A stretch of DNA of 64,000 bases from Candidatus Latescibacterota bacterium (GTDB lineage Bacteria; Latescibacterota; UBA2968; GCA-2709665): contig OZ242180.1 in assembly GCA_965205485.1 (NCBI GenBank), forward strand, positions 3,392,001-3,456,000, given 5' to 3'. Each line of letters starts with the position of its first letter. Within the stretch, counting starts at the first letter, position 1. Below the pieces are notes generated by a model. That model was not told where the DNA came from, ran no database searches, and worked only from the letters and a program-made list of their open reading frames with translations. Below are positions 1 through 64,000 of this stretch, piece after piece. The translations under genes and the position numbers were made by a program.

Positions 1-949
1 GATCGGCGAAGGCGCCGGGGAGATGCTGGACGATCTGCTGGATCTCGGGATGAAGGGGCTGGTGCACGTGTACTACGCCTCGCTGGCCCTGGGCAGAGGC
101 GAGCCCGGGCAACTCACGGAGGTGGTGCAGCAGGCGAAGGACCACCCGGCCATGCTGGGGTGGTGGAACGAGTACGCCAGCGACAACCAGTCTCCCCTGG
201 CGACCGAGACCTACGAGCTCATCCGGCAGCACGACACGGACCACCCGGTCATCTTCATGCTCACATGGGGTGGGAGACTCAGCGACGCTTACTTCGTTTA
301 CGGCTACCCAATTCTGAACCCGCTGCTGCCCGACGACTCGATCACCTCGATCTACGAGCTGGTCCTCGACGATGCCTTCGAGGCTGCGCGGGTGGAGGGC
401 AAGGGCAAGCATGTTTGGTTCATCTCCCAGGCCTTCGACTATCGTCTCGACAGCAAGCGCGGCGAGGTCGTAACCCTCGAAGGGGGTTTCCGGCCCAGTC
501 GCGAGGAGATTCGGTCCATGAACTACCTCGCCCTGACGAGGGGTGTCAAAGGGCTGCTGTTCTACGCGCCCGGGGGCGAGATTCCCGGCACGGAGTACAC
601 CGACGACGTGGCCATCTATCCGCGGCAATGGACCGAGGTGCTCAAGGTCGCCAGCGAGGTGCGACATCTGGCCCCCATACTGGCGGCGGGCACCCAGGTA
701 CAAGGCGTGCGGCTCGAGCAGGAGGGCGACGCCATTCACTTCATCGAGCGGCTGCACGACGGCGTCCACACCCTGATCGCCGTCAACGTGGAACCGGCCC
801 TGGTCCTGGGCACGTGGCGGTTCGACGGACCAGTTCAGCCCAGGGTGCTGTTCGAGGATCGCATGGCGCAGAGCGAGTCCCGTGAGTTCATCGATCTGTT
901 CCTGCCGCTGGAGGTCCACGTGTACCAGTGGGCGGACGCGGGAGACTGA
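1..949 (+). CDS. Hypothetical glycoside-hydrolase-like protein, 5'-truncated by the window edge
   Basis: Frame is open from the window start and GC-rich. Motifs 'MLGWWNE', 'WFISQAF' and 'YLALTRGVKGLLFY' resemble GH-like TIM barrels. Confidence 0.6.
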   Translation, partial: IGEGAGEMLDDLLDLGMKGLVHVYYASLALGRGEPGQLTEVVQQAKDHPAMLGWWNEYASDNQSPLATETYELIRQHDTDHPVIFMLTWGGRLSDAYFVYGYPILNPLLPDDSITSIYELVLDDAFEAARVEGKGKHVWFISQAFDYRLDSKRGEVVTLEGGFRPSREEIRSMNYLALTRGVKGLLFYAPGGEIPGTEYTDDVAIYPRQWTEVLKVASEVRHLAPILAAGTQVQGVRLEQEGDAIHFIERLHDGVHTLIAVNVEPALVLGTWRFDGPVQPRVLFEDRMAQSESREFIDLFLPLEVHVYQWADAGD

Positions 950-966
950 ACCAGGCAGAGATTTGA

Positions 967-1191
967 CCTTGATTCGTCACTTTTCCGGGACGTTTATTCG
1001 AATATACGCAAGTTGATAAAGGCGATTTAACGTCGGATTTCCAAGATACTTCAGGTCACTGGACGTGAACGGAAGAAATGTGCTTCCGGACGACCTTTTC
1101 GGTCCGTTGAGGAAATAACTGCAGGGTCACCGCGTTACGACACACGCGGCTCTGCACGGATGCTTTTTGTGCCTTTCGTGCTTTTTGTGGC
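967..1191 (+). mobile_element. MITE family A, copy 1
   Basis: TTGA|CCTTGATTCG left end. Core AAGTTGATAAAGGCGATT and GGTCACTGGACGTGAAC are shared with the copies at 22440, 35202, 42228 and 57472. Right boundary is approximate. Confidence 0.75.
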
Positions 1192-1469
1192 CAGGACATG
1201 ATGGCGGCACCGCATTCATCAGCCTGATTAACGTATTGTGTGAGCACCAGAGAAAGGATGTTGGAAAGGCTATGTTGGCGTTCGTAGAAGGTGATCTGCG
1301 GCGCCGAGGCCACAGGATCCTGTTGAGTTCGTGCGTTGTAGATGAATACGAGCCGCAGACATGGCATAGACACATGGGTTTTTCCGAGTGCGGGTTTCTG
1401 GCAGGTTTCCCGTTTGAGGACGACCGGGGGGAGCTCTTCCTGTTCAAAGAGTTAGCCCCAATACGATAA
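1192..1469 (+). pseudogene. GNAT acetyltransferase, C-terminal fragment
   Basis: Motif A 'HQRKDVGKAML' and 'WHRHMGFSECG' are present. MITE A sequence occupies the place of the N-terminus. Confidence 0.65.
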
Positions 1470-1530
1470 AGACGGCAACCGGGCGTCGTGATAAAACCTC
1501 CCGAAACAGGGCGTAAACGTCGGAGGACAG

Positions 1531-2103
1531 ATGGGACCCGAAGGTATGGAGCTGCGACCGTTCAAGACCCTCTCCCGTCGCACTATCATAGAGAAGGGTC
1601 CGTACCTGACCGTTGAGAGTCATACAGTGGAATGGCCGGATGGGCAGGTCATCTCTGACTGGCCATGGATTGTTGGTCCCGACGCTGCGATTGTCCTCGC
1701 CACGACTTGCGATGGCAAGTTCCTCTGTTTTCGACAGACGAAGTATGCAGTGGAGGGAACATCCCTGGCTCCAGTAGGAGGAATGATCGAACCTGGTGAG
1801 GATCCTCTAGACGCCGCTAAGCGTGAACTACTGGAGGAGACCGGATTTCAATCGCCCGAATGGATTGATCTCGGCAGCTACAAGGTCGATCCCAATCGAG
1901 GCGTTGGTATTCGGTACCTATTTCTGGCCCGTGATGCTGTACCGGTAGCGGAACCTTCGAACGATGATATTGAGGACCAACAGCTATTGCATCTTGCTCG
2001 GGAGGAGCTAGAGGATGCGCTCAGGACCGGGGAGTTCAAAGTCCTGTCGTGGGCTGCGGCAGTTTCATTGGCGCTGCAGTTCTTAGTTCACACGGGTAAA
2101 TAA
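1531..2103 (+). CDS. NUDIX hydrolase (ADP-ribose pyrophosphatase-like)
   Basis: Nudix box 'GGMIEPGEDPLDAAKRELLEETG'; GGAGG RBS. Confidence 0.85.
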   Translation: MGPEGMELRPFKTLSRRTIIEKGPYLTVESHTVEWPDGQVISDWPWIVGPDAAIVLATTCDGKFLCFRQTKYAVEGTSLAPVGGMIEPGEDPLDAAKRELLEETGFQSPEWIDLGSYKVDPNRGVGIRYLFLARDAVPVAEPSNDDIEDQQLLHLAREELEDALRTGEFKVLSWAAAVSLALQFLVHTGK

Positions 2104-2179
2104 GACTGAAAAACAAGAACGGGAAGACCCTATATAAGGTGCCCCTTATGCCCCTGCACCTCCGAAAACCTGTGCAGAC

Positions 2180-2251
2180 GCATAACAGGTCCGCGTGCGC
2201 GCCGGTCGCGTTCGCTCCATCGGCCTCCGGCAACACGCCTGGGTGTCAGCA
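2180..2251 (+). other. attC-like recombination site (decayed)
   Basis: GCATAAC...imperfect inverted repeat (GCGTG...CCGG / CCGG...CACGC)...GTCAGCA; 72 bp. Confidence 0.55.
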
Positions 2252-2349
2252 ATGACAATGTCGTGCAACGAGTCCAGAATATTCACTCTAAATCCAAAGC
2301 CCGAGATAATTATCAACTATTCGATTGACCGAAAACGAGGGAGGCGAGA

Positions 2350-2472
2350 ATGTTCGGCATGGTTCTTTGGGAAATCCAGCTTGTCCTCCTCTTGGGCATG
2401 ATGGGTTTCTGGCTGTGGATGCTCATTGAATGTGCAGTTAAGGAACCGACCATCATGCAGAGAGAGAGGTGA
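2350..2472 (+). pseudogene. Truncated small membrane protein (PLDc_N-like)
   Basis: GAGGGAGG RBS, then MFGMVLWEIQLVLLLGMMGFWLWMLIECAVKEPT running into the leader of the next gene. The second helix expected for this family is missing. Confidence 0.55.
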
Positions 2473-2476
2473 CGCG

Positions 2477-3853
2477 ATGGTACCCTGGATCTTCGTGCAC
2501 AATCCCCTGGAGCGCTGGCTGGACGACTACCCGCGCATCTTCGACGCGTGGGAGGCGGGAGGGGTGGGCGGCATCGTGGTGGGACGGATGTGGCTCAGGA
2601 ACGAGGCCGGCATGCCGTTGTGGGGGGACACCCTCACCCCCTCGTTTGCGGCGGACCCAAAGGTGTACGCCGCGTTCGGCATCAAGCCGCCCCCGGAAAC
2701 GGCCCGCACCCCCGAGAGGGAGAAGCAGCTCCACGCGCTCCTCGACAACGCCGCCTCCCGGGGCTGGCACATCATGATCTTCGACTCCAGAGACGGGCTC
2801 CGGCTGCTCTACCAGCGGGGCCAGGGTACCACCAGCGGCCTAGCCGAGGAGGAGGACCCTTTTGGGGCCATCGAGGTGGCCGCCGGGGTGCACGACCTGG
2901 CCAGTGCCTATCCCCAGGCCCACGGCGTCATCCTGGACCAGCCCGGTGAGACCTTCTACGAACTTGCCTTCCATCGGGGTCAGGCCCTACTGGAATTGGA
3001 CGGTCGCATGCGGCACCGCCTGGAAGCCATCGGCGCCGATGTGGAGCGCGTCGCCCGCGGCATGGCGCACCTGAACGAGCGTTTCCACAACCTGACTCCG
3101 GATCTGGTGCGCTACCACGCGTCCGGCGGCATGCTGGGGGCACTGAACCTGTTCGACCTGAACGAGGATGCCCTGTACTGGCTGCGCGCCCGCCGCGAAG
3201 CGGCGCGGGGGTTCATGCGCGCCGTGCATACGCAGATGCAGAGATTGGGAGGGAAGGTGGAGCTGGGGGGCATTCCGCGCACCGCTGCTTTCTCGTCACT
3301 GACCGGGCACGAATTTGGCGAGATGGCGGAGTACTTCGACTACGTCTGCCCCAAGCACTACTTCTGGCACCGCGGGAATGACGGCCTCTACGGCACCATG
3401 GCCCGCTGGGTGCAGCAGGTCCTGGACTGGAACCCGACCCTGTTGGAGGCAGACGGCTTCGCCGTGGTCAAGGCCTTCCTGGGGCTGGAGCTTCCCGGGG
3501 TGCAGACCCTGGCGGACATGGAACTGGGGTTCCCCGAGGAGTTCTACTCGGAGCTGGTGTACAACGAGACGCGCCGAGCGCTGGAGGCCATCGGGGATGT
3601 GAACAAGGTGATCGCCTGGGTGTCGACGGGGCGCCGTCCGCACGGGGGCGAGCCCATGACCGCCCGCGACCTGCACGGCATCCTGACCGCCTCCGAGCGG
3701 GCCGGCCTGCAGCGCTTCCTGTTCCAGCCGGACCCTGATCTGAGCGCCCCCGAATGGAGCGTGATCTCCGACCTGTGCGGCAAGCGCTGGCACCCGAGCC
3801 GCGACGGGTACTGGCCCTCGGACTCCAGCAGGCCCGACGCGTTCAGCAGGTAG
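2477..3853 (+). CDS. Conserved hypothetical protein, paralog of 7117-8430 (possible TIM barrel)
   Basis: Long GC-rich ORF. Shares blocks with the paralog such as PKHYFWHRG.DG.YGT and IAWVSTGRRPHGG. Confidence 0.8.
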   Translation: MVPWIFVHNPLERWLDDYPRIFDAWEAGGVGGIVVGRMWLRNEAGMPLWGDTLTPSFAADPKVYAAFGIKPPPETARTPEREKQLHALLDNAASRGWHIMIFDSRDGLRLLYQRGQGTTSGLAEEEDPFGAIEVAAGVHDLASAYPQAHGVILDQPGETFYELAFHRGQALLELDGRMRHRLEAIGADVERVARGMAHLNERFHNLTPDLVRYHASGGMLGALNLFDLNEDALYWLRARREAARGFMRAVHTQMQRLGGKVELGGIPRTAAFSSLTGHEFGEMAEYFDYVCPKHYFWHRGNDGLYGTMARWVQQVLDWNPTLLEADGFAVVKAFLGLELPGVQTLADMELGFPEEFYSELVYNETRRALEAIGDVNKVIAWVSTGRRPHGGEPMTARDLHGILTASERAGLQRFLFQPDPDLSAPEWSVISDLCGKRWHPSRDGYWPSDSSRPDAFSR

Positions 3854-3945
3854 GCATGCGCCCGTTGCGGGAGTTATCTGCGGGTTCGTCGCTGCGGCGC
3901 CAGCTAAGTCGAGTCTCCATCAATAGAAAGTTTAGCGGCGTCACT

Positions 3946-4447
3946 TCAGTCGGCTGTTTTCCTGGCCGCGATCACGGCACACTTGCCAGGTTCGTTGTCT
4001 CGTATCAGATTGACCAATTTGAAACCCGCCTCCCTGAGCAAGACCGTGTTGGTGTCTGGGCTAAGTGTGATATCATAGTTCCATCGAGCACGATCAGCCT
4101 CGTCTGGCGACTTCGCGTCGAAAGCGATCAAGGCCTCGCTCTCCTTCTTTTGAGGTTGTTTGATCGCCCTCGATATAGGATCCATGTGGCTTCAAGGCAT
4201 TGAATATCTTAATCAATGACCTTGTTTTCCGGCGGCAGGTGATGTGTGGTGAGACTCGAATCGCGTAGTCGTATTCATCTTTTCCAAACGGAACATCAAG
4301 GTAGTTATTCACCCATTGCGCCGGAAGGCCCGATCCGCCGCGACCCCTTGGCAACGGACGCCACAGGCCCTGATCCCCGGCCGGCGTTTCCTTGCCGATT
4401 TGTTCCCATCGAGCTTCTACTTGACTCCTCCGATCTTCCTCGGACAT
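3946..4447 (-). pseudogene. Frameshifted and internally deleted class I SAM methyltransferase
   Basis: GGAGG RBS and ATG at 4447. Pieces 'NYLDVPFGKDEYDYAI', 'IFNALKPHGSYIEGD' and 'WNYDITLS...LLREAGF' are split across frames. SAM motif I is not visible. Confidence 0.6.
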
Positions 4448-4479
4448 CTGGCCTCCTTCAAAGTTGAATGGCGTAGTAC

Positions 4480-5322
4480 GTGAAGAAGCGGATTCAGAGT
4501 ACCCGGGAAATAGATGCACTTTTGAATTACGAGATGGAAAACCCTCCGGAAAAAACCGTCATCTTTGCACATGCGCGAAGCGGAAGTACGACGCTCTACC
4601 GCATTTTGCAACTGCATCCCCTGATGAACGTCGCGCTGGAACCGTTCTGGCACGGATATGCAAAGGAAAACCCGGGTGAGAGGAACTACGTAGACTTCAT
4701 TGAGGACGTTCCGTCGCTTGAGAAAGCCCTTGACGATCTCTTCGCGAAGTACAACGGGATAAAGATCCTCAGCTACCAACTTCCAGAAAAGCTGTACACT
4801 CATCTGTTGCTTTCTCCAGACGTCACCGTCATCTTCCTGCAAAGGGCGAATCTGCTGCGAGCCGAAGTCTCGGGATGCATAGCCGAACAAACGAAAGTCT
4901 GGCAGATTTCGGACTTGAATGAGGAAACCGGGCACATCTACCGGAATCTGAAGCCAGTTTCCCTGAAGAAAATCGAAAACGGTCTCGAATACGCGAAAGA
5001 ACTCAGGGGATACTACAACAGTGTGATTGAACGGCGCGCAACCGGTACTTACATGAAGGTCGACTACGAAAATCTCTACACGGGGGACCTCGGGGCGAAT
5101 CGTGCTGCCGCCAGGGAGATCTTCGATTTCCTGGGACTCGAGCTACCCAGGTGTGATGAGCTGGACAACCACCTCGATCCTCGGACTTCAAAGATAAATA
5201 CTCCTGAATCCTACGCGTTGTTGCCCAATGCCATCGAGATAAATGAACGATTCGGCAACGATGGCACCGGCTGGCTGTTTGGTGACGACGATGTTGGAGC
5301 GCTCGTGGAGACCAGAGTTTGA
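4480..5322 (+). CDS. Sulfotransferase (Stf0-like)
   Basis: PAPS-binding loop 'HARSGSTTL'; 'VIFLQRANLL' and 'VDYENL'. Confidence 0.75.
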   Translation: MKKRIQSTREIDALLNYEMENPPEKTVIFAHARSGSTTLYRILQLHPLMNVALEPFWHGYAKENPGERNYVDFIEDVPSLEKALDDLFAKYNGIKILSYQLPEKLYTHLLLSPDVTVIFLQRANLLRAEVSGCIAEQTKVWQISDLNEETGHIYRNLKPVSLKKIENGLEYAKELRGYYNSVIERRATGTYMKVDYENLYTGDLGANRAAAREIFDFLGLELPRCDELDNHLDPRTSKINTPESYALLPNAIEINERFGNDGTGWLFGDDDVGALVETRV

Positions 5323-5368
5323 TACCGCGGTGGTGGAAACGAGTCCCCACCACCCTGGCAGACAAATC

Positions 5369-5451
5369 ATATACCACGTCGGGCTGCGCCTTTGGGCCTT
5401 GTGGCCTTTCGCGCAACCGCAGTGCGGTTCGGGGGCACCTCGACGTTACAA
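5369..5451 (+). other. attC-like site (decayed R'')
   Basis: ACGTCGGG..TGCGCC pairs with GGGGCACCTCGACGT; inner AACCGC-AGT-GCGGTT hairpin; ends in GTTACAA. Same family as 14364. Confidence 0.65.
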
Positions 5452-5488
5452 GAGAAAGCGGGAAGGGGTTTGTGCAGGGGAACGTCGT

Positions 5489-5803
5489 CTACGGGATCGC
5501 GAGCGGTTGGATATCCGCAAGCTCGCCTTGATGTCGCTGCTCTGTTTCCCAAAGATCTCGTTTGTGTTGGGCCTTCATCCAAAATTCTGGAGAGTTTCCA
5601 AATAAGCGGGCAAGTTTCAATGCCATGATGGGTGAGATGGCGCGCCGCTCCCGCAGAAGCTCATTTACCGTTTGACGGGATACATCCAATGCCTCCGCCG
5701 CGGCAGTCACTGTTAGCGCATAATCCGGCAAGAAATCCTCACGCAGCATCTCACCAGGATGAGTTGGCGGGATGGTGCGTTCTTGTGTATTCGTGATGGC
5801 CAT
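5489..5803 (-). CDS. higA: HigA family antitoxin (XRE HTH)
   Basis: 'PPTHPGEMLREDFL...AAEALDVSRQTVNELLRERRAISPIMALKLARLFGNSPEFWM'. Confidence 0.9.
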   Translation of the reverse strand: MAITNTQERTIPPTHPGEMLREDFLPDYALTVTAAAEALDVSRQTVNELLRERRAISPIMALKLARLFGNSPEFWMKAQHKRDLWETEQRHQGELADIQPLAIP

Positions 5804-5815
5804 GGAATGTTCCTT

Positions 5816-5839
5816 TCAATGATAGTCCGTGATTTCCTG
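5816..5839 (-). pseudogene. higB: higB toxin remnant (last codons only)
   Basis: Reads QEITDYH* and ends 12 bp before the higA start. HigB proteins typically end in EIxDYH. Confidence 0.65.
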
Positions 5840-5858
5840 AAAAATCTCCAGCGAATAT

Positions 5859-6578
5859 ATGAGCAACCCCAAATCAAGAGACGACAGGCCAACCTGGGCA
5901 GGTCGAGTTCCAAGAGAAAAGATAGCCCGACTTTATGCAACTGATGCACAGGGCATAGTAGACGAAGAGCTTATCGAAGACGTGGGGATTGGACTCTTCG
6001 CTCGTATCGAAAGCATTTTCAAAGCACGAGAGGCCAGTGCCGGACGAGCAAGATGCCCATTGTGTGATCGCCAGATAGACCACGACGGTATGAAGGATAC
6101 GATTCTGAGATGCGAATCGTGCAACTGGGAACTCACCTGGGGCGAGTATCATAAAGCCAGACAAGGTAAGCATCTTGCTGCCGCCGGTCTCACGGTCTTT
6201 CTCCAGGAGTTCCTCCGGAAATACCAGACTGCGAGAACTCCAAAAGAGAAGATGGTTCTCATAGACACCTTGATTCACAGGTATCATTGGGAACTTGAGG
6301 GAGGACTGACTCGGCCTGGAGCAACAGATTTAATTGGAGGAAGGCAGCATGAAATTATAGATTTTCTCAACGACCTTTCATATGGCGAAAAGAGCAGCCC
6401 GGAAATCCTGGCCAACAGAGCGGCATGGATCCAGAAGGTCGAAAAAAGCCAACAGCATCGCAAAACAAAAAGAGAGGAACGGCAGAAAAAAAAGGAAGAG
6501 CGGGAGAGAAAGAGGAACTTGAAGAGAAAAGTCAGACAACAGATGTTGGCGCAGAGAGACAGATCGAGTGAGTCATGA
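5859..6578 (+). CDS. Hypothetical protein with Zn-ribbon and basic coiled tail
   Basis: CPLC...CESC motif; K/R/E-rich C-terminus. Confidence 0.7.
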   Translation: MSNPKSRDDRPTWAGRVPREKIARLYATDAQGIVDEELIEDVGIGLFARIESIFKAREASAGRARCPLCDRQIDHDGMKDTILRCESCNWELTWGEYHKARQGKHLAAAGLTVFLQEFLRKYQTARTPKEKMVLIDTLIHRYHWELEGGLTRPGATDLIGGRQHEIIDFLNDLSYGEKSSPEILANRAAWIQKVEKSQQHRKTKREERQKKKEERERKRNLKRKVRQQMLAQRDRSSES

Positions 6579-6608
6579 TTTTCCATTTGGAAGGAATGTA
6601 CTGAAGAG

Positions 6609-7028
6609 GTGAGTGGCGTGAAAATCAGAGGATTCGCTTTCGTCGGCCACCCGGTAACGAGTCTCAAGCGTGCGCGTGAATTCTACGAGTCGGTTCTGCG
6701 CCTGCCTGAACCCGAAGTCATCGACCCTCCGCGCGGCCCCGATGGGGATGACGGATTCATTGAGTACGCCGTCGGCCCCCACGATACGCTCGCAGTCACC
6801 ACAACCTGGTTTCGTGGGGAACCGCCGGCCGTACTCAGCGCGGGACTCACGTTGGAAGTGGAGGATTTCGATGAGGCCGTCGCGCACATTGAAAGGTGTG
6901 GCGTATCGTTTGAACTGGGACCCTTCGTAGGCGCCCGCTGCAGCATAGCCGTCATCAAGGACCCGGACGGGAATCAGATCGGTATCCATAAGCTACGAGA
7001 GAAGTCTGATGTGTCTAAGCCGAGTTGA
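6609..7028 (+). CDS. VOC/glyoxalase family protein
   Basis: 'VTSLKRAREFYESVL' and 'IKDPDGNQIGIH'. Confidence 0.8.
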   Translation: MSGVKIRGFAFVGHPVTSLKRAREFYESVLRLPEPEVIDPPRGPDGDDGFIEYAVGPHDTLAVTTTWFRGEPPAVLSAGLTLEVEDFDEAVAHIERCGVSFELGPFVGARCSIAVIKDPDGNQIGIHKLREKSDVSKPS

Positions 7029-7056
7029 TCAGTCCGAATGAGTTAGTGGCGGTTCG

Positions 7057-7099
7057 CCGCAAGGGTTGGCCGAAGCCCGGATGGGCTCTTTCAACGGGC
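7057..7099 (-). mobile_element. MITE family B, left-end fragment
   Basis: Reverse complement GCCCGTTGAAAGAGCCCATCCGGGCTTCGGCCAACCCTTGCGG matches 42036-42078. Confidence 0.7.
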
Positions 7100-7116
7100 C
7101 CCAAAGGAGGCAGAAA

Positions 7117-8430
7117 ATGAAACTCTGGGTATTCACCTGCAGTGACAGCCCGTTCGAACACTGGCTCGACGGGTTCGAGGAGCGGTTCGATGCCTGGGAG
7201 GACGGCGGCGTGCGCGGTCTGGCCGTCGGCCGCATGACATTCCTCCAGGACGACGGCACCACCATTCCGGCGTGGGCTCCCGACCCGAAGGTGTACGGGG
7301 CCCTGGGGGCGGAAGTCCCGGAGCAGCGTCCGCGCGACCTCACAAAAGAGAAGAAGCTGCACGCCATGCTGGACAACGCCGCGAAGCGGGGCTGGCGACT
7401 GCTGATTTTCGCCGGAGGCGGCCCGACCGCCCACGTGCAGGACCAGATGAACGCCTTTCCACAGGTGCACGGCGTCATTGTCGACGGTCCGGGCGAAAAC
7501 CACTACGAGCTGGCCTTCCACCACGGGGGCGAGCTCCTGGAGGTCCGTCCGGGTGAGGAGGCCCGTTTCGCCCAGGTCGGCGCCGACATTGATCGAATAC
7601 AACGCGGCATCACCCACTTTCGGGAGCGGTTGCACAATCTGACACCGGAAATGGTGAGGTACCACGCCGACGGAGGAATGCTGGGGGCGATGCTCCTGTT
7701 CGACGTCAATGAGGACGTGCTCTACTGGCTGCGCAAGCGCCAGGAGCGCTCTCGCTTTGACTGGCAGTACATGCGGCAACAGGTCGACGCCGTCGATCGC
7801 ATGGTGGAGCTGGGCGGAATCCCGAGGGCCGCGGCGTGGTCATCGCTCACCGGACAGAACTACTGTCAGATGGCGGAGTATTTCGACTATATCTTTCCGA
7901 AACACTACTTCTGGCACCGCGGCATGGACGGCATGTACGGGACCATATCCCGCTGGGTAAAACGGTTGCGAAAGTGGAATCCGTCCCTGAGCGAGGCGGA
8001 GTGTTTCGCGGTCGTGAAGGCGCTGTTGGGCATCGATCTGCCCGGCGTCAACTCGCTTATGGACATGGAGATGGGTTTCCCCGACGAATTCTTCTCCAGG
8101 GTGGTCTACAACGAGACCCGGCGGGCCCTGGCGGCCATAGGCGATCCGGACAAGGTGATCGCCTGGGTGTCCACCGGGCGCCGCCCCCACGGCGGCGACC
8201 CGATGCAGGCGCGCGATCTCTACGGCATCCTGAATGCTTCACGGGAGGCGGGGTTGAAGCGATTCCTGTACCATCCCGAGCCGGATTTCGGGGCGGCGGA
8301 ATGGACCATCATCTCGTCGATGTGCGGAAACCAATGGGATGAAGACGCCGGCGGGTACTGGCCGACGGAGACCGACAAGCCGGGCTTCTGGGACGGCAGT
8401 CGCGAGGTACCCGAAGAGGGGCGAATTTGA
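7117..8430 (+). CDS. Conserved hypothetical protein, paralog of 2477-3853
   Basis: AAGGAGG RBS; extensive motif identity to 2477-3853. Confidence 0.8.
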   Translation: MKLWVFTCSDSPFEHWLDGFEERFDAWEDGGVRGLAVGRMTFLQDDGTTIPAWAPDPKVYGALGAEVPEQRPRDLTKEKKLHAMLDNAAKRGWRLLIFAGGGPTAHVQDQMNAFPQVHGVIVDGPGENHYELAFHHGGELLEVRPGEEARFAQVGADIDRIQRGITHFRERLHNLTPEMVRYHADGGMLGAMLLFDVNEDVLYWLRKRQERSRFDWQYMRQQVDAVDRMVELGGIPRAAAWSSLTGQNYCQMAEYFDYIFPKHYFWHRGMDGMYGTISRWVKRLRKWNPSLSEAECFAVVKALLGIDLPGVNSLMDMEMGFPDEFFSRVVYNETRRALAAIGDPDKVIAWVSTGRRPHGGDPMQARDLYGILNASREAGLKRFLYHPEPDFGAAEWTIISSMCGNQWDEDAGGYWPTETDKPGFWDGSREVPEEGRI

Positions 8431-8576
8431 GCGAGATTTCTTTCTTGATGGATCAGCTCTACAGCGAATGAGCCAAACGGGGTTTTTCGACCGAATTCTT
8501 CCGCACAATCGAGAGTTGGCGGCGAAAAGACCAACATGAGCGCATTATACGTGAAAGGCTGTCCGGTGACTGTCAA

Positions 8577-9452
8577 ATGAAGCTACACATTCTCGGTAAC
8601 GGTGGTCCGCGTCCCAGCCGCATGGGTGAACGCTACGGGTGTTCCTGCATTCTCGAGATCGGTGACGATCGTATCATGGTTGATTGCGGCCCCGGCACAA
8701 CCTACAAGATGGCACGCATGGGAATGAGCCCTTCACAGGTGAATTCGGTTTTCCTGACTCACCATCATTCGGATCACATCGTTGATTTCCCGTGCTTTGC
8801 CCTGCTGCGGTTCGATCTCGACCCCGGCGATCTTCCTCCACTCAAAGTCTTTGGTCCGCCTCCGACAGTCGAATTCGTGGATCGCCTCTTTGGCAAGGAC
8901 GGCGCCTTCCTTCCTGATATCGTTGCGCGTCGGGAACACCACATCAGCCACCACGGGCACGTGGGGAGAGGCGGAACGCTTCCCCGCCCGGGCATGAAGG
9001 TCGATGTATCCGACATCAGTTCAGGAGCCGTTGTCGAGGGGAAGCGTTGGAAGACGACGGCTGTACAGGTTCCTCATGTCGAGCCCTACCTGACCGAGCT
9101 GGCGTACCGGATCGATACCGATAGTGGCAGCGTGCTCTTCCTGTGCGATGGCGCGGACTGTCCCGAACTGAGGCCATTGGCCAGGGGGGTCGATACATTC
9201 GTTACTGGGCTCTCTATGCGCAATTTCAAAGAGAGTGACGAAGATGCTTCGCATCCGATCCGGGGCGTCAGCGCGGACATCTCAGAGGTCGTTGACATCG
9301 CTAATGAAGCCGGCATATCGAGGGTTGTGGTCATCCACTGCGGTTCTCCGCACAGTGAGGAGGTCGTCGGCAGGCTGCGTCGAGGCTACCGAGGAAATGG
9401 ATATAGCGGTTGTATCGTGTGTCCTGACGAGCTTACGACGGTTGAGATATAG
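8577..9452 (+). CDS. MBL-fold metallo-hydrolase (RNase Z-like)
   Basis: 'VDCGPG' and 'LTHHHSDH'. Confidence 0.85.
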   Translation: MKLHILGNGGPRPSRMGERYGCSCILEIGDDRIMVDCGPGTTYKMARMGMSPSQVNSVFLTHHHSDHIVDFPCFALLRFDLDPGDLPPLKVFGPPPTVEFVDRLFGKDGAFLPDIVARREHHISHHGHVGRGGTLPRPGMKVDVSDISSGAVVEGKRWKTTAVQVPHVEPYLTELAYRIDTDSGSVLFLCDGADCPELRPLARGVDTFVTGLSMRNFKESDEDASHPIRGVSADISEVVDIANEAGISRVVVIHCGSPHSEEVVGRLRRGYRGNGYSGCIVCPDELTTVEI

Positions 9453-9549
9453 GTTGTGTAAGAGCAGAGGATCGGCCTGAACCCGGCACGGACGGTTGAT
9501 CTTCGACATTCTACCGTTCACCGCCACAGCCAGATTCTTGAGATGTGAA

Positions 9550-10320
9550 ATGAATGATACCCTGCCATACTCAGTTGCGGTAATTTCAGATATTCACGGG
9601 AACGTGGCTGCGCTCAACGCTGTTCTTGAGGATCTGCGAAACCGACCCTATGACAGTCTGGTGGTCGCCGGTGACCTGGTGCTTAGCGGACCCCGTCCGG
9701 CCGAGAGTCTTGACGCAATACGGAATCTGGGGGTCCCCACGATTTACGGGAACACAGACCTGTTGGTCTTCGATGAACAGCATTCCGAGGAAAGACTGGT
9801 ATGGGTGAGAGAAAAGCTGGAAACGGATGGTGTGGACTATCTGAAGGGTCTGCCCATTGAGCACAGGATAACGCCGCCAGGTGGGCGATCTCCGGAGGAC
9901 GATCTTCTCATTGTGCACGCAACGCCTGCTGACGTGAATGGTATGTTGGTTCTTCAACCCGTTCCGTTCAGTCAGCGGCCGGTTACTCCGGAAGCCGAGG
10001 CCAGGACACTGCTGGGGGATGCGAAGGCCAATCTGATCGTGGCCGGACACCTTCACTATGCGTCCTGTGGCGTTCCGTGCGGTCAGCGATACAGCATTAT
10101 CGATTCGGTCGGGTTTCCGTATGACGGGGATCATCGAGCGGGATATGCCAGAGTGTGGTGGGACGGGCATGAATGGCACGTGGAAAATCACAGATTGAGT
10201 TACGATTACCGCAAGGTTGCGGAGGATCTCATGGGTTGTGGTGCGCAGTTTGGTGAGTTGTCAGCCCAAAGAATCCTTCAAGCCAGATTCAGGCCGGTCA
10301 CGCAGAATCCAGAAGCCTGA
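9550..10320 (+). CDS. Calcineurin-like metallophosphoesterase
   Basis: 'SDIHGN', 'GDLV', 'GNTD' and 'GHLH'. Confidence 0.85.
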   Translation: MNDTLPYSVAVISDIHGNVAALNAVLEDLRNRPYDSLVVAGDLVLSGPRPAESLDAIRNLGVPTIYGNTDLLVFDEQHSEERLVWVREKLETDGVDYLKGLPIEHRITPPGGRSPEDDLLIVHATPADVNGMLVLQPVPFSQRPVTPEAEARTLLGDAKANLIVAGHLHYASCGVPCGQRYSIIDSVGFPYDGDHRAGYARVWWDGHEWHVENHRLSYDYRKVAEDLMGCGAQFGELSAQRILQARFRPVTQNPEA

Positions 10321-10350
10321 TGGTGCGTGCAGGCGGTCTGCCCGTGACAG

Positions 10351-10388
10351 GCTTTGCCTGCAGAGCGACTTCATCAAAGGATTGTTAA
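10351..10388 (+). mobile_element. MITE family B, right-end fragment
   Basis: GCCTGCAGAGCGACTTCATCAAAGGATTGTTAA resembles 42165-42197. Confidence 0.65.
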
Positions 10389-10416
10389 ACCGCGCGGCGA
10401 AAGGATATAAAGCACC

Positions 10417-11067
10417 ATGCTGAGAGCCATTCTCTGGGACAACGACGGCGTCCTGGTCGACACCGAAGGCCTGTACCTCCAGGCCTGCCGCGAAACCCTG
10501 GAACCCCTTGGCGTACGGCTGAGCGATGACCGTTTCGTCGAGCTCTTCCTCAAGGCCGGCGAAGGCCTTAGCAGGATCGGTGCCGAACACGGTATAGACG
10601 AACAGACGCTGGAGGCCGCCCGCGTCCGGCGCAATGCCCGCTACACCGAATTCTTGCACGCCGGCGTACCTGTCATCGACGGCGCCCGCCAGGTGCTGCG
10701 CCAGCTCCTCGGCACGGTGCGCATGGGCATCGTCACCAGTTCCCAGCGGGAGCACTTTGAGATCATCCACGCCACAACCGGCCTGCTGGACTTTTTCGAT
10801 TTCACGCTCGTTCGCGAAGACTACCGGCATTCCAAGCCCGCCCCCGAGCCCTACCTGACGGCCATGAGGCAAAACGGCCTCAGCGCCGCGGAATGTGTCG
10901 TTATCGAAGACTCGGACCGGGGGCTGCGCTCCGCAATGGCGGCCGGACTGCGCTGCATCGTCATACCACAGGGCCTGACGCGCGGCCTGGATTTCACCGG
11001 CGCCCTGCGGCAACTGACCGACATCCGTCAGGTCCCGCCGCTGATCGATGAGCTGATTCAAACTTAG
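10417..11067 (+). CDS. HAD-IA family phosphatase
   Basis: 'WDNDGVLVDTE', 'KPAPEPY' and 'IEDS'. Confidence 0.85.
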   Translation: MLRAILWDNDGVLVDTEGLYLQACRETLEPLGVRLSDDRFVELFLKAGEGLSRIGAEHGIDEQTLEAARVRRNARYTEFLHAGVPVIDGARQVLRQLLGTVRMGIVTSSQREHFEIIHATTGLLDFFDFTLVREDYRHSKPAPEPYLTAMRQNGLSAAECVVIEDSDRGLRSAMAAGLRCIVIPQGLTRGLDFTGALRQLTDIRQVPPLIDELIQT

Positions 11068-11093
11068 TACTGTTTCAATTCCAGGAGAAAACA

Positions 11094-12551
11094 ATGACGG
11101 ACGAGAAAACGGCCTTCCTGTTTATTGACAATACGTTTGTCGAGAATCTCGACGGCGTCGTGCAAGGGGTCGTACCCGCAAAGAAGGTTTCGCACCAGCC
11201 GCTGATTGAGAAGGATCGGGCGTGGGAGGAGGAGTGGCTGATCGGGGGTTACGTCAACGTGCTGTACGACGACGACGAAGACATCTTCAAGATGTGGTAC
11301 GGCGTGAGCCGGAGATTGAGCGAAGCGCGTGGCGAAAGTGCGGACGGACTGGCCTACGTCGTGTCGCAGGACGGGATCCACTGGGAAAAACCCGTCCTCA
11401 ACCTCGTCGAGGACGCCGGCAGCAAAGAGAATAACCTGGTCTTTCCCTTCCTGAGGTGGGGGGCCGGAACGGGAGTCATGAAAGACCCCATCGAAACGGA
11501 CCCCGCCAAACGCTACAAGATGCTCTTTATGTTCCAGAGCGGAGACATGATATTCGCCGGTATCGTCCAGCCGGTCTGTGTGGCGTATTCTGCCGACGGG
11601 ATTCATTGGGACGTGCCCCAGCGCTGGCTCAATCCGGTCATTCCACAGGGCTCGGATACCCACCTGGTCGCCTATTGGGATACAAGAATCCACCGCTACG
11701 TCGTCTATCTGCGGGGCCGGCCTAACGTGCGCATCATCTGCATGGCCGAAAGCGATGATTTCGAAAACTGGACCCCGCGCAAGATCATCGTCGCACCCGA
11801 TGAGCACGATCCCCCGCAGGACCACGAGTTTTACGGAATGAGTTCGCTGGCGTATCGCGGCTTTCGCATCGGCTTCCTGTCCGTGTTTCACACGCTCAAC
11901 GAGGGGTGGATCGCCCGGAACCGGATCGAAGACTGGATGCCGGAATGGATGAACCGGATGGACATTCAGTTGACCTGTTCGAAGAACGGCCGGACCTGGC
12001 ATCGGGCGGGCAACCGCGAACCCATTCTGGAATGCGGCCCCCGCGGCAGCCACGACAGCGGAAGTGTCTATCCGTCTCATTCCCCCTTTGTCCGAGGCGA
12101 CGAGATCTGGGTCTATCACAGCTGCTCAAACGAACTGCACGGCGAGGGGACGCGCTACGGCGAAGAATCCCGGCGGGGAATCAATCTGGCAAAGATCGAA
12201 AAGGACCGGCTGGTCTGTCTGAAGACGGAGGCGCAGGGGGTCGTGACCACGGTCCCGCTGAGTATCCAGCCCAATGCATTGTGGATCAACGCCGATGCGA
12301 CCGGCGGTTCAATTCGAGTGGAGATCGTCGATCCGTTTGACCGGGTCGTGCCGGGTTTCGGCAAAGAAGACTGCATCCCTTTCTCGGCGAATGAAACAGA
12401 ATACCGGGTACAATGGAAAAGCGATCCGCAAGGCGCAGTCGGGGATAACGAAGGTGGACTCGAAGAGAAGATGGTCTCACAGGCTCGCGGCGGGGTCAAG
12501 GTCAAAGTGTACCTGGACCGCGCCAGGCTGTTTGCTCTTTACGCGTCCTGA
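11094..12551 (+). CDS. Five-bladed beta-propeller glycosidase-like protein (GH32/43/130-like)
   Basis: Repeated Asp-box-like SxDGIHW, ESDDFENW and SKNGRTW. Confidence 0.7.
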   Translation: MTDEKTAFLFIDNTFVENLDGVVQGVVPAKKVSHQPLIEKDRAWEEEWLIGGYVNVLYDDDEDIFKMWYGVSRRLSEARGESADGLAYVVSQDGIHWEKPVLNLVEDAGSKENNLVFPFLRWGAGTGVMKDPIETDPAKRYKMLFMFQSGDMIFAGIVQPVCVAYSADGIHWDVPQRWLNPVIPQGSDTHLVAYWDTRIHRYVVYLRGRPNVRIICMAESDDFENWTPRKIIVAPDEHDPPQDHEFYGMSSLAYRGFRIGFLSVFHTLNEGWIARNRIEDWMPEWMNRMDIQLTCSKNGRTWHRAGNREPILECGPRGSHDSGSVYPSHSPFVRGDEIWVYHSCSNELHGEGTRYGEESRRGINLAKIEKDRLVCLKTEAQGVVTTVPLSIQPNALWINADATGGSIRVEIVDPFDRVVPGFGKEDCIPFSANETEYRVQWKSDPQGAVGDNEGGLEEKMVSQARGGVKVKVYLDRARLFALYAS

Positions 12552-12595
12552 AGCCATTTCGCAGAATCACATGTCAGGCCGTGCGGAGGACCGCC

Positions 12596-13723
12596 ATGAT
12601 GTGGGAACTGCTGCATCCAGACCAGGACCAGGCCGAGGATGTGCCCTGCAGACGGGCGGCCTTTGGCGGGATGTTGAGCTACAATGGATGCGTCTACCTG
12701 TTCGGGGGGATAAAAGTGATGTACGGCCGGCCGAAAGGGCCCGGAGATCTCTCCGTCCAGGGTTCATTGAACGACCTGTGGCGCTACGACCCGGGTCCAG
12801 GCCTGTGGACGCGACTGGAAGACCATGATGGGCGCATCGGGTTCAGACCGTCCGACACCAGACCTTGTACCCGGAAGCTCACGACCTGGCTGCCGGCGAA
12901 CGGCAGGCTCTATCTTTTTGGCGGGTCCTCAGTACAGGGCCCCGGCGATCGGGGGATCAAACTGAACGATCTCTGGGCCTACGATCCGAAGACTGCCTCG
13001 TGGGAGCTGATAGAGCCCGACGACGGGCGCGCATCGGGAATTATGGCGGATGGGCATCGTCCCGCCGGTTACGGCGGGATGGGGGCGGCCGTCCTGGGTG
13101 ATTGCCTGTATCTGATGGGGGGACATGGCGCGATGACGCACGCACAGCTGTGGACCTACAGGGCGACGGCCGGGAAATGGGAGCACCTTGGGCCTTCATC
13201 GACAGGGTGTGACGGTTGGCCGCCGAAACGATACTGCCCCGCGTTTGCCGGCTGGAACGGCAGGCTCTACCTGTGGGGCGGTCGGGACAGCCAGGATCGA
13301 ACGCCGGAGTTCTACAACGATCTGTGGGAATACGATCCCGGCGGAGGCGCCTGGACCTGCATTGAGGAGAACCGGCCGGATGACGTTGCACGGCCTTCCC
13401 CCCGGTACGGGCTGGGATACGCTGTGATCGGAGATCACCTGTATCTGTTCGGAGGATTTGCAGGAGGGGAAGGGGAGCACCCACAGTTGAACGATCTGTG
13501 GCAGTACGATCTTCGAGCCGGCCGGTGGGACTGTCTGTATCCACACAACGGCGCGAAGGATTACTCTGCCGGCGCCGAACGTCCCGGTGTGAAGCGAATC
13601 CCCGTTATGACAGTGGGGGGCGGGTCCGCCTATCTCTTCGGGGGGCTCGACCTGGCTACCGGGCCGCAGGGTGAAGGGCCGCTGGCGGCGTACAACGATT
13701 TCTGGCGCGGAACCCCGGCCTGA
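12596..13723 (+). CDS. Kelch-repeat protein
   Basis: Repeats of YLFGG...NDLW.YD; GGAGGA RBS. Confidence 0.85.
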   Translation: MMWELLHPDQDQAEDVPCRRAAFGGMLSYNGCVYLFGGIKVMYGRPKGPGDLSVQGSLNDLWRYDPGPGLWTRLEDHDGRIGFRPSDTRPCTRKLTTWLPANGRLYLFGGSSVQGPGDRGIKLNDLWAYDPKTASWELIEPDDGRASGIMADGHRPAGYGGMGAAVLGDCLYLMGGHGAMTHAQLWTYRATAGKWEHLGPSSTGCDGWPPKRYCPAFAGWNGRLYLWGGRDSQDRTPEFYNDLWEYDPGGGAWTCIEENRPDDVARPSPRYGLGYAVIGDHLYLFGGFAGGEGEHPQLNDLWQYDLRAGRWDCLYPHNGAKDYSAGAERPGVKRIPVMTVGGGSAYLFGGLDLATGPQGEGPLAAYNDFWRGTPA

Positions 13724-13795
13724 AGGGCAAACCCTTCGGAGTTCATCAACCCGCACAACGTTATGTGAAATCACTATAAGGCATGGGGAGTCATA

Positions 13796-14347
13796 ATGAT
13801 CGAACAAAATCACCTGGACCTCTTACTCGACCTGAACACCGACGAAAATCCTCACACCGGCGGATATCTTATGGATCATCTTCGGGGAACACACGACCTC
13901 CTCCAGGCTTGGGGCAACGACCAAACCGTGTGTCTTGGAGGTTTATTTCATAGCATCTACGGCACGCAATCCTACAAGACAGAGTCAGCATCGCTTGAAG
14001 ATCGCCAACGCATCCGCCAAGTGATTGGCGAGAGGGCCGAGCGATTGGCTTTTCTCTTCAGTGTTTCGATCCGCAGTGGGTTCTTCGAAGGATTAGGAAA
14101 GGAAGGGGCAACTGTGTGGAACCGTGTTCACGAGGAGAACATACCCGTCACGCAAGCGGATCTTAGCGACCTCATTGAAATGGAGGTTGCCAACTACTTG
14201 GAATTCATGCCGAGATCCCATTTCACGGTTGAGGAACTTGACAGGTTCGAGGCCAAAGTGGAGCGAGGGAAGCCCTTACTCTCACCCCTGGCCTACAAAG
14301 CGATCAAGGCAGGAATAGGATCGAAACGCCTTACCATAGCCTCGTAG
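13796..14347 (+). CDS. DUF6817-like (HD-like) protein on a complete gene cassette
   Basis: 'HLRGTHDLLQAWG...GLFHSIYGT'. Flanked by GTTATGTGAAATCAC (13760) and GTGACTTCACATAAC (14356). Confidence 0.75.
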   Translation: MIEQNHLDLLLDLNTDENPHTGGYLMDHLRGTHDLLQAWGNDQTVCLGGLFHSIYGTQSYKTESASLEDRQRIRQVIGERAERLAFLFSVSIRSGFFEGLGKEGATVWNRVHEENIPVTQADLSDLIEMEVANYLEFMPRSHFTVEELDRFEAKVERGKPLLSPLAYKAIKAGIGSKRLTIAS

Positions 14348-14363
14348 GGAGAGAGGTGACTTC

Positions 14364-14437
14364 ACATAACGTATCCGTGCCCGGCTACGCCCTGCGCCCA
14401 ACCGCTTCGCGGTTCGGGAACGGGGAGAACGTTACAC
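14364..14437 (+). other. attC site (best preserved)
   Basis: ACATAAC...GTTACAC, 74 bp. TAACGT..CCG / CGG..ACGTTA stem with inner AACCGC-TTC-GCGGTT hairpin. R'' is complementary to the cassette start at 13760. Confidence 0.8.
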
Positions 14438-14494
14438 GAACAATGAGGGCCTGGTCAATGAATTGGCCAACACTCTTCACAGATTGCCTGCAAT

Positions 14495-15262
14495 ATGGGT
14501 TTAGGCAAGCTTGTCGATAGTTGGAGAGGTGAAGAGGAACAGCTCTTCTCGGGATGGGACTTTTCCTGTCTGGATGGCAGGATGTTTGAAGAGCAAGCTC
14601 CATGGTCTTATTCTTTACGGGCTGCCGAGCTCATGCGTCGAGGCTCATCTGTTGTTGACCTGGGAACAGGTGGGGGTGAGCGGTTCCTGGACTTACAGGA
14701 ATACTGGCCTGAAGTGGTTGTGGCGACGGAGGAATATGCGCCAAACCTCAAGTTGGCAACAGAGCGACTCGTTCCATTGGGAGCGAAAGTTGTGGATGTG
14801 CGATTAACCGATCGCGATCCAGTGCCTTTTTCCGACAGTGAGTTTGATCTCGTTCTGAACCGCCATTCCGCATTCAATCCCAATGAAGTTGCCCGTATTC
14901 TCGCGCCTGGCGGCACGTTCCTGACACAACAGATCCATGGGCTGTGGGCCTATGACTTGCTGGCTGCATTCGACGTGAAACCGCAATGGCCCGGATCCAC
15001 CCTTGAAAGGTACGTGGCTCAATTGAGAAAGACGGGCCTGACCATTCTCAATGCCGATGAATGGTCTGGCCGGCTGGCTTTCGCCGACGTAGGCGCCGTG
15101 GTCTACTACTTGAAGGCGGTTCCCTGGCTGGTACCCGGGTTTACAGTCGAAACGCACGTGGAGCACCTGTTAAGGCTGCAACACCGGCTTGACAGCGGTG
15201 ATGAGCTGGCGTTCACGGCAAGGAAGTTCTTGATTGAAGCGCAAAAAGATGAGCTATCTTGA
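14495..15262 (+). CDS. Class I SAM-dependent methyltransferase
   Basis: 'VDLGTGGGE', 'FDLVLNRH' and 'LAPGGTFLTQQ'. Confidence 0.85.
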   Translation: MGLGKLVDSWRGEEEQLFSGWDFSCLDGRMFEEQAPWSYSLRAAELMRRGSSVVDLGTGGGERFLDLQEYWPEVVVATEEYAPNLKLATERLVPLGAKVVDVRLTDRDPVPFSDSEFDLVLNRHSAFNPNEVARILAPGGTFLTQQIHGLWAYDLLAAFDVKPQWPGSTLERYVAQLRKTGLTILNADEWSGRLAFADVGAVVYYLKAVPWLVPGFTVETHVEHLLRLQHRLDSGDELAFTARKFLIEAQKDELS

Positions 15263-15293
15263 ACCGCGCCATCTGGCATCGACGTCGACCATC

Positions 15294-15399
15294 TACGTGT
15301 GACAACACGTTGGCGCGCTGCGGTGGCTAAAGCCGGCTTGGCGAGATGGCAACCCGACCATAGAGCCGTGTGGGTTGGCAATTGGCGGGATCGTTGGCC
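15294..15399 (+). other. attC-like site (decayed)
   Basis: TACGTGTGAC is 8/10 complementary to the cassette start GTTACACGAA (14431); ends in GTTGGCC. Confidence 0.5.
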
Positions 15400-15577
15400 G
15401 AAATTGTCCCACCCAATGAACAACGACATATAGCAGAAAAGGACAGGAATCCCCAACAAACCAGCCACTTAGAGTCCTCCCTCCATTCCTTTCCGTCTAC
15501 TCGTCTCGAATACTCCACAGGCAGTTCGGATCCCATCGAACGGCACGGTCTCGCACTCTCGCGTTTGTTCCTATACA

Positions 15578-16003
15578 TGTCATTCTGAGCGAAGTCGAAG
15601 CGTCTGTCGCCGCTTCGGTCTCGCGCTGCAGGCAAACGTGCTGCCTCTCAGGTATCGACACGTGCAAATCACACGGGGAGGAACCGATGCTGCAGTAGAT
15701 CCTTCGTCTGCCAGGGGGGCCTCCTCAGGGCTCTGGATGACAACGGGAAGCCACGTGCATGACAATCTTAAGACATGTCATTCTGAGCGCGCTGGCCTCC
15801 TCAGGATGGCATGTTCTGCAAAGGTGTGGGCTCTGCGTTTCGCCAAGGGCAATCGCAAAGCGCGTCAATCACAGCGCAGCGAAGAATCTCCCGTATTCTC
15901 GATTGTACGTGTCTCATATGGTCTTTGAAGACGACCTTGTGCGCGGACGCATCGATTGCCTGATGACCCTTCGACAGGCTCGGGGCAAGTCCTCAACATG
16001 ACA
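15578..16003. repeat. Two tandem REPIN-like units (TGTCATTCTGAGC...ATGACA)
   Basis: Units at 15578-15742 and 15776-16003. The first is homologous throughout to 29917-30136. Confidence 0.7.
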
Positions 16004-16193
16004 GTCTTCTCAAAGGTAGGATCGACTCGTTTCGCCAATGGTCTTGGACAATTTTTCCAGCCGTTTATTTCGCGATTTTCGTAGTTAATCAAATCCGTTC
16101 TTGGACAGGTGTGAGAAAAACACAGAATAAGTACACCCAATGCAATCCAAATGGGATATTATCGGTGAAGGCCTTCATAATCAGAGGATCGAG

Positions 16194-18008
16194 ATGGAAA
16201 CACTGAAGCCGATATTTGAACGCGCAAAGCAAGGAGACCTGACGGCCTACGAGCAGATTGTGGCACACTTTCAAGATCTCGCCGTGGGATACGGGTTCGC
16301 GTTGTTGAGGGATTTTCACCTGGCACAGGACGCGGCGCAGGAGGCGTTTACAGAGGCGTGGGTGAATCTGGAGCGGGTGTACGACGTCTTCGCCTTTCCT
16401 GCTTTGTTACGCAAGATCGTGTTCAAACATTGCGATCGGATGACGCGCCGGGGTAAGAAGGTCGAGATTGTATCGATGGAGCAACTCGTCGAGATCGCAT
16501 CGGAAGAGCAGCATCCGGATCGAACAACAGAAGTAAGAGAGATGCGTTGCCTTGTGCGAGAAGCGATCAACACGTTGCACGAAAACGAGCGTCAGGCCGT
16601 GTCTTTGTTCTACATCTCGGATTATTCACAGCGGGAAGTGGCCGCTTTTCTGGGTGTGTCAGTCGCCGTCGTGAAGAACCGTCTGCGGTCTGCGCGGAAA
16701 CGGCTCAAGGAAAGGCTATTCGATATGGTGAAGGACAATATGCATGAGAACCGGCCTTCGCGGGACGATCGGTTCATTGACCGTGTTCGAGAAATCCTGG
16801 CGCCTGATCAAACGAACCATAGCGAAGGTATCTATGAGTTGCTGGACAGGCGCTGGAACGCCATAGGCCGTCAGTGTCGCGCCGGACGCATTGCGCACAG
16901 TCACTACGACTGGCAGACGTCGCGGATCGGAACGATGGATGGTGATGTGGTCACGCACGCGGGCATTTATGATCTGTCGATGCGCATCGGCAGCGCAACG
17001 GTCCGGACCGGGGGCATCAATCTGCCGACCGTGCATCCCGACTATCGCGATGAGGGGATCTACGCGGAGACAATTCAGGCAGCGCTGGACGCCATGTATG
17101 CCCATGGTTATGATATGTCGTGTACACGTACCGAACCGCTCGATCGCTTTGCGAATTTCGGCTACGTGCTTGCCTGGCCCGATCAGGAGACGTATTTTAT
17201 AGACACCGAGCACCTGCCCGAAGCAGCCCCGGACATAGAGCTGGAGGAAGTACATGTCAACGTGATTCACGGGCGCAGAGACCTGGCTGAACTTCACAAT
17301 CGATGGCACGACGGGTTGACCGGCACGACCGTCCGTCCAACGTACCGAAGAGGCAAGTGCCCGCCGGAAGACGACGATCCGTGGACAGCGTACATTTTCA
17401 ACGATAGAACCGGACGTGCGGTCGGTTATCTCTACGATGGCCCCAATACAGAGAAAGATCACGAGGGGCGCGACCTGCGTCATACGGATTCAGCCGGTGA
17501 TCCGGAACAGATCCTGCGCGTTTTAGGGCAACTTGCCCGGCAATACCGGGGACCCAGGGTGCAATTCGTCCGACTCCCCTGGCGCAGCGCGCTGGCACGA
17601 CGCGTGCGACAGTTGCCTCATCTTTATTCAGCCAGAAACCACAATGGTCGGACGGGGAACCAGATTCGCATCATCAACCTTGAGACGACGTTGTGCAAGA
17701 TCGCACCGGAACTATCTCGACGTTTACGAAAATCGCATCTCAGATATTTCATGGGTACATTACAGATTTCCATCCCGGATCAGTCTGCAATTCTATCCAT
17801 CGACAACGGTGAAGTCTCTGTGCAACCTGGTGGCAAGGCAGACAACACCATTGAAGGCGGTTATGAGTTTGCACAATTCATCATTGGAAAAGAAGCGCCA
17901 ATTGAGATTGCCGATCGGTCGGATATGTTGCTTGCTGGCGATGCGGCAGAGCTCCTGGATGCGCTCTTTCCTGCCCAACATCCGCAGATGCCGAATGAAG
18001 ATCTATAA
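16194..18008 (+). CDS. ECF sigma-70 factor fused to an Eis-like GNAT acetyltransferase
   Basis: Region 2 'AQDAAQEAF', region 4 'YSQREVAAFLGVSVAVVKNRLRSAR', then 'GGINLPTVHPDYRDEG' and an SCP2-like C-terminus. Confidence 0.8.
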   Translation: METLKPIFERAKQGDLTAYEQIVAHFQDLAVGYGFALLRDFHLAQDAAQEAFTEAWVNLERVYDVFAFPALLRKIVFKHCDRMTRRGKKVEIVSMEQLVEIASEEQHPDRTTEVREMRCLVREAINTLHENERQAVSLFYISDYSQREVAAFLGVSVAVVKNRLRSARKRLKERLFDMVKDNMHENRPSRDDRFIDRVREILAPDQTNHSEGIYELLDRRWNAIGRQCRAGRIAHSHYDWQTSRIGTMDGDVVTHAGIYDLSMRIGSATVRTGGINLPTVHPDYRDEGIYAETIQAALDAMYAHGYDMSCTRTEPLDRFANFGYVLAWPDQETYFIDTEHLPEAAPDIELEEVHVNVIHGRRDLAELHNRWHDGLTGTTVRPTYRRGKCPPEDDDPWTAYIFNDRTGRAVGYLYDGPNTEKDHEGRDLRHTDSAGDPEQILRVLGQLARQYRGPRVQFVRLPWRSALARRVRQLPHLYSARNHNGRTGNQIRIINLETTLCKIAPELSRRLRKSHLRYFMGTLQISIPDQSAILSIDNGEVSVQPGGKADNTIEGGYEFAQFIIGKEAPIEIADRSDMLLAGDAAELLDALFPAQHPQMPNEDL

Positions 18009-18155
18009 GATTCTCCGCTCCTTCGTCGCTTCACCCAAACGGCCCTGCGTGAGTCACTGACAGAGTGCCAGAAACCCCTCACACTGGTTGATGAAGTGCC
18101 GATTCTGCGATGCTTGCGCGTTTGCGGACTTCTTTAAGCGCAGAATGCGAACTGT

Positions 18156-18764
18156 ATGACCACTCCTGAGATTCCCTTCAGCCAATGGCAACCCTTGTCA
18201 GTCTAGGAATTGACGCAATTGTTCGCTGGCGCTCCTTTCATGTGGGGACTCGCCGGCGGTTATGCGGTTGAGCAGTTCGCGGGAAAGCGCGTCAGAGACC
18301 ACGGCGATATAGACGTCATCGTGTACCGGGATCAGCAACTCGAAGTACAGAGCTGGCTCTCGAATTGGCATCTGCACGCGGCTGATCCGGCTGGTTCATT
18401 GCGACCCTGGGCGAAATCGGAGTACTTGCCTTACGGGATATTTGACATCTGGGGCCATACCGGCATAAAGGCATGGCAGCTTCAGATCATGTTAACGGAA
18501 AGCGAAGGCGACAGGTGGTTCAGCAAGCGCAGCAGACTGATTGGCGGGCAACGAGGAGACTTGATCGTCACATACAGGAATGTACCCTGCATACGGATCG
18601 AGGTTCAACTGCTGTACAAAGCCAGGAATCCTCGTTCGAAAGACGATCTGGACTTTGAGACGTGCCTGCCGCTGATGTCCGCCGAGGCAAAGAGATGGTT
18701 GGGAGCCGGGTTGGAGGTCTTGTATCCTGAAGGGCATCGCTGGCAAGGGTTACTAACGGAATAG
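18156..18764 (+). pseudogene. Aminoglycoside 2''-adenylyltransferase-like nucleotidyltransferase with an in-frame TAG
   Basis: ATG at 18156 gives MTTPEIPFSQWQPLSV*ELTQLF, with TAG at 18204-18206. Motif 'AGGYAVE...RDHGDIDV'. Confidence 0.7.
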
Positions 18765-18826
18765 CGGCCTGCATAGTAAGGCGCGGCCGAGATACGACAG
18801 CGTAACGCGAGCGCGAAGGAGGTGTC

Positions 18827-19603
18827 GTGGCCAGAAAAGTTCTCGACAGGTTTGTCAATCTCGACTCCATCGCGGATGGCTTCTTCAGAGACGCCGTCGT
18901 GGACCACGTCTCGGTGTATTGCGAAGTATTCGATGAACGGCTTGTCGCAGTCTACGTGTGGGGAAGTGTTCATCGGAATGAAGCTGTACCCGAAGTTTCC
19001 GATCTTGACTTGCATCCATTTGTAATTGACGCCGTCACCGATGCGGACAGGTTCCGGCTACGAGAATCCGAGGCATCCCTTCGTAGGGAGTTCCTCTCAC
19101 TTCATGGGCTTGTCACACCGCGATCTGTAGACAGGGTTTCCGAGGTCGCAACGCGACTCTGCCACGATGCCACGCTTGTCTGGGGAGAGGATCTGATCAA
19201 AGGGATGGAGATTCCACAACCGGATCCCGTTGAGGCATTCCGCGACCCCAGGGAACTGGTCCGATTTGCAGCGGGATTGCTGGAGGAGAACACGACCGAT
19301 TTCTCCCTTCCTGAAGAGCCGTCATTGCGCCTCCGCAAGCTCGGACGCCTGGCCGTGCTGGGTGGCGGGTATCTCCTCATGGCAAGCGGAAGCAGGTATT
19401 CCCTCAAGGGGACCGAGGTTCTTCCGCTGCTGGAAGAGGTTGCTCCGGATTGGCGAGGTTTTCTGAGAAGAACTTCTGAAATCTACGTTCATCCCGTACA
19501 GCCGAGCGAGAGCGAAGTAGACGAATATCTGTCTGAACTGGTTGAGTGGATAGAATGGATCAAAGATCAAATGCAGGAAAAGTCAGCTGCGGCAGGCACT
19601 TGA
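18827..19603 (+). CDS. Nucleotidyltransferase-domain protein
   Basis: Pol-beta NT motif 'VYVWGSVHRNEAVPEVSDLDL'. Confidence 0.75.
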   Translation: MARKVLDRFVNLDSIADGFFRDAVVDHVSVYCEVFDERLVAVYVWGSVHRNEAVPEVSDLDLHPFVIDAVTDADRFRLRESEASLRREFLSLHGLVTPRSVDRVSEVATRLCHDATLVWGEDLIKGMEIPQPDPVEAFRDPRELVRFAAGLLEENTTDFSLPEEPSLRLRKLGRLAVLGGGYLLMASGSRYSLKGTEVLPLLEEVAPDWRGFLRRTSEIYVHPVQPSESEVDEYLSELVEWIEWIKDQMQEKSAAAGT

Positions 19604-19648
19604 TCCGCGCCAACATCGCGTAGCGAAGGAGGCGGCAGGAAGCGGCTA

Positions 19649-19739
19649 CCGATGACACGCCGGACTGCGGCTCCCGCGCGTTCGGGCTTCCGATCTAACT
19701 CGCCTTCGGCAAGTTCAATGCCCGTGGGGACGTTTTCGG
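19649..19739 (+). other. attC-like site (decayed)
   Basis: CCGATGAC...GTTTTCGG outer arms with inner AACTCGCCTTCGGCAAGTT hairpin. Related to the sites at 28074 and 33197. Confidence 0.55.
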
Positions 19740-19760
19740 GAATAGACTCATTCGAGGGAG

Positions 19761-20537
19761 TTGCCGACGTTGAGCGAAGACGTCAGACGATTTTACGATG
19801 ACCTGGCTGCTGACTACCATCACGTCTACGCGGAGTGGGAGTCGGCAATCGAACGGCAGTCGTGCGTACTGGATCGGTTGATTCAACGTGAATCGTCGGT
19901 AAATGCATCGGTTGTCCTGGACTGTTCGTGTGGAATCGGCACCCAGGCGATTGGCCTGGCGCGGCAGGGATACGAAGTCTTCGCGTCCGATCTCAGCCCG
20001 AAGGCGATTGCCAAGGCGGAATCAGAAGCAGCTGACCGGGGGCTGAAGATTGAGTTCGCCGTTTCCGATGTTCGCGAGGTGGAACGTGCCTTCGCCCGCA
20101 AGTTCGACGTTGTGATCAGTTGCGATAACTCACTGCCTCATCTCCTAACCCAGGAAGACCTGACTCTCGCTCTCCGAAGTATCAGGCGCACGCTGAAGCC
20201 TGACGGACTGTTGGTTGCCAGTATTCGAGATTACGATCGGTTGCTCGCGGAGAGACCGTCGTTTATGGGCGCGAACGTTCAGGGTGCATCGGAGCGTGAG
20301 GTCATTACGTTTCAGGTCTGGGACTGGTCAAAGGAATCAGATACCTGTCTGATTCGGCTATTCATAATGACACGGGCACCGAATCGATGGCAAATAAGAG
20401 AGCTAAGGACCCGCTACCGGGCAATCCGGCGCAAGGAGCTCACTCTGGCCCTGGAGTCCGCCGGATTCTCGAAAGTCGCCTGGCATACGCCTGAACAGTC
20501 CGGTTACTTTCAGCCGGTCGTTACGGCGCATGCCTGA
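19761..20537 (+). CDS. Class I SAM-dependent methyltransferase
   Basis: 'LDCSCGIGTQ' and 'FDVVISCDNSLPHL'. Confidence 0.85.
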   Translation: MPTLSEDVRRFYDDLAADYHHVYAEWESAIERQSCVLDRLIQRESSVNASVVLDCSCGIGTQAIGLARQGYEVFASDLSPKAIAKAESEAADRGLKIEFAVSDVREVERAFARKFDVVISCDNSLPHLLTQEDLTLALRSIRRTLKPDGLLVASIRDYDRLLAERPSFMGANVQGASEREVITFQVWDWSKESDTCLIRLFIMTRAPNRWQIRELRTRYRAIRRKELTLALESAGFSKVAWHTPEQSGYFQPVVTAHA

Positions 20538-20611
20538 TTGAGACTACTTTCGAAACCAGCGCCTTGTTGTCCAGTGGCGTGGCCTGCACCGCTGCCGACG
20601 GAGATCCCTTG

Positions 20612-21238
20612 ATGCACGCATACATTGTCTTCGCGCATCCGACGAGGAGGTCTTTTACCGGGGAGGTATTGGCCGAATTGTGTCGAGGATTGGACGAAGG
20701 AGGACATTCCTACGAGATCGGGGACCTGTACGAAATGGACTTCAAATGCGAAATGACTCCGGATGAGTACACTCGCGAGATGAACGTCCAGGGCAATCGC
20801 CCCACCCTCGCCATACCGCCGGATGTGGAAGCCGAACACAGGAAGATCAGCAGGGCAGACGGTCTGGCCTTTGTCTTTCCGGTCTGGTGGAGCGACTGTC
20901 CGGCGAAGTTGAAGGGATGGTTCGACCGGGTCTGGGTCTGCGGATACGCCTACGAGTACCAATTCGCCAGGGAGACTTATCCGTTTCCACGCCTCTCCGT
21001 GGAGAGAGCGCTCGTTCTCTGTCCTGCTGGAAATACTCTGGAGGGATTGGTAGAGTCCGGAATTGCTGAAGCCATGAGACGGTTATACACCCATGATCGC
21101 CTCCGCCCTGACGCGGGTGTGAAGCATTGTGAGTTTGCATTTCTTCCTGGGATGGCGGATCACTTTGCAACATCGTGCAACACGGCGAGGAATCTTGAGA
21201 TCGCGTATCGGTATGGCAGAGACTTCCTGATGAAATGA
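20612..21238 (+). CDS. NAD(P)H-dependent oxidoreductase, flavodoxin-2 (KefF/MdaB-like)
   Basis: 'VFAHPTRRSFT' and 'FPVWWSDCPAKLKGWFDRV'. Confidence 0.85.
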   Translation: MHAYIVFAHPTRRSFTGEVLAELCRGLDEGGHSYEIGDLYEMDFKCEMTPDEYTREMNVQGNRPTLAIPPDVEAEHRKISRADGLAFVFPVWWSDCPAKLKGWFDRVWVCGYAYEYQFARETYPFPRLSVERALVLCPAGNTLEGLVESGIAEAMRRLYTHDRLRPDAGVKHCEFAFLPGMADHFATSCNTARNLEIAYRYGRDFLMK

Positions 21239-21337
21239 AGCGCGGGCATTTGACATTTCGACAAGCCACTTCGGCCCTTCGCCCCTTCGACAGGCTCAGG
21301 GACCACAGGCTCAGGGACCACAGGCTCAGCGCAGGCA
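21235..21337 (+). repeat. REP-like CCCTTCGACAGGCTCAGG element with a tandem 15-mer
   Basis: CAGGCTCAGGGACCA repeated in tandem; inverted homolog at 58378-58430. Confidence 0.7.
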
Positions 21338-21346
21338 GCACATTCA

Positions 21347-22279
21347 ATGACCACGTTTCAGCCGGACGTGATGAATCGGTGGGAGAATGGCGAGGTATAT
21401 TTGGGACGGGACACCTGCTGCGAGGGACTTGAATCACGAATTGCGGACCTGACCGGACGAAAAGTGTACGGGCTGCACCCGGTACAGGGAGGTTACACGA
21501 ACGCCTGCCGGAGAATCGTAAGATTCCGGGACGGAGACACGGCATTTGCAAAGTGCGCTGCGGACCGGCGCACCAGCGCGTGGCTGTATTCCGAGATTTC
21601 GGTCTATCGCCAGCTTTCCGGCGACTTCATGGCGGCCGTATTGGCCTGGGATGAGGAGGAACCTCCGTTATTGATATTGGAGGACCTGACCGGGAACGCG
21701 TGGCCTCCGCCCTGGACGGCTTCTCGCGTCGATATGGTTCTCGACAGTCTGGCAACGATACATGGGAGCCAGGCGAGTGTGCCCGAATATCAGGAGATCT
21801 TCACACATCGCGGTTGGCACGAAGTTGCGGCGCACCCGGAGACCTTCCTTTCGATACGCGTCGCAAGCGAATCGTGGTTGACAAAGTGTCTGCCCACCCT
21901 CCTGGAGGCGCATGATAGAGTTGAACCTGAAGGCAAAGCGCTTGTCCACCTTGACGTGAGAAGCGACAACATCTGCTTTCGTGCCGGCCGGGCCGTTCTG
22001 ATCGACTGGAACAACGCCTGCTTCGGCAATCCCGATCTCGACATTGCCTTCTGGCTGCCCGGTCTTCGCCACGAGGGTGGGCCGCCTCCACAGGATATTC
22101 TTGCGGACGCCGGTCACCTGGCGGCGTATGTTACGGGGTATTTCGCTTCGCGTGCAGGGTTGCCGGACCTGCCCCATGCACCGTTGGTTCGCAAACTGCA
22201 GCGGGCGCAGCTCATTACAGGTCTTCAGTGGACGGTTCAGGAACTTGGACTCCCTCAACCGGACCTGATGGAAAGTTGA
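21347..22279 (+). CDS. Aminoglycoside phosphotransferase/kinase family protein
   Basis: Brenner-type motif 'LVHLDVRSDN' and 'LIDW'. Confidence 0.8.
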   Translation: MTTFQPDVMNRWENGEVYLGRDTCCEGLESRIADLTGRKVYGLHPVQGGYTNACRRIVRFRDGDTAFAKCAADRRTSAWLYSEISVYRQLSGDFMAAVLAWDEEEPPLLILEDLTGNAWPPPWTASRVDMVLDSLATIHGSQASVPEYQEIFTHRGWHEVAAHPETFLSIRVASESWLTKCLPTLLEAHDRVEPEGKALVHLDVRSDNICFRAGRAVLIDWNNACFGNPDLDIAFWLPGLRHEGGPPPQDILADAGHLAAYVTGYFASRAGLPDLPHAPLVRKLQRAQLITGLQWTVQELGLPQPDLMES

Positions 22280-22439
22280 ATGTTCCTGGCGACAGCCGAT
22301 AACAGCACGTCTTGTGCTGCGGCGCCGTTGCCATTAAGGCTTTCGGCAGCCACCTTGGCGGTTCGCAAACTTGCAAATCGTAGCGAGACATGCGGCCAGA
22401 CAAGAGGGCAATCCCGAATTTGCCCCATTCGATAAAAAA

Positions 22440-22614
22440 CAGCAACGCGGCGACGCGACGAAATCCCCTTGAAAAGGGGCGTAAATGTCGTCCAAAAGGA
22501 CGTTTTTTCAGTCCACGTCCAGTGACCTGGTGTATCCTGAAAATCCGCAGTCTAATCGCCTTTATCAGTTTGCACATATACGATTTTACGTCCCCGAAAA
22601 ATTGCGAATCAAGG
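22440..22614 (-). mobile_element. MITE family A, copy 2 (inverted)
   Basis: Ends CGAATCAAGG|TTAG; contains CACGTCCAGTGACC and AATCGCCTTTATCA. Left boundary is approximate. Confidence 0.75.
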
Positions 22615-22636
22615 TTAGGCTTGGGAGAATCTGACG

Positions 22637-23407
22637 ATGCTGCAAGAGGGTGAGTCCGACCGGGGTTGTGTCAATCCTGTTGTGCGGATTGGAGACACTG
22701 TGCGCAGACCTGTACACAGGTGGACGCCGGCCGTGCACGCCCTGCTGCGCTACCTGGAGGCGGTCGGCTTTTCAGGAGTTCCTCGTGTCTTCGGACTCGA
22801 CGAACTCGGACGCGAGGTGCTTTCGTTTATCCCTGGAGAGGTTGCCCGGCGACCATGGCCGGAGGTGCTGCTAGAGGAAAAGGGCCTTGCCGAGGTCGCG
22901 CGATTCCTGTCCCGATATCACAATGCAGTAAGGGGTTTCGAGCCACCCGAGGATGCCGAATGGTATCTTCCCAATGTAACCTGGGGACCGGGAATGATCA
23001 TCCGACACGGGGACCTTGGACCCTGGAATACTGTCTGGGAAGGGCGAACCTTGAAAGGAATAATCGACTGGGATTTTGCCGAGCCAGGTGATCCCCTCTG
23101 CGATGTCAGTCAGTTTGCCTGGTACGCGGTGCCTCTCCGAGGCGTAGCGCACTGGAGAAAAGCCGGGTTTTCCGATAAGCCTGATCTCAGGTCCAGGTTA
23201 GCAGTACTTTCCGACACATACGGTACGGATACCAGCGCAATCCTGGACACCTTGAGCGATCTGCAACTGGAAGAGTACCGCAGGACCGAGACTCTGGGCA
23301 GCCAGGGACTCCTCCCATGGTCCATCTTCTACCAACGTGGGGATCTTGCGGAACTGAAAGAAGAAAACACGTGGCTGAACGAGAATTACGATTCGCTTGC
23401 CGCATAA
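22637..23407 (+). CDS. Phosphotransferase (APH/TfxG-like)
   Basis: 'VVRIGDTVRRP', 'HGDLGPWN' and 'IIDWD'. Confidence 0.8.
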   Translation: MLQEGESDRGCVNPVVRIGDTVRRPVHRWTPAVHALLRYLEAVGFSGVPRVFGLDELGREVLSFIPGEVARRPWPEVLLEEKGLAEVARFLSRYHNAVRGFEPPEDAEWYLPNVTWGPGMIIRHGDLGPWNTVWEGRTLKGIIDWDFAEPGDPLCDVSQFAWYAVPLRGVAHWRKAGFSDKPDLRSRLAVLSDTYGTDTSAILDTLSDLQLEEYRRTETLGSQGLLPWSIFYQRGDLAELKEENTWLNENYDSLAA

Positions 23408-23462
23408 ATGTGGTCCGCAGGTCTCGCGCTGCTCGCAGATTGACTACCAACGGGGTCATGTG

Positions 23463-24215
23463 ATGGGAAGCATTGTCGCAATAGGTGGCGGAGACATCAC
23501 CAGCCTGGCAACCCGGCTCATCGACGTGGAAATCATCAAGCTGTCGGGATCATCGAATCCAAACGCCCTGTTCATCCCGACGGCAAGCAGCGATTCGGTC
23601 GAGTACTGGGAAGCATTCGACAGAGCGTATCGAGAGAGCTACGGGTGCGACACCGACGTGCTCTACCTGCTTGGCAAAACGCCATCGCCGGGGTTCATCG
23701 CCGAGAAGATCGACCGGGCCGACATCGTCTACGTCGGAGGTGGAAACACGCTCAAGATGATGCGCCGATGGCGGCGGCTAGGTGTCGACGCCTTGCTCAG
23801 GGCGGCTCATACGGACGGCGCGGTCCTCTGCGGCGTGAGCGCAGGAGCGATCTGCTGGTTCGACCGTGGGCACAGCGACTCAATATCCTTCTATAGCCCC
23901 GACGATTGGCGCTACATAGCCGTCACCGGCATGGGACTGCTGAGCGGGCTGGCGTGTCCTCACTACAACAGTGATACCGCTGGCGTACCCAGAAGGCAGG
24001 ACTTCCACGATATGCTGAAGCGAAAGGGTGGAAACGGCCTCGCCATCGATAATGACTGCGCCGTCGCGTTCACGCCGGACGGGTACAGGGTCATCTCCGC
24101 CGATGCCGAATCCGGAGCCTGGTCGCTCCAGGTTCAGCGAGGCCGGATCGTCGAGCGCGCTCTGCCGGTTTCTCCAGTCTATCTCTCAATTGATTCCCTT
24201 TACGAAAGGCAGTAG
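23463..24215 (+). CDS. Peptidase S51 (dipeptidase E-like)
   Basis: 'FIPTAS', 'YVGGGNT', 'GVSAGA' and 'CPHY'. Confidence 0.85.
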   Translation: MGSIVAIGGGDITSLATRLIDVEIIKLSGSSNPNALFIPTASSDSVEYWEAFDRAYRESYGCDTDVLYLLGKTPSPGFIAEKIDRADIVYVGGGNTLKMMRRWRRLGVDALLRAAHTDGAVLCGVSAGAICWFDRGHSDSISFYSPDDWRYIAVTGMGLLSGLACPHYNSDTAGVPRRQDFHDMLKRKGGNGLAIDNDCAVAFTPDGYRVISADAESGAWSLQVQRGRIVERALPVSPVYLSIDSLYERQ

Positions 24216-24319
24216 CCTACGTCCCGCGGACTCGTTATCAATAAGAATCTGTTGCAAGATGCGACGGAAATCCATTTGGGAGTTGCCTGACTGACGCCGT
24301 CAAGACGTGGAGAAGATAT

Positions 24320-25270
24320 ATGGCGGTTGGACCTGAGTATCTGGAAAAGGGGTTGTTGGGACTGAGCCGAGCTCACCTTGTGGATACCATGACAGGACAT
24401 TTGGGCGCAACCCTCGTCGCCGGCTATCTCTTCAGTGAGGAACACGGTGAACTGGACAGGAAGGTTCATGCAGGCATAGAGAAAGAACTGGATCGTGTCC
24501 TCAATGGAGAGTCGGTATTCGACCCCGGCGAAGGTGGATCCATCACAACGTCGGAACTGTTTGTGCCGTACCCGGACGAAGCCATGCAGGTAGATCAGAT
24601 TGACCGCATCGCAGAGGTCCTCTCCAGGAACATTGGAGAAACACGCTCCTCGGGTCACAACGTGATTTTCGCCTCTCTGTCCATTCGGGCGCTTCAGGAG
24701 TACCCCCAACACGCAACATCGTCCATCATCGATGGCATATGCAGATTGATCGGGGGCTTTGACCGGGCATCGGCTGGCAGCGGTTACTACGGGAGGGAAA
24801 AGGGTCGGATCGACGGAGACATGATCGTGTTGCCGGAACAGTCGGATTTTCTGCCGTATTCCAATCTGGAGGGCATGATCGAAGCGGTGTTGGATGAGCT
24901 CCTTGAGACAGCTGCCGAACGGAGACAGGGATTCGGGGGATTGTGGCACATTATCAACCATGCCGCTTCGCTGATCGATCTTTCTGAGTGTGGCTACGTT
25001 GACCTGGCGCAGGAAGGACTTGAGGCTCACCATCGTCATGTTCGTCTGTGGAGATCCCTGCCGAATGTCGAGGACGAACTCGGGACGGAAGCGCCGGCTG
25101 AAGAAGATCCTTGCACCCCGATCTATTGGGAATCCGGCGCCCTGAGAAGAGATCGCGCCAGGCTTACTCATCGGATTAAAACGCTCTATGGTTTCCACAG
25201 GTTTGCCCGTCTGGTTGATGATACAACCAGGCTCCAGCGTGCCAGGGATGCGTTTCGCTATCTCATGTAG
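24320..25270 (+). CDS. Hypothetical His-rich helical protein
   Basis: 316 aa ORF with RBS; 'GHLGA', 'GHNVIF' and 'WHIINH' motifs. Confidence 0.7.
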   Translation: MAVGPEYLEKGLLGLSRAHLVDTMTGHLGATLVAGYLFSEEHGELDRKVHAGIEKELDRVLNGESVFDPGEGGSITTSELFVPYPDEAMQVDQIDRIAEVLSRNIGETRSSGHNVIFASLSIRALQEYPQHATSSIIDGICRLIGGFDRASAGSGYYGREKGRIDGDMIVLPEQSDFLPYSNLEGMIEAVLDELLETAAERRQGFGGLWHIINHAASLIDLSECGYVDLAQEGLEAHHRHVRLWRSLPNVEDELGTEAPAEEDPCTPIYWESGALRRDRARLTHRIKTLYGFHRFARLVDDTTRLQRARDAFRYLM

Positions 25271-25285
25271 GAGACAGAAATACCG

Positions 25286-26728
25286 ATGCCCGCTCCTGAG
25301 TTGAAGAGGGCTGTAGAAGCAGCCGTAAAGGCCATCGACGCCAACGATACCGCTCGCCTGGAGAGTCTCGTTGCGGAGTACCCGGGTCTGCTCACGTGGT
25401 ACAATCCGGACGACGAGTGCGGCGTTCTGCTTTACGCCGCCATTTCGTATGCCAACTTTCCCGGCGCCGAGAATGAAGGCGTCTACAACCGGCCCGACTG
25501 TGCCCGCCTTCTGCTTGACGCTGGCGCGGTTATGCATCCCCGGGTGTACTTGAGGGCGATCGACACCGGCGCCCACGGCATGCTGGCATTGTTTGACGAG
25601 AAGGGCGTACTGCCGGAAAGCCTTCGAACATTGACCGCGAGGGGCGATCTCGAAAGCGTGCGGGGATGTTTCGACCCTGGCGGTGTCCTGTCCGACGTCG
25701 GACGACCACAGGCGGAACTGCGCACCGGGTACTCCGGCGCCGAGGCGGACTGGCCCGATCCCGCGGATGATCGGCTGATCGTTGCCGACGCGTTTCTCTA
25801 CGCCTGCCGGCTGGGTCATCGCGACGTCGCGCACTTCCTGATGAGTTGTTGCCTTCAGCTCGACGACGATCTCAGGACAAGGGTGGAGGCATGGCAGGGG
25901 AAGACGGCCTTTGTCGACTTCCTTCTGGAACAGCGGCCGGAGGGGGGAAGACAGGCGTGCTCGTACCGGGAGGTGGACGACGAACCCGGCCTGATCTGGC
26001 GTAGGGCCGTGGAACTGCGCCTGCTTGCTGCCCTGGACGAGGGAGACGCGGAATCCATCCGAGATCTGCTCGCGACCGAACCCTTTCTCCTGGGACCCCG
26101 CTATCTCGAGACCCAGGAAATGCTGCTTGCAGTTGCGGCCTGCACCGAAGGAAAACTGCCGGTGATCGAAGCCGTGATCACGAGCGGAGCGGCCATCACC
26201 ACTGCGCCTGAACCGCCGGCGTCTCGCGCCATCCTCTATGCTCTCGAATACGGGAATGCTGACTATGTTCCGGCCCTTTCTCAAATCTGGTCCGTGCCTG
26301 ATGATCTGCCCCACGCCGCCGGTCTTGGCGACGTGGAAGCTGTCGCAAAGAGGTTCGCGAACGGCTATCCGAGGTTGGGCGATCCATCCCTGTATGTCTG
26401 TCCTCCCGGAGAAACACCATTGGCCGGCGTTCAGGAGATCGTCGACAGGGCCTTCGCCTGGGCGGTGCAGAACGGGAACTACCCAATCGCGGACTATCTC
26501 CTGGATCACGGCGCGAATATCAACACCAGATGGAGTACCCACGAGCCAGCCAGCATCCTGCACGAATGCGCGTTCGCCGGCCGCATGGAACAGGTGGTAT
26601 ATCTCGTTCGCAAAGGGATCGACGTGACCATCAGAGATCATCGACACAACGCCACGCCGGAAGACTGGGCAAGGTACGCTGGACATGAAGAAATCGCCGA
26701 ATATCTGGCAGGATTGAAGGGTAGGTGA
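25286..26728 (+). CDS. Ankyrin-repeat protein
   Basis: 'AVQNGNYPIADYLLDHGANIN' and 'WARYAGHEEIAEYL'. Confidence 0.8.
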   Translation: MPAPELKRAVEAAVKAIDANDTARLESLVAEYPGLLTWYNPDDECGVLLYAAISYANFPGAENEGVYNRPDCARLLLDAGAVMHPRVYLRAIDTGAHGMLALFDEKGVLPESLRTLTARGDLESVRGCFDPGGVLSDVGRPQAELRTGYSGAEADWPDPADDRLIVADAFLYACRLGHRDVAHFLMSCCLQLDDDLRTRVEAWQGKTAFVDFLLEQRPEGGRQACSYREVDDEPGLIWRRAVELRLLAALDEGDAESIRDLLATEPFLLGPRYLETQEMLLAVAACTEGKLPVIEAVITSGAAITTAPEPPASRAILYALEYGNADYVPALSQIWSVPDDLPHAAGLGDVEAVAKRFANGYPRLGDPSLYVCPPGETPLAGVQEIVDRAFAWAVQNGNYPIADYLLDHGANINTRWSTHEPASILHECAFAGRMEQVVYLVRKGIDVTIRDHRHNATPEDWARYAGHEEIAEYLAGLKGR

Positions 26729-26857
26729 TGTATGGTGGGTTTGCCCAATTTTCCTGGTTCATCCAACCAGAAACGAATTTCCGTGGCTGTTCGGTAATGC
26801 CGCGGCTATGCCAATGCGCGCTGAGTGAGTTTGCCGCCCAGCCCCAAAGGAACATAT

Positions 26858-27871
26858 ATGACAGCAGAAGCAAGACCGGACGAGAGCACCGATGGAAAGA
26901 TAATGCATGCGGCAATTCAAAACGGTGACCGCGAGGCAATTGCGCGTTACCGTAACGCGTTCCCGATCCTCGAGCCCTTCAGCGATGCGGCTATTCAAGA
27001 AGGTGCGACGCCGCACAACTGTTCCATCGCTCTTGCCCGTGAACGTGGGTTTGAGGGGCCATTTCATCTTAGTCGATGCTTTTCGGAGAACATCCCTGTC
27101 GCACCCCGCGAGACGTTTGAAGCGCTTAAAGAAGCGGTAAAGGCGTTGGATCTCGACACTGTCGCCGGGATCCTCGATGCGTTTCCCTATCTGGCGAGGG
27201 CACGGGTCTACAAAAAGGAGCTTGGCGTCGAGCGTGGGGCGTCACTTCTGCATCTGGCGATGCCACGATGGGCAAAGGACGGCGGTGACCAGACGACCGA
27301 CCAGCACATTGCGATGGCGTCACTCCTGATCGATCGCGGTACCCCAATAAACACGATCGGGGATGGCGGCGAGACGCCACTCGGTTACGTTGGCTGGCTG
27401 GGTATGAAACGATTCGCCCGGTATCTGTTTGAACGCGGCGCCGACCCCACCGTGACTACCGAGTGGGGCTTCGACGCGCTCGGCACCATCGCCGACCACG
27501 GTCACGTCGAGCTCATGGAGATCTTCGCAGGGGCGGGCGTCTCGTTGACACCCAGGCATCTCGTCCAAGCGCAGATGACCGAACGCCTGGATGCGCTGGA
27601 GGACGCGGATCTACATGCGAGATGCAATATCGGCCACTTTGACGGAGAACGAGGCACGTTGATGCACGTTGCGGCAAACGAGAACCTCCCTGCGATGGTC
27701 GAGTACCTGCACATGCGGGGTGTTTCGCTTGACGACCTGGACAACTTCGGTCGCTCACCAGCACAGTTCGCCGTCGAACGAGACAGGCTCGAGGCGTTGC
27801 GCGCATTAGCGGACTGCGGTGCGACGCTCGATGCCGAGGCAATCCGGTTCCTCGATGATCGAACGTCTTGA
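26858..27871 (+). CDS. Ankyrin-repeat protein
   Basis: 'GETPLG', 'GTLMHVAA' and 'GRSPAQFA'. Confidence 0.8.
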   Translation: MTAEARPDESTDGKIMHAAIQNGDREAIARYRNAFPILEPFSDAAIQEGATPHNCSIALARERGFEGPFHLSRCFSENIPVAPRETFEALKEAVKALDLDTVAGILDAFPYLARARVYKKELGVERGASLLHLAMPRWAKDGGDQTTDQHIAMASLLIDRGTPINTIGDGGETPLGYVGWLGMKRFARYLFERGADPTVTTEWGFDALGTIADHGHVELMEIFAGAGVSLTPRHLVQAQMTERLDALEDADLHARCNIGHFDGERGTLMHVAANENLPAMVEYLHMRGVSLDDLDNFGRSPAQFAVERDRLEALRALADCGATLDAEAIRFLDDRTS

Positions 27872-28068
27872 GATGCCTTCACGCCATATCCGCGTGGATT
27901 GCAAAGCTTCCGGGAGGCAGACAGGGAGAATGGAACTATGATATCAGACTCAGTGTGGAAACCAATCTCAGGCTGATTCTGGATGCTGGCTTTTCTGACT
28001 GTACGATACAATTCGATCAATCAGACAACGGTTCTGACGCCCATGGCGTTCTTCAAGCCCATGTATGA
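27872..28068 (+). pseudogene. Methyltransferase C-terminal remnant (same family as 3946-4447)
   Basis: 'GEWNYDIRLSVETNLRLILDAGF' matches 'ARWNYDITLSPDTNTVLLREAGF'. Confidence 0.6.
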
Positions 28069-28073
28069 TCGAA

Positions 28074-28147
28074 CCGACAGCGCTTGCGGCTCCTGGCGTC
28101 CCAGCCCTTTTCCAGCTTGCCTGCGGCAAGTTCTCCGGACGTTTCAC
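28074..28147 (+). other. attC-like site (decayed)
   Basis: GCGGCTCC...GCTTGCCTGCGGCAAGTTC...GGACGTTTCAC; same family as 19649. Confidence 0.5.
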
Positions 28148-28244
28148 GCAAGGGCTCTCTGGCGTGAATTGGTGCAAGACAATACCGTGGCAGCCCTGAA
28201 AAACCATATTGCAACCTGTAACCGCGTGGGCGAGATCCTATTCA

Positions 28245-28751
28245 ATGTCTCGTGAAATCGGACCGGGAACTCACCTGTATTGGTCGGCGAAGTCCGGCCT
28301 TTGCTCCGGAACCGTTGTAAGGCCCGGAGACTTCAAGAACTATCTGATGCGTCAGGTCCTGATCGAAGTCCAAACGGGCTCTCCCGCGGTAACGGTTCCA
28401 AATGCCGCCGAGACAGGTCGTGCGATGTTGGAACTCGCGTGGGAGACCGTTCGGCAACGGGGATTTCCAAATAGGCCAACTCGGTTTGAATGCCTCTTTC
28501 TCTGGCCGGAAGCGAGTGCGGCCAGACGATTCGACTCCCACAGGGAAGCGTGCGAACTGTATGATGTCGAGATTCTTGAATGCTCGCGCGCGTTCACTGC
28601 TGATATGAACCTGATAAGTTACTTCGAAGCGTCGGAAACCCTTGCATCGATGTTCGAGAGGGCGCGAAGATACTGGCAGGCCGAGCGGAAGGACGAGCAC
28701 GGAGAGATTCTGTTGGAAGGGACAATTCGGATTCAGGGGACGATCTTTTAG
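28245..28751 (+). CDS. DUF2441-like protein
   Basis: 'ELAWETVRQRGFPNRPTRFECLF' and 'RYWQ...EILLEG'. Confidence 0.6.
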   Translation: MSREIGPGTHLYWSAKSGLCSGTVVRPGDFKNYLMRQVLIEVQTGSPAVTVPNAAETGRAMLELAWETVRQRGFPNRPTRFECLFLWPEASAARRFDSHREACELYDVEILECSRAFTADMNLISYFEASETLASMFERARRYWQAERKDEHGEILLEGTIRIQGTIF

Positions 28752-28878
28752 ATGAAAACCGGGGTTGGCTGCCGGCTGCGCCGCCTTGTCCATCGGCGAC
28801 TCGCTCAGTGAGATCGAAGGGCGCGGCGACGATACAGGTAGTGGGAAGAGAGAATCTACAATACTTGAGGAAGTACCT

Positions 28879-29778
28879 ATGAATTACGAGTTCAGGCTCA
28901 ACTGCGGGCTCTTACGCTTGTTTGACGAGTTTGATTCCTCGCCGGATGAGTCGGCGCCTCGCTTCCAATATGAACTCTCGCATCCTGAGCTCGAACGTCT
29001 GCGCGAAGAATATAGCCTTGATCAGGTTGCGGGAGGAGGAGACGAGTGGTCAAAGGTCCTGAACTTGATGCAGTGGATGTCAGAAGGCGTATGCCACAGA
29101 GGCGACATAACCAAATCACGGCCCGAAGTCTGCGAATCGCTGCCCATGAACGCTTCGGGACTTTTGAAATATTCGTTCGGCAAAGGCGAGGACTGTGGCA
29201 TCAACTGCTACATGCTGTCTATCGTGTTGACAGAGGCCTGCCTGTCTCTGGGGTTGCCGACCCGAATCGTGTCACTGAATCCCTTGAATCCATACGACTA
29301 CGACAATCATCTGGTTACGGTGGTTTGGTGTGCTTCCCGCTCGAAGTGGGTGATGGCTGATCCTTCGTACAACGCGTATCTGCGTGACTCTGACGGACTT
29401 GTTCTGAGCCCATGGGAGACCAGGGATCGCCTTTGCCGACACGAGACCATTTTCTGCAACGACGAGCTGAGCCACAATGGAGCCAGGTACAGCTCAGAAG
29501 ACTATCTGACTTACCTGGCGAAGAACCTGCTCTACATGCACTCCCCATGCTTCAACGGCTTCGGAAGCGTTACTTCAGGGAAGACGTGGCTCACGCTGGC
29601 CCCGAAAGACCTGGACGTCTGCAAGCGTGAGACATACAACCTGAAATGGCGTGAAGAGGCCGAAAGCGGGAAATGGGAGAACGAGGAACTTCAGAGTCTT
29701 CTTGAGAGACGAAGGTTGGCGGGAGGCCACGCGGTCACGTCTTCTGTCGCGTCTTTTGCGCAAGCGCCTAAAGGATGA
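28879..29778 (+). CDS. Transglutaminase-like domain protein
   Basis: Catalytic triad in 'GINCY', 'DNHLVT' and 'WVMADP'. Confidence 0.8.
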   Translation: MNYEFRLNCGLLRLFDEFDSSPDESAPRFQYELSHPELERLREEYSLDQVAGGGDEWSKVLNLMQWMSEGVCHRGDITKSRPEVCESLPMNASGLLKYSFGKGEDCGINCYMLSIVLTEACLSLGLPTRIVSLNPLNPYDYDNHLVTVVWCASRSKWVMADPSYNAYLRDSDGLVLSPWETRDRLCRHETIFCNDELSHNGARYSSEDYLTYLAKNLLYMHSPCFNGFGSVTSGKTWLTLAPKDLDVCKRETYNLKWREEAESGKWENEELQSLLERRRLAGGHAVTSSVASFAQAPKG

Positions 29779-29916
29779 TTCGGATCACTGCTGTCCAAGA
29801 ACCGTGGGAATCTTGCAGATAGGGTCCGAAGAGTGGATTCGATTCGTGATTTTGGACGTGTCTGATCAGGATAACGGAAACAAGGTTGCCATCGGTCGTT
29901 GTTTGCTGCAACGCAA

Positions 29917-30136
29917 GTCATTCTGAGCGCAGTCGAAGCATCGTTCGCGGCTTCAGTCCCGCGTTGGGGGCGGACGTGCTGCCTCTTGGGTATTGAAACG
30001 TGCAAAACGCGCGCGGATGCCCCGATGCTGCAGTAGATCCTTCGTCGGCCAGGGTACCGGCCCCGGATGGCAGTCTGATGTCGAATGAAACCGATGCATT
30101 TCGCGGACGTTGCACCCAGGCCTCCTCTGGATGACA
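29917..30136. repeat. REPIN-like unit (GTCATTCTGAGC...GGATGACA)
   Basis: Homologous to 15578-15742, including CCGATGCTGCAGTAGATCCTTCGTC. Confidence 0.7.
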
Positions 30137-30207
30137 GTCCTTGCCAACGCCTGACCGACACATTTCGCCACCTGAATGTAAGCGGAAACAGCCAGTTGAG
30201 AGAGCAA

Positions 30208-30999
30208 ATGAGCCACCCGAAGGCATCCATAGCTACCTCCTTTGCATACGACTGCCCACTTGAGGATTTGCTTCCCTTGATAGCTGAGGCAGGATTCACG
30301 CATGTTTCGCTTGGAGCACAAGAGCCACATTCGAGCTACCTTGGAGACGCGAGGAGATCCGGTTTGCGGAATCTCCTGCTTGACTGCAACCTGCAAATGG
30401 ACACAATTCACGGCAAACCACTTCACCTTCCCCAGGCGCATTCGACCCTGGCCGCCACGGTAGAATCCGCGGCCTTTCTCGATGTGCCGACGGTCGTGGT
30501 ACACGCCGGGCCATTCGTCCTGGAGTCCAGGGAGATGCATGAACACCTCGAGGCGGCTCTCGCCACCTGCGAGGCTCTGACTTCAATCCTTCGGGATAAC
30601 GGAGTTAAATTGGCACTTGAGAATGTGCATCCCGGACCCGCCACGGATCTTGTACGACGTGTTCTTGACAGTCTGCCTGGTGACGTTTTCGGGTTTTGCT
30701 ACGATTCTTCACATGATCAAATAGGAGGTCCGAAGCCCTTCACATTGCTCGGGGATATGTCAGATCGGCTTCTGGCGCTTCACTTGTCAGATCGGGTCCG
30801 GGAGTATGTTGACCATGTCATTCCCGGCCATGGGTTCATTGACTGGGAGAATCTGTGCGGGCGTATCCGCAACACCGATTACGGTGGGCCAGTAACACTT
30901 GAGGTTCTGACCGAACATTCGAGGGTGAAGGAGAGGAAAGAGTTCGTGAGGTTGGCTTTCGAGCAAGCCGCGAGGCTGTACAATCTGGCCTTTGCGTAA
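30208..30999 (+). CDS. Sugar phosphate isomerase/epimerase (xylose-isomerase-like TIM barrel)
   Basis: 'LALEN', 'CYDSSH', 'LHLSD' and 'HVIPGHGFIDW'. Confidence 0.85.
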   Translation: MSHPKASIATSFAYDCPLEDLLPLIAEAGFTHVSLGAQEPHSSYLGDARRSGLRNLLLDCNLQMDTIHGKPLHLPQAHSTLAATVESAAFLDVPTVVVHAGPFVLESREMHEHLEAALATCEALTSILRDNGVKLALENVHPGPATDLVRRVLDSLPGDVFGFCYDSSHDQIGGPKPFTLLGDMSDRLLALHLSDRVREYVDHVIPGHGFIDWENLCGRIRNTDYGGPVTLEVLTEHSRVKERKEFVRLAFEQAARLYNLAFA

Positions 31000-31081
31000 G
31001 GAAGAAGGCATGCGAAAGGGAACTTCGTGTCCAATTCGACGATGGGATCTGTTCTGCGCGCGCTGAAAGGCAGGCAAAACA

Positions 31082-31936
31082 ATGTCGCTAAACAAGCATG
31101 ACATATGGGCGGACCTGAGGTATGCCCTTGATGAACTGGATAGGCCCTCGCGCGACATACGTAACCGCTTGACTGATGCTGCAAACTTAGATGCACAATC
31201 TGAGAATGAGTTCTTCAATAGACTACTTCTGATTGCACAACTCTCCTCAGCATACTCAAAGGCAAGGGCAAGGGCAGACACGAGGAATGCTCACGAAGCA
31301 ATCGAGAAGGGCCTAAAGGCGATTCTGATAGACGGTGGCCTGTCAGAGAACCACGTTCGTTCTCGCGGGCACGAGCTACACCGACTGTTGGCGGATGTTC
31401 AACAACATAACCCAACGGCATTCAATGAATTAGAGCGGTGTTTTGACAGTACGATCCAATATCTGGAGAGCGTCACAACCATCCAGCACACCACAAACAT
31501 TGTTGACTATTTTCGGAAACACGGCAAAGCGGAAATATTCGTAGCAAATAGGTACGGGAGTATCGACGGAAATAACAACAAGCATGGGATGATTCACTTG
31601 GTCTATTGTGAAATTATCCATGTGCTATTGTCGCTCATATTCGGCTGGACTCCCAAGGACGTAAATTTCCGCATCGAGGAAGAGGCAAGAAAAGCAGTAT
31701 TGGCCGATAGCAAACTTGACCCGGCGTGGGACGCAACGGAGTGGTTGATTCGGGGGCCCGTTCGCCCGCGACTGGAAGCCATCGAAAACCTGGAGAACAA
31801 TAAAGTCCTCCGCGCTTCCGTGAGGAGGTGTGCGAGGGAATCTAAGGATAGCAGGATTAAGTATTGGGCTAAAGGGCTCAGGTACAAACTCTTCGAAGCG
31901 AGAAGTAAGGCGCGAGCTGAGCGCCGGGATGGGTAG
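31082..31936 (+). CDS. HEPN-like domain protein
   Basis: 'AHEAIEKGLKAIL', 'GHELHRLL' and 'NRY' resemble HEPN motifs; visibly lower GC. Confidence 0.55.
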   Translation: MSLNKHDIWADLRYALDELDRPSRDIRNRLTDAANLDAQSENEFFNRLLLIAQLSSAYSKARARADTRNAHEAIEKGLKAILIDGGLSENHVRSRGHELHRLLADVQQHNPTAFNELERCFDSTIQYLESVTTIQHTTNIVDYFRKHGKAEIFVANRYGSIDGNNNKHGMIHLVYCEIIHVLLSLIFGWTPKDVNFRIEEEARKAVLADSKLDPAWDATEWLIRGPVRPRLEAIENLENNKVLRASVRRCARESKDSRIKYWAKGLRYKLFEARSKARAERRDG

Positions 31937-32072
31937 ACTTCGATATAAACGCGATCTCCGGCATCGGATTAAAACTCAAAGAAGCCTTGAAGCGGGACGG
32001 AGATGCTGAGAATTGCCACGAAGAGACTCTTCCTCGTTGTCGTTGCATGCAAAGCGTGAATCGGAGACCAGT

Positions 32073-33167
32073 ATGAAATCTACCAGACATCTATGGCCCA
32101 TGTTGGCGGTTTTGTTTGTGGCATCGGACGCCAAGGCCAATGGCTTCGCCATGGGTCATCGTCACGTTCCAATAGTCGTAGACGTTGACGCAACCCTTTA
32201 CACCGGTGAAACCGTGCGCTTGCGAGCTGGACAACCCATCTACCTTGACGACAGATCCCGGACCTATTATCGCGAAATTCCTGTCGAGTTACCGTCAGGC
32301 GCACTGCCGGCATCACTCGATGGATACCGTCTTTATAGACAAAAGTCCTTGAAACGGAGCGCCGCTCTTCTTTCGTTGGAGGCCTCAGAGGAGACAAATC
32401 CGATTGCGAGGACATGGCTATATCTCCTGGCCGGGCACTCATACGTAATAGCTGGCGGTTCTGCCGACAAGAGAGCAAATGAGGCGTACCATAAGGGATC
32501 TGAACCGCCGCTAAACGTTTACAGTCCATACGGTCTATTCTTCAACGCAAAGCTTCTCGCAGTCAATCGGGACTATCGAGGGGCCAAGCGGATTCTGCAG
32601 CGAATCCTGGAGAGATTTGGCGAGGGCGCAATTGATGCAGTTAGATCGACGCAACGTGTCAAACTATTTACAACCTATACTCATGGATCTGCCATAACCG
32701 AGGGATATTTTAGCGGATTTCGCGGTCTTGACTGGTCTATCCAGGTCTTGGATAGGCTACTTGATGCACAGCAGAAATACCAAACGGTCGATCAAGGGAT
32801 TGAGGCTGCGGATAGGCCGCAGGTCTGCTTTGATTACGCGACGGCTGTTGAAGATTTGTGGAAGTACTTCCCTCCGAAAGAATTCTTTGGATTTAAAAAG
32901 CCCGATGAACCAGAGGAGGTGCTTCGACGTATTGTCACAGAATATCCTGCGTCGGACGTGGCACCGTTGGCCTACTTCCGGCTCCTGACTTACTACGAGG
33001 CCCCTTATGAATTCAACGGGGACGACGTTGCCAGATACCGATTCGAATTTCGCCAGATGACGAAGTTTTTGTCGAAGTATCCGGACAGCAAGCTAAGCGA
33101 TGACGCTCGGCAGAGACTGGCCGAGGCGGAGAAGTTCCTGAAGGACAGCGGAAATCCGCCAAGGTAG
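32073..33167 (+). CDS. Secreted TPR/BamD-like protein
   Basis: Signal peptide; 'IVTEYPASDVAPLAY' and 'FLSKYPDSKLSDDA'. Confidence 0.65.
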   Translation: MKSTRHLWPMLAVLFVASDAKANGFAMGHRHVPIVVDVDATLYTGETVRLRAGQPIYLDDRSRTYYREIPVELPSGALPASLDGYRLYRQKSLKRSAALLSLEASEETNPIARTWLYLLAGHSYVIAGGSADKRANEAYHKGSEPPLNVYSPYGLFFNAKLLAVNRDYRGAKRILQRILERFGEGAIDAVRSTQRVKLFTTYTHGSAITEGYFSGFRGLDWSIQVLDRLLDAQQKYQTVDQGIEAADRPQVCFDYATAVEDLWKYFPPKEFFGFKKPDEPEEVLRRIVTEYPASDVAPLAYFRLLTYYEAPYEFNGDDVARYRFEFRQMTKFLSKYPDSKLSDDARQRLAEAEKFLKDSGNPPR

Positions 33168-33196
33168 TCGAAACGAGTCGCCCGGGCGGCAAATCC

Positions 33197-33226
33197 AGCT
33201 AACACGCCGGGCTTCGGCTCCCGCGA
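33197..33226 (+). other. attC-like left arm
   Basis: AGCTAACACGCCGGGCTTCGGCTCCCGCG resembles 19650 CGATGACACGCCGGACTGCGGCTCCCGCG. Confidence 0.5.
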
Positions 33227-33419
33227 AATGGCGCCTCCAAACGTGGCCGGCCTATCACAGTAACGGCGCCAGCGCCACAATTGCCCTCCTGGGCTTCGTC
33301 TTGATAAGGGCGCAAGCGTTTAGCGCGGCAGGCTGCGGTTCCGGCTCATTCGGCAGTCTCACGAGAGGCGGGAACGGTAGAGGCCCTGCGAAGTGGACCG
33401 AGCCGGGGGACGGGTTTAA

Positions 33420-33998
33420 ATGAGATTCTCAGTCGTCAGCAGCAGTCTCGATGCCCGCAGTCGCAGCAGGGTGCTTGCCTCCATGTGTCGTACCGCCCTG
33501 GAGGACAAGGGGCATGCTGTCGACTTCATCAATCTTCGACAACTCGATCCACCGAATTTCGACGATGACGAGATCTATTCGTCCGAGGTTTACCAATCGT
33601 GCCACAGGATCATTGCGGCAGCCGACGCAATCATATTGGCCAGTCCGGTATACAACTGGGCGTGCTGCGCGGAGCTCAAGAAATTCGTCGAATATATGGG
33701 TTCTACGCCGCCAGGCGGATCGCTCAGAGGCGCTTTCTATGACAAGGTCGTGATGTTTGTCAATTCGGCCAGCTATCCGCACAGCTATATGGCGTTCGCT
33801 TCTCTCGCAACCTCCCTGATGCTTGATTTCAAGTGCATTGTCAGCCCCTACAATGTCTATGCGCACGGCGACAATTGGGGTGAGGGAGGCGAACTCGACG
33901 ACGCGACGACGTCCAGATTGGACAAGTCACTATCTGTACTGATTGAGCTTGCGGAGCGACTCAAGAGCCGATCATACGTGTCGAACTGGGAAATCTGA
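33420..33998 (+). CDS. NADPH-dependent FMN reductase
   Basis: 'SSSLDARSRSR' and 'ILASPVYNW...LKKFVE'. Confidence 0.85.
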   Translation: MRFSVVSSSLDARSRSRVLASMCRTALEDKGHAVDFINLRQLDPPNFDDDEIYSSEVYQSCHRIIAAADAIILASPVYNWACCAELKKFVEYMGSTPPGGSLRGAFYDKVVMFVNSASYPHSYMAFASLATSLMLDFKCIVSPYNVYAHGDNWGEGGELDDATTSRLDKSLSVLIELAERLKSRSYVSNWEI

Positions 33999-34025
33999 CT
34001 CCAACTACAAACGGAAGGATCATCA

Positions 34026-35084
34026 ATGCCTCGCCATGACATTCATTGTCGTTTCTTTTCACAGGAAGACCTCCTTGCCGCAGGATGCCTGGACATCCGG
34101 ATGGCGATGGACGCTGCCGAATCGGCTATTCGTGCATTTGACAAAGGAGACGTTCTCTTTCCTGACAAGATCGTGCAGATCTTCAACGATGAAACCCAGG
34201 AGAGAATCAACTGCCTGCCGGCGACGTTCAAGGATAAGGAAATTTGCGGCATGAAGTGGGTGTCGGTCTTTCCACCGAATCCGGTTAAACATGGGATTCA
34301 GAATCTCTCGGCAGTGATCATCCTGTCCGAGATCGTCCATGGATTCCCGATCGCGTTCATGGAAGGCACGCTGTGTTCCAACATTCGAGTTGGGAGCATC
34401 GGCGCACTGGCCGCCAGATACCTGGCCCGTCAGGACGCAACATCGATCGGATTTATCGGCGCCGGTGAACAGGCAAAGATGCATTTGATCGCGATGAAGA
34501 CTGCCATACCGTCACTGAAGACGTGTCGTGTGGCCGCGAAGCTGGGTGCCGAGGAAGAACAGTTTACCAAGGAAATGTCTGCAATCGTTCCCGATATGGA
34601 TTTTTCGATCGCGAATTCAGACCTCGAACGTGCCATTGACGGAGCGGACATCATTGTCACGGCAACCAGTGCACAGGCGCCGCTGCTTAAGGCGGACTGG
34701 ATGAAACCCGGTGCTTTCTACAGTCACATTGGTGGCTGGGAAGATGAATACAACGTGGCGAAACTTTGCGATAAGATTGTATGCGATGACTGGGAGACCG
34801 TGAAACATAGAACACAGACGCTCAGTCGTATGTACAAGGAAGGCTTGCTGGCGGATGACGACTTGTACGCGAATCTCGTGGAATTGGTCCGTGGTACGAA
34901 GCCGGGGAGGGAGAACGACGACGAAAGAATCTATTTTAACGCGGTGGGTCTGGCCTACGTTGACGTCGGGATCGCCATTGCCATGTATGAGAGAGCCCTC
35001 GAAGCCGGCCTGGGACAGGATCTGCAAATTCAGCGCGAGATGATATTCGAGCATGCAGACCTCAAAGACTGGGTACGACTATGA
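34026..35084 (+). CDS. Ornithine cyclodeaminase/mu-crystallin family protein
   Basis: 'GMKWVSVFPPN', 'GFIGAGEQA', 'ADIIVTATSA' and 'FNAVGLAYVD'. Confidence 0.85.
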   Translation: MPRHDIHCRFFSQEDLLAAGCLDIRMAMDAAESAIRAFDKGDVLFPDKIVQIFNDETQERINCLPATFKDKEICGMKWVSVFPPNPVKHGIQNLSAVIILSEIVHGFPIAFMEGTLCSNIRVGSIGALAARYLARQDATSIGFIGAGEQAKMHLIAMKTAIPSLKTCRVAAKLGAEEEQFTKEMSAIVPDMDFSIANSDLERAIDGADIIVTATSAQAPLLKADWMKPGAFYSHIGGWEDEYNVAKLCDKIVCDDWETVKHRTQTLSRMYKEGLLADDDLYANLVELVRGTKPGRENDDERIYFNAVGLAYVDVGIAIAMYERALEAGLGQDLQIQREMIFEHADLKDWVRL

Positions 35085-35201
35085 CCAATGCCTCCACGTG
35101 CGAAGGCCAGGAGAGATCATCATATAACAATCGCATGCGCAGGAACCGCGGATTCTGCAGCGACTGATTAATCTCAACTCTACAAAGACAACCGTCAATT
35201 T

Positions 35202-35385
35202 ACCACAAAAAGCACAAAAGGCACAGAAAGTGACGGTGCAAAAACGGGGTCTTGAGGTCGTTGAGAGGGATGAAATCTCCCTTCACGTCCAGTGACCTCA
35301 AGTATGCGGGACATTTGACGTCAATTCGCCTTTGTTCTTCTGTATATATTCGACATTCAGGTCCCCGAATAATAGTGAATCAAGG
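35202..35385 (-). mobile_element. MITE family A, copy 3 (inverted, diverged)
   Basis: Ends GAATCAAGG|CTAA; contains TTCACGTCCAGTGACC. ACCACAAAAAGCACAAAAGGCAC mirrors 1160-1191. Confidence 0.7.
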
Positions 35386-35622
35386 CTAAGACGGCATCAC
35401 GGGGCCCCTGATGCTGGTCAATGGAGTCGACCGATACCGAATGAGATCCCCGCTGGAAAGTTTGTCCGGTGGGGATTCTGCACGGTGTCCGCTACCCGGC
35501 GCTTGCGTTCACCCCACAGGCATGGGCCGCAAGCGGCGAAGGATTCAGTTGAAATGGCGATAACCGGTCCGGGCAGTGATTGTCTCTCCCAAACAGGGCA
35601 GAATAGATCGGAGGTGTTCCTG

Positions 35623-36288
35623 GTGGATCTGAAATCGCAATCGTACCGCAGGCAGATGATCGAATACTATGACGGCGCCAAATATTCTTACGACTGGGAC
35701 GGCGTGCGGCAATCCTACATTGACGATGAAGCCAACTTGAGCGTCGAACAGAGACGCACAATTGAACAGATCCAGCGGGTGTTTTCCGGTCGTAAGGTGC
35801 TGGAACTCGCAGCTGGAGGGGGGCGATGGACGAAACACATCGCGCAAACAGCTGAATCGGTTTTAGCAACGGACACGTCTGAACAGGTGCTGGCAATCGG
35901 ACGTAGTTTGGTGAAGGCGGCGAATGTGAGGTTCGTCCAATCTGACGCATTCGATTTAGGCCAGCTAGACGAGCGTTTCGATGCTGCATTTCACTTCAAC
36001 TTCATCAATCATCTGTCGTACTCTGATTGGCCCCGTCTGGTGGAGAGCCTTCACAGAAAACTTACTCGCGGAGCTGTGGTTGTCATGGGGGGCCAACGAT
36101 ACCGGGCTCCTGAGAGCGACGACGGGATTGACTACTACTCAGACCGCGAGTGTTCCAATGGCAAACGCTATCGGCTCATCGACAATCTGCCGGATGAGGA
36201 CCAGGTGAAATTCGTGATCGGACATCTGGTTGAAGATATGGAGTTTACGATGGACAATCGCTGGTGGACAAAGTACACTGTTCCCTGA
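35623..36288 (+). CDS. Class I SAM-dependent methyltransferase
   Basis: GGAGG RBS and GTG start; 'VLELAAGGGRWT'. Confidence 0.8.
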   Translation: MDLKSQSYRRQMIEYYDGAKYSYDWDGVRQSYIDDEANLSVEQRRTIEQIQRVFSGRKVLELAAGGGRWTKHIAQTAESVLATDTSEQVLAIGRSLVKAANVRFVQSDAFDLGQLDERFDAAFHFNFINHLSYSDWPRLVESLHRKLTRGAVVVMGGQRYRAPESDDGIDYYSDRECSNGKRYRLIDNLPDEDQVKFVIGHLVEDMEFTMDNRWWTKYTVP

Positions 36289-36369
36289 AATCCGGACGGG
36301 AGCAGGGTACACAGCTTTAACAGACACATCCGCCCACAGATTCAGATCTGATTCTGTCCCATTCGTCTT

Positions 36370-36395
36370 GTAGGGGCGCCCCTTGTGGGCGCCCG
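36370..36395 (+). repeat. GTAG-type REP
   Basis: GTAGGGGCGCCCCTTGTGGGCGCCCG; near-identical copy at 57004-57029. Confidence 0.7.
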
Positions 36396-36426
36396 GCCTC
36401 CGGCTAACCGGCGGCAGGGGAATTCG

Positions 36427-36918
36427 ATGTTCTCAGATGCTTCAACTGTAGTGATCGCTTTGTTCCTCCTTGCTCCCATTCTCGTTGGTATTCTCTTCAG
36501 AGTCTTCAGTCCCCGAATGCGGTCAGTTATCGATGCACGAATGCTTACGGCAGATGAGCAAGTTGCGTTCCTCGAAGCGGCGGTGATGACGCTCTATATC
36601 GATGGTTACCTGGAAAAGTCCGAGGAAATCGCGTTACGGTCATTTCTCAAGACCAAAAAGTGGCGAATTGACGTCGAAAAAGAAATCGCCCGTATCCGCC
36701 CCAGAGCGTTGCGCGCTTTGCGGAATCCTATGGATTTGAATGCATATATGATTGGCATCAAAGAGAAGATATCCAGCGAAGAGGCGGCGGGTTCGATTTT
36801 ACTGGCCTGTACAGATTTGAGTGACCATGGCGGACCTTCGGGATGGATTGGTGAATCCGGATTTTTGATAAGTCTTGAACGCTTGTTGCGTGCTGACCAT
36901 GAACAGGGCCCAAATTGA
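36427..36918 (+). CDS. Membrane-anchored TerB-like protein
   Basis: N-terminal TM helix; 'LYIDGYLEKSEEIAL' and 'ESGFLISL'. Confidence 0.55.
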   Translation: MFSDASTVVIALFLLAPILVGILFRVFSPRMRSVIDARMLTADEQVAFLEAAVMTLYIDGYLEKSEEIALRSFLKTKKWRIDVEKEIARIRPRALRALRNPMDLNAYMIGIKEKISSEEAAGSILLACTDLSDHGGPSGWIGESGFLISLERLLRADHEQGPN

Positions 36919-37039
36919 TGAAGAGTGAATTTCGTCAAAGAATTCAAGGCATCGAAGGCGTCGGCGCCCGGCCTCCGGCTGCTCCGAGCAAGGCGCGGGA
37001 ATGCCCACTGCATGCAAAAGGCGGGAAGCAGGTGACATC

Positions 37040-40000
37040 ATGAACCGACGCGATGCTGTGTGGATTTTTTCTTTCCTGATCCTGGGCACACTCGGTCTCG
37101 CATGTTACGTTCATTTCTTTGACCGGGCCGTTCCCGTTGCCTCGCTTAACTTTCGTGTCAACCGCGAACAGGCTTTTCAGTCTGCCGAAGCATATCTCCA
37201 TGACCTCGGCTACGACCTCGCCGAATACGAGAGCGCTCAAGTCTTCTCCTATGCTCCCCTTCCCCAGATCTTCCTTGAACGGACCCTGGGCCTGGCAGAG
37301 GCCAACCGCCTCGTTCGGGATTGGGTCTCGGTATGGTTTTGGCGCATCCGCTATTTCAAACCGCTTCAGAAGGAAGAACTCCGTGTTCGCATCGATCCCG
37401 ACGGACGCGTCGTCGGGTTCACCCACAGCATCCTCGAGTCCGTGGAAGGCGCCAGCCTCCCGGAAGAGGATGCCCGGCACATCGCCGAGGCCTTCCTCAT
37501 CGACGTTCAGGGTCTTTCGCTCGACGATTTCGAACCCATCGAGGCCTCCAGCATCGACCGTCCCAAGCGGAGGGATCACACATTTACCTACCGCAAGAGG
37601 GATTTCGTCGTTGGCGATGATGGACACTACCGCCTGTACGTCGGTGTCCAGGGGGACAGGGTGGGTAGCTTCTACGAATACGTCAAGGTCCCGGAGACCT
37701 TTTCGCGCGACTACCGGGAGACCCGCTCCCGCGCCGGTCTACTCGCAAAAGTTGCCCGGGGATTTGCCCTCGCCCTGGGTCTTGCCATGGTCGTCGTCCT
37801 GGTGCGCAAGTACCGCCAGCGCACGCTCACCTGGCGTGTCGCTGTATCCATCGGTATCCTCGTGGGAGCAGCCTCCTTGCTCGGATCCATCAATGGCTAT
37901 CCGCTCAGTCTGTTCGGATTCGACACCATGGAGTCCTATGACTCCTTTATTCTCAACTTCATCTTCAACGGTCTCTCCAACGCCGCGGCAATGGCGTTCG
38001 TCGTTGCCGTGTGCGGCACGGCAGGCGGCGCCGCGGCGCAGGACATAAAGGGCTGGCGCAACCCCCTCGAGCGGATTTCTCTACGGCGCTGGCGGTCGGC
38101 GGGCTTTGCGCGCGTCACCCTTGTCGGTTATGGTCTGGCATTCGCGCACCTGGGTTACGTGACCCTCTTCTACATTCTGGGCCACGACTACCTCGGTGTC
38201 TGGTCGCCTGCCGCCATGACCCAATACAGCAATGCCTATAGCACGTACCTGCCCTGGATATATCCGCTCCTGACGGGTCTGGTGGCGGCCACGTTCGAGG
38301 AGTTCCTCTTCCGGCTTGTGGCAATCTCCCTCCTCCTTCGCTGGTTCAAGAGAAGCTGGCTGGCCGTTCTTGTTCCTGCTGTGGTTTGGGCCTTCCTCCA
38401 CGCTGACTATCCGCAGGAACCAATCTACATCCGAGGCCTGGAACTGACGATAGTTGGAGTCGTCCTCGGCATGGTCTTCCTGCGCTTTGGTGTCTGGGCG
38501 ACCATCATTTCCCACTACGTGTACAACTGCTTTCTTGGCGTCTATCCGATGCTTCAGTCCGACAGCCTCTATTTCAAGGTCTCGGGCATTCTCGCAGTCG
38601 CCATCATCTCCATCCCAGCCGTCCCCGCTATTTGGAGCGCCGTCCGCGGCCGCTTCGAGGACGAGCCCCGTGAACCCGTCCCAAAGGCGCCAGTGGCCGC
38701 ACCTCCGCCGTCTGCCCTTCCCGCGCAGCCGCCAGAGCCTCCGATCGAACGCAAGAGACCCTCTGACTACCTCGTCTCAGGCAGGGGCCTCCTCGTCTTT
38801 GGCATCCTCGGACTTTCGGGCTGGTGCGCATACTTCGCTTTCGAAACGCGGGATTTCGCCGAATACGCACGCGAAGAGGTCCCCACGCGAGCGCAGGCCA
38901 ATGAGTTAGCCGAAGGATATCGGGAGCAACTCGGAATCGAACTCGAAGGTTATCGCCGCACCACCAGATTCTCAAGCAGTCTCGGTTCCAAACACTTTAA
39001 ACACCTGCTGCGAAACGTCGACGTCGGGAGGGCGGATACGCTTGCGGCGGAGCACACGGCCTCCTGGCGCTGGATCGTACGATGGTTCAAGCCTCTTGAA
39101 AAGGAGGAACTCACCATCAGCATTGATGGCAACGGCGGCCTTTCATACGTCTCGCATGCAGTACCGGAAGGCCAGGAGGGTGCGGAACTCGCCATCGAAG
39201 ACGCACAGGAAGTGGCGGAAGCCTTCCTGCGCCAACATCTGAATCGGGATGTAACCGATACGACGCGCTACAAGCGTCTCGAAGCACGCTCCATCAAGCG
39301 CGAAAACCGGATGGATCACCGCTTTGTGTGGGAACGCACGGACATTAAGGTGGAAGAGGGCGAGTTTCGCATCGTCGCCTCTGTACAGGGCGACCGGATC
39401 GGCCTTGCGTATAAGGCCTACAAGGCGCCTGAAGAATTCATGCGCAAACAGAGAGAGAAGACTGCAAAGAGCACCATTGTATCTACTATCCGCACTATCG
39501 CCCTAATCGTAACCTTCGTTCTGGCCCTGATTTACCTGCTGCGCGCCTATCGGAACGGGCTGATCGAGTGGCGATTGCCCGTCTGTTTCGGCATCCTCTT
39601 TGGCGTATGCTCCATACTCGAGGGCCTCAACGAACTGCCCACATTCTACCGGGGCTTTGACACGAGTCAAGCTATGGGTACCTTCCTCATTGGCAAGCTT
39701 GTCGATGTTGTTCCGGGCTTCGTTTTCGCGACCATCTTCGCCCTGTTGATCTGCGCCCTCGGAGATACGCTGTTTCGCATCGAGCGTCCCGGAGAAATGC
39801 GCATCTCCGAATGGATCGACGTGTTCCGCCTGAAGGCGGGCGGCGCGGCGTTGTGGTGGCAGGTCGTCTTTCTGGTCGCGTGCTATTCCGGTATCACGGA
39901 GGGCGCCGGCGCTCTTGCCTCTTACGTGCGTCTCAACATTCTTTCGTACCACCCGGCCGCAAGAGGCGGCGTGCCCGCAAACGTCAATACCTACCTGCCC

Positions 40001-40450
40001 GCGTTCGGTGAGTTTGTCGACGAATTCAGCGGTATGCTCATCGGCCCCATTGGGGTCCTTGGTCTTCTTTTCGTCTGGTGGCGGGTCCTGGGCAGGACAA
40101 GCCTGATGGTTCTCGGCGTCTTCGTCGTTCTCATCTTCCAGTCCGTGGTCTCGCCGGCCAATGACCTCGACCACGCGGGCGAACTGTTCGCGACGAAGAG
40201 TCCAATCTGGCTGATCTCGGCTTACCTCATTGTGACGTATATCCGCTTCAACCTGCTCTTCTACGTCGTCAATGGCTGGAGTTCCATTCTGTTCGCGGGT
40301 TTCTGGTACCTTGAATTCGATGCCGACATATGGAAGCTCAACGGCATCCTGATGATCCTCCTGGGCCTCGCTCCCGTCGCATACGCGGTCATCGCAACGC
40401 GCCGCAACGCCGACAAAATTCCATCACATCGTCGAAGGACGGCGACATGA
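37040..40450 (+). CDS. Large CPBP (CAAX/Abi) intramembrane metalloprotease with an internally duplicated module
   Basis: 'EEFLFR', 'WAFLH' and 'SHYVYN'. 'FKPL.KEEL' and 'VQGDR.G' each occur twice. Confidence 0.85.
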   Translation: MNRRDAVWIFSFLILGTLGLACYVHFFDRAVPVASLNFRVNREQAFQSAEAYLHDLGYDLAEYESAQVFSYAPLPQIFLERTLGLAEANRLVRDWVSVWFWRIRYFKPLQKEELRVRIDPDGRVVGFTHSILESVEGASLPEEDARHIAEAFLIDVQGLSLDDFEPIEASSIDRPKRRDHTFTYRKRDFVVGDDGHYRLYVGVQGDRVGSFYEYVKVPETFSRDYRETRSRAGLLAKVARGFALALGLAMVVVLVRKYRQRTLTWRVAVSIGILVGAASLLGSINGYPLSLFGFDTMESYDSFILNFIFNGLSNAAAMAFVVAVCGTAGGAAAQDIKGWRNPLERISLRRWRSAGFARVTLVGYGLAFAHLGYVTLFYILGHDYLGVWSPAAMTQYSNAYSTYLPWIYPLLTGLVAATFEEFLFRLVAISLLLRWFKRSWLAVLVPAVVWAFLHADYPQEPIYIRGLELTIVGVVLGMVFLRFGVWATIISHYVYNCFLGVYPMLQSDSLYFKVSGILAVAIISIPAVPAIWSAVRGRFEDEPREPVPKAPVAAPPPSALPAQPPEPPIERKRPSDYLVSGRGLLVFGILGLSGWCAYFAFETRDFAEYAREEVPTRAQANELAEGYREQLGIELEGYRRTTRFSSSLGSKHFKHLLRNVDVGRADTLAAEHTASWRWIVRWFKPLEKEELTISIDGNGGLSYVSHAVPEGQEGAELAIEDAQEVAEAFLRQHLNRDVTDTTRYKRLEARSIKRENRMDHRFVWERTDIKVEEGEFRIVASVQGDRIGLAYKAYKAPEEFMRKQREKTAKSTIVSTIRTIALIVTFVLALIYLLRAYRNGLIEWRLPVCFGILFGVCSILEGLNELPTFYRGFDTSQAMGTFLIGKLVDVVPGFVFATIFALLICALGDTLFRIERPGEMRISEWIDVFRLKAGGAALWWQVVFLVACYSGITEGAGALASYVRLNILSYHPAARGGVPANVNTYLPAFGEFVDEFSGMLIGPIGVLGLLFVWWRVLGRTSLMVLGVFVVLIFQSVVSPANDLDHAGELFATKSPIWLISAYLIVTYIRFNLLFYVVNGWSSILFAGFWYLEFDADIWKLNGILMILLGLAPVAYAVIATRRNADKIPSHRRRTAT

Positions 40451-41088
40451 AATTCCTCTTCGTTTTCTTGCTGACACTTCTCTTCGCGGTATCGACGCGC
40501 GACGCCGATGCCGGCGGCGACGACGACTATGGCCGGAGCCGCCCCGGCGGCCTGATCATCCCCTGGCAAACGCTTCTTCAGGGAAGGGGCCTGGAAGGTT
40601 GGGGCGTGGCCGATTCGTCCAGTAAGTGGTCACGCGACGGTGAGGCCGTTGTCGGGCAACTGGACGGCAAACGCAAGTCCCATATTTTTCAGGGGGATTC
40701 CGGCTGGAAGAACTACGAGTATTCGCTTTTCGTTAAGCTGGAAAAGGGCTCGTGCATGCAGTTCCCCTTTCGCGTGACCGACGACAGAAGAGGCTTCTAC
40801 TTTGTGGAATTCGATTATGCCTGGCAGACGATTAACGTCACGTTGCGTGAGCCGGGCATCCACGGTGTCACCAAGCTCAGTGTCGTCAACTACGCTCTGG
40901 AGAAGGGACGGGAGTACCACCTCATCATCTCGGCGCGACACCGCTCGCTGACCACCTATATCGACGGTAAACTCGTCAACCAGGTGACCGATGGCAGATA
41001 CGACGGGGGAGGCATCGGCATCGCAATGTGGTGGGACACCCGGGCGACCTACCGCGATCCGAAGATACGGCACTACAAATGGCCGTAG
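40447..41088 (+). CDS. Secreted DUF1080 (3-keto-disaccharide hydrolase-like) protein
   Basis: Signal peptide, 'LEGW' and 'YIDGKLV...GGIGI'; ATGA overlap with the upstream gene. Confidence 0.7.
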   Translation: MKFLFVFLLTLLFAVSTRDADAGGDDDYGRSRPGGLIIPWQTLLQGRGLEGWGVADSSSKWSRDGEAVVGQLDGKRKSHIFQGDSGWKNYEYSLFVKLEKGSCMQFPFRVTDDRRGFYFVEFDYAWQTINVTLREPGIHGVTKLSVVNYALEKGREYHLIISARHRSLTTYIDGKLVNQVTDGRYDGGGIGIAMWWDTRATYRDPKIRHYKWP

Positions 41089-41186
41089 TATATGAGAGAG
41101 ACGGATTGCCGAGATTCGGCTGAACGGAAGCGGGAAAAACAGCTTTCAGCATTCAGCTTGAATCAAAAGCCCTTCTGACAACCGGT

Positions 41187-41321
41187 CCAATCACTCCCCC
41201 CTTGAGGGGGAGTCGCAGAAGCCGAGCCGGTCCCTGAGCCGCTGTCCTGAGCCTGTCGAAGGATTGTCGAAGGGCCCGGCGAATGGTCGAAGGCGCCTGC
41301 GACGGCTGATGCGGTGGGGGG
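41187..41321 (-). repeat. Composite palindromic repeat (ACTCCCCCCTTGAGGGGGAGT plus CTTCGACAGGCTCAGG)
   Basis: Inverted homolog of 59648-59739. Confidence 0.75.
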
Positions 41322-41612
41322 ATGTCAACGTCTTAACGAATACAAACAGCATGAATTGACAGGCGCGCATTTTGCGTTTTCGACAACACACTTTCCCTGA
41401 TTACAGACCTGTAGACGTTCAGGGCCGTGGAGGACCAGAGGGGTCTTCGGGTGTGAAGTTTCGATGGTCAGAATTGGACGCCCACCTGTCCCGATTCGGA
41501 TTTTGCTTACCGTTGTAGATTTCGTTACATTTCCCCCAGGGTTTCGAAACGGACACGAGCGGCCTGCGACCGAGGACAATCTGCCCTCTTTTGCGGCTTG
41601 ATCCACGAACAT

Positions 41613-41766
41613 CCGGAGCGAGGGCATCCTGCCCTCGAACTTCCTGTAACCCGCTAAAACCCGAATCAAGGGCTTATTGTTTCCCTTGCATCCGAAATCA
41701 TATTGAAAATGATGGCGCCAGAGCCGCGCGAGTCAGCCGTCGAGGGCAGGATGCCCTCGCTCCCGG
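41613..41766. repeat. REPIN: inverted pair of GGAGCGAGGGCATCCTGCCCTCG
   Basis: 41613-41638 and 41740-41766 are reverse complements and each is self-hairpinning. Confidence 0.75.
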
Positions 41767-42032
41767 GAAGCCGATTTGTACAAGTGCTTCATTGCGAATC
41801 TTCAAGTTTGGTGTACAGCAGGTTTGGATAGTATGAGTCATCCAATTTACCGAGTCGTTTCGTTCGAGATTGTCGGGCCCTATCGGATTCATGTCCGATT
41901 TAACGATCAGACGACTCAGGATATCGATTTTCGACCAGTACTTGAGGGCGAGTTGTTCGGACCTCTGGTGGACGAAGTGCTATTTAATCAGGTGCGCATC
42001 GATTCTGAAGTGCATACACTCGTCTGGCCTCA

Positions 42033-42194
42033 GCAGCCCGTTGAAAGAGCCCATCCGGGCTACGGCCGGCCCTTGCGGTCGAAATACTACGTTGCGCTCC
42101 CTCGCCGAATCGAGGGATGGGACTCGGTCGCGCGCCTTGTCTTCGACCACAATGGCTCGGCCTCGCCTGCAGAGCGACTTTATCAACGGACTGC
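42033..42194 (+). mobile_element. MITE family B, complete copy
   Basis: TIRs GCAGCCCGTTGA / TCAACGGACTGC with TCA/TAA flanks; net 165 bp in-frame insertion. Confidence 0.85.
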
Positions 42195-42227
42195 TAATGG
42201 CGCTGACTTCGATCCTGCCACGCTTGA

Positions 42228-42418
42228 CCAGGATTCGTATGTTTTCGTGGACGATAAACCGAATATGTGAAAGTTGATAAAGGCGATTAGACTGCTGATT
42301 ACCAGGATACACCCGGTCACTGGACGTGAACGGAAAAATTGTCCTTCCTTACGACTATTTCGGTCCGTTTCGGAAAGTTTCGTCGCGGTGCCGCGTTGCG
42401 GTTTTCGCGAAACTTAGG
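42228..42418 (+). mobile_element. MITE family A, complete copy (191 bp) with TTGA target duplication
   Basis: TTGA|CCAGGATTCG...CGAAACTTAGG|TTGA. Confidence 0.85.
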
Positions 42419-42568
42419 TTGACGATTGGCCGGTTCACGAGGAAGAATTGAGGAGAATGGCCGGGCGTTGGTCGGATGCGCTGACAGCAAATGAACGAGG
42501 ATAACCAGGGCGCGGTTGTTGCAATTTAAACTCTACCGTGATCCGGCAGACCTCCACATCGGTTGACA

Positions 42569-42603
42569 CGACACCTCCGGCTTCGGGGGTGTCGAGTATT
42601 TTT
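42569..42603 (+). terminator. Putative intrinsic terminator or hairpin
   Basis: 11-bp stem CGACACCTCCG-GCTT-CGGGGGTGTCG followed by AGTATTTTT. Confidence 0.4.
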
Positions 42604-42642
42604 ACTCCATGTGAGACCTGAGTCTCACGAACTCCCACACCA

Positions 42643-43083
42643 ATGAAAACCCGCCACAGAGCCTACGCGTATATCACGAGTGGGAGCCGGCTGCTTCTAT
42701 TTACGCAACCCGGAGCGCCGGATGCCGGCATTCAGGTTCCCGCAGGCACGATCGAGCCTGGTGAGAATCCTCGGGATGCGGTGATGCGAGAAGCAAGAGA
42801 GGAGACGGGATTGACCGGGCTCAGATATGTGCGGTTCCTTGCGCGGGATACAATGGACATGAGGTTTTGCGGGAGCGATGAACTGCAACATCGCTGGTTC
42901 TACCATCTGTCTGTGGAAGGACCAACGGAAGAAACCTGGCGTCACGGGGAATATGGCGAGGACGGATCTCTCATCCATCCGTTCGACTTCTTCTGGGCCG
43001 GCGTCGGGGCACTTCCCGAGCTCGTCTATGGATACGACGACAAGATTGACCTGCTGATGGAGTCGATGGAAACACACAAGTAG
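42643..43083 (+). CDS. NUDIX hydrolase
   Basis: 'PAGTIEPGENPRDAVMREAREETGL'. Confidence 0.85.
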   Translation: MKTRHRAYAYITSGSRLLLFTQPGAPDAGIQVPAGTIEPGENPRDAVMREAREETGLTGLRYVRFLARDTMDMRFCGSDELQHRWFYHLSVEGPTEETWRHGEYGEDGSLIHPFDFFWAGVGALPELVYGYDDKIDLLMESMETHK

Positions 43084-43209
43084 GGTACACGCCCGATAGT
43101 CGTCCGACGCCGAGCTCCACCACCCGTCCGGCGCCGTTGCGTTCGCAAACCCACATCGATTCGCGGACCGAAATTTCGTGAGCCGGAAAACGAACGAGAA
43201 GGATTCGTT

Positions 43210-43581
43210 ATGGAACTGATTCGTTCCTCGGACATCCAGGTGTTCAGCAATTCCGGAATTGAATCTCGACAACTGCTGTTTCCAGAGAACTCATCGTCGC
43301 AAAGGGTTACGATTACACAGGTCTCTGTCCCTCCTGGCGGCAAGAATCCGCCGCATCGACATAACGCATCGGAACAGATATGGATCGCCTTACAAGGTTC
43401 AGGAAATCTGCTTCTGGAAAACGGGGAGATAGCGGAATTCGCTGAAGGTGACGTTGTTCGGTTTGAGGAAGGTGACCTTCACGGGTTCTTCAATTCCGGA
43501 ACCCAGACCTTTGTCTACATGTCAGTTACATCACCACCGTTGAATTTTCGTGCGGCCTACGACAGTCACTGGTCGAGGTGA
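43210..43581 (+). CDS. Cupin domain protein
   Basis: 'PPHRHNASEQIW...GDLHGF'. Confidence 0.85.
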   Translation: MELIRSSDIQVFSNSGIESRQLLFPENSSSQRVTITQVSVPPGGKNPPHRHNASEQIWIALQGSGNLLLENGEIAEFAEGDVVRFEEGDLHGFFNSGTQTFVYMSVTSPPLNFRAAYDSHWSR

Positions 43582-43606
43582 TTGTCGGACCATTCTCTCC
43601 TTGCTT

Positions 43607-44566
43607 ATGACTGCTCCAAAACCACTCCTTACATACCAGGAATTCGTCGATTATGATCTTTCGCTTCCAATCGCGCAGGCCACTTGTTTAAAGGCCGGCA
43701 TCCCGGAACCGACCTCGATCCGACGATTGAAGCTCGGCGAGGTGAACGCGATCTTCGTGCTTGAGTTGCCCGGTGGTGCCTTGGTTGTTCTGAAGGTCTG
43801 GGTCAGATGCTCGGACGACGAGGTAATGCGAAGGGAAGAGGGGGTTATCAAAGTTGTCCAGCGCGTATCTGCAGTGCCCACGCCAGGCTGGATCTACGTC
43901 TCATCCGGTGACTCCATTCTCGCATATCCCCATGCTCTCATAGAATTCGCGAGTGGCGTCGATGGCGACCGGGTTTGGCGTGAGATAGGTTTCGAAGACA
44001 GGGAGAAAATCCTCACGCAATGTGCGTCTCAAATGCATGACCTCCACTCAATTCCTGTCGGTCCGGATACCGCCGCCATTCTCGGAGACCCGATGAGCGG
44101 AAGCGAGTGGCGGGAGTCTGAGGAGAACCGTTTCCAGCGGGCAATTGGGGACCTCCGGAAGCAAGGCTGGCTGGGAAAAGACACCCTTGATCGATGCACG
44201 GCGCTCTGGACCGACCATTCCGGTTCATTGGAAGCCGTGGAAGTTGATGCCCTTGTCCACTATGACTTTCAGTTGCATAATCTTCGTATAGACCCGGCGA
44301 CCCTGAATCTGCTGGCGGTTCTGGATTTTGGTAATGCGGCGCTTGCACCGGCATTCGCCGACTCCAGGGATTTGTATCTGAGCGTTTTCCTCAAATCGCC
44401 GGAACTGGCTGAATGCTTCTGGCGGACTTATGGAACGCTGAGTACCGAACTGGAACTGGTCCTGAGGCTTCACTCCGTTGCGAGGGTGTTGGAAATTCTC
44501 GCCGCGTACCAGGGTCCGACTCCGGGAGGTTGGGACCGGACAACCGTGCTGAAACTTCTCGAATAG
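43607..44566 (+). CDS. Aminoglycoside phosphotransferase/kinase family protein
   Basis: 'LVHYDFQLHN' and 'VLDFG'. Confidence 0.8.
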   Translation: MTAPKPLLTYQEFVDYDLSLPIAQATCLKAGIPEPTSIRRLKLGEVNAIFVLELPGGALVVLKVWVRCSDDEVMRREEGVIKVVQRVSAVPTPGWIYVSSGDSILAYPHALIEFASGVDGDRVWREIGFEDREKILTQCASQMHDLHSIPVGPDTAAILGDPMSGSEWRESEENRFQRAIGDLRKQGWLGKDTLDRCTALWTDHSGSLEAVEVDALVHYDFQLHNLRIDPATLNLLAVLDFGNAALAPAFADSRDLYLSVFLKSPELAECFWRTYGTLSTELELVLRLHSVARVLEILAAYQGPTPGGWDRTTVLKLLE

Positions 44567-44683
44567 ACGGCGGCCTGCAGAAGACTGGCAGACAAGCCAC
44601 ATCTGATGGATGGTAACGAAAGTTGACGGCAGAATTCGAACCACATTTCGGTATGCGCTTCGGGGACTGCGCTGCCATGGCCA

Positions 44684-45499
44684 GTGGTCCACGAACTATG
44701 TATATTGCCTGATCGAGACAACATTTGGACGACCTCGGATGGCACGGAAGTATGGCTTCGGAAACACAAGCAGATCGAGGGAGGAACGCGCATTTACAAC
44801 CAGAGCGAAGTATCCGATATGGTGCTGATTCCGTCAGGGGAATTCCTGATGGGAGCAGTGAATGACGATGATATGGGCTACACGGGAGCATTCCTCGATG
44901 AGAAGCCACAGCACATCGTCAACCTGGAAGCCTACTATATTGAAGTACATCTGGTTTCGGTAGAGCAGTATCACAGATTTATGCGGGCAGCGGACTATCG
45001 CCCTGTGACCTGGCAGGACAACTGGTTGCACGCCCCTCTGCAGCCTGTCAGGAGTATATCGTTGCCGGACGTTCTCGAATATTGTCATTGGGCCCGAAAA
45101 AGACTACCCACAGAGGCTGAATGGGAGAAGGCGGCTCGAGGTGGCCTGGACAATAAATCGTTTCCGTGGGGTGACGATGCATTTGATGGATCGCAGGCGG
45201 CAGATCGCACGAGAGAGGAAGGCCCGCCAGACATCGGCATGTTTCCACCAAACGGGTTTGGTCTCTACGACATGGTTGGTTCCTTGTGGCAATGGTGCAG
45301 AGATGACCGGCGACTCTATACAGAAGACCGCAGACACTGTCCTGTTGGACCCCTGGGCGGTGAAACACGGTCGGCGCGGGGAGGCGACTGGTATACCAGC
45401 CCGTTTCACAAGAGATGTTCCAGGCGGGGAAGCGTGCGTGTAAAAGGTGGATCGGGCAATTTGGGATTCCGTTGTGTCCGGGATGTTTTCAAAGACTGA
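44684..45499 (+). CDS. Formylglycine-generating enzyme (SUMF1/EgtB) family protein
   Basis: 'KRLPTEAEWEKAARGG', 'NGFGLYDMVG' and 'GFRC'. Confidence 0.85.
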   Translation: MVHELCILPDRDNIWTTSDGTEVWLRKHKQIEGGTRIYNQSEVSDMVLIPSGEFLMGAVNDDDMGYTGAFLDEKPQHIVNLEAYYIEVHLVSVEQYHRFMRAADYRPVTWQDNWLHAPLQPVRSISLPDVLEYCHWARKRLPTEAEWEKAARGGLDNKSFPWGDDAFDGSQAADRTREEGPPDIGMFPPNGFGLYDMVGSLWQWCRDDRRLYTEDRRHCPVGPLGGETRSARGGDWYTSPFHKRCSRRGSVRVKGGSGNLGFRCVRDVFKD

Positions 45500-45715
45500 T
45501 TTGGCGGCGGTGACAAGCGGCAATGAGAACCTATAAGCGAAAACAAGCATAATTCCGCCCGACCGGGTAAGACAACACGACTCCCGGTGCTGGCCTCTGG
45601 TGTTTCAATTCAGCTGTCAACGACGTTTTCGTTTTTGCAGGTGCGTCGGTTTGTCGTTTTGGCACAATAAACGCGGATGGATCGACCACTGAACCACCGT
45701 TTACGAAAGGGGAGT

Positions 45716-46930
45716 ATGACGATGGACCATGAATTCAGCGTTCGTGCAGTACAGTGTGATCACCGGGCCTCCGACGAGGAGGTCTACGAAAACCTGGTAC
45801 GGGCGACCGCCCCCCTGTCGCGTTCATGGGAGAAGCTGCAGAGGGCTGGCCGCATCGCGCTCAAGTTCAACATGGGGCATACGAATGTGGCTCGTTTCAA
45901 GGGCCGCCGTCGAGAGCTCGTCGACGAAGCTGTCTTCCGCGCCGTCCTTCGGCTATTGCGTGAACGGACCTCAGCGACGCTTGTCGCCGCCGATACGTTC
46001 TGCCGGGATGCGTCCGGGGCCGCGACGGACTACTTCAACTATCTTCCGCTGCTCGAGGAATTCGACGTTGAGCACGCGGAGTCGAATTATCCCCCCTTCG
46101 CCGAATATGACGTACCGGGCGGTGGCTGCATGTTTCAGCGCTACACGCTCAGCCGGTGCTTCAGCGAAGCGGATGAGGTCGTTTCCGTCGCCAAGTTGAA
46201 GAACCACCTCTTCATGGGCGTCACACTGTGTACCAAGAACCTGTTCGGCCTCACACCCACGATCCCGCCCGAAGGTCGCGTACGCACCTATTTCCACCAC
46301 GCAATCCGGCTGTCCTACGTGCTTCCCGATCTGGCGCGCATTACCAATCCGTGTCTCAATATCATCGATGCCACGACCGGTCAATGGGGTCGTGAGTGGG
46401 ACGGCGAGGGACGCGTGTGCGACACCCTCATCGCGGGCGACCAGATCATCGCCACCGACGCCGTCGGCGCCAGCCTGATGGGACACGATCCCGCGTCGGA
46501 TTGGCCGACGCCGCCATTCCGTCGCGACCGCAACCATCTGCTCGTTGCCGCACAGAGCGGATTTGGAACGGTCAATCTGGACGAAATCGACTTCGAGAGC
46601 GAGGTCGAGGGTCCATTGAACGAATTCGACTCCGTCGAGGAAGACCCGCCCGAAATCATGGCCACGGTAAGGGAAACGGCTTGCGAACAGGGACTCTTCT
46701 ATCGCGATCGGATGCAGGCGATGATCGAGGAACACGGAGGGAATTTCGTGTATCTTCAGGATGGCGAGGTCAAGTGGAGCGGCGAAAACCCGGCGCACAT
46801 CAGGAGCCACCGAGAGTTTACCGGCAAGAAACCCGGCAGCGCGTTGTTCCTCAAAAAGGTCGATCCCGAGGAGCGCGAAGGCGAACGATTCGAAGCCTAT
46901 GAGGAATGCCTCGAGCGCCTGCGCGCGTGA
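45716..46930 (+). CDS. DUF362 domain protein
   Basis: 'VAKLKNHLFMGVTLCTKNLFG' and 'DQIIATDAV'. Confidence 0.8.
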   Translation: MTMDHEFSVRAVQCDHRASDEEVYENLVRATAPLSRSWEKLQRAGRIALKFNMGHTNVARFKGRRRELVDEAVFRAVLRLLRERTSATLVAADTFCRDASGAATDYFNYLPLLEEFDVEHAESNYPPFAEYDVPGGGCMFQRYTLSRCFSEADEVVSVAKLKNHLFMGVTLCTKNLFGLTPTIPPEGRVRTYFHHAIRLSYVLPDLARITNPCLNIIDATTGQWGREWDGEGRVCDTLIAGDQIIATDAVGASLMGHDPASDWPTPPFRRDRNHLLVAAQSGFGTVNLDEIDFESEVEGPLNEFDSVEEDPPEIMATVRETACEQGLFYRDRMQAMIEEHGGNFVYLQDGEVKWSGENPAHIRSHREFTGKKPGSALFLKKVDPEEREGERFEAYEECLERLRA

Positions 46931-47005
46931 GTCTGGCGCGATCATTGCTTTTCAAGCTGCGGGTACCGCCGGCCCATTTTCCTCAGCATAGGAGGACAAA
47001 ACGGG

Positions 47006-47809
47006 ATGGTCCAGAGAAACTACCTGCTCCCCGGTGTATTCGTACTCGGCCTTGCATTTCCAGTCGTTGGCGAAGTTCGCAGCAAAGTAGAAGGTTTGAC
47101 ACGTGAAGACATCTACACAGCCGTCCAATCTCTTTCAAGGGAAAAGGACCTGTTCGCTGCCAGCGAATTCATACTCGGACTTGAAAACGAGTCAGAGATT
47201 GTTGAGGCTTACGGCAACCTTGTTCTGGACTGTTACTGGAAGGCCAAATCCACGGAGCAGGTGCTACACTTTGCAAATGCCGGTATCCACTATTGCCTGG
47301 CTAGAGCAGCCAGATACGATGGAAAGGATGACGATTCAGCAAAAAAGCTTCGATTTGCTGCCAAGAGGATGGCGACCGACGCAGCATCCTGTACCTGGAT
47401 CGGCTGGGAGGAGCCCGGGATTGCGATTTCACCAGACCAGATGCGACAGGGTCTTGCAATGGCACGATATAGCGTGCGGCAATTGCACGAGCTTGATCCA
47501 AGTGCCGTTCAGCTGGCGTTTACCTACTGGTTTCTCGGCGCACACCTCATTGCGATGGAGTCATATGGCGAAGCTCTTTCGGTCTTTGCGCAGGCGCGGG
47601 ATTACAGCAAGGCACATGGCTCCAAACCTGAGGAACTAGCGATGCTGGAGGGCTACATCGGGCTGACAAGGATTTTGAACGAAGAGAAAGACGTCGGCGA
47701 ATCGGAGTTCAGTTCCTCAGTATCGGCCCTGGAATCGCGCGAGAACCAGGATGCTGAGTTTTATGCGAAGCAGCTATTGAGTGTGCGTGCCTTCTTTGCG
47801 AAACAGTGA
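47006..47809 (+). CDS. Secreted hypothetical helical protein
   Basis: AGGAGG RBS, signal peptide, 267 aa. Confidence 0.7.
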   Translation: MVQRNYLLPGVFVLGLAFPVVGEVRSKVEGLTREDIYTAVQSLSREKDLFAASEFILGLENESEIVEAYGNLVLDCYWKAKSTEQVLHFANAGIHYCLARAARYDGKDDDSAKKLRFAAKRMATDAASCTWIGWEEPGIAISPDQMRQGLAMARYSVRQLHELDPSAVQLAFTYWFLGAHLIAMESYGEALSVFAQARDYSKAHGSKPEELAMLEGYIGLTRILNEEKDVGESEFSSSVSALESRENQDAEFYAKQLLSVRAFFAKQ

Positions 47810-47908
47810 AATGCAGGACGACGATCGCTTCTTCCGTCATCTCTTCTGAAAAACCAACGCGGCTCTTTAAACGAGCACCCCCCAGGGCACAGTTGCCTGG
47901 TCTCGAGG

Positions 47909-47950
47909 TGCAACCGATACGCGGGATCGCGGGCACCGAGAACGTCACAT
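47909..47950 (+). other. attC-like right arm (decayed)
   Basis: GCAACCG..CGCGG..CG.GGGCACCGAGAACGTCACAT resembles the right arms of the 5369 and 14364 sites. Confidence 0.55.
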
Positions 47951-48075
47951 GCCTTTCGCAGGGCTCTCTTCGTCATGACTGAAAGTCATATTCGCATAGC
48001 TCCGGTGGGTTGGCGGTTGGCATGGACGCTCAAGCGATGTCTGCGTGAGTTGTTGGGGAACAGGATATTCGCGAG

Positions 48076-48906
48076 ATGAAGACTTTGGCGAACAGAGTTG
48101 CCGTGGTGACCGGAGCAAGTCGCGGAGGGGGGAAGGGCATTGCCACCGCGCTCGGCGAAGCCGGCGCGACTGTATATGTGACGGGACGCAGCATCCGAGG
48201 GAACCAGACCACAGACATCCCCAACGAAACCATTGAGGACACGGCAGAAACTGTGACTCAGCGGGGCGGCGAGGGGATTCCTGTGCGGGTAGATCACACT
48301 CAGGATGAACAGGTTGATGCACTTTTCAATCGAATAAAGAAAGATCAGAGTCGGCTGGATGTGCTCGTGAACAACGCCTGGGGCGGCTACGAGATGGGCG
48401 ATGGATTCTGGGGGCGTAAACGTTTTTGGGAGCTCCCAATTCGGCAGTGGGATCTCATGTACGGAGCCGGTTTGAGATCCCATTTGACGGCTGCTCGGGG
48501 CGCAATTTCGATCATGCTGGAGCAGCGGCACGGTCTGATTGTCAACACGACCAGTGGGATCAAACCGGACAGCAAGTTCCACCCGAATCTGTTCTATGAC
48601 ACGTTCAAGTCCGCGATATATAGAATGACGCATGGAATGGCAGAGGAATGCCGAAAAAACGGGATAGCAGTTATCCTGTTGTCGCTTGGCGACGAATACC
48701 AATACATGCGAACCTGGGAACCTGACGACAACACCAGACCTGAAGATCTGAAGAAGACGTTTACACCAGTTTACGCCGGCCGTGCGATCGCGGCTCTGGC
48801 TGGCGATCCGGATGTGATGAGCAAGGTCGAAGCGAGACCATATCTTGAAGTCCCCGACTTGGCCCGAGAGTACGGATTCAGAGACGTCGATGGTCGACAG
48901 CCCTGA
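48076..48906 (+). CDS. SDR family oxidoreductase
   Basis: 'VTGASRGGGKG', 'LVNNA' and 'YDTFK'. Confidence 0.85.
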   Translation: MKTLANRVAVVTGASRGGGKGIATALGEAGATVYVTGRSIRGNQTTDIPNETIEDTAETVTQRGGEGIPVRVDHTQDEQVDALFNRIKKDQSRLDVLVNNAWGGYEMGDGFWGRKRFWELPIRQWDLMYGAGLRSHLTAARGAISIMLEQRHGLIVNTTSGIKPDSKFHPNLFYDTFKSAIYRMTHGMAEECRKNGIAVILLSLGDEYQYMRTWEPDDNTRPEDLKKTFTPVYAGRAIAALAGDPDVMSKVEARPYLEVPDLAREYGFRDVDGRQP

Positions 48907-48973
48907 ACATTCGGGTCGTGAGATTTGCGATGACTTGACCCTCGGAGGTTCGCGGACCACGAGGGCGTTAGAT
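48902..48973 (+). other. attC-like site
   Basis: CTGAAC overlaps the stop codon; CGTG..TGCGA / TCGCG..CACG stem; canonical GTTAGAT. Confidence 0.6.
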
Positions 48974-49035
48974 GCCAGGTGTCTGAGCTCCACGGCGTGA
49001 GAAGACGAATACTCTGAGAAAGGATCCTCGACCCT

Positions 49036-49758
49036 TTGAGCTCGTTTATCAGTGATCAAGGACAGCCGATTGGATTTCCGATTCCGGATTGGGAACCGTG
49101 TCGGCCCCCTGCCAGGGAAGTCATGGAGGGCCGGTACTGCCGTCTGGAGCCCTTGAATCTGGACGAGCACTCGTGCGAACTTTACAACGCGATTTCTTCG
49201 GATGAAGATGGAGCCAGCTGGACGTATCTCGCCTATGGACCGTTCGAGAGTTTCGAGGACTACCGCTACTGGCTGTCCGGATGCCTCAAGAGCGACCCTC
49301 TCTTCTTCGCGATTAGGCCCAGCAGCGTGGGCAAGGTCCTCGGTCTCGCAAGTTACGTGAATATCGACCCGCTGAATGGCTGCATTGAGGTTGGGCACAT
49401 TTACTACCCCGAGCGCTTGAAACGGACACCAGCCGCCACTGAGGCGATGTATCTCATGATGAGACACGCGTTTGACCTCGGATACCGACGATACTCATGG
49501 AAATGTGATAGTCTCAATGCTGCTTCTCGAGCTGCGGCTCAGAGGCTCGGATTGTCGTATGAAGGCGTGTTCCGACATGCCAAGATTTACAATGGACGAA
49601 ATCGGGACACCGCCTGGTTTGCCGCGATTGACTCCGAATGGCCTGCTTTGCGAACGGCCTTTGAAACCTGGCTAAACCCGTCGAACTTTGACGAAGCGGG
49701 CAACCAACGCAAGAGGCTATCCGATCTGACGGCCCCGATACTCAAAGAAAAAGGCTGA
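49036..49758 (+). CDS. GNAT acetyltransferase (RimJ/RimL type)
   Basis: 'IEVGHI' and 'WKCDSLNAASRAAAQRLG..EGVFR'. Confidence 0.85.
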   Translation: MSSFISDQGQPIGFPIPDWEPCRPPAREVMEGRYCRLEPLNLDEHSCELYNAISSDEDGASWTYLAYGPFESFEDYRYWLSGCLKSDPLFFAIRPSSVGKVLGLASYVNIDPLNGCIEVGHIYYPERLKRTPAATEAMYLMMRHAFDLGYRRYSWKCDSLNAASRAAAQRLGLSYEGVFRHAKIYNGRNRDTAWFAAIDSEWPALRTAFETWLNPSNFDEAGNQRKRLSDLTAPILKEKG

Positions 49759-49770
49759 TTGGTTCCTCTT

Positions 49771-49853
49771 GCCGCCCAATCGGCGTCGCTGAGTGGAAGG
49801 GCCCGCCCCGTCACGACCTCGGCGCGCACCATCGCAGACACCAGTCGTTGGCG
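49771..49853 (+). other. attC-like site
   Basis: Complementary outer arms CCGCCCAAT.CGGCGT...ACACCAGTC.GTTGGCGG. Confidence 0.6.
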
Positions 49854-49896
49854 GAAATCACTATTGAGAAATGTCCCGTTCAATTGGAGCAGGTCG

Positions 49897-50640
49897 TTGT
49901 CGAAAAAATGTCGTGAAGATTTCGAAGGCCTTGCGAAGGCTGGGCGGGTGGTTGCCGCTACGTTGAGAGAAATGGCGGGTTCCGTTCGCGCCGGAGTAAC
50001 CACAGCGGACGTTGATCGCGCCGGCGAGTTGGTGCTCGAGCGGTACGGCGCAACGTCCGCACCCCGGCTGTTCTACGGTTTTCCCGGCGTCAATCTTATC
50101 AGCGTCAATGACGAGATTGTTCACGGTATCCCGGGTGATCGAGTGCTTGAAAAGGGTGATATTGTAAGCCTGGACGTCACTGCCGAACTGAATGGCTACA
50201 TTGCAGATGCAGCTATCACCATCCCCATTCCTCCATGCACCCCGAAAGCCGTTGGATTGTGCAGGTGCGCCCGCACGGCATTTGAAATGGCGGTGGCCGT
50301 CGCTCGTGCGGGCAAACCGATCAACTGCATCGGCCGTGCCGTAGAGCAAGAGGTGACGCGACAAGGATTCCGGGTTGTCAGTGAGCTTACAGGGCATGGC
50401 ATCGGTCGCGTTATCCATGAAGACCCCATCGTTGCCAACACCTTTGATCCGCTCGATTCGACGCCGCTTACGAATGGTCTTGTGATCACGATCGAGCCAT
50501 TGATTGCCGAGAATCCGGCCCGGGCCGTTGAAGACAGCGACGGTTGGACCATGAAAACCTCGAACGGATCTCTCTCGGCTCATTATGAGCATACCGTTGT
50601 CATTACCGATGGCCGGCCTATCCTGCTGACTGCGGCTTGA
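49897..50640 (+). CDS. map: Type I methionine aminopeptidase (accessory paralog)
   Basis: 'SVNDEIVHGIPG', 'GHGIG', 'TIEP' and 'SAHYEHT'; TTG start inferred. Confidence 0.9.
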   Translation: MSKKCREDFEGLAKAGRVVAATLREMAGSVRAGVTTADVDRAGELVLERYGATSAPRLFYGFPGVNLISVNDEIVHGIPGDRVLEKGDIVSLDVTAELNGYIADAAITIPIPPCTPKAVGLCRCARTAFEMAVAVARAGKPINCIGRAVEQEVTRQGFRVVSELTGHGIGRVIHEDPIVANTFDPLDSTPLTNGLVITIEPLIAENPARAVEDSDGWTMKTSNGSLSAHYEHTVVITDGRPILLTAA

Positions 50641-50768
50641 GGACCCTGACTTCAAAAGGCACGCTCGTTCTCGGCTTCGTTGACGCGGTGCAAGCATGTC
50701 ACCACGCCTCGATTCGGACGCGGCCAAACGTAATGCGTCATTGGCGGACGTCTCAGAGGGCATTCGAA

Positions 50769-51671
50769 ATGGTCAGCCCTGAATGCCAACCAATAATCAT
50801 ACTTGGCGCAGAGCGCAGCGGGACATCCGTGGTTGCCGAGATGGTGCACACATGGGGCGCGTATGCAGGCGCTTCCAAAAAGTTGCACGCGGCTGACGCG
50901 CATGCGCCCAGAGGTTATTGGGAATACCTGCCGTTATGGGATTTTCTGGCCGAGTTAGGGGATTTTGCTTCCGGTGCGACCTGGTGGGACCGTGACTTTC
51001 AACATCGAATCGGAAATTATGCTTCTGACCCGGAGTATCGAACAAAAGCCGCTGTCCTGATGTCAGAGATGGACGAGGGTGGCCCCTGGTTCTGGAAGGA
51101 TCCTGCGCTCTGTCATTATCTCCCGTTTTTTAAACAGATATGGGGAGATGCGATTTATATAATCACAGTTCGCCACCCTCTGGATACAGCCGTGTCCTGG
51201 CAGAAGTTCATCATGCCGTCCAATTTGAACGACCGGATCTCGTTCCTGGCGATGAATCTGCTGCGCTGGCAGCACATGATGACGCTGATCCTGCGCCACA
51301 CCGAAGACGCTGCGCACCGGCTTTTTGTTGGATACGAAGATATCATGCGAAAACCACACGTGCAGGCCGAGAGATTGTCCAACTTCCTGAACTCGAAGTT
51401 CGAGAATCGAGACTCGCGAATTCAGCCGATGGCCGATACGGTTGATTCTCGATTGTGGCGCAATAATTGTGGAATCTCCTTTGACCGGGCGCCAGAGGCG
51501 ACAGAGCACCAGAAAGCGCTCTACGCCTTTGCAAGGCAGAAGATCATCGATCCATTTCACCCGTTCGACAGCGCCAGGTATCCGATGCCACCCGGATATC
51601 TTGAGTTTCTGAACATACAAGAGGCTTTGCTGAAGGCGTGTCGAGACCTTGAAACGGTTACGCACGCCTGA
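50769..51671 (+). CDS. Sulfotransferase family protein
   Basis: 'LGAERSGTS', 'WKDP' and 'VRHPLD'. Confidence 0.8.
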   Translation: MVSPECQPIIILGAERSGTSVVAEMVHTWGAYAGASKKLHAADAHAPRGYWEYLPLWDFLAELGDFASGATWWDRDFQHRIGNYASDPEYRTKAAVLMSEMDEGGPWFWKDPALCHYLPFFKQIWGDAIYIITVRHPLDTAVSWQKFIMPSNLNDRISFLAMNLLRWQHMMTLILRHTEDAAHRLFVGYEDIMRKPHVQAERLSNFLNSKFENRDSRIQPMADTVDSRLWRNNCGISFDRAPEATEHQKALYAFARQKIIDPFHPFDSARYPMPPGYLEFLNIQEALLKACRDLETVTHA

Positions 51672-51854
51672 AACCGCACCCCTTGTTGGGACGCATTCGA
51701 CCGAATGGCTGGGTACAAATGAAACCAAGTATGTTCAATCAGACGCAGAGTATTCCACATCCTGCCGCGCAGCAATTTGAGCTCCGCGCCTGTCGGCGCC
51801 TGGCCCTCGGCAACCCACATTCGCAGGTTTGCAAACTGGCGTGATGTTATTCCT

Positions 51855-52646
51855 ATGACGAACGCTATTGATTCAACGAACAACACAGAGCTCGTAGCAA
51901 CGCTGGAAGAGGCAGCGTTGAACGGGCTACCCGCGTTGCAAACAGAGTTCTACGACGGCTGGATCGTTCGAATGTCTGAGGGATACAGTCGCCGTGCCAA
52001 TTGTGTAGTCCCGCTGTACGGATCCACAACCCAGCTCCAGGAGAAGCTGGTTCATTGTGAAGCTGCGTACGCGCGGGCATCGCTACCTTGTCTTTTCAAG
52101 ATTTTTCCAACCTGTAAACCTGGGAATTTGGACGAGACATTGGCCCAGCGTCAATACTCCAGTGACGCCGAAACGCTGGTTCAAACCAAGCGACTTGAGG
52201 CCAGTCCCGATAGCTCCTCTGCCGTATCGCTATACGAATGTGCAACAGATGAGTGGTTCGAAACCTGGAGAGGTCTGTCTGATCGCAATCAGCACTCTGA
52301 GGTATTTCGCAGTCTGCTCAACGCCACCTCCACTCCGTCGGCCTATGTTATCGCCCGGACTGATGGTAAATCCGTAGGTTGCGCCCGCGCAGTTGTTTCG
52401 GGCTCAATCATAGGTCTCTTTGACTTGCTGGTAGATCCCGAGCATCGGGGACAGAGCTTTGGCCGTCGGCTCCTTGAGGCACGGCTAAAGTGGGGATTTG
52501 AGCAGGGAGCGCGTCTGGCATACCTGCAGGTGATGGCTAACAACGAGCCAGCTCTGGCTCTGCAACGCAAGTTTGGTTTCAGCGAGTTATACAGGTATTG
52601 GTATCGAGTGCAATCCGTCTCAGATTCGGAGGACACAAACTGTTGA
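51855..52646 (+). CDS. GNAT acetyltransferase
   Basis: 'GYSRRAN', 'VDPEHRGQSFG' and 'YLQVMANN'. Confidence 0.85.
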   Translation: MTNAIDSTNNTELVATLEEAALNGLPALQTEFYDGWIVRMSEGYSRRANCVVPLYGSTTQLQEKLVHCEAAYARASLPCLFKIFPTCKPGNLDETLAQRQYSSDAETLVQTKRLEASPDSSSAVSLYECATDEWFETWRGLSDRNQHSEVFRSLLNATSTPSAYVIARTDGKSVGCARAVVSGSIIGLFDLLVDPEHRGQSFGRRLLEARLKWGFEQGARLAYLQVMANNEPALALQRKFGFSELYRYWYRVQSVSDSEDTNC

Positions 52647-52713
52647 GGTCAACTCACCGCATAACACGTATGTGTCCAGCATCAGGCACGGCGAATCGTA
52701 TCGGGAGATCGAG

Positions 52714-53955
52714 ATGAACAAGCGAACAAGCTTCCAACTGTTGTTGGCAGCACTGTTGTTGAGCGGGTTTACGGTCGGCGCGAACCAGATTCCACCCTTG
52801 AACACCAACGTGCAAGAGAAGGTGACCGAGGTTGCCCCCGGATTGGTTCGGACGCACATATCCGCGGACTCGACCGGCGAGGGGCTTCCCCAGAACATCC
52901 ACGTGGCGGAGATAGACCTGCGGAAGTACCGAATGAAGATGGTCATGGCGATGAATCAGATCATCGGGCAGGAGGCGACAAGCGATATGGCAAGGAGATA
53001 CAACGCCCTTGTCGCCGTGAATGCAGGATACTCCTTTTCAAACAATGCGTGGAACATCTTTCACGGCGATCCAAGCGAGTTCTTTGTTCTGGATGGAAAG
53101 ATAATGAGCGAACCACGATCGCCCGGTCGCAGGAGCGTTGGAATCTGTACGAGGAACGACAGGCAGACCTTGATCGTCGCGGAACCACTGTTGAATATAA
53201 CGGTGACAATGGATGACAGTGAAGAGAGCGAGGTGACCGGAATCAACCGGAGACGAAACGAAGTCCGTGGATGGGATAAAGAAGGGGCCGAAAAAGAAGA
53301 ACTCGACAAGAATGACCTCATCCTCTATACACCGGAGTGGAACCGAAGTACACTCACCGACCGGAATGGTGTCGAGGCAATCGTGCGGGAGGATACGGTT
53401 TCAGCCCTCCACGACAATGCGGGATCCAATCTCATCCCTTCCAACGGATACGTCCTTTCCGGGTCCGGCAAGTACGCCGACTGCCTGAAGCAGCACGCGC
53501 GGGTGGGTTCAAAGGTGAAGATCAGCTATCAGCTGACCTCCCGGGAGAATCCGGGGAGCCCGCTTCCATTGGAAGATTGCAGCTATACGAGCGCCGGGAC
53601 ACTGCTGATTCGAGATGGCCGGCGGTTTACTGATTACGGCGCCGAGTCCTTTGAGCCCTGGTTTTATGATCTAAGACATCCCAGGACGGCGATAGGGATA
53701 TCAAGAGACAATAACACGCTATGGCTGATCGTCGCTGATGGTCGCCAGCCCAATCTGGCCATGGGGATGACCCTGCCGGAGCTCACGGATCTCCTTGCAG
53801 ACCTTGGGGCCCACAATGCCTATAACCTGGATGGAGGGGGTTCCAGCACGATGGTGGTCCGGGGTGAAGTGGTGAACAGTTATTCGGATATTCACCGGGG
53901 CGGCGTTCGCAAGGAGCGCCGCCGGTGCGATGCAATACTGGTGTTTCCGCGATAG
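52714..53955 (+). CDS. Phosphodiester glycosidase (NAGPA) family, secreted
   Basis: 'VNAGY', 'HPRTAIG' and 'NLDGGGSS'. Confidence 0.85.
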   Translation: MNKRTSFQLLLAALLLSGFTVGANQIPPLNTNVQEKVTEVAPGLVRTHISADSTGEGLPQNIHVAEIDLRKYRMKMVMAMNQIIGQEATSDMARRYNALVAVNAGYSFSNNAWNIFHGDPSEFFVLDGKIMSEPRSPGRRSVGICTRNDRQTLIVAEPLLNITVTMDDSEESEVTGINRRRNEVRGWDKEGAEKEELDKNDLILYTPEWNRSTLTDRNGVEAIVREDTVSALHDNAGSNLIPSNGYVLSGSGKYADCLKQHARVGSKVKISYQLTSRENPGSPLPLEDCSYTSAGTLLIRDGRRFTDYGAESFEPWFYDLRHPRTAIGISRDNNTLWLIVADGRQPNLAMGMTLPELTDLLADLGAHNAYNLDGGGSSTMVVRGEVVNSYSDIHRGGVRKERRRCDAILVFPR

Positions 53956-54041
53956 GCGAAAACGGTAGCGCGACCGCTTGGAAGGCTTTCTGCGCGTTAC
54001 CATTGGCTGAATGTCGACTTAACGAAACGGGGCAAGCACGG

Positions 54042-54803
54042 ATGTCGATAGAACGAAGTGAAGACTTCATTCTCGCAGCTTTGTTCCTCTCTCGCTGCGG
54101 TCGCAAAGTAGACTCGGGCAGGCCGCTTCCACCTGAGGAATTGGGAACCGATTCATGGGCCAAAGCCTACGCGTCGTTCTTTGACGCACTTGGCGACGGC
54201 AGAAGTTTCCGAACCTTCCACAACAGTCTAAAGGCTTCACGTGATCAGTTCGACAGTCACGTCGACTCCGGACGTCGCGGCTGGCGGGTCGGGGGTCAAC
54301 CGAAGGCTCTTCCAAAACGAGATGCTCGCGTGCTGAAGCAGTGGAAAGCTCGTACCGACGCTGAGGTCTGGGAAGCGGTACGCCACCTTGTGGACGTCGA
54401 CGCCGTAACCATTCCTTCGTCCGTGCTGAGCGATCTTCAGGCCGAGTCGGTTGAGGATCGCGAGAAGGTAACAGTGGGCATTGAGGGAAATACCAAAGCT
54501 GTAGTGTCGCGAAGACGAGAACGAAGTCCTCGACTTCGGGCTGCGGCGCTACGAATTCATGGATACAAGTGCCAGGTGTGTGGATTTTCCTTTGAGCAGG
54601 TTTACGGCAGATGGGGGCGTGATTTCGCGGAGGTCCATCACATGCAGGAGCTCAGTACGGCGCCTGATGAAGGACTTGAAGTCGATCCGTGCCAAGACAT
54701 GTCGGTGGTCTGCAGCAATTGCCACCGTATGATCCACAGAAAAGCCAAGCATGCACTGACCCTCGACGAGCTAAGGGACATCATCGCCAAGACAGTATCG
54801 TAG
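54042..54803 (+). CDS. HNH endonuclease (McrA-like)
   Basis: 'CQVCGF...EVHH...CSNCHRMIH'. Confidence 0.85.
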   Translation: MSIERSEDFILAALFLSRCGRKVDSGRPLPPEELGTDSWAKAYASFFDALGDGRSFRTFHNSLKASRDQFDSHVDSGRRGWRVGGQPKALPKRDARVLKQWKARTDAEVWEAVRHLVDVDAVTIPSSVLSDLQAESVEDREKVTVGIEGNTKAVVSRRRERSPRLRAAALRIHGYKCQVCGFSFEQVYGRWGRDFAEVHHMQELSTAPDEGLEVDPCQDMSVVCSNCHRMIHRKAKHALTLDELRDIIAKTVS

Positions 54804-54984
54804 TAGGCCGGTGAGCCTTTGCCAAAAATAAAACCGGTGTTGACACCTTGGCGGTACTTTGCTGGAGACAACATCCTCGCGCCCGGTTCGGCGCATGGGT
54901 GCCCTCTCCCAATCGTTTCTCGATTCGGGACATCGAACCGTAAATTCCAGGGCAATGTCTATCCTGATACGGGAAGCAATCATA

Positions 54985-55797
54985 ATGGTTAACACAGACC
55001 TGCCAGTGATTACACGAAGCAGATTGGTGTCTGATCTGTCGAGCCTGGGGCTTGTCTCGGGCGACACGGTGATGTTGCATGCTTCCGTCAGGGCGGTCGG
55101 CTGGATCGTTGGGGGGCCTGACATGGTACTTCGGGCGATCCTGTACGTGATCGGTTCAACGGGAACCTTGATGATGTACATCAAGTGCGAGGATCCATTG
55201 AACGAAATTGACGATTGGCCGGAGGACTGGCAGAAAGCCTATCTGGCAGAGTGTCCACCGTTCGATCCGTACCGGACTCGCGCCAATCGTCGATGGAGCA
55301 TCCTTACGGAGTACCTGCGCACGTGGCCCGAGGTCCGATGCAGCGACCATCCCGAGGCGCGGGTGGCGGCAGTCGGGGCAAAGGCGGAATGGATAACGGC
55401 AGACCATCCGTTGCAATTCGGCTATGGCGCAGGTTCCCCGCTTGAGAAGTTGTGTGACGTTGGGGGGAAGGTTCTGTTGCTGGGGCCGCTCTTTGATAGC
55501 CTGACCATACTTCACTACGCGGAGCATCTGGCCGCCATACCCGATAAGAGAACCGAGCGCTATCGTTGGCCAGTGTTGCGAGATGGCAGGCGCGAATGGA
55601 TCGGGTTCGAACAGTTCGATACGTCCAGCGGAATCGTTGACCGGCTCCACGGTGACTATTTCCAGCGCATAGTAGTAGAATTTCTCGATCACGGAAGCGT
55701 CGCGCGGTCGAAGGTTGGCGCCGCGGACTCGTATCTGTTCCATGCAAGGGACCTGGCGGACTTTGCCATCGAATGGCTGGAGAGAAAACTCGGCTAG
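54985..55797 (+). CDS. Aminoglycoside 3-N-acetyltransferase family (AAC(3), Antibiotic_NAT)
   Basis: 'MLHASVRAVGWIVGG', 'GSPLEKL', 'TILHYAE' and 'FDTS'. Confidence 0.85.
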   Translation: MVNTDLPVITRSRLVSDLSSLGLVSGDTVMLHASVRAVGWIVGGPDMVLRAILYVIGSTGTLMMYIKCEDPLNEIDDWPEDWQKAYLAECPPFDPYRTRANRRWSILTEYLRTWPEVRCSDHPEARVAAVGAKAEWITADHPLQFGYGAGSPLEKLCDVGGKVLLLGPLFDSLTILHYAEHLAAIPDKRTERYRWPVLRDGRREWIGFEQFDTSSGIVDRLHGDYFQRIVVEFLDHGSVARSKVGAADSYLFHARDLADFAIEWLERKLG

Positions 55798-55818
55798 ACT
55801 CTGTGAATCCCGCACAGC

Positions 55819-55870
55819 GGTCAACGGCGTTGTTCGGAGTGTCGAAGGCGTTAACCAGCGCTTGTTAGAT
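55819..55870 (+). other. attC-like site (short)
   Basis: GGTCAAC-GGCGTTGTT...AACCAGCGCTT-GTTAGAT; 52 bp. Confidence 0.55.
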
Positions 55871-55881
55871 GCATTCTTGAA

Positions 55882-56940
55882 ATGTTCGTTCTCAATCTCA
55901 CACGCTCGCAGCGTGAATCCTACGGATTGATCTGGGGGAGCTTCACAAACTTCGATTGGACCTTTCTGGGCCGCGAGAGGACGTTTGGATTCTACGGCAG
56001 ATTGGGAGTGGATGTAGCTGGACGCGTAGACCTGCTTGGTCTATGCGTGGTTTGCTCGGCAAAACACACAGTTGATGAACACGGAGGCTTGCCGAAACAT
56101 CTCAGACAGAAGCTGTGTTCCAGATCAGGGAATCCTGCTCATGAGCCTGCCGACTGGAATGTTGAATTCATGGTCTCCGAAAATGCCGGAGGAACCGCGG
56201 CGAGTCATCTTCTGCTGAGCTATGGTGACTCGAGTGACCTGAGAAAAGTCCATTTCAGTCGCTTCGAGTCGAAAGCGAAGGAGACGAATGATCCACTTGT
56301 AGCCAGAAACGAATACTACCCGGTCAGCACGAGAGCGTGTCCGGAAGCCGCAAAAGAGATCGCGGTTTCAGACCTGCAATCTCTCGTTTCACAAAACCCC
56401 GTGGTTGCCCTCACGGGAGCCGGAGTTTCCGCAAGCAGCGGCATCCCGACCTTCAGAGGAGCACAGGGATTGGAGCGGCACTTCCCGTTGCATGAACCGT
56501 TTCCTGGCGCCGTGGCGGAATTCATGATCGAAAGGCCTCGAGAACTCGCGAGGATTCTTGTGAGATTTCAAGCTGCATTCATCCAGGCGGAACCCAACGA
56601 TGCGCACAGGGCTCTGGCGGATCTCGAGGAGAGAGGGCGTGTCCGGCACATTATTACAGGCAATGGAGATAAGCTCCACGAGAGGGCGGGATCTGTGAAC
56701 GTCCACCTGAAGAAACCTGACGACTTCAAACCGGGTGCGAGTGGATGGGCGTGGCTATCTGAAGGCAACGTCCTTCTGGCAGTCGGGCTCGGGAGAGACG
56801 AACATGGGTTGATCAGTTATGCCCGCGACAGCGGCATACAGATCGTTTCGGTTTCTCCCGACCGGCCGGAGTTTCTCCACAAGGAAGACTTATTCGTGCA
56901 GGGAAAAGCGGAAAACGTGCTGCCACGTCTCGCGGGCTGA
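55882..56940 (+). CDS. Divergent Sir2/sirtuin-domain protein with an unknown N-terminal extension
   Basis: 'TGAGVSASSGIPTFRG', 'PNDAHRAL' and 'ITGNGDKLHERAG'; Zn subdomain absent. Confidence 0.7.
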   Translation: MFVLNLTRSQRESYGLIWGSFTNFDWTFLGRERTFGFYGRLGVDVAGRVDLLGLCVVCSAKHTVDEHGGLPKHLRQKLCSRSGNPAHEPADWNVEFMVSENAGGTAASHLLLSYGDSSDLRKVHFSRFESKAKETNDPLVARNEYYPVSTRACPEAAKEIAVSDLQSLVSQNPVVALTGAGVSASSGIPTFRGAQGLERHFPLHEPFPGAVAEFMIERPRELARILVRFQAAFIQAEPNDAHRALADLEERGRVRHIITGNGDKLHERAGSVNVHLKKPDDFKPGASGWAWLSEGNVLLAVGLGRDEHGLISYARDSGIQIVSVSPDRPEFLHKEDLFVQGKAENVLPRLAG

Positions 56941-57003
56941 AAGTTGTTGCAGTCGACACGCCCCGACGCCCTCCCACAGCCCTGACTGACTCTCCGTAGC
57001 ATT

Positions 57004-57029
57004 GTAGGGGCGTCCCTTGTGGGCGCCCG
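57004..57029 (+). repeat. GTAG-type REP
   Basis: GTAGGGGCGTCCCTTGTGGGCGCCCG. Confidence 0.7.
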
Positions 57030-57060
57030 CCAAACGCAGTTTTAACTCACGAGGTGAACC

Positions 57061-57471
57061 ATGAAGTCCAAGCTGAAGAACGTCCTGGCAGTCATCGTCG
57101 GTGTTGTTGTCGGCAGTATCGCGAATATGATTCTGGTCACGGTAGGGCCTTATGTCATTCCACCTCCCGATGGCGTCGACGTGACCGACGTGGAATCCAT
57201 TAAGGCTTCGATGCATCTTTTTGAGTTCAGACATTTCATCTTCCCGTTCCTGGCACATGCACTGGGGACCCTTGTGGGCGCATATCTGGCCGCCCTCATC
57301 GCCGCAAGCTACAGGATGGCAGTGGCGATGGTGGTGGGTGGATTCTTCCTGATCGGCGGCATCGCGAACACTTTCATGATAGGGGGACCTGTCCTGTTTA
57401 CGGTCGTGGACCTGGTTGGCGCGTACATACCGATGGCCTGGATAGGCGGAAGATTGAGCGGCAGAAACTAA
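57061..57471 (+). CDS. Small integral membrane protein
   Basis: GAGGT RBS and about four hydrophobic helices. The stop codon lies in the CTAA flanking MITE A copy 5. Confidence 0.75.
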   Translation: MKSKLKNVLAVIVGVVVGSIANMILVTVGPYVIPPPDGVDVTDVESIKASMHLFEFRHFIFPFLAHALGTLVGAYLAALIAASYRMAVAMVVGGFFLIGGIANTFMIGGPVLFTVVDLVGAYIPMAWIGGRLSGRN

Positions 57472-57570
57472 CCAGGATTCGTATGTTTTCGTGGCGGTTA
57501 AATCGAATATATACAAGTTGATAAAGGCGATTAAACTGCGGATTACCAGGATACACCGGGACGTGAATGG
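57472..57570 (+). mobile_element. MITE family A, copy 5 (partial)
   Basis: CTAA|CCAGGATTCGTATGTTTTCGTGG...AAGTTGATAAAGGCGATTA; near-identical to the start of 42228. Confidence 0.8.
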
Positions 57571-57587
57571 CCTGTTCGGCCCCTCAG

Positions 57588-57810
57588 ACCTCTCTCCCCG
57601 GCCCCTCAGAAGCGGGTAGACGGGAGCCGGTAGAGGGGAGAGAATTGCCTGTCCTCGTGAGGATCCCCCCTCCTTCGTAGGTCCGTAAGACGGGAGAGGG
57701 GGAGAAAACCGGGTAGACGGGAGCATTGCCGGATTTCATCTACCGCACGGATTTACCCTCTTACCTCTACCCGCCTTTTTTTCTACCGTCTCACCTCTCC
57801 CGTCTCCCCG
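57588..57810. repeat. Purine/pyrimidine-skewed inverted repeat region
   Basis: CGGGTAGACGGGAG twice and GACGGGAGAGG, answered downstream by CTCTACCCG and CCTCTCCCGTCT. Confidence 0.55.
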
Positions 57811-57895
57811 CATTCAAGCTTTTCGTAGCCAATTTGACTGTTGCCTTTCTTCGATTCGAGGTAATCACAACACAATGATATAGGAGGTCGGAGGC

Positions 57896-58291
57896 ATGGC
57901 CCGTGAGATCATACATCCGGCAAGCGTACACTCGACGGCGGGGGTGGGCTACTCTCACGTCGCAAGGGCCGGCGACACCGTGTACATCGCCGGTCAGATC
58001 GCCCTGGATCCGGGGGGCAATCTGGTAGGAAAGGGCGATATCGAGGCGCAGACACACCAGGTCTACGCGAATCTTCAGGCCATCCTGGAGGAACTCGGCG
58101 GGAGTCTTGAAGACATCGTCAAGCTGACCACATACCTGACCGATCGGAGTCATCTGGATGCCTTTCGCCGTGTCCGCAACCGCTTCTTCACGGACGCGTT
58201 CCCACCGAACACGTTATTGTTCGTCAGCGGCCTCGCTCACCCCGATTATCTGGTCGAGATCGAAGCCGTCGCTTATCTCCCGGGAAGTTAA
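57896..58291 (+). CDS. RidA/YjgF family protein
   Basis: 'YSHVARAGDTVYIAGQ' and 'LVEIEAVA'. Confidence 0.9.
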   Translation: MAREIIHPASVHSTAGVGYSHVARAGDTVYIAGQIALDPGGNLVGKGDIEAQTHQVYANLQAILEELGGSLEDIVKLTTYLTDRSHLDAFRRVRNRFFTDAFPPNTLLFVSGLAHPDYLVEIEAVAYLPGS

Positions 58292-58377
58292 TCGTATAGG
58301 TGGATCAGTGTCCTGCCTCCAAAATACGTCGAAATTATCCCGCCGATTCATACCGTCTCGGTGAAACGTGGTCATTG

Positions 58378-58570
58378 CCAGTGCTGAGCTTGTCGAAGCA
58401 AGCTTGTCGAAATGCCCGCGTTTCACTATTCGCAAGGGGCCAATCGACATTTCTTCGCCGACCCTTCGACCCTTCGACAGGCTCAGAGACCACAGGCTCA
58501 GGGAGCGGCTCAGGGCTGACGCGCTGATATCTGAGCCAGTCGAAGGCGCCGTCCTGAGCTTGTCGAAGGA
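58378..58570. repeat. Cluster of CTTCGACARGCTCAG REP-like units in both orientations
   Basis: CTGAGCTTGTCGAAG twice, CCCTTCGACAGGCTCAG, and CAGGCTCAG tandems. Confidence 0.7.
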
Positions 58571-58631
58571 ATGCGAGCGGGGCGACTCGACAGGTGAATT
58601 CACGCAACTATTCCTGGGAAAGCACACAGAT

Positions 58632-59591
58632 ATGGACAAGATATCAATTGCAACCTGGAAAGCCGAAGACCTGGCGCAGGTGATGGACCTCTGGCAGAGG
58701 ACGTTTGCAGCCCGGAAATACGAATTCCGGATCGATGAAGCCGGTTTTCGGCAACGGGTCCTGGCGCATCAGGACTTCGACCCGGAGGGGGCGATTACAG
58801 CGAAGGTGGAAGGCAGGGTTGTGGGGTTCGTGCTGGCCGTCGCGCCCGGTGTCGAAGAGACGGGATTCCTGAGCGTGTTGATCGTGGATTCGGATTATCG
58901 GCGAACGGGGATTGGCGGCAGGCTCCTGGACGCCGCGGAGGAGTTTCTATCCGGTTGCGGCAAGACGGAGATGCGGATCGGTTACAAGGGAAATCCTATT
59001 ACCTTCGCGACCGGCGTCGATATGAAGACCGCGGCCTATACGTTTTTCCTGAATCAAGGTTTTCGCAACCGCGGGTCGGTGAGTCTGTTTATGGAAACGA
59101 CGTTCGCGGAGTTTGAGCTTCGGGAGGAGATTAAGGGTTATATCGAAGAAAACCGGTCTCGGGGTATCCTGTTCGGTTTCTGCGAAGCGGGGCATCGGAA
59201 TGCGCTGGGTGAGTTTATGGAAGCACTGTTCCCGGGTGGTTGGGAGGCTTCTGTAAAGTCCTGTCTGGACGGCGATCCGCCCTATCCCGTGTTAATCGCG
59301 ACACACGGGCCGGCGGTGGTGGGTTTTGCCGGGCCGGTCCGAATTGGAAATGATGGAAGGGGCGGCTTTACCGGGATCGGGACGCGCCCGAACTACCGGC
59401 GGGGCAAGATCGGAACGGTGCTGTTCAATCTGATGTGCGCGGAGTTTAAGAAACGCGGTGTGGTACGCAATACGCTCCATACCGGACTGAACAATCCGGC
59501 CCAGGAGATATATTTCGGCGCGGGGTACAGGGTGCGCCAACTGGTGGATTACGGCCTGGTGAAACGGTTAGACTCACACCTGAAGACTTAA
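58632..59591 (+). CDS. Tandem-GNAT acetyltransferase
   Basis: Two motif A copies: 'YRRTGIG' and 'YRRGKIG'. Confidence 0.85.
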   Translation: MDKISIATWKAEDLAQVMDLWQRTFAARKYEFRIDEAGFRQRVLAHQDFDPEGAITAKVEGRVVGFVLAVAPGVEETGFLSVLIVDSDYRRTGIGGRLLDAAEEFLSGCGKTEMRIGYKGNPITFATGVDMKTAAYTFFLNQGFRNRGSVSLFMETTFAEFELREEIKGYIEENRSRGILFGFCEAGHRNALGEFMEALFPGGWEASVKSCLDGDPPYPVLIATHGPAVVGFAGPVRIGNDGRGGFTGIGTRPNYRRGKIGTVLFNLMCAEFKKRGVVRNTLHTGLNNPAQEIYFGAGYRVRQLVDYGLVKRLDSHLKT

Positions 59592-59647
59592 ACTCAGATT
59601 ACGTAGATGTATAATCATGCTTGCTTGCATACGTAATGGTGTTGGAA

Positions 59648-59739
59648 CCCCCCCCACCGCATCAGCAGTCACCGGCCCTTCGACAAGCTCAGGGGACGGC
59701 TCTGCTTCTGCGACTCCCCCTCAAGGGGGGAGTAATTGG
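59648..59739 (+). repeat. Composite palindromic repeat (homolog of 41187-41321)
   Basis: CCCCCCACCGCATCAGC...GCTTCTGCGACTCCCCCTCAAGGGGGGAGT. Confidence 0.75.
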
Positions 59740-59934
59740 TTTATCAAGCCGGCGCGTGCATTTCTTGCCACCCATTCGGTTGCGGCTGAGCATTGCGAAG
59801 CCACGCTATGGTAATCGGGAACAATTCGGCTTTCTCTTGAAACGCTCTGGCATGGCTATGACGCCGCGATCCCGGTTCGTGAACGGCAGGGACATGGTCG
59901 AATACTAATTTCGGCATTGACGGGAACGCAGACG

Positions 59935-60615
59935 ATGGGCCCAAAGACTGACGACCATGGATGGGGAGATGAAGTCAAGCCGCGCTCGGGTCACAGCGGT
60001 CGCGCCGGTATCGACAGAATATTAAAAGAGGTACGGCGAGGTGATTTGAGTGCAGTAAAACGGCACCTCGAGCGTGATCCGTCGCTGCTGCAGGCGAAAA
60101 GCGGCGGGCACAATCGGACGTTTCTGTGGGAAGCGACGCGCGGCAACCGGATAAATGTCGTGCGGTTTTTGTTGCGGGCGGGAGCGGATCCCAATGTCCC
60201 GGGTCGGACTCGTGCGGAGATACCGGTGCTCCTGAAGCCCTATTGTATCGCGCGGCGCTATCGCAGGCCCGAAATCGCTGACCTGCTGGCTAAAGCGGGT
60301 TCCGTCATGGATATCTATTCGGCGTGTTTCCTGGGGGACGTGGACCGCGTGAAGCAGTGCCTGCAAGCAGATCCGCGTCTGCTGACCGAAGAACAGGACG
60401 ACGACTCCGTCTGGCGCGTGACCCCATTGCACTATGCGGTGACTGGAGGCCACGAGCAACTCAGCCGGTGGTTGATCAGCGAGGGCGCGCTCGTGAAGCC
60501 GTATACACGGTTGTTGTGCGATGCGGCCGTAAGGATGAAACACGCGCACCTGCTACCCGTTCTGGAAGAGGGTGGCGCCGATCCTGAACTGCTCGAGAAC
60601 TGGGGCGAAATTTGA
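59935..60615 (+). CDS. Ankyrin-repeat protein
   Basis: 'LLRAGADPN' and 'TPLHYAVTGGH'. Confidence 0.8.
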   Translation: MGPKTDDHGWGDEVKPRSGHSGRAGIDRILKEVRRGDLSAVKRHLERDPSLLQAKSGGHNRTFLWEATRGNRINVVRFLLRAGADPNVPGRTRAEIPVLLKPYCIARRYRRPEIADLLAKAGSVMDIYSACFLGDVDRVKQCLQADPRLLTEEQDDDSVWRVTPLHYAVTGGHEQLSRWLISEGALVKPYTRLLCDAAVRMKHAHLLPVLEEGGADPELLENWGEI

Positions 60616-60693
60616 ATCTGTCGCTACGCATTCGTGGTCCGCGGGCAACTTGGATAAGTAAATGGGTTCCATCTTCAGTTCGAGGAGGATGAC

Positions 60694-61500
60694 TTGTCAG
60701 ATCCCCTTCATTTCGTCCACATCAGCGACACACACTTGGGACACAAGAGAGATTGGGTCGCTCTGGGCAACCACCCTTTCCGAAATCTGCTGCAGGTCCT
60801 TGATGCGATCGATAGCCTTCCGACCCGGCCTCGATTCATAATTCATACCGGCGACGTCGCGAATCATGACACGGAAGTCGCATACGAGTTGGCTGCCGAA
60901 GCATTCTCGCAGGTCGCAATTCCGATGTACTTCGTCACAGGAAACCATGATACCCGCGATTATATGCGCAAACATCTGTCGATGGGGCCCAGAGAGGATG
61001 TCCTGTCCGATTCAGATCTGAACTGTTATCGATTCTCCATTGAAGGCGAGCGGTTTCTGGTTCTGGATTCGAAACAGCCTTACGATGAAGCCGGCCACTT
61101 TGGCAAGGTGACGGAAGACCAGCTGGATTTCGTTCGAACGGAGGTTGGCCGGCACAACGGGTCATTGACTGTCTTCATTCATCATTCGCCGCTCGATATG
61201 GATTCCAGGTGGTACTCCAAATACGTGGGAATGCTGAATGGTTCGGAACTACATGAAGCGTTGTTGCCGGCAAGAGATCGAGTCCGGGGCGTTTTCTTCG
61301 GACACGTTCATCGTGGGACCCACATACACAAGGACGGCATCGCGTACATCAGCGTTGGAAGCACATTCTGCCAGCTGAACTATTGGCCCGATGAACAGAA
61401 AGTGAACTTTGACGAAAAGCATCCGCCGTGCTTCAACTTTGTCACCCTCCATGCGGACAGAACAATCGTCAAGGAGCACACGGTCGCTCCGGACGAATAG
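60694..61500 (+). CDS. Metallophosphoesterase (CpdA/Icc-like cyclic-nucleotide phosphodiesterase)
   Basis: 'HISDTH', 'HTGDVA', 'GNHD', 'IHHSP' and 'GHVH'. Confidence 0.85.
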   Translation: MSDPLHFVHISDTHLGHKRDWVALGNHPFRNLLQVLDAIDSLPTRPRFIIHTGDVANHDTEVAYELAAEAFSQVAIPMYFVTGNHDTRDYMRKHLSMGPREDVLSDSDLNCYRFSIEGERFLVLDSKQPYDEAGHFGKVTEDQLDFVRTEVGRHNGSLTVFIHHSPLDMDSRWYSKYVGMLNGSELHEALLPARDRVRGVFFGHVHRGTHIHKDGIAYISVGSTFCQLNYWPDEQKVNFDEKHPPCFNFVTLHADRTIVKEHTVAPDE

Positions 61501-61550
61501 ACCGCCGGCGACAAGACGTAACCGTGCGCAAAGAGTGGAAAGCGAGGAAT

Positions 61551-61760
61551 GTAGTCGGCGAGAACCTCATACGGGAGTTGTCACAATTCAACCCGCACTG
61601 GCGCTACCAATGCGATGCAGAGAAGAGACGGCTTTTCGCCTCTCGTGGGGACGCGTCCCTCGAATTCGAGCATATCGGAACCACATCCGTGAACGGTCTT
61701 GGATCAAGACCATTCATTGACATAGGCGTGATGTCCGATCGAACGGAGGGCGGCGCGTGA
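61551..61760 (+). pseudogene. GrpB (UPF0157) family N-terminal fragment
   Basis: 'FNPHW...FEHIGTTSVNGLGSRPFIDI' followed by a stop. Confidence 0.65.
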
Positions 61761-61792
61761 CCCGGCGACGGGTGATCTGATGTGGCCTCAAC

Positions 61793-62356
61793 ATGGACGG
61801 AACATACTTCGACACGATCATCGCCAGATATCCCACACTGAGTGGCTCGATGGGGCAACTTCGTCCCGATGTCCACTTCCGCAGATTTGAAGAGAAGTTG
61901 GCCTCGACGATTTGCGGCTCCTCGTACGTCATTCCTTTCGTCTCCAATAGTCACTGCCTCGTCACCAGGCGTTCCAACGGGAAATGGGTATTGCCGGGAG
62001 GAACGCTCGAACCCGGGGAGACATGGGAGGAGGCTGGGCGCCGCGAGCTGTTGGAGGAAACGGGGAGCATTCCTGGAAATCTCCATCCGATCGGAATGTA
62101 TTACTGCGTGTCCGGAGTTGACCGCCCCCGGCTATCCCAGTTTCCGCACCCGGAACACGTTCGGGTCGTATCGTGGGCAAACGTGGTACAAAACACAGTG
62201 AAAAGACCCGATCCGGACTCAAACAGCAGAATTGTGGAAGTACGGACAGTCCACTACAAACGAGCAGCGGCGCTGTTCGGTCCTGAAGCTGCGGACTTCG
62301 GGGAACTTTATCAACTCGCTCATGAATTCAAGCAGAGCCAATGTTCCAGGTCGTGA
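61793..62356 (+). CDS. NUDIX hydrolase
   Basis: 'PGGTLEPGETWEEAGRRELLEETG'. Confidence 0.85.
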   Translation: MDGTYFDTIIARYPTLSGSMGQLRPDVHFRRFEEKLASTICGSSYVIPFVSNSHCLVTRRSNGKWVLPGGTLEPGETWEEAGRRELLEETGSIPGNLHPIGMYYCVSGVDRPRLSQFPHPEHVRVVSWANVVQNTVKRPDPDSNSRIVEVRTVHYKRAAALFGPEAADFGELYQLAHEFKQSQCSRS

Positions 62357-62552
62357 AAGGATAGTTGCCCGCCAATTTCAATCACGACGTCGCGTAACCA
62401 GAAACAGCGAGCAGGTTTTCTGCCATAAGTCGAAGTAGCACCCGGCCCGATCATCGATTCGAGCACCGCCTCGGTTACTAAAACCGGCCATTGTCCTGCA
62501 TTGAGCACTGCCTCAGTTCCGGACCCTCTGGTCAACAAAGGAGGTAGCGTTC

Positions 62553-62936
62553 ATGGGCGATTCATCGAATTTCCCCGATTCAGTTGAACTGGGGCGCATG
62601 GCGCCCTGCATTGCAGTCAGCAATGTCGAGAAGTCCGTGGCATTCTACGCGTCGATGCTGGGAATGCGCAAGACGTTCGAGAACGGGAATCCGGTCGGGT
62701 TTGTGATCATGAAGAAAGACCGGGCCGAGTTGCACCTGTCGTTGCGCCGTGACAAAGAGTCAAGCACTCACAACGTCGCGCACCTGAAAGTGAGTGATGC
62801 GAACGCGCTTTACAATCATCTCAGCAACTCGGGAGTACGGATCATCAAGGGACTGCGCGATCAGCAATACGGTCTTCGGGACTTCGTCATCGCAGACCCT
62901 GATGGCAATCGAATTGACATAGGGCAACCGCTTTAA
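62553..62936 (+). CDS. VOC/glyoxalase (bleomycin-resistance-like) protein
   Basis: AAGGAGG RBS; 'YGLRDFVIADPDGNRIDIG'. Confidence 0.85.
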   Translation: MGDSSNFPDSVELGRMAPCIAVSNVEKSVAFYASMLGMRKTFENGNPVGFVIMKKDRAELHLSLRRDKESSTHNVAHLKVSDANALYNHLSNSGVRIIKGLRDQQYGLRDFVIADPDGNRIDIGQPL

Positions 62937-63051
62937 GGAGCCCTGCTGGCAAAACGCGATGATCGGGCCCGGGACCCTTCGCTGACTTCATCGTCGCCCT
63001 GGCAGGCTTCACCTGCGCTGCCGGCGTCGGTGATATTTCAAGGAAATCGAA

Positions 63052-63933
63052 TTGAAGCGAATCATCCACGTCGTCGGGCTTCAGAAATCAGGCACTTCTC
63101 TCCTGGTCAGAATGCTCGAGAACACCGGCATGGCCGAATTCCTCGGAGGGCGAGGAAGAACAGAAGGCGGAATAGACTGGGGCAACAGGCCGTCGTTTAC
63201 GCCCACGGCGTTTCCTGCCGGTGTCATCTATCAGCGAAATTCGGGAGACGAGGGTCATGAGATTGGCGCCGGCGATGCGACTCCGGACACGGTGGAGTAC
63301 GTACGCAGGGATGCGGAAGCCAGACTTGATTCCCTTCCAACGGAATTGGGCATCAGCAAATGCCCGTACAGTACGGTTCGGCTTCCCTGGATCAGGGCAA
63401 TTCTACCTGGTATGTTCGTTGTTGCCGTTGTCAGAAAACCGGTCTCGAATACCTTCTCGCTTCTCAAACGATTCCGGCACGTCGACGGATCGCGCGGGCC
63501 GGAAGACGGCTGGTGGGGTGTCAAGCCATGCGGATGGCGGGAAATGGTATCTTCCGACAAGATCACTCAGGTTGCAAACCAGTGGAACGCCGTCAATTCA
63601 AAGCTGTGGCAGGACCGCCGGCTGGTTGATCGGTTCGTTCGGTACGACATCCTGTGTCGATACCCTAAGGAAACCCTTGAGGGGTTGCTGGGCGGTGCGC
63701 TTGAAGAAAAAGTGACTCTGGAGCGCGAATTCCCGGTGCTTCGAGACTTCGACGATGAATACCTCAGGGGTTCAGGACTCGAGCCCAAGCGGCGGAAGTG
63801 GATAGACTTGAACGAACTGGTCCTGTTTCGAGATGACGACCCGGAAATCGGTCCCCTGTCCACCAACGAGATCGACACTGTCAGACAGATCTGTGAGAGT
63901 ACTTCCCGAACGCTTGGTCTGATGGACTGTTGA
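63052..63933 (+). CDS. Sulfotransferase family protein
   Basis: 'VGLQKSGTS', 'SKCP' and 'VVRKP'. Confidence 0.75.
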   Translation: MKRIIHVVGLQKSGTSLLVRMLENTGMAEFLGGRGRTEGGIDWGNRPSFTPTAFPAGVIYQRNSGDEGHEIGAGDATPDTVEYVRRDAEARLDSLPTELGISKCPYSTVRLPWIRAILPGMFVVAVVRKPVSNTFSLLKRFRHVDGSRGPEDGWWGVKPCGWREMVSSDKITQVANQWNAVNSKLWQDRRLVDRFVRYDILCRYPKETLEGLLGGALEEKVTLEREFPVLRDFDDEYLRGSGLEPKRRKWIDLNELVLFRDDDPEIGPLSTNEIDTVRQICESTSRTLGLMDC

Positions 63934-64000
63934 TTGTTGTGATCCCTGCGCGGTGTAGTTTGCTGGCACGGGTTTTGTTGCAGTAGAAAACGTCGAGTGA

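Follow-up and report, generated by a model that had tools for sequence, protein, structure and literature searches.

A cassette array of about 178 kb with decayed sites in Candidatus Latescibacterota, likely built by a tyrosine recombinase without the IntI insertion

The stretch of 64,000 nucleotides analysed here (the window) belongs to a co-oriented array of about 178 kb that was likely built, as gene cassettes, by a tyrosine recombinase without the IntI insertion, and whose sites have since decayed while the genes stayed mostly intact. We observed a site family with a 1-versus-5-nt loop geometry, a circle signature and breakpoints at G|TT, together with a recombinase lying directly before an attI-like site in relatives, broken across the genus, and a gradient of identity along the array. 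Whether this amounts to a second class of integron we regard as evenly balanced; in such a class, an I2-less recombinase and differently built hairpins would serve a capture locus shared by the genus, a transient enzyme would add single genes that sweep species about 19% diverged in similar order, and erasure of the sites would turn cassettes into ordinary inherited genes and a dated record of acquisition.

Extent and gene content of the array

The array occupies approximately 3373480-3551800 of contig C1 in G000, the genome holding the window (other G numbers denote compared genomes; the genus set is G000 plus 14 congeners), with 147 of its 151 genes on the + strand, and corresponds to ~180 kb or 3.5% of the chromosome. 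The window (1..64000, + strand) is its middle-proximal part, 18.5-82.5 kb from the head; its head, made up of the anchor gene, the last ~17 recombinase codons and the attI-like site, is found ~18.5 kb upstream of window position 1. An earlier sequence-only reading of the window had proposed a co-oriented array, which proved larger than reported. By our own crude gene caller, 57 window genes were on + and none on -, and the longest same-strand run of the genome (101 genes) spans the window, against 44 genes for the longest run outside the array. The + strand of the region shows leading-strand skew.

Pfam searches on 67 window ORFs detected NUDIX, glyoxalase, GNAT, APH, methyltransferase, ankyrin, Kelch, sulfotransferase, AAC(3), SIR2, and HNH domains, confirming the GNAT/APH/NUDIX/VOC-type cargo that had been described. 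Compared with orthologues, 54 of 60 ORFs look intact, three are shorter, and three have no orthologue, in support of the earlier view that this is a cassette array whose sites are eroded and whose cargo is mostly intact. Of the two - strand genes previously listed, the higA-like antitoxin (HTH_3; 5489..5803, -) is intact, and the ORF at 41325-41669 had no Pfam match and was not confirmed; the reversed higBA pair holds for higA alone, since higB, upstream of it, is cut to its last codons (~5804-5837) and is whole in G001, G002, and G010. A GC-rich gene of 458 aa (2477..3853, +) shares 99-100% identity with 10 of 12 relatives, and in G003 it belongs to a cassette with attI (G|TTAGCA) at one end and a TGCTAAC site at the other. 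Rfam and ARAGORN gave no matches, PADLOC gave one weak match among 23 proteins, and a window protein searched against plasmids returned no class 1 cassette. REP-like and MITE repeats also occur.

Decayed sites and their geometry

A site HMM trained on 26 sites from relatives only gave 10 window matches of at least 8 bits, all on + and each 19-112 nt past a stop codon, against none in 30 shuffled controls, so that attC-like sites are enriched over shuffled sequence; genome-wide, 13 of 14 matches of at least 10 bits fell within this array or a second small array. The best-preserved cassette (13761..14431, +) comprises a DUF6817 gene (13796-14347) and its own site (14364..14437, +; E 1.3e-06), the best preserved of all, with intact cores and a mismatched stem. 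At the 5' end of this cassette, the right half-site GTTATGT (13760..13766, +) complements ACATAAC at 14364 exactly. The block that G000 and G013 have in common at this cassette stops at the crossover in both genomes. The site at 5369..5451 (+; E 2.6e-06) is of full length with a mutated core, and the decayed site at 15297..15399 (+) has a left box, GTGTGAC, complementary in 6/7 positions to GTTACAC at 14431. Further decayed sites matched by the HMM lie on + at 19650..19738 (both cores mutated; E 1.1e-04), 22297..22385, 48902..48973 (right arm recognised), and 51767..51852, the last absent from the earlier list. Others are better preserved in relatives: the site at 2180..2240 (+) keeps its left part, with the right arm deleted, and is whole in G009, G010, and G012; the left half at 33197..33240 (+) is fuller in G008; the site at 47864..47950 (+), decayed in its left part, is intact at the orthologous place in G008; and the left half-site at 52659..52680 (+) has a near-complete counterpart in G014.

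Among the 16 sites that the sequence-only reading had listed, nine (2180, 5369, 14364, 15294, 19649, 22297, 33197, 47909, and 48902) were recovered by the HMM, two are backed by other evidence (13760 by its complement at 14364, 52659 by the orthologous site of G014), and 28074, 35122, 49771, 50730, and 55819 were not among the matches of at least 8 bits. Decay by core substitution, as then proposed, was seen, and half-site deletion is also at work. The G000 array keeps 14 weak sites, all in the proximal 70 kb, against ~150 genes, and no site with a perfect 8-bp stem was found in 224 kb of G000. Because no G000 site survives beyond ~70 kb from the head, the cassette origin of the tail rests on relatives: for 8/87 tail genes, other genera hold a homologue with a family site after it (2/450 in controls). 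Folding of four window sites gave weak z-scores or missed the R-box pairing, and two intact sites of relatives fold properly. A PWM scan was too noisy, and a stretch of 77 bp in G008 between w12559 and w12560 was rejected as a site.

In the family, 46/67 unbiased stems lay at the +3/+4 register and none at 0/+1, the classical attC register; likewise, 83/111 held-out family sites lay at +2 to +4, against 0/20 classical sites. This classical panel was hand-curated (13 of 24 plasmid candidates and seven sites from G017) and replaced a geometry-free picker that returned 11 mixed sites with no clear profile. Family sites have loops of 1 nt versus 5 nt, and the classical geometry, with a 5/6-nt spacer and an extrahelical base after a short stem, was not found in them. 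Covariation supports the 1/5 fold, in part circularly, since the sites were preselected for that stem. A proxy classical attC model (20 sequences, eight pairs; not IntegronFinder's own model) found no site in the window, in line with the expectation that standard scans would miss most of them, and also misses intact family sites because their geometry differs. Current scans would overlook such arrays twice, by the wrong integrase profile and by the wrong site shape.

In relatives, R'' was complementary to the cassette's own 5' end in 46/56 cassettes and to the next cassette in 5/56 (permutation mean 3.4, maximum 14), the signature expected if cassettes circulate as circles, as these sequences indicate. 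No free circle was observed, and sponge-metagenome contigs of two other studies did not contain a clean excision joint.

The head of the array and its recombinase

The anchor gene is present in 14/14 congeners and is followed by a stretch conserved up to G|TT, past which the sequence varies between genomes. This attI-like element was found in 38 copies across 12 of 13 arrays, with none detectable in G009. It follows the stop of an insertion-less recombinase gene in G003, G008, G011, G013, L086, and L087, the gene being co-oriented and directly upstream in G011 and G013, and L086 carries an intact recombinase at 9683-10813 followed by the same element and by family sites, a ready enzyme-attI-attC set; an intact family site also lies at 16975-17058 of L038. 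In G000, the gene is deleted down to its last ~17 codons; none of the 15 genus genomes holds an intact copy, so that the genomes with young cassettes do not show the enzyme that would have acted on them.

The recombinase keeps R224, K249, H314, R317, H340, and Y349 and shows gaps at the position of the IntI insertion. In the PDB it matches VchIntIA (2a3v) best, over two stretches; it scores 214 bits against TIGR02249 (cut-off 265) and lies below the Xer cut-offs (XerC 184/335, XerD 180/330, NF040815 215.7/220), and G000 has its own separate XerC/XerD-type pair. It falls outside the IntI clade (support 100/99; 17-row tree, base unresolved), and an N-terminal bbabba domain is predicted (weak HARP match, E 0.016). 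No IntI above cut-off was detected in the 15 genus genomes, and 2/41 genomes overall have one. Hence, of the intI/attI pair sought upstream of the window, an attI-like site exists at the head and IntI is absent from G000 and its 14 congeners; the standard IntI-type sedentary integron first suggested does not fit an insertion-less recombinase and a different site geometry. Recombinase fragments in G003, G008, G011, and G013 were rejected as intI remnants, being those of the insertion-less enzyme, and a recombinase-like match of 20 aa at ~59540, unconfirmed by HMM, lies within a GNAT gene but not in its reading frame. The motif GAAC-N4-GTTC precedes lexA, a degenerate form of it precedes recA, and no more than a half match precedes the recombinase.

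Internal attI copies often carry the recombinase 3' end, with identity declining with depth; the deepest copies in G008, G011, and G013 have fresh sites after them and may be later insertions, not the oldest layers. We propose that the recombinase would take circles of one gene each and insert them at G|TT in the head attI-like site, probably on a folded single strand, and that it would act in episodes, each leaving a layer of recombinase remnant plus attI that is pushed inward. A common pool would have supplied the three deep clades with single cassettes, taken up in similar order; loss of sites would then lock genes in, with vertical inheritance afterwards. The portions of the literature at hand describe the I2 helix as necessary for hairpin recombination (PMC7790495, PMC8138268), and the main text of Smyshlyaev 2021, which has an 'integron-like' subgroup of tyrosine recombinases, calls the insertion essential for integron function and does not contain 'attC'. 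We found no description of I2-less cassette arrays in the literature searched (partial coverage, supplements excluded). Since the I2 helix is held to have made hairpin recombination possible, an I2-less enzyme with a different hairpin offers a direct test of integron origin.

Sharing between species and comparison with known systems

Between species ~81% identical, common blocks have 93-95% identity close to the head, and by ~80 kb this has dropped to the level of the genomes. Four-fold-site distances from G000 to seven distant congeners were 0.03-0.09 at 0-10 kb and about core level (0.34-0.38) from 60-80 kb, and rho was negative in 35/35 genome pairs without G000. Sponge-metagenome contigs of the two other studies carry these genes joined differently and repeat the contrast in identity (contig X8: 11 differences over 2288-3372, 78 over 8445-9812). 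Judged from these sequences, genes in about the first 40 kb of the window passed between species after divergence; the array may be called immobilised, as earlier claimed, for this genome at present, and not for that part over its history. Distant species resemble each other far more in head-near genes than in those further along, and the position of a gene therefore likely reflects when it was captured relative to the others; the locus would be a time-ordered record of genes spreading among co-occurring sponge-associated species. Gene order is partly conserved (tau with G000 0.82-0.87 in six distant congeners, the correlation failing in G011 at 0.15), a finding that the sequence-only reading had named as counting against cassettes; it fits inheritance after fixation and leaves the cassette origin unrefuted.

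An array born of cassettes, in which congeners exchanged head-proximal blocks by homologous recombination (e.g., through transformation) and thereby produced most of the gradient without recent recombinase activity, is an unlikely account that deserves some weight: recA and a ComEC-family gene are present, the genus has no intact recombinase, and some shared blocks of 95-99% identity span several genes together with dead junctions, G000 and G014 for example having the eroded junction at 2180 in common. However, among 252 blocks that link the three deep clades at 94% identity or more, 210 contain a single ORF and just one contains three, although rapid spacer deletion could split long transferred blocks; moreover, 64 of 578 shared blocks begin at the crossover where 5.3 would be expected, their starts peaking at precisely the G of G|TT, and G008, G009, and G011 still have runs of intact sites. 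Most block ends lie away from recognisable sites (64 left and 24 right ends of the 578 blocks coincide with one) and blocks extend up to 7.8 kb, so the array is shaped by deletion and homologous exchange as well.

Less probable still is a classical CALIN, in which the builder was a canonical IntI that has since disappeared or that acts in trans, with the insertion-less recombinase as a bystander. The RYYYAAC/GTTRRRY cores and the G|TT crossover are those of integrons, G017 of the same family has a canonical IntI, and integrase loss with lasting arrays is reported, in the parts consulted, from Treponema and Xanthomonas (PMC3607928; 10.1101/2025.06.18.660453). Against it stand the rarity of IntI noted above, the mostly classical register of sites near the G017 IntI genes, and the attI-like site that follows the insertion-less gene in six genomes or contigs. 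The least credible reading, a leading-strand hotspot of gene acquisition with REP-like repeats or terminators as hairpins, or an assembly artefact, would accommodate the skew on +, the REP-like and MITE repeats, and the largely colinear tail; it is largely refuted by the circle signature and by the site HMM against shuffles, and the G|TT breakpoints, the confinement of site matches to arrays and one strand, and the independent metagenome contigs also oppose it.

The proposed capture by an insertion-less recombinase shares much with sedentary chromosomal integrons of the Vibrio cholerae type, namely a platform fixed in the chromosome, insertion that is polar and occurs at G|TT, cassettes of one gene whose AAC/GTT boxes are complementary, a TA cassette in reverse orientation, and, going by the section available, the bottom strand on the inferred leading-strand template (PMC11023631). 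Unlike them, its recombinase lacks I2, has the predicted N-terminal domain and is co-oriented upstream of attI, so that attI adjoins the gene on its downstream side; the array's loops (1 vs 5 nt) and stem register also differ, and most sites are erased while genes persist, a long-term fate of cassettes that the locus displays. G000, with attC-like sites and no IntI, comes near the definition of a CALIN (at least two attC, no integrase nearby) in spirit, while the proxy classical model finds none. A syntenic array with its integrase gone recalls CALINs and the intI loss of Treponema phagedenis (excerpts of PMC9024848, PMC3607928), and Treponema integrases are, in the same partial accounts, co-oriented with cassettes; however, CALINs there average ~6 attC (PMC9024848), against ~150 genes with 14 weak sites of non-classical geometry in the proximal 70 kb and a non-IntI enzyme here. 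Xanthomonas integrons, an ancestral platform after ilvD, resemble the array in the genus-wide locus, lineage-specific integrase inactivation, and between-species transfer of cassettes, which are more alike than the genomes, whereas their IntI is canonical, inactivation leads to stable arrays, and the consulted portion describes no position-dependent gradient (10.1101/2025.06.18.660453). Finally, delta-attI cassettes of mobile integrons likewise place attI copies inside arrays, to judge from part of that report (PMC12901181), unlike which the internal copies here often bring a recombinase 3' end and lose identity with depth.

Array content and the family of sites

The studied genome (G000) is a single contig of 5.13 Mb, in which comparison with the congeners G008, G009, G011 and G014 delimits an array of ~178 kb, starting ~18.5 kb before the window (G000:C1:3392001-3456000). 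This array is cassette-derived. With our own gene caller, 57 window genes were found on the + strand and 0 on the - strand; the co-oriented run containing the window comprises 101 genes and is the longest of the genome, versus 44 for the longest outside the array. GC content is ~56% in the window, compared with 60% in the genome, and many window genes are also present in two sponge metagenomes of other studies. The co-orientation, cargo and mostly intact ORFs described in the sequence-only reading were recovered (54/60 window ORFs look intact), and of its reversed higBA pair higA stands as intact, higB being truncated. At least three separate events broke higB in G000, G006, G009, G012 and G014, with higA kept (window 5804-5860 and orthologues).

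A site HMM trained on 26 sites, all from relatives, gave 14 matches on + and 1 on - over the whole array. Nine control segments had 0-3 each, the three falling in a second, smaller array at ~1.78 Mb. The window gave 10 matches, against 0 in 30 shuffles. A covariance model agreed with the HMM (11 matches, all on +, three at E < 1e-4). Of the 16 attC-like sites previously proposed, 11 were supported, the other five remaining candidates.

The family differs in geometry from classical attC. An offset-free stem search in the arrays of 12 relatives yielded 67 forward sites, 46 with the stem at +3/+4 and none at the classical 0/+1; no site with an 8-bp perfect stem was found by it in G000. The usual fold consists of an AAC/GTT box, a 1-vs-5-nt loop, 2 bp, an optional unpaired base and a 9-bp stem, with both-sided changes at 9/11 stem pairs among sites that had been chosen for that stem. 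Held-out sites from other genera fell at +2 to +4 in 83/111 cases, against 0 of 20 classical sites, 13 of which lay at offset 0. Moreover, a proxy classical attC model, which recovers held-out classical sites in genome G017, matched nothing in the window and gave no more than a single weak match across five loci with many intact family sites. In a Bacteroidota locus (L100), sites at 11278 and 18284 share the short-left/long-right geometry (1/4, 1/5) and lie close to a distantly related recombinase.

Circle signature, crossover point and recombinase

In 46 of 56 distinct cassettes flanked by intact sites, the left box was the full complement of the same cassette's 5' end, and in five that of the next cassette (permutation mean 3.4); within the genus only, the counts were 17/20 and 0. 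In the window, the 13760/14364 pair follows this complementarity. The G of GTT was the start of 64/578 shared blocks versus 5.3 expected, most block ends not being at recognisable sites. In contigs of runs X1 and X3, the end of the DUF6817 gene (window 14351) is joined to 13726 via 38 other letters resembling a decayed site; this joint may reflect a tandem copy, a paralogue or a variant circle.

No IntI above cut-off was detected in G000 or its 14 congeners (2/41 genomes searched carry one), and the IntI-type integron reading was not upheld. A relative's locus (L086) encodes an intact tyrosine recombinase of 376 aa with all six catalytic residues and alignment gaps where IntI carries its insertion (I2). 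Sequence and fold comparisons with the PDB both rank VchIntIA first, and the recombinase was placed outside the IntI and XerC/D clades in a 17-row tree of unresolved base, three badly extracted Xer rows having been left out. The structure model (mean pLDDT 75.5, pTM 0.50) predicts a bbabba domain at the N-terminus, which matches HARP weakly. The family counts 3561 clusters at E <= 1e-30, other tyrosine recombinases among them. Within the genus, 0/15 genomes keep an intact copy, the gene being absent, fragmentary, 5'-truncated (G013) or frameshifted (G011). Copies in relatives' loci L087 and L090 and in the G008 array have internal deletions joining far-apart gene parts. Furthermore, six near-identical units in genomes G020 (L146-L154) and G017 (L034, L036-L037) combine an insertion-less recombinase with a transposase gene, which we take to be IS91-type, and a hairpin site at the end; since the sequence past G|TT differs in each, they look inserted as cassettes.

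The array works like a sedentary integron, but it lacks two defining features of IntI integrons, the I2 insertion and the attC geometry, and was thus not classed as one. This comparison draws on PMC9024848, PMC8138268, 10.1101/2025.06.18.660453, PMC7439510, PMC3607928, PMC7790495, PMC11023631 and PMC12901181. No account of such insertion-less cassette arrays was found among the papers searched; the PMC8138268 appendix may bear on the enzyme's subgroup.

Array head and identity gradient

At the head, a cytochrome-oxidase cluster is followed by a peptidoglycan-binding anchor gene, present in 14/14 congeners, and then by the array. The ~190-bp element after the anchor gene behaves like attI, since genomes share its sequence as far as G|TT and diverge past that point. 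A co-oriented tyrosine recombinase gene immediately precedes this element in G011 and G013, and the G000 head retains only its ~last 17 codons; units of recombinase remnant and attI repeat at several depths (e.g., +0.5, +2.9, +28.8 and +149 kb in G013). The first cassette (G000:C1:3373690-3374726), presumably PhyH-like, is 97-99% identical in 12/12 relatives, frameshifted in G000 and open in G008. The second small array of G000 (C1, ~1777000-1792000, - strand) carries a separate attI-like copy (1783217-1783320), and the best-preserved site of the whole genome is located there (1782437-1782519).

When G000 is compared with seven distant congeners, the distance at four-fold sites rises with depth, from 0.03-0.09 at 0-10 kb to 0.09-0.17 at 10-25 kb, 0.13-0.20 at 25-40 kb, 0.23-0.36 at 40-60 kb and 0.31-0.38 at 60-80 kb, with 0.34-0.38 upstream of the array. 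Across 57 pairs with a core identity of 81%, blocks are 93-95% identical within the first 30 kb and 81-83% identical past 80 kb. Identity declines with depth in 35/35 pairs not involving G000, young blocks comprise one ORF in 210/252 cases between the three deep clades, and their order correlates with G000 in 6/7 genomes (tau 0.82-0.87; G011, 0.15), counts that overstate significance because kin are not independent. The gradient is probably one of cassette age. A chimeric assembly is argued against by the same contrast in identity in short-read contigs of other studies. Homologous exchange probably contributes within clades, and recA and a ComEC-family gene are present in the genome. The insertion-less recombinase would catalyse recombination on the folded strand, in presumably episodic activity, and cassettes may be captured from a shared pool.

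Erosion and repeats

Half-sites or mutated cores occur in G000 where some relatives keep whole orthologous sites, and loss of sites would lock genes in. In long arrays, sites become sparser further from the head, and a late cluster is seen in G008, G011 and G013; no sites were found upstream of the head. Homologues in other genera had a family site downstream for 8/87 tail genes, versus 2/450 control genes.

Genes at window 1-949, 2477-3853 and 7117-8430 show GC3 of 0.82-0.89 (genome mean 0.74), the array itself being low-GC; in G003 one of them lies within a 2.9-kb cassette that also contains a non-coding remnant of ~1 kb, resembling an insertion into the shell of an older cassette. A non-coding repeat of ~197 bp whose inverted ends are imperfect, which we regard as MITE-like, has 27 copies of at least 150 nt genome-wide, 6 in the array (one at G000:C1:3373497-3373696, just 3' of the attI-like site); in the window it occurs at ~963-1115, 22423-22615, 42226-42404 and 57471-57560. 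Short palindromic repeats, presumably REP-like, occupy intergenic gaps at window 21272-21332, 36343-36395, 41244-41264, 56977-57029 and 58381-58571, and similar words are also found within the loops of some attC-like sites in relatives.
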